NCBI GenBank assembly: GCA_963741205.1
Contig: CAVUHW010000041.1
Location: 1 to 19,677 of the forward strand
DNA length: 19,677 nucleotides
Direction: 5' to 3'
From: Nitrospirota bacterium
GTDB lineage: Bacteria > Nitrospirota > UBA9217
Shown here one piece after another: positions 1-19,677 of this stretch. The position numbers and the translations under genes are program-made. Below the pieces are notes generated by a model that ran no database searches, was not told the origin of the DNA, and was given only the letters and a program-made list of their open reading frames with translations. Every line of letters begins with the position of its first letter. Position 1 is the first letter of the stretch.

Positions 1-179
1 CGGGGTATTGATAGCTATGAGGTTATGTTTTCAACTCAAAAACGCTGACAGCTAATCTCGGAGGTGCCATGCCGGATTCCATCATATTAAGTAGTACAAC
101 TGGAAATTGATAGGATTTGTTGCCAACCAAATTCACACCTTGGTGCTGCTGATACTGGACGAGAAAAAGAGTTTGATCT

Positions 180-410
180 ATTCTGATCGAAATATTTAGC
201 GGTAACATCATCCTGAAGGTGTGAAATTCCAAATCCTCTCAAAATGTTCACTTCATGTCGAATTTGTTAATCTGCCAATGACAAGTCTCCCGCGTACCAG
301 CATCGATGTTTTGCACAGACTGCAGTTCGGTATATTTAGTATTGCACGTCTCTCTGGATGACACTCAAGGAATGTCAAACCTAGTTTCTCAGGATATCGA
401 ATTCATAAAA
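180..410 (+). repeat. CATCCTG-box intergenic repeat copy 1 (core 180-272, with extended right arm)
   Basis: CATCCTG at 209; TTCATGTCGAATTTGTTAAT at 252 (offset 43); right arm (cagcatcgatgttt...tattgcacgtctctct...tcataaa) aligns with copies 3 and 6. Confidence 0.85.
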
Positions 411-602
411 CAAAAACGTACACAGTAATTGCCTTTATCGAAATATGGGTAAATATACCTATATGTACACGAGTAAACTTATCCTATAATATCCTTATGG
501 CCTTTACTACCAACGTTGCGTCAGAGATAATAAGCTGAGAACATCTCGCAGGACGTTATGCGTGTGAATCATATCATTAATTGGTCTAGAGGGAAGATGC
601 CC

Positions 603-996
603 ATGAACTCCTATAACATCATGCTGGCTGACGATCATGTCCCTGTGCGCCAGGGCTTGCGACGGATCATCGAGGCAGTTTCCGAACCTCAAGGTCGTGG
701 GTGAAGTCGGAGACGGTTTGAAACTCCTTGAACTCATGAACGTAATTTTTCCCGATATGACCTTGGTCGACATTTCGATGCCGAACCTGGGTGGCCTCGA
801 AACCGTCAAGGAGATCAAAACTCGGCATCCCAAAGTCAAGGTGCTGATGCTCACTATGTACCGTGACAAGGAATATCCTCAAGCGCTTTCCTCGGCGCGG
901 ACGGATATATTTGAAAGACGACGCCGATACCGAGTATTTGCCGCAATAACCATGATCAGGAGAGGGATAAGGTACGTATCTCCTTACTTCTACTAA
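603..996 (+). CDS. NarL/FixJ-type response regulator receiver domain, no HTH; frameshifted
   Basis: ATG603 gives MNSYNIMLADDHVPVRQGLRRII, then shifts frame to LKVVGEVGDG...PDMTLVDISMPNLGGLE...KVLMLTM, and ends RGIRYVSPYFY. Confidence 0.8.
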
Positions 997-1009
997 AGCC
1001 AGAAGTACT

Positions 1010-1077
1010 TTCTAAAGCAAGCGGCGGCCGACTATTTGGCCGACAAAATCGCAAGCCAACTTAGCCGCGCGTTACAG
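1010..1077 (+). other. degenerate integron attC-like site
   Basis: tctaaa-gcaagcggc...cttagccgcgc-gttacag just after the stop codon; R''/L''/L'/R' layout with a mutated AAC. Confidence 0.4.
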
Positions 1078-1158
1078 CCCATATTTCAATGCTATGACGA
1101 GCGAGCGAGGTGCGTTTTGTAAGTGTCGCTGATGCTGGCAGAAAAAGAAGTCTGGATT

Positions 1159-1295
1159 ATTCTGGTTGAAGTGTTCAACCAAAACGTCATCCTAAAGGTA
1201 GCAGCCGTTTAGATTGATCGAAATTATATGTTTCCTGACGAATTTGTTAATCCCACAACAATAAATCTCACGTTTACTGGCATCAACATTAGCAC
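1159..1295 (+). repeat. CATCCTG-box repeat copy 2
   Basis: CATCCTA at 1188; TTCCTGACGAATTTGTTAAT at 1232 (offset 44); cacaacaataaatctcacg is shared with copies 3 and 6. Confidence 0.85.
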
Positions 1296-1840
1296 CTGAC
1301 GCAGGCCGTCAAGTTTTGCTTGTAACATTTAAGATCCCTCGGCTCCTTTCGGGGGAGTTTCACTCCTTATCCACATCTCCAGCCGCTCGAGATCATTCCT
1401 ATTGTGATATATTAATATAATGGATCAAGTGCTTATCGTGTACAAGTTTTTAAGGCATTTTAATCATATGTCAGCATGCATACAGGTCAAGACCTTGAGA
1501 CGAAGATATTCTTGATCTCGTAAACCATAGGCTCGATGCTGAATGACCCTGATTTTGTTATTCAGGCCCAACTCCAGGGTCTACCTCGAACTGGAGGTCT
1601 TCTTCGGCCTGAAACCGGGGAAGAGATACAAATCGGACAGAGTCCATCTTTTTCGAATGGCTGATTTTTGCCATTTTATCAGCCAGCTTTAAAACGATAA
1701 TATTCGCTACCAGAGCATGTTTTGTTACGCACAAGCGCGATTTTTACGTACACGATAAGCACTTGACCCATATTAGTTTTATTATCCTGTTTTAATCGAT
1801 TCGGCGCCATCATTATTCAATACCGAGAGGAGGACGCACC

Positions 1841-2780
1841 ATGAAAATGAATCTTCAATCACTGTTGTTCCTTTGGGGATCGTGCTTCTTGGGGGCCTCG
1901 CGGCCTGTTCGAGCAGCGAAACGGTTAATCCTTCGGATGTCATACCGCTGCCCGACGGGTTCCAGCCGGAGGGCATCACCATTTCCGGCACAAAGCTCTA
2001 TACCGGGTCGCTCCGACCGGCAAGATCTACATGGTTGATCATCGCAACACGACAGGGAAAGTTCCTTGTGGATGCCGGAGCGGCGGGAAGAATCGCAAGA
2101 GGCATGAAGGTGGACAGCCGGGGCCGTCTTTTCGTTGCAGGCGCGCAGACAGGCAACGCCTACGTCTACGATTCGGAAACAGGAGATAACATCGCCCTGT
2201 ACACCCTTGCAACGGGAACCACGTATATCAACGACGTGATCATTACGGCCAGTGCAGCTGGTTTACCGACTCCACCAACCCGTTTCTTTACAAGATACCC
2301 ATAAACCCGGATGGCTCACTGGGGCGCCGGGGTCGGTTTCAAGCCTCGCGCTGTCCGGCGATATTCATTTCGGTCCGGGGTTTAATTCCAACGGCATCGC
2401 CGCCACCCCGGACGGAGCACTGCTCATCATCGTCCAGACCAATACGGGCAAGCTCTTTACCGTGAATCCCGGTCACCGGTGTTACAACGGAGATATTCTA
2501 GCACGGCGGATAAAGCGGACAACGTGCTGAACGGAGACGGGATCCTTCTTCAGGGACAGACGCTCTTCGTTGTCCAGAACCGGCTGAACGTCATCGCAAA
2601 GATCACGCTCTCGGCGGACTTTGCCACCGGGCGGTAAACGGGCGGGTATCGAGTCCTGGCTTCGACGTCCCGACTTCGGTTACGGCCTCGGACGGGAGCC
2701 TCTATGCCGTGAACGCACGTTTCGGCGTAGCCAATCCCGATACCGCGGCGTATTCGGTCATCCGGATCGACAAACCGTAG
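1841..2780 (+). CDS. SMP-30/gluconolactonase (SGL) family beta-propeller lipoprotein; several frameshifts
   Basis: RBS gagaggagg; lipobox LAAC; motifs LPDGFQPEGITI, GMKVDSRGRLFVAG, YINDV, FNSNGIAATPDG, GDGILL, C-terminal YAVNARFG...IRIDKP-stop, spread across frames. Confidence 0.75.
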
Positions 2781-2861
2781 CAATTGCGTGAAGTTTGTTT
2801 GCTGACTGTCGTTTTCGTTATGATCATCTCTAACAGGTGCCGGCCGTCTGAAAAGTAATCA

Positions 2862-3108
2862 TTTTTCAGAGAAACATTCGCCGCTTGATACATCCTGTAG
2901 TTCACGCCTGTCGCTTATCGCAAGTCTGCGTACTTCCCGTCGAATTTACTAATTCCACAACGATAAATCTCACGTTGACCGGCATTGATGTTTGCTGTGG
3001 ACCTGAATGCTGTGTTTATTATTGCACGTCTCTCTCAATTACTCTTGAGAGAAAAGTGATATCCAATTTTCCCGGATTTTGGTATCATAAACTCCTGGCC
3101 TGCACAAG
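2862..3108 (+). repeat. CATCCTG-box repeat copy 3 with ~150-bp extended right arm
   Basis: CATCCTG at 2891; TTCCCGTCGAATTT at 2934 (offset 43); right arm closely matches 6302-6476 through ttttggtatcataaact. Confidence 0.9.
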
Positions 3109-3195
3109 TTTTATAGCTGAATCTGTAAAAGAATAGATAGAAACAACGTCTCCTAAAATTCCCTAAAATTCCTTTATCGGAGGGGCTCCACTAAG

Positions 3196-3741
3196 ATGAG
3201 AATCATCGCAATCATTGTTATTGTAACAATTATTGCACTTTCCGGATGCGGTGGTGATAGCAACTCTAGCAACGTTGTTCAATCCGGTAATACCAATACA
3301 ACGCTAACGTTATGTTCGAACAACACAACAATTGCGGAAGCTATTGCAACAATCAACGAAGCCCGCAGCGTAAGTCGTACGTGCGGCACAACCAACTATC
3401 CGGCAACAACACCTCTGACGTGGAATTCAAAATTGGCAATGGCAGCAGATGGTCATTCAGCTGATATGGCAACGAATAATTTCTTGTCACATACAGGATC
3501 TAACGGCAGCACCCTTGCAGATCGATTAACCGCTGCTGGCTACCCGTATCGTTCTGCTGGAGAAAATATTGCCGGGGGCTACGGCACAATAGATGCTGTT
3601 ATTACCGGGTGGCTGAACAGTGCAGGACATTGTGCAAACATTATGAGTCCGGATTTCAAAGAATACGCTGTTTCATGCTCCGATAATGAAAATTCTCAAT
3701 ACAAAACATATTGGACTCAAACCTTCGGATCACAAAATTGA
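3196..3741 (+). CDS. CAP/SCP (YkwD-like) domain lipoprotein
   Basis: Lipobox LSGC; motifs INEARS..RTCG, PLTWNSKL, HSADMA, SHTGSNGS, GENIAGG, WLNSAGHCANIM, YWTQTFG. Confidence 0.93.
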   Translation: MRIIAIIVIVTIIALSGCGGDSNSSNVVQSGNTNTTLTLCSNNTTIAEAIATINEARSVSRTCGTTNYPATTPLTWNSKLAMAADGHSADMATNNFLSHTGSNGSTLADRLTAAGYPYRSAGENIAGGYGTIDAVITGWLNSAGHCANIMSPDFKEYAVSCSDNENSQYKTYWTQTFGSQN

Positions 3742-3825
3742 ACACCGTCTGACCTTTTGTTAAAAAGGGCGTACACTTTCCAAGCCGTATTCTGCATTGA
3801 TATTTAATCAATGCCAAATACACGC

Positions 3826-3867
3826 TTTACACCTAAAGTTTTATGGTGTATCTTCAATGTAGATGCA
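3826..3867 (+). promoter_or_regulatory. mazE promoter with overlapping palindromic operator
   Basis: TTTACA(3826)-17-TATCTT(3849); palindrome TGTATCTTCAATGTAGATGCA resembles the mazEF operator. Confidence 0.65.
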
Positions 3868-3883
3868 TGAAAGGCTGCTATTT

Positions 3884-4126
3884 GTGAGAACTCGTGTTCA
3901 AAAATGGGGGAATAGTCTGGCTTTGCGAGTTCCGAAATCTTTTGCAGCCGAAGTCGGACTGCAGAGCGATGCGTCTGTTGATGTTTCTCTGTCTGATGGG
4001 AAATTGATTGTAGTGCCCATTGGAAAACCGGGTATTACCTTGAAGAAACTGTTATCACAAATAACAGACAAGAACATTCATCGTGAAATAGGAAGCGGTC
4101 CAGCCTTCGGTAAAGAAATATGGTAA
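3884..4126 (+). CDS. mazE: AbrB/MazE/SpoVT family antitoxin
   Basis: GTG start; MRTRVQKWGNSLALRVPK...LKKLLSQIT..N.H.EI..GPAFGKEIW. Confidence 0.88.
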   Translation: MRTRVQKWGNSLALRVPKSFAAEVGLQSDASVDVSLSDGKLIVVPIGKPGITLKKLLSQITDKNIHREIGSGPAFGKEIW

Positions 4127-4161
4127 ACACAAAACCATGTGAGAAACCCCAGGGTATCTAG
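4120..4161 (+). pseudogene. stub of a mazF-type toxin (start only)
   Basis: ATG overlaps the antitoxin end (ATGGTAA); MVNTKP, then a stop after 13 codons. Confidence 0.45.
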
Positions 4162-4367
4162 AAACCTTAACACCATGCCTCAGGAATTCAGGGCAGTGGT
4201 GACATACCTGTGTACCCCTTTTTGTGCCCCCTGTTGACCATCAAGGATTATCGATGACACGTATTCGGAGCATCCTTGACTAAAGAGAGAGGGCTTTCAA
4301 TCATCATCTGTTCGTTAAGGCTTTGAATCGGTTGCCAAAGATTACGGAAGCGGAGATATGTATTCAT

Positions 4368-4494
4368 CTTCCCAAAAAGCGACTTTAGGTGACCTCAACC
4401 AAAAATGCAGCGTAGGCGCTGCTACTCGCCGTTAATTTTCGCCGTCAAAGGGACATAAGGTCTTCCCTTTGCAACGATTTATCTTTTCGGGAAG
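4368..4494. repeat. 127-bp palindromic, MITE-like element
   Basis: Terminal IR cttcccaaaaag / cttttcgggaag (11/12); internal hairpins gcagcg-tagg-cgctgc and aaaggga...tcccttt. Confidence 0.5.
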
Positions 4495-4516
4495 TCATGC
4501 CAGACCCGAACGATAA

Positions 4517-4602
4517 TTTTCAACTGAAACCTTCAGCGTGACGACATCCTGAACTAACATCAGCATCAGTTCTCAGAAACGAGAAATTCATGTGGTAGTT
4601 GT
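4517..4602 (+). repeat. CATCCTG-box repeat copy 4
   Basis: gaaaccttcagcgtgacga-CATCCTG(4545); TTCATGTGG at 4587 (offset 42). Confidence 0.75.
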
Positions 4603-4842
4603 TGCCGTTGCTTTTGATGAAAACATCCACGCGTCTTCCTGAACTGTTGTTATTACTATTCTTTGAAACTCAAATCAGCGATAAAAGGAAAATCGAGAAG
4701 GATCTATTCAATAAACGAAGCGGAACAGCGGTGATGTCTCATTTTTTAATCGCCACGATGTCGTCATCGCTGACGCCTTTTCTGTGGACAACGAATTCTA
4801 TGCTGAAGTTTCACGGGTATGCTTGTAAATGCCCGACTGCAT

Positions 4843-4997
4843 TATCACAGGAATGCCACCTGATACAGGGGCATGACCCACCCCCGATTAGCATGGACTC
4901 TTTAAAGACCCTTGCGTGGTCGAGTCGCCTGAAAAAGCTCTTGGACCTGGGATGGAAAGATATTCTTATTCGAGACCGACAGAATCACGCTGCTCAT
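4843..4997 (-). pseudogene. truncated N-terminus of a putative nucleotidyltransferase-fold protein (GSU2403-like)
   Basis: ATG overlaps the upstream stop (ATGA); reconstructed LF.RLDHARVFKESMLIG.WVMPLYQ, then stops. Confidence 0.35.
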
Positions 4998-5330
4998 CCC
5001 TTGCCGGGTTTCAGGATTTTCGATAAATATTCAATTTTTTTCTGATACGCCTGTGCTTCTCTTTCCAACTTTTTTCTTTGCTCCAGCTTTTTCAGTAGTG
5101 CCGGGGCTTCATGGTTGGGGATATGTTTATTGACGACCTTGTTCCCGTCGCGGTATTTCAATGAGTGGTAAGAATAGGCTTTGTCCTTGTAGCGCTTCTT
5201 TCGCTCACTCAATACGCCCTTAGGTAGCCCTTCCAGGGAATTCTGCAGGCCGGCAAGCATATCCTGGTACCGCTTGAATTCGTCACGGAGCATGCTGCTG
5301 ATGATCTTGGTCTTTTTCCACCACTTTCAT
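4994..5330 (-). CDS. hypothetical basic coiled-coil protein; one frameshift near the start
   Basis: MKVVEKDQ.. joins MLRDEFKRY...LPKGVLSERKK..Y.Y.SLKYRDGNKVVNKHI...YLSKIL. Confidence 0.65.
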
Positions 5331-5410
5331 GCTTATATTATGCCTTTTGTGGTGGAAAAGCGCAAGGGGCTTACTCCGGGCGACTAGCTTATTTGATAAA
5401 ATCGTCCTGA

Positions 5411-5443
5411 AATACCCAGCAGCTCTGCTGCGGGGAATTTTAC
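5411..5443. repeat. IS200/IS605-type terminal hairpin remnant
   Basis: aatacccagcagctctgctgcggggaattttac: GC-rich stem cagcag/ctgctg, resembling IS200/IS605 end palindromes. Confidence 0.5.
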
Positions 5444-5470
5444 TACGAATAGCAAACACCCTTGCAACGA

Positions 5471-5560
5471 ATACTGTTCGTAACTTTCGTCGAGCCCTGT
5501 ATCCTCCTAGTTCTCGGCAGATGTAAATCGCGGATTTGCTCACTTCATCTCATATGCTTC
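5471..5560 (+). repeat. CATCCTG-box repeat copy 5
   Basis: gtaactttcgtcgagccctg-TATCCT(5500); aaatcgcggatttgctcac-TTCAT at 5544 (offset 44). Confidence 0.75.
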
Positions 5561-5803
5561 AATTGCGGGATGTAGACGGCATGTACACTTCTTATCAAAT
5601 ATCGTTTGACATGAAAACTTCATAAGCCTAAAATCATTTCGATCATAGCTAGGTATTTTAAGTTCCCCCGTGTTACTTATCAAGCCGGTAGCTTAGGGTG
5701 TTGAAAAATTCCATTGAAAGTTGCATAATAATAGTAATCTCCTAACTCATCGTATCGAGGGGAAGTCGAATTCCATTTATTCCCCCCCCGGAGGCGACAA
5801 CCC

Positions 5804-6030
5804 ATGTCGGTAAAAGCAGTTGAAATGGTGCGAAAGATCCGGGACCAGATTATGAAGAAACGAAGAATCTGTCGGTTGCGGATCAGCTCAAGTACGTGAG
5901 GAAGAAATCCGATAAGCTCGAAAGAGAGCTTGCGAAGTGGAACAAGCGCAAATCTAAGCCCACGGCACCGGCAGCGCGTGTAAGGGGGAAGAAAACTGCT
6001 TCCAAACTCTTGATTGAGGATCGCAACTGA
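5804..6030 (+). CDS. small basic hypothetical protein, possibly antitoxin-like; one frameshift
   Basis: RBS ggagg; MSVKAVEMVRKIRDQ / YEETKNLSVADQLKYVRKKS...TASKLLIEDRN-stop; absent from the ORF track because of the indel. Confidence 0.55.
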
Positions 6031-6229
6031 TCATCTACCCGACCCTACGATCTATCTTCGGTAGATTAAGTTCGTGAAGAAAGCCGAGAAGCTTCATGAA
6101 AAGGTCAAGTCGCGGCGGTCAGTCTCGAGCACCCGCGTTTGCTCGTTCCAGTCTAAGCCTCCCCCGATTTGATACTCCGAAATCACACCTTGTGCTGTCA
6201 ACGCCCGTGATGGCGCCGAAGAACAACTC

Positions 6230-6476
6230 ATTCCATTTGAAACATTCGTCGAGTGCTGCATCCTGTAGGTCGCAAAATCATCCAACGGCAAAATTGCGCA
6301 GTTCCTGTCGAATTTGTTAATCACACAACGATAAATCTCACACTTCCAGCATTGATGTTTGCTGAGAACCTGAATGCTGATGTTTATTATTAAACATCTC
6401 TCTCAATTACTCTCAAGGGAAAAATGTTACCCAATTTCCTCTGATTTTGGTATCATAAACTGCTAGCGTGCACACG
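6230..6476 (+). repeat. CATCCTG-box repeat copy 6 with extended right arm
   Basis: CATCCTG at 6259; TTCCTGTCGAATTTGTTAAT at 6302 (offset 43); right arm matches copy 3. Confidence 0.9.
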
Positions 6477-6524
6477 GATGTCCTTGAGCATCTTAATAAG
6501 GTTACAAGATTAGCAGGACAGTAA

Positions 6525-7100
6525 ATGAATAAACCGGCTATACAATACTATAAAGCCACACCAATTAATTTTGAGGGCATTTTCCGTCTACAGAACAAGA
6601 ACCTAATTACTGCCCTGCAAGGTGGGGATTTATCTCAAGGGTTTCTTACTATACCGATATCAAAGGACCAACTTCATAGAATATGCAGTGAGCATGGTAT
6701 ATTCGTTGCTCTTCAGGGATCAGAAGTTATCGGATACGTGATGGCACAGTCTGTAGAACTTGCAATAGTGTCTCCGTTGATAGCCCACATGTTTGGCAGG
6801 CTGAAGAACGTCGTATTTGAAGGTTCCCAATTATCATCTTGTACATTATTTAATTATGGACCTGTCTGTATTGAGAAGCAATATAGAGGAAAAGGAATTT
6901 TGGATAACCTATTCAATTTGATGCTTCAAACATTGCAAGGACAGTTTGAGGTGGGTATTGGTTTTGTATCAGAACAAAATCCACGTTCTTATTATGCGCA
7001 TAAAAAGAAACTGGGATTGCAATTGATAGATGAATTTGATTTCAGTGGGCAGAAGTATTTTACCTTTGCCTTTGCTGTAACACGGAAAGAGCGGAAGTGA
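6525..7100 (+). CDS. GNAT family N-acetyltransferase
   Basis: Motif A YGPVCIEKQYRGKGIL; VSEQNPRSYYAHKKKLG. Confidence 0.85.
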   Translation: MNKPAIQYYKATPINFEGIFRLQNKNLITALQGGDLSQGFLTIPISKDQLHRICSEHGIFVALQGSEVIGYVMAQSVELAIVSPLIAHMFGRLKNVVFEGSQLSSCTLFNYGPVCIEKQYRGKGILDNLFNLMLQTLQGQFEVGIGFVSEQNPRSYYAHKKKLGLQLIDEFDFSGQKYFTFAFAVTRKERK

Positions 7101-7105
7101 CGTTG

Positions 7106-7172
7106 TCCTAACGACAAAACCCTAGCCGGTTGTTCGATGATCTCGACCGCAGCCTGCACTTCTCGGTTTGGA
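7106..7172 (+). other. degenerate attC-like site after the GNAT gene
   Basis: R'' tcctaac 5 bp after the stop; R' gtttgga (vs gttagga); internal cggt/accg pairing. Confidence 0.45.
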
Positions 7173-7192
7173 TCTGCCCCAGAAAAGATGCC

Positions 7193-7280
7193 ATTTCCGA
7201 TCGTAACGTCGAGCGTGAGGTCATCCTGAAGCCCAAGGCTGCTGTAATATGTAAGACGTGTAGAATTCAAATGGGATTCC
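7193..7280 (+). repeat. CATCCTG-box repeat copy 7
   Basis: gtaacgtcgagcgtgaggt-CATCCTGAAG(7222); TTCAAATGG at 7266 (offset 44). Confidence 0.7.
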
Positions 7281-7357
7281 ACAAATTCCAAAGAGTGAAA
7301 CCCTCGTGACGATCATTTTGAACTTTGCACACGGGTTAATAGTGCCGGGAGTGTAAC

Positions 7358-7449
7358 TTTCATGTCGTATCATTCAGCGCGCAGATCATCCTGTAATTCA
7401 CGCCAAACACAAATCTGGGATCTGCGCACTTCATGCTGAATTTGTTAAC
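7358..7449 (+). repeat. CATCCTG-box repeat copy 8
   Basis: gtatcattcagcgcgcagat-CATCCTG(7387); TTCATGCTGAATTTGTTAAC at 7430 (offset 43). Confidence 0.88.
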
Positions 7450-7493
7450 GCATGGCCCAGAGAGATCCTTCCCCCGTCATTATTTCCCCGTCA

Positions 7494-7522
7494 TTGACAT
7501 CGTCCTGAATCAGGCATATATT
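7494..7522 (+). promoter_or_regulatory. sigma70 promoter candidate
   Basis: TTGACA-17-TATATT. Confidence 0.55.
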
Positions 7523-7580
7523 CATGCAGTAGGAGGCTCATTCGTAGTTATTTTTGAGAGTGAATAAGATAAGTAGCGAA

Positions 7581-7639
7581 TAATAACGTGCTGCTCCGAA
7601 GCGTCGCTCCGAAAGGCGGCGCGTGACCGGCGTTTATGA
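7581..7639 (+). other. degenerate attC-like site
   Basis: taataac...gcgtcgct-ccgaa-aggcggcgc...gtttatga. Confidence 0.35.
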
Positions 7640-7734
7640 TTGGAAAATTATCAAAATGAACTCTGAAATCGAAAAAAAACAATAACGGATGTCGCCAGCG
7701 AGATGAACACATCCATCATACGCTATAGGAGGAA

Positions 7735-8355
7735 TTGCTCATGAGTTACATACAGATGATCAGAATGAGGCGACTGTTCTTGTCACTTATGGGAAAGCTG
7801 CTTCTAATTGGACTACTGATAGGATTGTGCAGTTGCCAGAGCATGCGGCGGATTACTAATCCTCCACCGGCACTTCCGGAGCCAAAATATGTTGCATCCG
7901 TTAATGATGACGTGAAATTTACGGTCATCCCTTTCAATTATTATATGAACCAGATAGAATTCGCAGCAGACGTAGAAAGCGTTCTACTCAAAGCGGGTCT
8001 GAATCTCGTTGCGGCCCCTCGAGTCACAAAAATGGTGGAAGAAAGGAAAGGCGCTGGAGTAGCACATGACAGTGATGCTTCAAGCGTATCAAATGCGCGA
8101 GTTCAGAGCGAGGAGATTCAAGCGACAAGCGTGGAAAAATATATTACCAACGGGGAAATCAATACGGATTACATAGTAGAAACAATGTTGATCCGTTATA
8201 AAGGTACTGTTAAGTTCACGAGAAAAAAAGACGCTAAAATTATGGGGGTCTTCACAGTTTCGGCTGACGACTCAGATCACCTTAGAAAGGAAATTTTTGA
8301 TGCACTTGAGGACATGCATTTTATAGTTCGTACCCAAAATGACGATAATCCGTGA
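7735..8355 (+). CDS. hypothetical lipoprotein (start uncertain)
   Basis: 206-aa ORF; RBS aggagg; hydrophobic signal ending LCSC. Confidence 0.7.
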   Translation: MLMSYIQMIRMRRLFLSLMGKLLLIGLLIGLCSCQSMRRITNPPPALPEPKYVASVNDDVKFTVIPFNYYMNQIEFAADVESVLLKAGLNLVAAPRVTKMVEERKGAGVAHDSDASSVSNARVQSEEIQATSVEKYITNGEINTDYIVETMLIRYKGTVKFTRKKDAKIMGVFTVSADDSDHLRKEIFDALEDMHFIVRTQNDDNP

Positions 8356-8436
8356 TATGTAATAGAAGCTGTGTCAAACAAGAGCGAAGAAGCTTGTAGG
8401 CTGCAGCAAGGACACTTTTCTTTAGGGACCATTTTT

Positions 8437-9687
8437 TCACATCATCTCCACGGACAGCGGTACGACTGCTACACCCTGGAGTCCCAGACCGGTAAAACCC
8501 CTGACGTATAAGTTCACCGGGATGAACTCATCCAACGTGGGGAAGATCCCGTTGGGGATAACGTTGAACTGGATGCTCGTGAATTCGCCCAGACCGAACC
8601 CATTCATATTGCGCATCACGATATGCAGTAGGGCCGGTACCCCGAAGAACGCGGGTGTGTATTTGGCTGCTATGATATTGTTGTTACCAAAGTCGGCTAC
8701 GCCCGATATGGTAACGACCCCGTCCGCGGTGATTCCTGTGGTCCGATCATGATCGAGCGTGACACCCAGTGGCAGGGCGAGCGTCACATCTAAGGCCGAC
8801 AGGGCGAAGGGAATACCAACCGTTGCCAACTTGAGCACGCCGGTTGCGAATGCGGGAGGCGCGGTGGCTGTCGTTCCGGTCGCGGCTGTCGTTCCGGCCG
8901 CGGTTGTCGTTCCGGTCGTGGTTGTATTGTTGGTGAAGCTTGCAATAGCCCCGCTGATCATGTTGGTCGAATCCGTCGACAGGTCGCCGCCGTGTTCCTC
9001 CTCATCGTCGAACTTGCCGAGAATCCGTTCCAAGGCGTCGTCCAGCGGTTCATTTTCCAACTTGTTTAAGTTAATGAGCAGCGAAAAGGCTCCGCAGGCT
9101 GCAGCGTACTTCTTCTGGTCGTCCGTCTCCCCTCCTGCAACAGGCAGGACCGAGACGATGTTCCTGAGACTAAAGGAGACAGCGACGCTGGCATTTGAAT
9201 TGTCAATCGATTCCGAGGTGAGAGGTCCGCTGCCTTTCGCTTTTTTATAGGCCAGTTCGGTCAGCGGCGTCACGGACACCGTCGTTGTTGCGTTGAGCTT
9301 AACGCCGGTAACGACCGCATGCAGCGGGATCTTGAGAGCGACCGTTGCCCCGCTTGCTTCGTCCGTAAATATTCCGCCTGTAACCTCAACGAATACTGGC
9401 CCTTCATAGGAGCCGAGGCTTACAGAATAGCTCCCTCCGTCAACGGTCTCTCCTGTCCCTATCGGAGCGGACGTGTCTATAAGGCCATCCTTTATCCCGT
9501 ACACTTTTACCGCCGCTCCGCTGATCGGCCCCTTTGACACCATCCCGCTCAGAACGCTTGCCTGCGCAGGTGGGGGAGCCGTCGATGTCGTTGCTTCTCC
9601 TCCAGACTTTCCGTTGCTGCCACAGCCCGTCAACAAAAGTACCACGAAATAGAGAATGGCAATTGGCTTGACGTATCGTATTTTCAT
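8437..9687 (-). CDS. secreted lipoprotein with an N-terminal Ig/carboxypeptidase-regulatory-like domain and a Thr/Ala linker
   Basis: MKIRYVK...LLLTGC lipobox; SGMVSKGPISGAAVKVY, GGIFTDEASG, VSVTPLTELA; the ORF is open from 9777. Confidence 0.75.
   Translation of the reverse strand: MKIRYVKPIAILYFVVLLLTGCGSNGKSGGEATTSTAPPPAQASVLSGMVSKGPISGAAVKVYGIKDGLIDTSAPIGTGETVDGGSYSVSLGSYEGPVFVEVTGGIFTDEASGATVALKIPLHAVVTGVKLNATTTVSVTPLTELAYKKAKGSGPLTSESIDNSNASVAVSFSLRNIVSVLPVAGGETDDQKKYAAACGAFSLLINLNKLENEPLDDALERILGKFDDEEEHGGDLSTDSTNMISGAIASFTNNTTTTGTTTAAGTTAATGTTATAPPAFATGVLKLATVGIPFALSALDVTLALPLGVTLDHDRTTGITADGVVTISGVADFGNNNIIAAKYTPAFFGVPALLHIVMRNMNGFGLGEFTSIQFNVIPNGIFPTLDEFIPVNLYVRGFTGLGLQGVAVVPLSVEMM
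8863..8925. repeat. 18-bp in-frame tandem repeat, 3.5 units
   Basis: (c/g)g(c/t)gg(c/t)tgtcgttccgg(t/c), encoding the TTTGTTTAAGTTAATGTTAT linker. Confidence 0.85.
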
Positions 9688-10236
9688 GGAACTGTACATT
9701 TCACTTCGGTCATGTAGAAAAGAGGAAGGTGCAGGTGACGCCTGCACCGGTAGCAGGAATGGGATGTTCTTCTTCATGGGATGCCTCCCTGCACTACTTG
9801 TAGGGAAAACTTGATTCTAATAAAATGATAGCACGGGCCGCAGATAACGCACTGTTTTAGAATATGGTATAATATTTGTCCTGTTTTAATGTTCGCTTGT
9901 GGCAGCAGCTGAATCAGGAGAACTTTTGCTGTTCTCATGCGAAGGGAGAAGTCTGCTTGGTAGATTTAGTCGGGAAGGCGATGACGTCCTTCAGAGGGGT
10001 TGGATCCCGCCGGAATGGTGGGTCGGATTGGACCGGAATACACATCATAGGTGCTATCGTTTTCGGTATCATTAACTAAAGAAGTTTAAACACAGACCCG
10101 CTGTAGACTGCACTTGGAGGTCATCTTCTGATTTTATTGTTGGCATGTTCCGACCAGGAATTCGTAGTTTTTCAAACGAGCGCAGACGCGAGGTAGTAGG
10201 TGTTGCCGATATATATGATCAATCGTAAAAATAACA

Positions 10237-10326
10237 AATCCGTTTGTAAACTTCAGTGCGGCGATAATCCTGTGGTTCACGCTAAACATAAATCGCGGAT
10301 CCGCGCACTTCATGTCAAAATTGTTG
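10237..10326 (+). repeat. CATCCTG-box repeat copy 9
   Basis: gtaaacttcagtgcggcgat-AATCCTG(10266); TTCATGTCAAAATTGTT at 10309 (offset 43); very similar to copy 8. Confidence 0.88.
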
Positions 10327-10604
10327 TTTTCTGAAGTTGCCTTCCTTAAAATCAAGGGAATGTTTAGCTCGCTCGTTGCCTCAACCTTTCCTTGCTCGAC
10401 GAATGTTCAGAAAACGAACAAGAGCACGGAGAATGGCACATATCAAGGATCTGCTGTCAACGCTAAAGTGAAAACTCACGGAATACGGCTTATAATAAGC
10501 GATCGGCCCAAAATGAGTTGCTCAGAATAACCCCACCCGCCCAAAAAAATCCGCACATACCTGCAAACATATTGTTTTCACTCAATCATTATCATCTTAA
10601 TTTG

Positions 10605-10621
10605 TTGGCATATCATTTGCT
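10605..10621 (+). promoter_or_regulatory. sigma54 (-24/-12) promoter
   Basis: TTGGCATATCATTTGCT with exact GG-N10-GC spacing. Confidence 0.6.
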
Positions 10622-10728
10622 TAAAAAAGCTCATAATGACTACAAAAAAAATTGTAGATGCACTCTTAATCGATGCAATGACATCCTGAAAGTCGCTCAG
10701 ACAAAGTGTCACACGAGGCGGTTGAGTA

Positions 10729-11043
10729 ATGTCTAAAGATACTATTTTAGACGTACAGTGTCCGGCGTGCCATTCGACGGCCGTCAATCGTTATGGATAT
10801 ACACGAAAAAGCATACAGCGCTATGTCTGCTTAATCTGTGGGAGGCAGTTTACTAATGGTTACCGTAAGATAGTCGAGCAAAGACCGTTATGCGTTTCCT
10901 GCGGCGGCATTATGTATCTCTACAAAGAGGAGAAGACGAGCGTACGTTACAGGTGCTCGAGATATCCTGACTGCAGAACATTCGTGAAAGTTTCAAAAAA
11001 GGGAACCAGTATCGAGGCATCATCAGCTCCAGCTCCAGCATAA
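10729..11043 (+). CDS. double zinc-ribbon protein with an IS1 InsA-like N-terminus
   Basis: CPACHS..VNRYG.....QRYVCLICGRQF plus CVSCGG...YRCSRYPDC; no InsB/DDE domain follows. Confidence 0.7.
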   Translation: MSKDTILDVQCPACHSTAVNRYGYTRKSIQRYVCLICGRQFTNGYRKIVEQRPLCVSCGGIMYLYKEEKTSVRYRCSRYPDCRTFVKVSKKGTSIEASSAPAPA

Positions 11044-11156
11044 CTTCGGTCACATTATCTCCAAGTAATACTCAATATTCCGTTTGAACAAAAATTGAAG
11101 AAGCCTAATATCTTGCCATACCTTTTCTTGGAACAGAATCAAAATGTCAAAATCCC

Positions 11157-11185
11157 TTGACTAAAATTCTCTACTCTGACATACT
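11157..11185 (+). promoter_or_regulatory. sigma70 promoter of hup
   Basis: TTGACT-17-CATACT, with TG one base upstream of the -10 box. Confidence 0.55.
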
Positions 11186-11238
11186 TTCGTTCGCCCCTCT
11201 ATTAAAGCACATTCAACCCAATCCAAAAGGAGGATCAA

Positions 11239-11526
11239 ATGGCAAAAGCGATGACCAAGGCGCAATTGGTAACACGTGTTTCTGAGAAAGCCGGAATCAC
11301 GAAGAAGGCAGCGAGTGACATACTTATTCACATTGCTGAAATAGCCTACAAGGAAGCAAAGAACTCATTTACACTTCCTGGCATTGGGAAGCTCGTGCTC
11401 GTTCAGCGCAAGGCCCGCATGGGCAGGAACCCCCAGACCGGCGAGGCCATCAATATTCCCGCTAAGAAGGTTGTCAAGTTCCGAGTTGCCAAGGCCGCAA
11501 AGGATGCGATCTTGGGGAAGAAATAA
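11239..11526 (+). CDS. hup: DNA-binding protein HU
   Basis: RBS aggagg; MTKAQLV...LPGIGKL...RKARMGRNPQTGEAINIPAKKVVKFR. Confidence 0.95.
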   Translation: MAKAMTKAQLVTRVSEKAGITKKAASDILIHIAEIAYKEAKNSFTLPGIGKLVLVQRKARMGRNPQTGEAINIPAKKVVKFRVAKAAKDAILGKK

Positions 11527-11554
11527 CAGCTATCACCTGAGAGCAATCATCGGT

Positions 11555-11591
11555 AAAAGGGCCTTCTGACCTCTGGTTGGAAGGCTCTTTT
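11555..11591 (+). terminator. rho-independent terminator (bidirectional form)
   Basis: aaaagggccttctgacc-tct-ggttggaaggctctttt. Confidence 0.75.
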
Positions 11592-11609
11592 GGGTTTGAG
11601 AGAACCATA

Positions 11610-11722
11610 TTTGCGATCGTAATATTCAGCGCGTTTAGCTTCCTGAACTCATTGAAGTAGCATATCATTAAAACATATCAAGTTACATTCTGTATCTGTT
11701 GGGATGCCCCAAAAATACCCAA
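11610..11722 (+). repeat. CATCCTG-box repeat copy 10
   Basis: gtaatattcagcgcgtttag-CTTCCTGAAC(11639); right arm ttaca...atgccccaaaaatacccaa is shared with copy 11. Confidence 0.7.
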
Positions 11723-12040
11723 TCAACGTGATTGACAGGAAATAACATCGACATTGCCTGGCTATACTCGCAAAAACAGATAACGATCCTTTCAACAACC
11801 TGCGAAGAAGCATCCGGAGGTTTCAGGACTGATCGAGGCGTTCAATAATTAAATTAATCCCACCTTTGCTTGTGTTTCTTAAATTTTTATGATATACATA
11901 AAAAGTAACGTTATCTCTACTCTCCATTACAAAAGCGCATAATCGTATTATTCTTTGATATCAAAATACTAACAACACCAAAAATCCGAGCAGTATAGCC
12001 CCGATTCTGTGTGGATTTCGGCAGAGAAAGGAGATTATAC

Positions 12041-12478
12041 ATGTTAAAAGAGTTCAAGGAATTCATCATGCGGGGCAATGTAGTGGATCTCGCAGTCGGT
12101 ATCATCATCGGCGGGGCTTTTGGAAAGATCATCACCTCCCTGGTCGGTGACGTCCTGATGCCGCCGTTGGGAAAGCTCATGGGCAATATGGACTTTAGCG
12201 GGCTGTTCATCAACCTCTCGGGAACCGCGTATCCATCGCTTGCGGCGGCCAAGGCAGCAGGGGCAGCCACGATCAACTACGGGTTGTTCATCAACACGGT
12301 GATCGACTTCATCATCGTCGGGGCAGCAATATTTATCCTGATCAAACAGGTCAATCGTTTGAAAAAACCAGTAGAGGTTGCGCCTCCGTCCACCAAGGCA
12401 TGTCCGTATTGCCTGTCCAATGTGCCGCTCAAGGCGACCCGTTGTTTTGCTTGCACTTCGGAACTAAAGGCAATGTGA
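12041..12478 (+). CDS. mscL: large-conductance mechanosensitive channel with a C-terminal CxxC-CxxC tail
   Basis: [35 protein letters not shown]...[13 protein letters not shown]; tail CPYC...CFAC. Confidence 0.95.
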
Positions 12479-12570
12479 AATATAGCACTCATTGATTCGG
12501 CAGCGAGATGGCGGATTCGATTGTCCCCACAAACCATAATTTAACTCTAATTAAAGAAAGGAATCGAGCC

Positions 12571-13419
12571 ATGAAATGTAAAAAATCTTTTCAGATTACG
12601 CTTGCACTTTCGTCTTTGCTGATAGCTGCGGTCGCTGCGTCTCCCGCGCAAGCGAAGCCACACCTCGGATATGTCTACAACACGGACGAAACAGCTCCCG
12701 TGCGCACCATGGACGGAAATTGCGTTCGCACAATGGAGTGGCGGAAAGAGTTAGCCAACATGGAATGCAATCCCGAGTTGGTACCGGCGCCGAAGGTCGT
12801 CGCGCCGGCACCGGCCCCTGCTCCCGCGCCAGCGGCGGAATCAACCCCCGCACCTGCGGCAGCAGCAACCGCAGCTGCAGCTGCGGCTGTTGTTCCTGAA
12901 AAAGACAGCGATAACGATGGCGTACCCGATAGTAAGGATAAATGTCCCGACACGCCAGCCGGTGTAAAGGTGGATGCGAACGGATGCCCCCTTGACAGCG
13001 ACAATGACGGCGTACCGGATTATCTGGACAAGTGTCCGGACACGCCCGCTGGCGCAACGGTTAACGCGGACGGCTGCGTGATTAAGATCACCCTTAACGT
13101 GCAATTTGATTCGGGCAAGGCGGAGGTTAAATCGCAGTATCTGCCTGAGCTCGAACAGTTCGCTCAGGCCTTGAAGCAGAAACCTGAAGTGAAGGTAGAG
13201 ATCGAGGGCCATACGGACAACGTGGGCAACGCAGCGAAGAACAAGTCGCTTTCCGAAGCCCGGGCAAAGGCAGTTCGCGACGTGCTGGTCAAGAAATACG
13301 GCATTGCCGCCGACCGTGTTACGGCAAAAGGATACGGTATGGAAAAGCCGGTGGCCGGGAATGACACGCCCGAAGGCAGGGAAAAGAACCGGCGCGTAGA
13401 CGCGGTCAGAGTGAAGTAG
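12571..13419 (+). CDS. OmpA/OprF-family peptidoglycan-binding protein with a Pro/Ala linker and two TSP3-like Ca-binding repeats
   Basis: Signal peptide; DSDNDGVPD..DKCPDTPAG twice; FDSGKA, IEGHTDNVG, LSEARAKAV, GYG..KP, NRRV. Confidence 0.92.
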   Translation: MKCKKSFQITLALSSLLIAAVAASPAQAKPHLGYVYNTDETAPVRTMDGNCVRTMEWRKELANMECNPELVPAPKVVAPAPAPAPAPAAESTPAPAAAATAAAAAAVVPEKDSDNDGVPDSKDKCPDTPAGVKVDANGCPLDSDNDGVPDYLDKCPDTPAGATVNADGCVIKITLNVQFDSGKAEVKSQYLPELEQFAQALKQKPEVKVEIEGHTDNVGNAAKNKSLSEARAKAVRDVLVKKYGIAADRVTAKGYGMEKPVAGNDTPEGREKNRRVDAVRVK

Positions 13420-13471
13420 ATATACGTTATTAACATTCTGGGAATTTTAAAAGGATGAGACTTGAAGACAA

Positions 13472-13536
13472 GCCCAACAAGGCGCTAAGAGGGGCGCGGC
13501 ATGAAGCCGCCGCGCCCCCCAGCTTGGTCGTTCATG
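13472..13536 (+). other. integron attC site (isolated)
   Basis: R'' GCCCAAC; L'' aaggcgctaag; GC stem ggggcgcggc/gccgcgcccc; L' cagcttggtc; R' GTTcatg; 65 bp. Confidence 0.7.
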
Positions 13537-13718
13537 TGTATGATACAACCAGAATACTGCATGCCCGTTGATAGATCGTCTACTCGCTCTGTAGTGAATG
13601 TCGCAATCTTCATGTCGGCAAATGACATGTACCAGCCGAAATTGTTAACAGTATCGCCTTTTCGATTTCACAAGTAGTAGGTGACGCTGATAAATATTAT
13701 GATGCTGAAGGTTAATAA

Positions 13719-13753
13719 ATTCCAGTCGAAACTTTCATCGCGCCCTCCATCCT
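13719..13753 (+). repeat. CATCCTG-box repeat copy 11, left half (interrupted by the IS)
   Basis: attccagtcgaaactttcatcgcgccctc-CATCCT, then non-repeat sequence. Confidence 0.85.
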
Positions 13754-14009
13754 TTTATGTTAAAAGTCAAGCCTGGCTCAGACTAAACAGGCTGGCCGAT
13801 AGGTTTTTCCCTGTTTGCTGTTTGTTTTCGTTAATGGTCATTGAAAGAGTATCAGTCGGAGGATTCCTCCCCTGCATTGATCGTTTGTGAGAAATTTCTT
13901 TGTTGGAGCAAATATCGGTTCTCACAAATGCCCCAGGATCGATTTTCCCGGGACAGTCCATATCCTGATACCCCCCTGTAGGATCCTTTCTCGGGATTTG
14001 TTCGCAGAA

Positions 14010-14216
14010 CGGACAAATCTTTAAAACCACGCTTTTATTAGCAGACATGCCTACATCATTAAAGGCAGCTGCATTTCCTTGATCATGTATTAAAGTTGTG
14101 GGTCCGCAGTCTGAAGTAGTGCAGACACGCTTCATTAGCCGGCTGCAGGATGGAACAAAGCGGTACCCACGATGAATAAGGTTCTAAAATCGGCCGCTCT
14201 AACGTGATCCCGTTTC
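14010..14216 (-). ncRNA. predicted bridge/seek RNA with target-binding and donor-binding loops (ends approximate)
   Basis: Two homologous stem-internal-loop-stem units (GCAGC..UAAUGA..UGUCUGC); guides UCCAUCCU and ACUUCAG match the target; AUAAAAG matches the donor. Confidence 0.8.
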
Positions 14217-15287
14217 TTATTGTATAACCGCAGGCACATACTCCTTCTGATTCTTCAGGACGTATCTGATTCGATTCAATAGTTTTCTGGCGATATGAAC
14301 GATGGCCCTTGTTCTTGGCATGTTCTTAGAGAGGCGTTCAAAGGCCATTAGCAACGCCGGGTCTTTCCGTGTAGCAATCCACGAGCTTTCAATAATCAAA
14401 TGCCGAAGTGATTGGTTGCGCCGGTTGGTAATGCCTGTTGTGATGTCCTTTTCTCCGCTGGAGTCCGTATTAGGAATGAGACCGACATAGCTCGCAAGTT
14501 TGTCGAGTGATCCAAACCGATCAATATTACACAGTTCCGTGAGAAACGTCATGGCGGTGAGTGTGCTGATCCCCGATACGGTTCTTAACAATTTCACATT
14601 AACTTTATATTCAGCTGACCGAGAGAGGACGCGAATGTTCCGGTTCAATTCGACAACGATTCCCCGGATATGGTGTAGCTCTTGGAGATGCACCATAAAG
14701 GAGACATTGCCACTGGCTTTTTCCATGCGAATCGCTTCAAGCCATTTAATGAACTTGCTTGACCAGTTACGAGTAACAATGTCAGTGGGTAGATGAATGC
14801 CATAAAAAGCGAGCATGGACTTGATCTGGTTCTTGCACCGGGTCTGCTTCTTGACCATGTTTCGTCGAGTTCTGATTAAGCTGCGATCTTCGACCTTTAT
14901 CCGCGTGGGAACATAGATTCCTGCGAGCTCTCCGTTCCTATGGCATCGGGCAAGTTTGCGGCAATCTACCTTATCGTTTTTGCCTGCCCGTTCCTTGTCT
15001 GTTGTCGGAATGTCAGCAGGATTTACCACTATGCAGTCGATGCCTTTTTCTCTTAACTGGTCGTGGATCCAGAATCCGGAATAGCCGGCTTCATAAACGG
15101 CATGATAGGTTGCACCAGGGAAGTTCCGATTCAAGTAGTTGGCAAGAACCGATGGATCTGGTGGTTGCGTGAAGGTCTTATGTTCAAACTGCTGAGTCAA
15201 GATGCATACACTCCAACTTTTCTTATGAACGTCCAAACCGACATAAATATGTTGACCGCTGAAATCGAGTTTGCTAATGTTAATCAT
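14217..15287 (-). CDS. IS110 family transposase/recombinase (DEDD RuvC plus Tnp20 domain)
   Basis: VGLDVHKK, VYEAG, KNDKVD catalytic DEDD residues; GLIPNTDSSG serine motif; RBS aaggag. Confidence 0.95.
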   Translation of the reverse strand: MINISKLDFSGQHIYVGLDVHKKSWSVCILTQQFEHKTFTQPPDPSVLANYLNRNFPGATYHAVYEAGYSGFWIHDQLREKGIDCIVVNPADIPTTDKERAGKNDKVDCRKLARCHRNGELAGIYVPTRIKVEDRSLIRTRRNMVKKQTRCKNQIKSMLAFYGIHLPTDIVTRNWSSKFIKWLEAIRMEKASGNVSFMVHLQELHHIRGIVVELNRNIRVLSRSAEYKVNVKLLRTVSGISTLTAMTFLTELCNIDRFGSLDKLASYVGLIPNTDSSGEKDITTGITNRRNQSLRHLIIESSWIATRKDPALLMAFERLSKNMPRTRAIVHIARKLLNRIRYVLKNQKEYVPAVIQ

Positions 15288-15367
15288 GGCAAGTCTCCTT
15301 TCGGTGTATTTTGGTCTTCCTAACGAAAATATACCTTAAGTCAGACTTGCCATTTTAATCATAAGGT

Positions 15368-15447
15368 CTGAAGTTCACGAATTCCCATTCTTGCAAACAA
15401 TCAACGTTACGTTTCGAATTTATTACCGTATGCCCCCAAAATACCCA
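15368..15447 (+). repeat. CATCCTG-box repeat copy 11, right half
   Basis: CTgaagttcacg...ttacgtttcgaatttt...atgcccccaaaatacccaa. Confidence 0.8.
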
Positions 15448-15450
15448 ACC

Positions 15451-15501
15451 GAAGTCGTGTTACAACAACTTCTTGACAATGACATGAGTATGGATTAAGT
15501 T
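15451..15501 (+). promoter_or_regulatory. promoter with an adjacent 22-bp palindromic operator candidate
   Basis: gaagtcgtgttacaacaacttc abuts TTGACA(15473)-17-TAAGTT. Confidence 0.5.
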
Positions 15502-15507
15502 ATTTCT

Positions 15508-15795
15508 ATGTCATTCAGGGACGCCATGACCGGGCGAAGTCGATTTGCCGGCGTACTCATACTTCTCCTACTCGTATCCACCTTCGTGGCGTTGCAGCAT
15601 TCCCACCAGAATGCAGCCGATGACCACGACTGCCCTATCTGCGTCGTAAGCCATCATCAGCCCGCAACCGATCAAGCTGCGGTGGCATCTGATGTCGTCC
15701 CCTGTTTCATTGAAACTACTATTGTTTCCACCCCCTCGGTTTTTGCCGAAAACATCTTTGCTGATTCTCTGAACAACCGCGGTCCTCCCGCATAA
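15508..15795 (+). CDS. small His/CxxC metal-binding membrane protein (DUF2946-like)
   Basis: TM helix, HSHQ...HDCPIC..SHH, C-terminal RGPPA. Confidence 0.75.
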   Translation: MSFRDAMTGRSRFAGVLILLLLVSTFVALQHSHQNAADDHDCPICVVSHHQPATDQAAVASDVVPCFIETTIVSTPSVFAENIFADSLNNRGPPA

Positions 15796-15944
15796 ATCAT
15801 CCCCCGACAATTTCCCCCGTTCATTAAGTAGCGCGCTCGCAGAGAGGTCCGAAGCTGCCTTGGCTCCCTGTTGGTGCACTTTATCGCCTTGTGCCTATGC
15901 CAGAGGCACGATGCATCACGTCCACATTCTTTTCACGAGGAATC

Positions 15945-17299
15945 ATGAGATCAAAATCTCTTTTCTCGATCGCATGCGTGCTCATGTTCGGTCTTTTTCC
16001 TGCCGCGGCTTTTGCCGAGGACCAGAACGAGCGATTGAACAAGCTCGAAGAATCGATGAAGAATCAGCAGCAAACCATCGAACAGCAGCAAAAAACAATC
16101 GACACGCTCAAAGCGGAGGTAATCAAAAGGGCAATCAGTATTCTTCTCAATCGGCACAGCCCCCAACAGAGCGGAAAGCAAGCGGCTTGTTCGGCGGCAG
16201 CATGTTTACGAACCCCAATATCTCTGTTGTCCTCGACACCTTTTACTACGGATCGAATCTCACCAATGACGAGTTGGCGAATCGGGGCATCCCCGGTTTT
16301 ACCGCCGAACCCCTGGACCAGAAAAAGGGATTCAATCTCGATTCCGTGGAGCTTTTTATTTTTTCCCCGGTCGATCCCTATTTGAATCTCTACGCGAACA
16401 TCCCCGTATCGGAAGACGGGGATCGAGATCGAAGAGGCCTACGTCGTGACCACGGCGCTTCCGGCGGGCTGGCAGATCAAGGGCGGCAAGTTTAAAAGCA
16501 ATTTCAGCCGTCTCGACGCGCAGCATCCCCATGCCTGGGATTTCTGGGACATTGCTCTTCCCTATCGGGCATTTCTGGGCAACGAAGGTCTGGGCGGAGA
16601 AAAAGGCGTTCAGCTGACCTATCTCCCCGCCTTGCCGTTCTATACGCTGATTCGGCGCTGAAGTTCTCCAGGGAGAGAACGACCGTCCTGTTCGGGGCAA
16701 GCGCGGAGGAAGAGCCGCACGCCTTTTCGTTCTTCGTGAAAGCTCCGTCGATACGAGCGACTACTCTACCCTCTATTTCGGTCCCTACGTGCTTTTCGGC
16801 AAGACAAACAATACGAACATCGTTCCCGGACGCGGAGGTCAAGGGAGACAGCGCCCTGTACGGTATGGAAGCAGTGTGGAAATGGAAGCCGACCAACCAA
16901 GAGGCATTGACGATCCAGAGCGAATATCTGTTTCTCACCAGTCAGGGAACGCTACACGACGGACCCCGCCGACCTGCGGTCATCGATCTCGAGCTGAGGC
17001 GCAAACAGGACGGGTTCTATGTCCAGGGAATTTACCGAAAAAACCGATGGGGGATCGGCGCACGGTATGACGTGCTGAACATCTTTCCCGATACCTTCAA
17101 GCTGGCGGACGTGCAGCAAAGACTTCGGGGCAAGCCCTGGCGCGAGACGGCCAGCCTTGAGTACAACCCGAGCGAGTTCACCCGCATAAGACTGCAACTC
17201 ACCCACGACAAGTCTGATACCCTGACAGAACGGACGAACGACGAGGCGATATTGCAGTTTAATTTCACCATCGGCGCGCACCCGGCGCATTCGTTTTAG
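15945..17299 (+). CDS. zinc-uptake-associated outer-membrane beta-barrel protein; several frameshifts
   Basis: Signal peptide plus coiled coil; NPNISVVLD, VDPY, GGKFKSNFSRLDAQHPHAWDF, YNPSEFTRIRLQ, C-terminal IGAHPAHSF. Confidence 0.75.
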
Positions 17300-17309
17300 G
17301 AGGAGTGAA

Positions 17310-18194
17310 ATGAGAAAAACAATCTATTACAATGCTCTTGTCGCTCATCGTTGCGACGCCCGCCTTTGCGGCCTTAAACGTCGTCGCCACGCTTCCCTGG
17401 ATCGGAAGCCTGGCAAAAGAGATCGGCAAGGACAAGATCAACGTGACGGTCCTCGTGAAGCCGGGCCAGGACGCCCACTTTCTCGAAGCGAAACCGAGCA
17501 TGATACTGGCCGCGCGGAAAGCCGACATCATCATGTATGACGGCCTCGACCTGGAGATCGGCTATTTGCCGCTCATCATCGAATCGTCGAAGAACCCGAA
17601 ACTCATGCCCGGTCAGATCGGCAATTTCGACTGTTCCCAGTTTGTCACGGTCGTTGAAAAGCCGACGACCGTGGACAGGAGCATGGGAGACGTGCATCCG
17701 CTCGGCAACCCCCATTATCATTTTTCTCCGTCAAAAGTGCTCCGCGTTGCCGAAGGGATGGCCCGGCTTCTCGCTGAAGCGGACAAGGCCAATGCCGATT
17801 TTTACCTGGCGAATTATAAAGCTTTTGCCGAACGGGTGAAAGAGAAGGAAAAGCAGTGGCACGCGGTTCCGCTCAAGGGGAAAAAATACATCGCCTACCA
17901 CAAGTACTTCGAGTATCTCGCGCCTGAATTCGGCATTCAGATCATCGGATACATGGAACCGAAGCCCGGCATACCGCCTTCAGCCGCGCATATCGAAGAG
18001 CTTATCAGAGATCATGAAAAAGAACAAGCCTGACTGCATTCTCATCACGCCGGCTCTACGGCCTGCAGGAAGCGGAATCGCTGTCGGCAAAAACCGGCGT
18101 AAAGGTCATCGTCCTGCCCCACGATGTCGGCTCCTTGCCCGGCACGGACGATTTGATTTCCTTCTGGGACAAGGTTATTTCATTGCTCAAGTAG
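17310..18194 (+). CDS. metal (Zn/Mn) ABC transporter substrate-binding protein, ZnuA/TroA family; frameshifts at both ends
   Basis: VVATLP, GQDAHFLEAKPS, GLDLEIG, GDVHPLGNPHYH, YHKYFEY, EPKPGIPPSAAH. Confidence 0.88.
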
Positions 18195-18254
18195 CTGACG
18201 GAAAACAGTTTGCCCGTTCTGTAGAAAAAACGGGCAGCTTATCAAACTATCGTT

Positions 18255-19078
18255 ATGGAGATCATGGAAGCGCTTAATTTTCTTTTGTATCCTTTTCTGG
18301 CCTGTCTCCTGCTTATCGTGATCCACGCCTATTTCGGCATCCACATCCTGCAGCGGGGGATAATCTTCGTCGACCTGGCCCTGGCCCAGTTCATCGGCAT
18401 AGGCCTTGCGCTCTCGTTTCTTCTGGGGGGAGAGCGGCATGTTCTTCTTTCCCTGGTCTTTGCCATGATCGGAGCGTTGATCCTCGCGGTTTCAAAAAGG
18501 GCCGCAAAATACGTGAACATCGAGGCGTTTATCGGGGTCCTCTATATATTTTCCGTGTCCGCGGCCATCCTGATCCTCGACAGAAGCCCGCACGGGCTGG
18601 AGGAGTTCAAGACCATCATCAACGGTAACATCATCTGGGTCACTCCCGGGGATATCCTCTCGACGTTCATCGTGTACGGGCTGGTCGGCCTGCTTCATTT
18701 ATTTTATGGAAAAAGTTTTTCGCACTCTCCTTTGAGGGAAAGGGCGGTTTCTGGCTCGAATTCCTCTTTTTCGCGAGCTTTGCCGTCGTGCTCGTGAAAT
18801 CGGTGAAGATGGCCGGGAATCCTCCAGGTGTTCTCCTTCCTGGTGATCCCGGCGCTTGATCGGCAGGCTTTTTTCCGGTAATCCCTTAAGGGTGCTCATG
18901 ATCGGCTGGCTCGCTCGGCGTCCTCGTCAGCATAGGGGGGATTTTCCTCTCCTACAAGTTCGATGTTCCGACTGCGCCGGTCATCGTCGTCTCCCTGAGC
19001 ATTATCTTTTTCGTCTTTCTCGGGGCTCGGGCCTGGATCAAATGGAATAGGGATATTCGGAAGAGGGTACCAAAGTAA
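18255..19078 (+). CDS. metal ABC transporter permease, ZnuB/ABC-3 family; frameshifted 3' half
   Basis: HAYFGIHILQRGIIFVDLALAQ; multiple TM helices; VFSFLVIPA; DVPTAPVIV. Confidence 0.85.
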
Positions 19079-19137
19079 TTTATGATTGCTTAACTTCAAT
19101 GCCATATTCGCAAAGAAAGCCAATGGTGAAAAGAACG

Positions 19138-19677
19138 ATGAAAATATTGATGGCGATAGCAATTGCGTTTGCTCTTGTTGCATGCGGCGCCACAGCCAAA
19201 GTAATAACGAGGATGAGCCAAAGCGAGAGAACCGATGTGTTCACTGAAGTGTCGGGAGAAGGGCCAATACCAGAGGGGTATGCTGATATCGTCATCAGAG
19301 CGTCTCTCAAGACGCCGCTAGAGGGGCATTACCCTCTTGAAGCGAAAAGGTCCTCAAGCGGCAAGCCTGAATACCCTTTCCTGTTAAACATAGACGGACA
19401 GGCGGCTCAATGGAAAGTGAAAGGACTAATACATCAACTCCCAGAGAATGTTAACGATAAAACAAACCTCGATCCAGAGGCAGGCGAAGGAATGAGATAC
19501 ATGCTTGAAAAGAAAGTCCGCGTTGCCGCAGGTGCACACAAGGTGTTTTTCGGGCTGCTAGGAGAACCACATTATGCAACAACGGAGATTCGTACGGAGA
19601 GCGGTGAATCATATATACTAGAGTTCAAACCACAATATCGGCATAAAACAATACCAACACGAATTCCCACATTCTTA
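19138..19677 (+). CDS. hypothetical lipoprotein, runs off the window
   Basis: MKILMAIAIAFALVACG lipobox; open frame to the window end (SERTDVF...YPFLLNIDGQ...DPEAGEGMRY). Confidence 0.75.
   Translation, partial: MKILMAIAIAFALVACGATAKVITRMSQSERTDVFTEVSGEGPIPEGYADIVIRASLKTPLEGHYPLEAKRSSSGKPEYPFLLNIDGQAAQWKVKGLIHQLPENVNDKTNLDPEAGEGMRYMLEKKVRVAAGAHKVFFGLLGEPHYATTEIRTESGESYILEFKPQYRHKTIPTRIPTFL

Follow-up and report, generated by a model that had tools for sequence, protein, structure and literature searches.

What are the repeated sites of about 95 bp that lie between genes all along contig CAVUHW010000041.1, which our window of 19,677 nt spans from end to end? The first-pass annotation had described 11 co-oriented copies and suggested an integron-like cassette system. 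All 11 of its core boxes are present, each on the + strand, and its spacing of 42–44 nt to a second box held in the copies checked (cores at 209, 1188, 2891, 4545, 5500, 6259, 7387, and 10266). With the copies combined into an nhmmer profile, 10 of the 11 were significant at E ≤ 0.01 (match starts at 173, 1149, 2840, 4510, 5443, 6215, 7356, 10229, 11601, and 13703), copy 7 was weak, and an additional twelfth piece appeared at 15331. A loose pattern (ATCCTG-N35-39-TTC-N7-A) matched seven times in the window, always on the + strand, against 0.33 expected, a count that none of 200 shuffles reached. The sites are:

177-277, + strand: site 1, core CATCCTG at 209-215; nhmmer 70 bits, covariance model R1 79 bits
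1156-1257, + strand: site 2, core variant CATCCTA at 1188-1194; nhmmer 53 bits, R1 69 bits
2859-2959, + strand: site 3, core at 2891-2897; nhmmer 71 bits, R1 76 bits
4514-4612, + strand: site 4, core at 4545-4551, right box diverged; nhmmer 48 bits, R1 68 bits
5468-5569, + strand: site 5, core variant TATCCTC at 5500-5506; nhmmer 55 bits, R1 59 bits
6227-6327, + strand: site 6, core at 6259-6265; nhmmer 82 bits, R1 84 bits
7190-7290, + strand: site 7, core at 7222-7228; nhmmer 14 bits (E > 0.01), matches the loose pattern
7355-7455, + strand: site 8, core at 7387-7393; nhmmer 77 bits, R1 86 bits
10234-10334, + strand: site 9, core variant AATCCTG at 10266-10272; nhmmer 65 bits, R1 77 bits
11601-11705, + strand: site 10, core variant CTTCCTG at 11639-11645, right arm unusual; nhmmer 19 bits
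13703-13753, + strand: site 11, left half, terminating in CATCCT; nhmmer 30 bits, junction read
15368-15427, + strand: site 11, right half, beginning with CTGAAG; nhmmer 27 bits at 15331, junction read

Across 67 sites compared, conservation common to all extends from about −35 to about +57 around CATCCTG, and within sub-families a further ~45 nt of left flank is conserved. The left arm carries the boxes TTC-N5-G(A/T)AAC and TTC(A/G)(G/T)CG, the middle is the 7-bp core CATCCTG, and the right arm consists of a variable stretch of ~36 nt followed by (C)TTCATGTCGAATTTGTTAA. Conservation peaks at the core (exact in 49 of the 67 sites), and variability is highest directly to its left. All sites are non-coding and intergenic, no gene reads into them, and they mostly have the same orientation as the genes. 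By our reading of the sequence, site 7 has a recognisable left arm and core with an aberrant right arm, and sites 7 and 8 bound a 165-bp module without cargo.

An nhmmer scan of the genome gave 78 significant matches on 20 of its 50 contigs, and all 14 contigs with two or more matches carried them in a single orientation. Scattering through the genome in both orientations had been named in advance as evidence against a cassette system; the copies are indeed spread over many contigs, yet they are clustered, with one orientation per contig. Adjacent cores delimit modules of 430–7575 bp (n = 46, median ~2.1 kb), and the arrays have a GC content of 47–53%, against 52–64% in the remainder of the same contigs. 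The sites are also conserved, at low copy number, throughout the genus and in two further genera of its family, with small co-oriented arrays in the relatives G002, G011, and G014. The cargo in the window, identified with Pfam, NCBIfam, and the list of open reading frames, and a conserved sequence that can precede it are:

2953-3140, + strand: conserved "leader" directly behind the right box of site 3 (repeat families D1, D4, D7, and D13)
278-13702, + strand: cargo modules between sites, of which examples follow
3196-3741: CAP-domain protein
3863-4126: MazE-like antitoxin
6525-7100: 191-aa ORF
7735-8355: 206-aa ORF
8437-9777, minus strand: 446-aa ORF
10729-11043: IS1-type zinc-ribbon protein
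11239-11526: HU/IHF-like protein
12011-12478: MscL
12508-13419: OmpA-family protein

The cargo resembles typical accessory single genes (antitoxin, CAP, glyoxalase, DinB-like, aldo-keto reductase, SRAP), and 70 of 98 ORFs of at least 100 aa are co-oriented with the sites, the other 28 being antisense. That the sites separate unrelated modules of zero to two genes in co-oriented arrays was borne out.

Comparing flanks between sites, we saw that the right flank of site 3 is 92% identical to that of C5:14180 over 210 nt while the left flanks are unrelated, and that the right flank of site 8 is common to C32:23760 while the left flanks differ; the left flank of site 10, HU-like gene included, matches C9:4809 at 95% identity over 436 nt, and the match ends at the core. 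Among the 67 sites, 14 pairs were ≥85% identical over the 60 nt to the left of the core but had right flanks ≤50% alike, nine pairs showed the reverse, and no pair shared both sides. BLAST searches (counting homologies of 40–1500 nt at ≥80% identity) found 35 left-flank and 22 right-flank homologies ending ≤12 nt from the core, with no pair in both lists; none of these 57 anchored homologies crossed the core, and in the alignments identity stops or starts at the CATCCTG heptamer. The core is the point at which different sites have exchanged their flanks: the left arm moves with the upstream genes, the right arm and any leader move with the downstream genes, and each junction is a new combination. 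A break at the central heptamer in 57 of 57 homologies is what would be predicted for a recombination site that shuffles modules. In short contigs from soil metagenomes (four runs from two studies) arms were joined in other combinations, again with the joint at the core (one such contig joins 6267 to 10275, with loose ends at 4556 and 13748), and these combinations weakly support recombination there.

The genome is a metagenome bin of 50 contigs (84% complete, 4.9% contaminated), error-rich with frequent frameshifts; some of the "paralogues" may in truth be allelic variants from strains assembled together, and many arrays reach contig ends; the mosaic might accordingly be suspected as an artefact of mis-assembly or multi-strain co-assembly. 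An assembler, however, would be unable to make arm families that all end at one heptamer, strain mixing would itself need recombination at the core, the pattern is the same in internal arrays of the long contigs C10 and C14, and the other arm combinations came from independent contigs of other runs. We regard such an artefact as extremely improbable.

We consider it an even call that this is an undescribed gene-cassette system, other than an integron, in which double-stranded DNA sites recombine at a central crossover core through a recombinase not linked to the arrays. In such a system a site-specific recombinase would act on pairs of sites, exchanging strands within the invariant heptamer (the overlap region), and the arm boxes would be bound by protein. 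If two direct sites recombined, a circular module with one complete site would be set free, this circle could enter any other site, and co-oriented arrays of unrelated modules would build up as a result. The recombinase may act in trans, or may sit in the unassembled ~15% of the genome. The array end is where the first-pass annotation had proposed to look for it, but none adjoined the ends examined (C10, C14, C9, C49, C32, and G002), where the neighbours were ordinary metabolic genes or an IS607-like unit; likewise, none of the 46 modules between adjacent cores was found repeated core to core in two contexts. Both observations count against a cassette system, as does the variability directly left of the core, which a simple core-type recombinase site would not normally show. 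The earlier description of a recombination site that accretes gene modules is partly supported, favoured by the flank breaks and weakened by the want of a cognate recombinase and of a module that recurs whole.

The claim that the window holds no cognate recombinase needs a qualification, since a transposase is present; it belongs to an inserted IS. Copy 11 had been called degenerate, but it is the left half of a site that this 1614-bp element has cut in two:

13754-15367, − strand: IS110/IS1111-family IS in the core of site 11 (Pfam PF01548 and PF02371)
14217-15287, minus strand: IS110-family transposase (PF01548, PF02371)

CT flanks the element at both ends, and its non-coding part (13754-14216) holds CTGAAGT...CAGGATGG at 14111-14153, matching both halves of the target; one such guide-like match was found against 0.01 expected for a pattern picked after seeing the match. 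C5 and C9 carry the same IS, identically placed and oriented relative to the site, and C36 has a partial copy. In total, two distinct IS110-family elements, one with at least three full and one partial copies and the other with two copies, insert in fixed orientation exactly at CATCCT/../CTG, and seven of the genome's 13 PF01548 matches lie inside arrays. Members of the IS1111 family are described as targeting attC sites and REP sequences (PMC11187229), and the resemblance extends to the DEDD transposase (PF01548, PF02371) and, on the account given there, to insertion at one position and in one orientation within a repeated target and to a long non-coding region matching both target strands, with CT at the junctions (PMC11187229). 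This comparison concerns a parasite of the site and not the site itself; the target here is new.

Because the break point of the flanks coincides with the IS110 insertion point and cannot be distinguished from it, the mosaic could have an IS-mediated origin. The repeat would then have another primary role or be selfish, with IS110-family elements that target its core making the mosaic, a reading we find unlikely; by this route, IS copies at the same position in different sites would recombine by homology and then excise without a scar, leaving chimeric sites joined exactly at the core. The shared insertion position, the fixed orientation, the concentration in arrays, the guide-like match, and the known targeting of attC and REP all suit such a route. 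On the other hand, all 57 junctions would need two rare steps, small arrays are also present in relatives (the IS survey covering this genome only), and neither a ~100-bp site with arm boxes conserved across genera at low copy nor the delimiting of modules in strictly co-oriented arrays is explained. If the sites do belong to a cassette system, IS110-family elements with a core-matching guide region would be using the same point as their insertion target.

Behind the right box the leader introduces a further feature. A second clear copy lies at 6324-6474, diverged copies follow sites 1 and 2, and BLAST found seven copies genome-wide that start 62–65 nt past the core wherever the core is on our site list. 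Leaders are 73–84% alike where the stretch from core to right box is only 43–65% alike, and there is possibly a second switch in similarity near the right box for which a one-core model does not account.

The sites might alternatively be small RNAs, or cis-acting expression units in which the 3' end of a transcription unit is joined to the promoter or 5' leader of the one that follows; either would be carried along with genes, the mosaic being secondary. Their consistently intergenic position and prevailing gene-wise orientation would fit this, as would promoter-like hexamers behind some right arms (e.g., 7494-7522 and 5606-5634), the conserved leader behind at least seven sites, and terminator-like sequence ahead of the site that follows the HU-like gene. 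Promoter-like matches at the sites were nevertheless not enriched (26 vs 22.4 expected), no site had an Rfam match even at E ≤ 1, and no tRNA was found at the sites. The two halves of the imperfect inverted pair reported earlier are indeed complementary in sequence (71% of cells pair, compared with 30–44% when slid), but covariation gave no support: the score was 0.110, shuffles averaged 0.105, and 155 of 500 were as high. RNAalifold gave no consensus structure, the folding z-score of 47 sites (~−0.5) indicated no fold beyond that of shuffled sequence, and the two arms scored ~−0.1 and ~−0.4 against −0.6 in control sequence. A regulatory role also leaves unexplained why every flank homology ends at one heptamer, and we judge it very unlikely. 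In agreement with the first-pass annotation, the sites do not behave like attC, REP, or CRISPR, nor like a known RNA.

Divergent attC sites nonetheless had to be weighed, the arrays then being CALIN served in trans by an integron integrase, since the genome encodes one on contig C18 (TIGR02249, 367 bits against a cut-off of 265). The outer boxes of our sites end in AAC and begin with GTT ~85 nt apart, the arrays have cassette-like, co-oriented cargo, low GC, and IS1111/IS110-type insertions, and the two strongest site matches among relatives (G007 and G018) are in genomes with IntI; CALIN are common by the account in PMC4889954, half of them on IntI-encoding replicons. Yet the flanks break centrally instead of at the right box's GTT, the structural signals expected of attC are absent, and the C18 integrase adjoins classical attC-like hairpins of its own, distinct from CATCCTG-core sites, with no match to the site model in that region or in the intI contigs of G007 and G018. 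Moreover, G002 (100% complete) has at least three co-oriented sites without an IntI over the cut-off, and IntI occurs in 3 of 8 relatives with a site match against 8 of 32 without. We therefore think this origin quite unlikely.

Taking the sites as those of a cassette system, we compared them with known systems. In tandem accretion (cis-mobilisable elements, tycheposon satellites), integrative elements pile up at one att site, and each repeat there duplicates the 3' end of a gene for a tRNA or a protein. Direct att-core repeats between cargo modules without their own integrase, and attP-like internal junctions (arm-core-arm), are shared with our arrays; in contrast, here there is no tRNA, no gene runs into the site, and the modules are far below typical island size. 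The pdif (XerC-XerD) modules of Acinetobacter plasmids are likewise gene modules bounded by short recombination sites and presumably shuffled by an unlinked housekeeping-type recombinase. Their sites are 28 bp long and alternate in orientation, whereas ours are ~100 bp, all direct, and chromosomal. Dedicated IS families are described as targeting pdif sites too (PMC13141974, PMC10132070). Neisserial intergenic mosaic elements (dRS3/RS arrays) also have a short conserved repeat between reassorting segments; the dRS3 repeat is presented as a proposed target of site-specific recombinase, where a phage-encoded transposase/recombinase integrates, and the units as 50–150-bp non-coding segments between 20-bp inverted repeats (PMC1797815), unlike the gene-bearing modules of 0.4–7.6 kb and long asymmetric site here. 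Integron arrays and CALIN are similar in their co-oriented arrays, which string together unrelated accessory modules, mostly of a single gene and mostly in one orientation, with sites of ~100 bp between them, in sites that are homogeneous within a genome and divergent between species, in arrays distant from any integrase, and in IS1111/IS110-type targeting. They differ in that our sites give no hairpin signal, the modules are larger (median ~2.1 kb) with 28 of 98 ORFs antisense, and the classical array that goes with the genome's IntI is a separate one. In integrons, attC minus its last bases is described as staying with the upstream gene (PMC4889954); with a crossover placed mid-site, as we infer here, each arm would belong to a different neighbour, the right arm being a conserved 5' part of every module.

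All 11 sites of the integron-like cassette array proposed in the first-pass annotation were found where it had placed them, on the + strand of the window, and a profile built from these copies, as it had suggested, recovered 10 of the 11 at E ≤ 0.01, with copy 7 (at 7222) scoring weakly at 14 bits. A loose two-box pattern gave seven matches in the window, all on the + strand, against 0.33 expected, and none of 200 shuffles reached seven. Copy 11, which had been described as degenerate, actually belongs to a site interrupted by an IS110-family element: the copy listed is the left half of this site, and the right half lies at 15368-15427. Across 67 sites, conservation spans about -35 to +57 around the core heptamer CATCCTG, which separates a left arm from a right arm containing a right box and is exact in 49 of the 67; sub-families of sites conserve another ~45 nt further left. 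The source bin, G000, consists of 50 contigs (4.27 Mb), the window being the whole of contig C41, and nhmmer found 78 significant matches on 20 of the 50. The first-pass annotation had regarded scatter in both orientations as fatal to its claim; the matches are spread over this many contigs, yet they are clustered, and they run in one orientation in all 14 contigs with at least two matches. The richest contigs are C5 (13 matches), C41 (11), C45 (9), C9 (8) and C10 (7), and the arrays often reach contig ends. Core-to-core intervals (n = 46) range from 430 to 7575 bp with a median of about 2.1 kb, and the GC content of the arrays is 47-53% as against 52-64% for the remainder of the same contigs. 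The site, then, is a conserved, non-coding, asymmetric element of ~100 bp, strictly co-oriented between unrelated modules (a module being the DNA between two cores). We also observed that, for 14 of 20 contigs, site orientation matches the sign of GC skew in the flanking 30 kb, the figure being 9 of 10 among contigs with at least three sites, and the arrays may be polarised relative to replication.

G000 is a fragmented, error-rich bin, and sites counted as paralogous may include alleles of co-assembled strains. Frameshifts break many window genes (600-1000, 1841-2780 and 15860-19050), the genes affected being a response regulator, an SMP-30-like protein, a porin-like gene and a metal ABC-transporter operon, and relative to contigs of other runs there are single-base indels at 17324, 18054, 18813, 18854 and 18912. 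These frameshifts look like assembly error rather than gene decay, and because the bin is error-rich in this way the ±1 variation in box spacing may be partly error as well. An assembly artefact as the explanation of the mosaic of flanks around the sites is, in our judgement, scarcely credible.

As the first-pass annotation had claimed, the genes between sites in the window are mutually unrelated by Pfam and NCBIfam; the cargo comprises CAP-domain, MazE-like antitoxin, IS1-type zinc-ribbon, HU/IHF-like, MscL and OmpA-family proteins and several family-less ORFs. Inside modules of the genome, 70 of 98 non-overlapping ORFs of at least 100 aa are co-oriented with the sites. The features of the modules discussed here are as follows.

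Features within modules
Window 7229-7386: 'empty' module, 165 bp between cores 7222 and 7387, a right arm plus a left arm, cargo-free
Window 8437-9777, minus strand: 446-aa ORF with only a weak RTX N-terminal match
Window 2953-3140 and 6324-6474, and also after sites 1 and 2: leader, ~150-190 nt, always starting 62-65 nt past the core
C5:14242, C45:2630, C45:17522, C15:185900 and C11:49040: further leader copies
Window 11239-11526, C9:4925-5209, C6:20410-20694 and C45:9330-9551: four HU/IHF-like genes, 96-100% identical

The leader, a conserved stretch after the right box, is paired with differing types of core-to-right-box stretch, and could contain a promoter or mark a second boundary for recombination. 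In C41 and C9 the HU/IHF-like gene is followed 74-78 nt downstream by a significant site, its C6 and C45 counterparts have only weak site matches after them, and fragments of the terminator and left arm from this locus occur in C34 and C48; the encoded protein may be an accessory DNA-bending factor. As side observations, the 446-aa ORF contains three tandem 18-nt units (8866-8919), and a 26-nt repeat (85% identical) lies just past the right arms of sites 10 and 11 (11704-11729 and 15430-15455), both copies being followed by a TTGACA hexamer; this repeat is possibly a common promoter region of the downstream module or operon.

When we compared 60 nt on either side of the core between pairs of sites, the left sides of 14 pairs were at least 85% identical while their right sides were at most 50% identical, nine pairs showed the converse, with the right side alike and the left not, and no pair was alike on both sides. 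BLAST of 1.5-kb flanks gave 35 left and 22 right homologies (40-1500 nt, 80-97% identity) ending at most 12 nt from the core; none of the 57 crosses the core, and no pair appears in both the left and right lists. In the alignments, identity reaches or begins at CATCCTG and is lost on the opposite side. The site at C9:11246, for example, is 96% identical to that at C49:8442 over at least 1500 nt on the left and unrelated to it on the right, and it is 97% identical to the site at C34:83912 over 215 nt on the right and unrelated to it on the left. Since flank identity breaks at CATCCTG, the left arm is part of the module upstream of the site and the right arm part of the one downstream, and every junction is a unique combination of arms. 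This reassortment of flanks at the central heptamer is what repeated exchange at a single point leaves behind. A further similarity switch is possible near the right box, where leaders are 73-84% alike and the core-to-right-box stretch preceding them only 43-65% alike; conservation of the right box throughout the copies kept it from being located exactly. No module is repeated whole from core to core among the 46 intervals of G000. In four soil-metagenome runs from two studies, which hold only 5-9% of the words sampled and whose contigs cover the window in part, several contigs join arms otherwise with the joint at the core, as in a junction of 6267 to 10275, and others have loose ends at 4556 or carry other left arms before the IS at 13748. 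This is weak support for arm reassortment, because the run contigs are short, of low depth and matched at only ≥85% likeness.

The heptamer at which flanks reassort is the same point that two IS110-family elements use.

IS110-family elements at the core
Window 13754-15367: IS110-family element, 1614 bp (PF01548, 57.6 bits; PF02371, 61.8 bits)
C45:1159-2536 and C10 about 87944-89200: second IS110-family element, its transposase co-oriented with the site (PF01548, 127-132 bits)

The window element has the features of the IS110/IS1111 group, namely a DEDD transposase, sequence-specific insertion and a target-matching non-coding region with a predicted RNA role. With its recurrence in C5 and C9 and partially in C36 there are three full copies and one partial copy, all inserted at the same point, between CATCCT and CTGAAG, in the same relative orientation. 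The C45 copy of the second element lies at the same core dinucleotide and the C10 copy at a core-like sequence, and 7 of the genome's 13 PF01548 matches fall inside arrays. The non-coding part of the window element (463 nt) contains CTGAAGT, the right half of the IS target, and 28 nt further on CAGGATGG, the complement of the target's left half (14111-14153); one such guide-like match was found against 0.01 expected, for a pattern picked after it had been seen. The match fits the seekRNA/bridge-RNA targeting of IS1111 and IS110 elements, which are reported to choose their targets in this manner, some of them targeting attC or REP sequences (PMC11187229). With such guides predicted, the sites would offer at least two RNA-guided IS110/IS1111 elements a natural family of targets in many copies, and would be a good system for studying how IS guides track a host repeat. 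The presence of IS copies at the core also brings in the main rival to recombination at the sites, in which IS copies made the mosaic, first exchanging DNA by homologous recombination and then excising without a scar; this would account for the break point but leaves the conserved arms, the arrays and the low-copy conservation across genera unexplained, and we consider it unlikely.

An attC site is an imperfect palindrome that forms a single-strand hairpin with paired R''/R' and L''/L' boxes and extrahelical bases, and we rejected such a hairpin for the sites, RNAalifold giving 0 pairs in 8 copies. Folding of 47 sites with DNA parameters gave a mean z of -0.5 for the top strand and -0.56 for the bottom (z < -2 in 6/47 and 4/47), in a test of low power by which three attC-like hairpins beside intI score z -0.3 to -2.2; the arms alone gave z -0.13 and -0.42 as against -0.62 in control sequence. 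Of the imperfect inverted pair described in the first-pass annotation, the complementarity stood, with no covariation: partial complementarity of the boxes allows a hairpin of 16 pairs to be drawn by hand with 71% paired, but covariation was 0.110 against 0.105, with 155 of 500 shuffles as high, and per-copy folds likewise gave no support for a hairpin or attC-like structure. The outer boxes of attC (RYYYAAC ... GTTRRRY) are mutually complementary, with crossover between G and TT at the 3' end. In the sites, about 85 nt separate a left outer box ending G(A/T)AAC from a right one that reads GTTAA(T), and only 3-4 bp can pair; a crossover of the attC type at a 3' GTT does not agree with the flank homologies, all 57 of which end at the central heptamer.

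Other repeat classes were considered in the same way. REP, BIME and MITE repeats are short palindromic units or bear terminal inverted repeats, and occur dispersed in both orientations; this class was rejected on the single orientation in 14/14 contigs, the clustering and the absence of a palindrome signal. Xer/dif sites are 28 bp, with XerC and XerD arms around a 6-bp centre and neighbours inverted, and the sites here are all direct and ~100 bp. A tRNA-derived att site was rejected, ARAGORN finding no tRNA or tmRNA genes. A protein-coding fragment was rejected on column entropy by codon phase (1.15, 1.06 and 1.11 bits, with no three-base periodicity), the open frame upstream of the core having a median of 7-13 codons across three frames; the minus strand has a protein-like look by eye ('LQD..E.F..N'), rejected on the stops in most copies and the lack of any long frame running in. 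A regulatory or RNA element is a further reading, and a match to an Rfam family had been named in the first-pass annotation as grounds against a recombination site; cmscan of the window at E ≤ 1 returned none (the IntegronFinder attC model lies outside Rfam), and neither promoter-like sites (26 against 22.4 expected) nor terminator-like ones (21 against 15.8) were taken as enriched. We consider this reading very improbable.

We searched for a recombinase with PF00589, PF00239 and PF01548 genome-wide and with Pfam and NCBIfam on 29 ORFs at array ends. The loci to which the search led are listed here.

Recombinase loci
C18:131988-135900 (locus L029 7983-11860): small conventional integron, intI with about three low-GC cassettes
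C10:102252-103091 (locus L078 1753-2592), minus strand: XerA-like tyrosine recombinase, 279 aa (NF040815, 115 bits, below cut-off)
C32:194-2148, at the head of the C32 array: IS607-like unit, a serine recombinase gene overlapping a TnpB-like gene, then an IS110-family transposase

The only integron integrase over the curated cut-off is that of C18 (131988-132923, 315 aa, TIGR02249 about 367 bits). Low-GC small genes lie directly upstream of intI and each cassette ends in a classical GC-rich attC-like hairpin, one of which folds end to end (-14.3 kcal/mol, z -2.2). R1, our covariance model of the site, run with filters off, found no site in the 19 kb around this intI and no match on the intI contigs of two relatives, G007 and G018, and no intI over the cut-off adjoins a site array to make a complete integron. 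Since IntI has conventional cassettes of its own that are R1-negative, the 78 sites are a different family, and the C18 hairpins are unrelated to it. The first-pass annotation had suggested looking for a recombinase at the array end; none was common to the ends among the 29 ORFs, and the neighbours of four G000 array heads and of the array in the relative G002 were ordinary metabolic or accessory genes. Of the tyrosine recombinases of G000, C34 encodes a Xer-type enzyme, C45 a split one and C18 IntI, and besides fragments there is the XerA-like ORF on C10, which is the only one within an array region; it is divergent to the sites and there is no clear site beside it. Serine recombinase genes similar to that of the IS607-like unit occur on C8 and C20, away from any site.

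Under stricter filters R1 gave 48 matches in G000 and one or two in 8 of 40 relatives, of which six belong to the same genus and two to other genera of the family, and in the aligned matches C(A/T)TCCTG stands at the core, the left boxes being retained together with the right one. In looser scans, diverged sites were also seen in G002, G011 and G014, in small co-oriented arrays. The G002 array lies in a low-GC stretch with single accessory genes (radical SAM, SRAP, PLD-like, glyoxalase and DinB-like), and this genome is 100% complete with no integron integrase over the cut-off. The relatives give no ground for associating sites with IntI, an IntI-like match (E ≤ 1e-60) being present in 3 of 8 with sites and 8 of 32 without. 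The array in G002, the central break point and the missing fold each contradict the reading of the sites as divergent attC/CALIN sites serviced by IntI, which we think quite unlikely. In G007 the operon right of the window array is present (70-87% identity) after an unrelated site-less gene, whose G000 counterpart is on C8, away from any array. An exact-pattern scan of public genome contigs returned 18 single matches in unrelated taxa; we took these as chance, because none of the 13 loci scored with the model exceeded 18.7 bits (E 0.24). The exact pattern is insensitive, catching only 4 of G000's own sites. Among metagenome contigs the pattern gave 24 loci, none of them an array, and three carry a single site by the model (43, 29 and 27 bits). 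In the public genome and metagenome collections scanned, the site family seems confined to this lineage.

We infer from the junctions and the conserved boxes that the heptamer would be the strand-exchange region of a site-specific recombination between duplex sites. The arm boxes would be protein-binding sites: TTC-N5-G(A/T)A, directly repeated in the two arms at a distance of about 71 bp, and TTC(A/G)(G/T)CG. Recombination of direct sites would excise circles carrying one full site each, and circles could re-enter any other site. We regard such a system, with exchange at the heptamer, protein-bound arms and excision and re-entry of circles, as having an even chance of being correct. More tentatively, and somewhat short of even, the sites may show the integron idea invented a second time and independently: a cassette system, chromosomal and genus-wide, with ~100-bp double-stranded sites, protein-binding arms, a 7-bp crossover core and an unlinked recombinase, parasitised by a guild of RNA-guided IS110 elements of its own; the multi-copy HU/IHF-like cassette may supply this system with an accessory bending factor. 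Gene capture by site-specific recombination has its textbook example in integrons, whose single-stranded attC hairpin is seen as their defining trick. If the proposal is true, cassette accretion of the same genomic logic evolved more than once, here via a duplex-type site that crosses over at its centre; integron finders in current use would overlook such arrays, and a new recombinase-site pair of possible tool use is indicated.

In the literature on integron-like and novel cassette arrays, IS1111 and attC, dRS3/NIME, and dif modules and tycheposons we found no description of such sites, though supplements may list repeats of the lineage. Tandem accretion at att sites leaves attP-like internal junctions, and the arrays would be comparable to it in this respect. 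The site system nevertheless falls outside the integron/CALIN, dif-module, dRS3/RS and att-accretion families as these are defined. It resembles Acinetobacter dif modules, as far as these have been described, in presumably depending on an unlinked recombinase, and it shares its genome organisation with integrons and CALINs, although the sites show neither the hairpin fold nor the crossover position of attC in the tests run here. Integron recombination as set out in PMC4889954 leaves attC attached to the upstream gene in its entirety, apart from the last bases, which come from the neighbour, a junction pattern opposite to the central exchange of arms in the sites. The neisserial dRS3/RS arrays, on the account given in PMC1797815, are alike in that their segments reassort between repeats, short and conserved, which also serve an IS110-type enzyme.

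Follow-up and report, generated by a model that had tools for sequence, protein, structure and literature searches.

A candidate seekRNA may direct an IS1111-type insertion sequence to the centre of a repeat joining cassette-like units in a Nitrospirota bacterium

An insertion sequence that interrupts a repeat at its most conserved point raises the question of whether the element specialises on that repeat and, if so, which part of the repeat it reads. The window, by which we mean the whole stretch of DNA that was analysed, is an entire contig of 19,677 bp (C41) from a Nitrospirota assembly of ∼4.26–4.27 Mb in 50 contigs. Its G+C content is 0.479, compared with ∼0.565 in the large contigs of the assembly. 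An array of cassette-like units spans position 1 to ∼15,434; the cassette ORFs with Pfam matches all lie on the + strand, and the products of the array genes are diverse (response-regulator receiver, CAP domain, MazE antitoxin, HU, MscL and OmpA). Past ∼16 kb, G+C content rises to ∼0.54, and ordinary genes are found there, including those for ZnuA and an ABC-3 permease.

Between the cassette-like genes of the contig stands a repeat of ∼100 nt. Besides the interrupted copy, copy 11, we located 10 co-oriented copies on the + strand between 171 and 11708 by nhmmer, alignments and gene content: the first five at 171–284, 1153–1264 (weak), 2849–2966, 4506–4610 and 5464–5574, and the next five at 6217–6334, 7181–7293, 7348–7460, 10225–10335 and 11599–11708. 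A profile search of the genome (E < 1e-3) found 66 copies on 19 contigs, and the copies are co-oriented in all 11 contigs that carry at least two; recognised repeats make up 8.2 kb of the genome. The block-2 motif of the repeat occurs 13 times in this genome; nine of 14 congeneric genomes carry it one to three times, and it was found in one of four genomes from other genera of the same family and in none of the 12 genomes searched from other families. An exact-pattern scan for the repeat in public genome contigs gave three matches in unrelated phyla, which were judged to be chance.

The insertion sequence, of 1616 bp, occupies 13754–15369 on the − strand, as placed by its junctions, by further copies and by relatives, and it splits copy 11 at CATCCT|G, the best-conserved heptamer of the repeat. 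The left half of the copy (13706–13753, + strand; nhmmer half match to model positions 72–119) ends in the core CATCCT at 13748–13753, and the right half (15370–15434, + strand; half match to model positions 8–73) runs from GAAGTTCACG to TTCGAATTTATTACC. The junctions are exactly as a preliminary description had read them: ...ctccatcCT|TTTATGTTAAAA at 13753/13754 on the left and ...ATAAGGTCT|gaagttcacg at 15369/15370 on the right. The crossover dinucleotide CT is found at 13752–13753, and a further CT at 15368–15369 makes up the last two bases of the IS and leaves its boundaries shiftable by 2 nt. With the IS in place, the repeat model gave two half matches, 13753–13706 and 15434–15368, that abut the IS at model positions 72/73. 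Deletion of 13754–15369 produced a single match to model positions 9–119 (E = 3e-18) that keeps the offset of ∼43 nt between CATCCTG and the second conserved block, so the normal copy that excision had been said to restore was recovered. Its score of 67.0 bits is partly circular, as copy 11 is among the 10 sequences behind the repeat model; we therefore take as the independent case the copy on C5, which scores 72.3 bits after the same deletion. A search of public runs for an uninterrupted copy 11 revealed no sequence that connects the two repeat halves directly; in the runs examined, the non-IS flanks are uncovered, and no RNA run is among those listed.

The transposase gene (14217–15287, − strand) is antisense to the cassette genes and encodes 356 aa with a DEDD/RuvC-like N-terminal domain and a Transposase_20 domain. 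Both Pfam domains of the IS110 family are present, PF01548 (DEDD_Tnp_IS110) at 57.6 bits with a cut-off of 29 and PF02371 (Transposase_20) at 61.8 bits with a cut-off of 21.3, which supports the IS110/IS1111 assignment proposed from the sequence, and the element has the short shared core of that family without a long target duplication. Among plasmid-borne homologues of the transposase, the best are 22–36% identical and carry generic names; none exceeds 36% identity. The non-coding stretches of the IS measure 82 nt upstream of the gene versus 463 nt downstream (13754–14216, − strand; delimited by sequence and Pfam). A downstream non-coding region together with subterminal inverted repeats, usually of 11–13 bp, distinguishes the IS1111 type from the IS110 type as described in PMC11187229. 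In this element, the transposase-proximal inverted repeat, TTATGATTAAAA in element orientation, lies 5 nt from the end (15353–15364, − strand), and the distal one, TTATGTTAAAA, lies 1 nt from the end (13755–13765, + strand); TTATGATTAAAA and TTATG-TTAAAA align with 11 matches and one indel, and the repeats are ∼20 nt long in relatives. The terminal extensions outside them measure 5+1 nt (3+3 nt when the ambiguous CT is counted with the other end) and differ from the 7 bp on the left and 3 bp on the right, occasionally 6 and 3, that PMC11187229 gives for IS1111 members. An ORF of 122 aa at 13767–14135 in the non-coding region was rejected as spurious because it is not conserved among copies, its frame being broken or shifted in the C5 and C9 copies and in relatives, and it has no Pfam match. 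Judged by these sequence features, the element looks like an active insertion sequence of the IS110 family with an IS1111-type layout.

Further copies in the same genome allowed the insertion point to be compared. Two of them are full-length (C9, 96.9% identity; C5, 93.5%) with intact 356-aa ORFs, and the three full copies share 93.5–100% nucleotide identity, 98–100% amino acid identity in their ORFs, and intact ends. Fragments were found on C36 (a 245-bp transposase-proximal end, LE), on C4 (the other end, RE) and on C14 (a 57-nt scrap). All five junction-bearing loci (C41, C5, C9, C36 and C4) have a repeat half, the same CT and the same relative orientation, and their junctions abut the repeat halves at model positions 72/73 or at CATCCT. 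The C9 site is degenerate on the left, and only its right half matches the repeat model (20.9 bits). In Logan contigs from soil-metagenome runs, the IS is joined to other flanks that resemble repeat halves by eye.

Relatives of the transposase are encoded at 20 loci in public genomes; those with 72–90% amino acid identity are in Nitrospirota MAGs, where nucleotide identity to the 1616-bp IS is 83–89%. Ten relatives preserve both ends, which are conserved, and every relative copy has the core dinucleotide (AG in element orientation) on its flanks. CT is present at both junctions and once in the restored site, here as well as at C5, at C9 and in the 10 relatives, so that the suggested CT core stands. 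The restored sites of seven of the 10 relatives (L010, L011, L012, L014, L016, L023 and L027) lie in the repeat, at the same position and in the same orientation, with a common right half reading ...TCCT|G[A/T]AG, ∼40 nt, and then ACTTCAT/ATCAAC...TTGTTAGC; the other three (L013, L021 and L024) lie in similar short words in unrelated DNA without the repeat. Repeat flanks, as expected for other copies, were found at all five loci in this genome and in these seven relatives, and not in the remaining three. A 100-kb stretch of a related MAG was searched with two models. The repeat model built on this genome gave three weak matches, two of them IS flanks; a model built on the relatives' sites gave six, four of which flank the two IS copies present in that stretch.

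We then considered the non-coding region downstream of the transposase gene. RNA folding outlined a candidate long seekRNA, or bridge RNA, closed by a long stem (14006–14200, − strand), in a region conserved in 13 copies. An Rfam scan of the whole window with E up to 1 gave no match and no curated bridge-RNA family. Within the candidate RNA, a predicted target-binding loop (14098–14170, − strand) folds at −28.6 kcal/mol (z = −2.89), a value matched by one of 200 shuffles, and consists of an outer stem GUGGGUACCGC/GCGGACCCAC, an inner hairpin UGCAG...CUGCA, and an internal loop with both guides. Guide 1, on the 5′ side of the loop, is the exact 9-mer UCCAUCCUG (14146–14154, − strand), which as DNA (TCCATCCTG) equals the + strand of the repeat from the left flank through CT to G. 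Guide 2, on the 3′ side, is the exact 7-mer ACUUCAG (14111–14117, − strand), the reverse complement of CTGAAGT, that is, of CT plus the right flank; as DNA, ACTTCAG sits 37 nt beyond TCCATCCTG in the non-coding region. The two guides correspond to opposite target strands, overlap at CT, and face each other across the predicted internal loop. When the non-coding region was shuffled 5000 times, both guide matches appeared in five shuffles and both within 60 nt of each other in none. According to PMC11187229, a seekRNA has two segments that match opposite strands and overlap in the target, with the top-strand match placed 5′; the guide layout and strand order of the 1616-bp IS fit this design.

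Two further segments of the region were examined as guides. AUAAAAG (14032–14038, − strand), a weak 7-mer match to the terminal bases of the IS together with the core, may be a donor guide; it is invariant in all copies, and a search for its partner found none. The conserved distal hairpin of the non-coding region (CAGGAT/ATCCTG) was rejected as a guide, as it does not change with the target.

Comparison of the 13 copies showed that guide segments vary and stems are conserved. The guides agree with their own flanks at 14.8 of 22 positions versus 13.4 of 22 for the flanks of other copies, a fit reached in 25 of 20,000 permutations; when each distinct guide pair was represented once (10 copies), the observed fit was reached in 588 of 20,000. 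The covariation is modest after identical guide sets are collapsed because all targets resemble each other. Single relatives illustrate it: the guide TGCTTCAG of L010 accompanies the flank TGCTTC|AG, CTATAG of L024 the flank CAAT|AG, and CAGGATGAAG of L027 the flank AGGATGAAG.

These data lead us to the following model. The non-coding region of the 1616-bp IS would encode a seekRNA (bridge RNA), one internal loop of which would bear the guides UCCAUCCUG and ACUUCAG. Each guide would pair with a different strand of TCCATCCT|GAAGT, and the two would share the CT at which strands are exchanged. This word is the nearly invariant centre of a lineage-specific repeat of ∼100 nt that joins cassette-like units, and because the guide word equals that centre, the IS would enter the repeat at one fixed CT and in one fixed orientation, antisense to the cassette genes. 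As in the analogous case of IS621, the IS presumably excises precisely as a circle, with an expected circle junction of ...CATAAA-AG-ACCTTATG... The anatomy of the element, the identical insertion point of all copies, the match between guides and target, and its covariation in relatives are observed; we infer that the RNA is produced, that the transposase binds it, and the mode by which the IS ends (donor) are recognised. On this evidence, the element is very probably of the IS1111 type, with a candidate seekRNA that directs insertion into the centre of the repeat.

A second IS110-family element, of 1406 bp, uses this centre too; it was recognised by Pfam and its junctions at C45:1165–2570 and is inserted sense to the cassettes. 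Its transposase (396 aa; 129 and 83 bits on the two IS110-family Pfam domains) shares 21% amino acid identity with that of the 1616-bp IS, and its long non-coding region (203 nt) lies upstream of the gene. The element interrupts another repeat copy at the same CT (...CCATCCT|...GTTGACT|GTACTTCACG...), and both strands of its own target are represented in its upstream region, as CATCCTG and AGTACAG; a copy on C10 has the guide ACTTCCTGG and the flank AACTTCCT. Two distant IS110-family lineages, one with its RNA downstream of the gene and the other with its RNA upstream, share one CT, which marks the centre of the repeat as special. The earlier proposal that the IS is evidence for the repeat as an abundant, conserved entity is strengthened by this sharing. 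An IS91-family element of 2.45 kb (Y2_Tnp, 190 bits; Phage_integrase, 124 bits) also inserts inside the repeat. Multicopy tyrosine recombinases of related MAGs, which score 96–110 bits on the integron-integrase model, were considered as the cassette recombinase and rejected because they belong to the IS91-family element.

To separate specialisation on the repeat from specialisation on a short word, we defined the target as the 14 nt set by the guides, with CT fixed and at most two mismatches. The genome contains 50 such near-target words, 14 in recognised repeats, although these cover just 8.2 kb of 4.26 Mb, and 36 elsewhere; the 36 outside are all unoccupied, and the occupied sites are all in repeats. 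Either a factor beyond the word matters or selection removes insertions at the empty non-repeat words. From the occupied sites, all in repeats, together with the relatives that lie elsewhere, it follows that the RNA reads a word and that this word is tuned to the repeat centre. The specialisation on the repeat that had been claimed thus holds, with the correction that the element reads a word of ∼13–14 nt from its own RNA and not the whole repeat. It might still be argued that the IS is unrelated to the repeat itself and reads a short word that happens to be common there, insertions elsewhere being lost by selection. The guides do span just ∼13–14 nt, three of the 10 relatives occupy similar words outside any repeat, and CATCCTGAAG occurs 50 times outside recognised repeats and 18 times inside. 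However, all five junction-bearing loci are in repeats though just 14 of the 50 near-target sites are, the guide sequence is that of the repeat consensus, and convergence has brought a second, unrelated IS110-family element to the same CT, so we consider this explanation quite improbable. It overlaps mechanistically with the seekRNA model, the sole point of difference being whether the match to the repeat is an adaptation. Far less probable still is that the interval 13754–15369 is an assembly chimera or a dead relic. C41 is a short contig in a fragmented assembly of 50 contigs, and degraded IS fragments exist on C4, C14 and C36; yet the three full copies keep their ends and 356-aa ORFs at 93.5–100% identity, the same element with intact ends is found in long-read MAG contigs of up to 1.3 Mb, and contigs from independent runs cross both IS ends into other flanks.

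The nature of the repeat bears on how the element is to be classed. An integron attC site carries nearly invariant AAC (R″) and GTT (R′) triplets, with the consensus RYYYAAC / GTTRRRY; it is an imperfect palindrome in which R″/L″ pair with L′/R′, and it moves with the upstream cassette, with crossover at G|TT. If the repeat were an attC, the 1616-bp IS would be a plain member of the IS1111-attC group (ISPst6, ISPa21, ISKpn4), a reading that we regard as unlikely. The arrays are co-oriented, with diverse small + strand genes including one for a MazE antitoxin, and AAC and GTT are found ∼95 nt apart with short inverted words beside them. These triplets, however, are less conserved than the centre: AAC reaches frequencies of 0.8/0.8/0.5, the G and first T of GTT are below 60% in the consensus, and the central CATCCTG is at 0.9–0.99. 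Complementarity in the repeat is limited to the short outer words TAAC-ATTC / GAAT-TT-GTTA. An integron integrase is encoded in the genome (367.5 bits; cut-off 265), but its gene lies on C18, and the three cassettes behind it have classical GC-rich attC sites that do not resemble the repeat; C18, the site of the only integron integrase, has no repeat copies, and three related IS-bearing MAGs have no integrase above the cut-off. Folding argues in the same direction, since the left and middle modules of a copy pair at −7.30 kcal/mol with each other versus −7.28 kcal/mol across copies (p = 0.71), the mean fold z is −0.62 with seven of 50 copies below −2, and one of five folded copies beats all shuffles (z = −3.39, +1.65, −0.96, +0.25 and +0.76). 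RNAalifold, run on a MAFFT alignment of 55 repeat copies, gave no consensus structure for either of the strands. In favour of an attC, the position of the IS close to the 5′ end of the site and its antisense orientation are as described for ISPa21/ISPst6 (PMC3001079), and a second exchange point is found near GTT; against this, the two halves of the repeat reassort at its centre, whereas an attC moves as one piece with its cassette, and the transposase is distant from every plasmid-borne homologue (see above). We conclude that the repeat is not a canonical attC. A protein-coding repeat in the minus-strand "LQD" frame was also rejected, as the frame stops after 0–78 codons, most within 60, with inconsistent lengths. 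A tyrosine-recombinase-like dyad symmetry at the core was weak (3.96 of 12 with a 7-bp spacer versus 3.86 in cross pairs).

The reassortment of the halves was analysed in 1485 pairs of repeat copies. None of the 28 pairs that share the left 40 nt also share the right 40, and the reverse holds for none of 40. Among 10 alignments with shared cassette bodies, seven have the core as their boundary. In 80 in-register alignments, the break points form one cluster at the invariant CATCCTG and another at +45 to +64, exchange points being placed only to within the conserved blocks because these blocks extend local alignments. The CT is also the reassortment point of the halves, and for that reason we keep open, at low probability, that the repeat is a joint of cassette-like units whose two conserved ends reassort at the CATCCTG cut by IS110-family recombinases, which would thereby shuffle the arrays. 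Such shuffling could proceed by recombination of the excision type, in which the left junction of one IS copy recombines with the right junction of a second and a circle of the IS and the cassettes between is released, or by direct target-by-target recombination. If true, IS-driven shuffling would be a bridge-recombinase analogue of the integron, and the IS would not be merely a parasite of the arrays.

RNA-guided homing of IS110-family elements to abundant repeats is already established: IS621 targets REP with a CT core (PMC13626964), ISPa11 targets REP, and ISKpn4 and ISPst6 target attC (PMC11187229). The IS1111-attC group inserts site- and orientation-specifically near the 5′ end of attC and antisense to the cassette genes, as described in PMC3001079. 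With this group (ISPst6, ISPa21, ISKpn4, ISPa25), the 1616-bp IS shares the IS1111-type layout and antisense insertion near the 5′ end of a repeat, the position being compared by the description in PMC3001079, as well as a candidate seekRNA downstream of the transposase gene with two opposite-strand target matches, as PMC11187229 presents it. It differs in that its target fails the attC tests, in the low identity of its transposase to plasmid-borne relatives, and in its host lineage, which named relatives indicate to be probably Nitrospirota. Because the repeat is not attC, we regard the likeness as one of behaviour and not of membership. A Klebsiella plasmid homologue was rejected as an example of the IS1111-attC group, as it lies between iutA and a ParB-domain gene, outside an integron.

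Like IS621, ISPa11 and ISPpu9, the 1616-bp IS specialises on an abundant intergenic repeat, and it resembles the REP-targeting elements in exchange at a CT core (PMC13626964) and in the choice of target by a bridge RNA or seekRNA (PMC11187229). The RNA of IS621, however, lies upstream of the gene, whereas the candidate RNA here lies downstream, and REP is palindromic, whereas the target of the 1616-bp IS is the junction of two independently assorting cassette ends. A reference cited in PMC11187229 points to other elements of the IS1111 type, likewise with subterminal inverted repeats, whose target is a conserved terminus of a different mobile unit; their target and host differ from those of the 1616-bp IS. 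The behaviour of the family is thus known, and what is new here is a lineage-specific target and a distant member.

The 1616-bp IS offers a natural and well-resolved case, from outside the Proteobacteria, of an IS1111-type element whose choice of target is RNA-guided, and the series of covarying guides and targets among its relatives is raw material for bridge-recombinase mining. What stands out is this covariation series, the convergence of two lineages, and the coincidence of the CT with the point at which the halves of the repeat reassort. The insertions give independent support for the repeat as a real, abundant, functional entity, and the repeat, which organises more than 60 co-oriented cassette-like units, is a more unusual object than the IS.

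The repeat, the cassette-junction unit of about 100 nt, is built in a fixed order: a left module (at most about 100 nt) is followed by the invariant CATCCTG core, a middle module of ∼45 nt and the conserved block ACTTCATGTCGAATTTGTTAA. The break points between modules lie at the core and at the conserved block. As judged from sequence, the repeat is in all copies a mosaic whose modules assort independently; examples are those at window positions 6217–6334, 7348–7460 and 13706–13753 plus 15370–15434.

Directly downstream of three repeat copies the DNA is also conserved (window 284–365, 2966–3106 and 6334–6474), with 84–91% identity between two of the three stretches. This conservation suggests that cassettes have a 5′ region in common, which may act as a promoter or leader. 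After two copies the repeat is followed by the motif ATGCCCC(C)AAAATACCCAA (window 11704–11729 and 15430–15455), and the flank of L023, a related locus from another MAG, has a similar motif after the repeat. The motif also precedes a promoter-like stretch with TTGACA at window 15460–15500. The only long minus-strand cassette ORF (446 aa; window 8437–9777) scored 18.5 bits against the RTX N-terminal domain, below the cut-off of 26.8.

A canonical integron was found on contig C18 of the source genome (L009:9989–14000; C18:131988–136000). Its integrase scored 367.5 bits on TIGR02249 and is followed by ∼3 kb of low-GC DNA with three cassettes, the attC sites of which are classical, GC-rich and unrelated to the repeat.

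Degraded fragments of the first IS, the IS110/IS1111-type element interrupting copy 11, were located on two other contigs of the source genome (C4:12678–12897 and 14161–14249; C36:89–333). In both remnants the IS still abuts a repeat half at the CT used in copy 11; on C4, ∼1.26 kb of foreign DNA separates the two parts of the fragment. Within its distal non-coding region, the first IS contains a conserved hairpin, GGGGGGUAUCAGGAUAUGG...AUCCUGGGG (window 13920–13975, minus strand), that holds the target core on both strands; when hairpin and target were compared in relatives, the hairpin did not change with the target. A scrap of the distal-hairpin piece adjoins a repeat left half at C14:39531–39587.

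A different repeat copy carries another member of the IS110 family, 1406 bp long and sense to the cassettes (L044:1165–2570; contig C45), inserted at the same CT as the first IS, and a further copy of this element lies at about L045:947–2198 (C10:87947–89197). Its 396-aa transposase shares 21% identity with that of the first IS, its putative RNA region lies upstream of the transposase gene, and its flanks are matched by its own guides (sequence match).

In the related MAG G001, a multicopy 2.45-kb IS91-family element (contig C1; L038:3954–6400 and L039:28–2473) encodes Y2_Tnp and Zn_Tnp_IS91, with a tyrosine recombinase gene adjacent. Both copies examined are inserted 30–31 nt downstream of the repeat core. 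These insertions lie inside the repeat, and the IS91-family element is therefore a third IS type that uses it.

Follow-up and report, generated by a model that had tools for sequence, protein, structure and literature searches.

The non-coding stretch from position 14170 to position 14019 of the window (the whole 19,677-nt stretch of Nitrospirota DNA that we analysed) is very probably the bridge/seek RNA of the mobile element in which it lies, an IS110-family element with an IS1111-type layout. An earlier note on this DNA had read a two-loop guide RNA there, and all the strings and coordinates it gave are found in the minus-strand sequence, downstream of the transposase. Its reading is upheld by five helices that covary among 61 homologues, by guides that lie in internal loops in the centroid fold, and by loop strands that covary with the flanks of the insertions. 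The features discussed below are listed in Table 1.

Table 1. Positions of the element, its host repeat and the parts of its RNA, numbered along the window.
Feature	Position	Strand	Details
Left part of interrupted host repeat copy	13702..13753	plus	nhmmer matches at 13702 and 15368; right part continues from 15368
Target half-site TCCATC + core CT, right-end junction	13746..13753	plus	TCCATC at 13746-13751, CT at 13752-13753, then the IS
Insertion sequence, IS110 family	13754..15369	minus	1,616 bp including one 2-nt core (AG in IS orientation, CT on the plus strand)
Right-end extension	13754..14018	minus	265 nt with predicted hairpins, between RNA and terminus; fold z -1.6
Right subterminal inverted repeat	13755..13778	minus	starts 1 nt inside the right end
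TTGACT, -35-like hexamer	13765..13770	minus	13 nt from the right terminus; putative promoter part only with ends joined
Structured core of the putative bridge/seek RNA	14019..14170	minus	two units; from alignment A1, RNAalifold, pair counts and centroid fold
Unit 2, putative donor-binding	14019..14095	minus	outer stem CUUUAAUAC/GUUUUAAAG, internal loop, inner stem-loop GCAGCUGCC...GGCAUGUCUGC
3' donor strand AUAAAAG	14032..14038	minus	equals last 5 nt of right end + core
5' donor strand AAGGAAAU, putative	14073..14080	minus	partial, discontiguous complementarity to core + left end (AG+ACCTT)
Unit 1, target-binding	14098..14170	minus	outer stem GUGGGUACCG/CGGACCCAC, internal loop with both guides, inner stem-loop GCAGC...GUGUCUGC
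3' target guide ACUUC + core AG	14111..14117	minus	identical to top strand, left flank + core; pairs with bottom strand
5' target guide UCCAUC + core complement CU, UCCAUCCU	14147..14154	minus	pairs with top strand (IS orientation) of AG+GATGGA
Transposase, 356 aa	14217..15287	minus	DEDD/RuvC-like N-terminal domain and C-terminal serine domain (Pfam, NCBIfam)
Left subterminal inverted repeat	15339..15364	minus	starts 3 nt inside the left end
TATGAT, -10-like hexamer	15358..15363	minus	4 nt inside the left end; putative
Core CT + target half-site GAAGT, left-end junction	15368..15374	plus	CT at 15368-15369, GAAGT at 15370-15374

The element and the repeat that it interrupts

The transposase matches two Pfam families, PF01548 DEDD_Tnp_IS110 (1.7e-15) and PF02371 Transposase_20 (8e-17), and scores 209.5 bits against a cut-off of 140 with the NCBIfam model NF033542, 'IS110 family RNA-guided transposase'. 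Judged by its DEDD domain and by a PF02371 domain with the conserved serine, it belongs to the IS110 family. Its similarity to the IS621 recombinase (8wt6) is weak (E-value of 2.4e-5), and the D, E and D..D residues and the serine motif GL-P----SG align. In a collection of annotated plasmid insertion sequences, the best matches have 33-36% amino acid sequence identity and IS4321/IS5075 have about 24%. Similarity to this collection was uninformative for placing the element in a subgroup, all matches being at most 36% identical.

The genome (50 contigs, 4.27 Mb) contains three full copies of the IS–the window copy on contig C41 (100%), one on C9 (97%) and one on C5 (93%)–together with fragments. 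The transposase gene is intact in all three copies, with 349-353 of 356 residues identical (98-99%). When the copies are aligned with their flanks, similarity among them ends exactly at positions 13754 and 15369. Read in transposase orientation, the left boundary runs from ...ACTTC-AG in the flank and core to ACCTTATGATT inside the element, and the right boundary from ...AACATAAA-AG to GATG. Contigs of four soil DNA runs span the element from about 13734/13748 to 15373/15376 and then have differing flanks; by leaving the element at these points they confirm its boundaries independently and show other insertion contexts. We saw no circle junction or empty-site joint in the contigs of these four runs. 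From its sequence, the element looks active.

A paralogous copy of the host repeat without an insertion, on contig C45, has the sequence ACTTC-AG-GATGGA in one piece, with a single core dinucleotide. Because both halves of the site are contiguous in this paralogue, the insertion has caused no duplication except for the shared dinucleotide: CT is present at both junctions of the element and once in the paralogous empty site, as in a site-specific insertion without target duplication beyond the 2-nt core.

Inside these boundaries, a local alignment of the left end to the reverse complement of the right end gives subterminal repeats with 21 matches and 2 gaps in 26 columns. The non-coding DNA is distributed unevenly, with 463 nt from the stop codon (14217) to the terminus (13754), compared to 80 nt upstream of the transposase. 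Between the RNA and the right terminus, the right-end extension is missing or far shorter in more distant relatives. Measured from where the target loop starts, the right end lies about 395-413 nt away in most of the loci whose transposases are 81-90% identical (L036, with about 206 nt, is an exception), and about 197-345 nt away in the remaining loci.

The interrupted repeat is one of many in the host genome. By nhmmer searches with a profile made from the window copies we found 60 copies in a first round and 75 in a second, 11 of them in the window, and the copies are co-oriented within each of the 18 contigs on which they occur. The profile replaced a looser count of the core motif, whose 606 matches were mostly noise (a shuffled contig gave 19 matches, and the real one 58). 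The repeat copies are intergenic and often close to contig ends, and in all three cases the IS lies in the orientation opposite to that of the repeat. The conserved centre of the repeat, CATCCTG[A/T]A, contains the target of the IS. Some uninterrupted window copies (numbers 1, 3, 4, 6 and 7) had been called near-matches of that target, which is only loosely true if we have guessed the copy numbering correctly: the uninterrupted copies in the window differ from the 13-bp target at 2-5 positions, with two differences in the copy at 2847, three in those at 168, 4504 and 6212, four in those at 1142, 7346 and 11596, and five in the copy at 10233.

An attC site, which the repeat might be, is an imperfect palindrome with R''/L''...L'/R' boxes that forms a hairpin, and such sites are arrayed in one orientation among short genes, with an integron integrase beside them. 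Several of the repeat copies have ..AAC / GTT.. ends. When five copies were folded, one formed a hairpin clearly better than shuffled sequences (z -2.4) and the other four did not. An IntI gene scoring 367.5 bits, above the cut-off, is present on contig C18, with no copy of the repeat beside it, and in the three related genomes that carry the IS no IntI gene passes the cut-off. For the phylum Nitrospira, only two attC clusters without an integrase are reported in the accessible portion of the IntegronFinder 2.0 paper, which surveyed complete RefSeq genomes (PMC9024848).

Fold and target guides of the RNA

We compared the RNA region among relatives of the element, taking 20 loci from genome contigs and 80 of 125 loci from metagenome contigs. 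Among the 20 genome-contig loci, those with 72-90% identical transposases come from Nitrospirota MAGs, and those with about 62% identity come from other phyla. We screened 103 sequences (our three copies plus the 100 loci) with a pattern for the target unit, and the RNA comparison rests on the 70 that it matched; the 33 sequences that the anchor pattern missed, some of them cut by contig ends, were left out. The resulting alignment, A1, consists of 61 distinct RNA segments, in which the scaffold is nearly invariant and two loop strands are widely different. Within the genome, an nhmmer profile of the RNA found the three IS copies and one fragment on contig C4, and no orphan copies of the RNA.

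The RNA is made up of two units of similar design, each with an outer stem, an internal loop and a conserved GCAGC...RUGUCUGC stem-loop. In unit 1 the outer stem starts with GUGGG at 14170, its 5' side GUGGGUACCG occupying 14170-14161, and closes with GCGGACCCAC, whose CCCAC ends at 14098; GCAG...CUGC stands between the two guides. The outer stem of unit 2 is formed by CUUUAA (from 14095) and UUAAAG (to 14019). RNAalifold predicts 25 pairs, 10 of them with double changes, which make up both stems of unit 1 and, in unit 2, the inner stem. We scored a 37-pair structure that consists of stems of the RNAalifold type plus the outer stem of unit 2, which was added by hand; one hand-added pair, at alignment columns 33/66, proved to be unsupported (43 of 59 cells unpaired).

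Across the 61 sequences, 94.4% of the cells in the 37-pair structure are paired, compared to 33-47% when the partners are slid by 1-3 columns, and 13 pairs have changes on both sides. The covariation score is 0.255, as against 0.117 ± 0.005 for shuffled alignments, and none of 500 shuffles reached the observed value. Helix 1 has 97.5% of cells paired and three pairs changed on both sides, helix 2 has four such pairs, and helices 3-5 have 90-98% of cells paired, with both-side changes at column pairs 94/186, 95/185, 108/180, 129/158, 130/157 and 132/155. The alignment of 61 distinct homologues thus supports five predicted helices by covariation. Several positions have G-U pairs, which fit an RNA (or single strand) of the minus strand.

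Guides predicted to be base-paired would, according to the earlier note, speak against its reading. In the centroid fold of the window sequence the same two units are formed and the guides are unpaired, in the internal loops; the minimum free energy fold differs from the centroid in that the 3' loop strand has 4 nt paired with the 5' side of the loop. The folding energy of the single sequence is weakly better than that of shuffled sequences (z -0.94 for 14010-14216; z -1.97, with 8 of 200 shuffles, for 14016-14178). A scan of the whole window at the Rfam gathering thresholds matched no family.

The variable loop strands of unit 1 correspond to the DNA on either side of the insertion. In the window copy, the 5' guide matches its own right flank at eight of eight contiguous positions and the 3' guide matches its own left flank at seven of seven, which together cover 13 of the 13 positions of the site and bear out the target TCCATC-CT-GAAGT that had been proposed for this RNA. 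Each of the two target guides reads a different strand, the core is common to both, and the guide sequences change together with the insertion site. We located the ends of the element at each locus (left, AG+ACCTTATGATT; right, ..AACATARA-AG), scored the loop strands against the flanks of their own locus, and dropped exact duplicates (L034, L046 and L076). The 5' guide matches the right flank at a mean of 6.32 of 8 positions (3.78 ± 0.16 when permuted; 62 insertions) and the 3' guide matches the left flank at 4.77 of 7 (2.79 ± 0.15 when permuted; 56 insertions), with 0 of 10,000 permutations in each case, and both observed means are lowered because miscalled right ends, such as those of L019 and L079, were kept in. 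Similarly, with one insertion per guide class the means are 6.09 versus 3.58 for the 5' guide (33 classes) and 4.82 versus 2.63 for the 3' guide (28 classes), again with 0 of 10,000 permutations for either guide. Covariation of guide and target among homologous insertion sequences, which the earlier note had named as a check, is therefore present on both sides of the site. The poorest fits of the 5' guide are in L029/L046 (3/8), L047 (2/8) and L025 (2/8), and some of these may be miscalled ends.

The guides are the least conserved parts of the RNA, with mean column identities of 0.61 and 0.625, compared to 0.91-0.96 in the stems, and there are 41 distinct guide pairs among the 61 sequences. 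By contrast with the guides, the AGAC run that follows the 3' guide (14112-14109) is 100% conserved in all 61. Even the copies within one genome differ: on C9 as well as on C5, either guide has a single mismatch with the flank of its own copy, and the variant guides of these copies (ACUAC and UGCAUC) correspond to real sequence variants of the repeat. We compared the three guide sets with the 70 of 75 repeat copies that have a recognisable centre. The window guides have three perfect free sites and five with one mismatch, the C9 guides have two and six, and the C5 guides have none and seven, so the differences in guides between the copies match real repeat variants. This natural variation suggests that the guides are reprogrammable.

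The second unit and other readings of the region

The right end could be called in 60 sequences, and in 54 of them the 3' loop strand of unit 2 has the same sequence as that end. AUAAAAG goes with ..ATAAAAG in 17 sequences and AUAGAAG goes with ..ATAGAAG in 37, and the strand follows this A/G difference between clades, a covariation that concerns a single position and may reflect one or two evolutionary events. The 5' strand is less regular. It varies among relatives while the left end is invariant, and its family consensus, AAGRUNCU, fits AG+ACCTT at six of seven positions with one bulge. Allowing one bulge, the fit is 4/7 in 7 sequences, 5/7 in 19 (including the window), 6/7 in 32 and 7/7 in 3. 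No other partner emerged consistently from a search, allowing one mismatch, for this 8-mer and its complement in 70 nt at either end of the IS. Because the strand on the left-end side is complementary at 5/7 with a bulge, the case for a donor role of the second loop is made by one strand: unit 2 is likely to act as a donor guide for the right end, and its 5' strand may do the same for the left end. The donor reading of this unit by the earlier note is thus sustained in part, for AUAAAAG with the right end and core and not for the 5' strand, whose match at AAGG alone had been described correctly for the window copy.

A different division of labour is conceivable, although we consider it unlikely. 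Unit 1 could do the guiding alone, as a seekRNA of about 75-85 nt, with unit 2 as a scaffold, processing signal or protein-binding module, and with a protein that recognises the ends mainly via the subterminal inverted repeats. These repeats are long in the window element, the 82-nt seekRNA of ISEc11 is sufficient by itself for transposition according to the accessible portion of PMC11187229, and a 5' strand that fits the left end at 5/7 and changes while its supposed partner stays constant is what such an arrangement would allow. It does not account for the 3' strand, which equals the right end and core over 7 nt and tracks the A/G difference, or for the way in which the plan of unit 1 recurs in unit 2, down to the GCAGC...UGUCUGC module. 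The 5' strand itself is not wholly in its favour, given the 6/7 fit of the family consensus, and the donor guide of IS621 is also discontiguous, with nine RNA bases over seven DNA bases (PMC11208160, accessible portion).

A function of the conserved segment at the DNA level, such as binding the transposase or serving in synapsis, is very improbable: compensatory substitutions preserve its helices, as do G-U pairs, in place of which the opposite strand would have A-C mismatches. Relatives in the protein family have been found by experiment to use RNA (PMC11208160 and PMC11187229, in their accessible portions), and the family is called RNA-guided by NCBIfam. At 7-8 nt the guides are short, and a 122-aa ORF at 13767-14135 overlaps the RNA region, but a reading by chance matches or by this ORF has a negligible probability and is ruled out by the stem pair counts and the guide-flank permutations (0 of 10,000), the ORF having no Pfam family, more than half of its length in the right-end extension that is absent or much shorter in distant relatives, and a pattern of variation that is that of paired stems. 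Chance is excluded because relatives were compared, rather than from the single sequence.

We prefer the reading in which both units guide the recombinase, and we infer from it how the RNA would be transcribed, bound by the protein and used in the reaction. The loop strands of unit 1 would jointly specify the 13-bp site ACTTC-AG-GATGGA (TCCATC-CT-GAAGT on the plus strand) and would also set the orientation in which the element inserts. The 3' loop strand of unit 2 (AUAAA-AG) matches the right IS end and core, and the 5' strand (AAGGAAAU) would pair partly and discontiguously with the core and left end. The DEDD/serine recombinase would then exchange strands at the AG core, an exchange that would leave no target duplication.

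The RNA would be co-transcribed with the transposase, most strongly from a TTGACT-17-TATGAT promoter formed in an excised circle. The two hexamers lie at opposite termini of the element, and joining the ends would bring them together as a -35/-10 pair with a 17-nt spacer (including ACCT of the left end). We found no sigma-70-like site in the integrated element, and a look for RNA sequencing runs that contain this sequence listed none. Co-transcription of the transposase and a long RNA from a junction promoter has been proposed for seekRNA elements, according to the accessible portion of PMC11187229.

Relation to known RNA-guided elements

The RNA-guided concept has been in print since 2024 and is unchanged by the window element, which adds a well resolved natural family of RNA-guided recombinases, known from about 100 loci, whose 61 distinct RNAs carry 41 different guide pairs. 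We found no paper uniting Nitrospirota, IS110 and attC among the matches listed, and the supplementary tables of PMC11208160 and PMC11187229 may already list relatives. Scaffold and guide positions are clearly defined in this family, which occurs in uncultured bacteria of soil and sediment and is distant from the enterobacterial and pseudomonad elements studied so far, and guide microdiversity is seen inside one genome. Such families are raw material for the choice of orthologues and for rules of guide length and mismatch. As a tentative picture, and one that we would not bet on, the elements could form an independent, distant IS110/IS1111 lineage in soil Nitrospirota, specialised on the centre of a co-oriented repeat that resembles a cassette array (possibly the attC sites of sedentary integrons or of integrase-less arrays). 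Guides would drift within a genome after the variants of the repeat, as the three copies with three guide sets might illustrate, each having free sites that are perfect or one off. In this clade the left-end donor strand would have lost pairing at two of seven positions compared to the family consensus, possibly as a natural brake on donor capture or on reaction direction.

Members of the superfamily that target attC sites reportedly form an IS1111-attC group, which Post and Hall (2009) and Tetu and Holmes (2008) are said to have described. Like these elements, the window element occupies one fixed position, in one orientation, in a co-oriented repeat that separates short genes. It differs from them in that its insertion point is central, and the references to which its transposase is about 24% identical, IS4321/IS5075, are not the attC-targeting members.

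The bridge RNA of IS621 is reportedly the subject of Hiraizumi et al. (2024). The accessible portion of PMC11208160 describes two internal loops in this RNA, a target loop followed by a donor loop, each with two strands that are directed at opposite strands of the DNA and have a 2-nt core in common; it also describes a DEDD plus serine recombinase and one discontiguous donor strand. We see the same arrangement here. However, the RNA of IS621 lies at the opposite end of its element, and the order of the guides for top and bottom strands is reversed (PMC11187229). The window element also differs from IS621 in its core, which is AG in IS orientation (CT on the other strand), in its long subterminal repeats, and in a protein that resembles the IS621 recombinase only at the E-value given above (2.4e-5).

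The closest likeness is to the IS1111-type elements with seekRNAs (ISEc11, ISPa11, ISKpn4 and ISPst6; PMC11187229). In these, as here, the RNA is encoded on the downstream side of the transposase, in a long non-coding region. Of its two matching segments, the one that is complementary to the top strand comes 5' of the one that is complementary to the bottom strand, with an overlap of the matches where the element inserts. Both kinds of element have subterminal inverted repeats and the motif GL-P----SG and lack a target duplication (PMC11187229), and the repeats of the window element agree with the IS1111 definition, which asks for 7-17 bp or more at some distance inside the ends. The targets are likewise repeated, potentially folded intergenic sequences. 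There are differences: the transposase is only about 24% identical to those of IS4321/IS5075 and, at 356 aa, is just above the quoted range of 330-350 aa; the target is the centre of the repeat, rather than one end of an attC site; and the window element has an extra right-end extension of 265 nt. A downstream non-coding region also occurs in some IS110-type elements (PMC11187229), and Siddiquee et al. (2024) describe the reverse guide order in an IS110-type element (PMC11187229). An RNA in the right end was predicted in 93% of IS1111-group elements, according to the accessible portion of Durrant et al. (2024; PMC11208160). The earlier note had spoken of the two-loop architecture of IS110 bridge RNAs, and this holds for the two loops but not for the rest of the layout: strand order, downstream position and subterminal inverted repeats are of the IS1111 type and not of the IS621 type, whose guide order is the reverse (PMC11187229), an assignment that is made by layout. 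Seen through its sequence, the element appears to work in the same way as the published IS1111-type seekRNA and IS110 bridge RNA systems, with which it shares those of their defining features that can be tested.

Repeat array and multi-copy genes

The window contains an array of 11 co-oriented copies of the intergenic repeat, each about 100-145 nt long, and the repeat is also found on 17 other contigs of the genome. Within the window its copies separate short plus-strand ORFs (response regulator, CAP, MscL, HU and OmpA-like), a layout that looks like that of a gene-cassette array. The integron integrase of this genome is located on a contig other than that of the window. The stretches of about 170 nt that come after two of the repeat copies (families D1, D10 and D4) show 81-91% similarity, and therefore the unit common to these cassettes exceeds the repeat in length. 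The minus strand, opposite to that of the array genes, also holds an ORF of 446 aa; its only match, RTX N-terminal, is weak and sub-threshold.

Many identical copies of tyrosine-recombinase genes (approximately 295-322 aa) are present in two related genomes, G001 and G002, which are the source of the IS-relative loci L011 and L024. These recombinases match the integron-integrase model in two separate parts only, below the cut-off, and they look as if they belong to a further mobile element that these Nitrospirota genomes carry in multiple copies.

Features and their coordinates
Feature	Contig	Position	Strand
Array of 11 repeat copies	window	168-11734	+
Similar segment after a repeat copy	window	2934-3106	
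Similar segment after a repeat copy	window	6302-6474	
446-aa ORF	window	8437-9777	-
AGAC of the 3' loop strand	window	14109-14112	
Broken IS copy	C4	12678-14253	
Repeat copy with additional bases (outside the window)	C5	near 7581	
Integron integrase	C18	131988-132923	

Variant IS copies and a possible scar

The genome also contains a broken copy of the IS (on C4), in which about 1.26 kb of other DNA lies between the end of the donor-binding unit and the right-end extension. On C5, one repeat copy reads CATCCT-TTTAT-GTAGTT, as against CATCCTG-TAGTT in the other copies. Its 5 additional bases are identical to the first bases of the IS right end in plus-strand orientation, and this repeat copy may be a scar left by imprecise loss of an IS copy.

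In many of the distant relatives, ACCTTATGATT and GGCAAGTCT of the left end are separated by 150-250 additional bases (L018, L020, L021, L023, L053, L058, L065, L071-L075 and other loci). This insert, which the window's IS does not have, includes the conserved motif ..GGCTAAAATCTCTCCGC..GGATAACTCTCGAA.. and may be a second non-coding module.

Conserved bases in the guide loop

In the target-binding unit of the RNA, the 3' loop strand contains an invariant AGAC, which is identical to the core followed by the two outermost left-end bases. In most relatives the last bases of the 5' guide are CUU (columns 32-33 of A1, our alignment of 61 distinct RNA sequences), the complement of the core together with the final right-end base. 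'Handshake' dinucleotides are described for IS621 in PMC13626964, and AGAC and CUU could be the counterparts of the dinucleotides described there.
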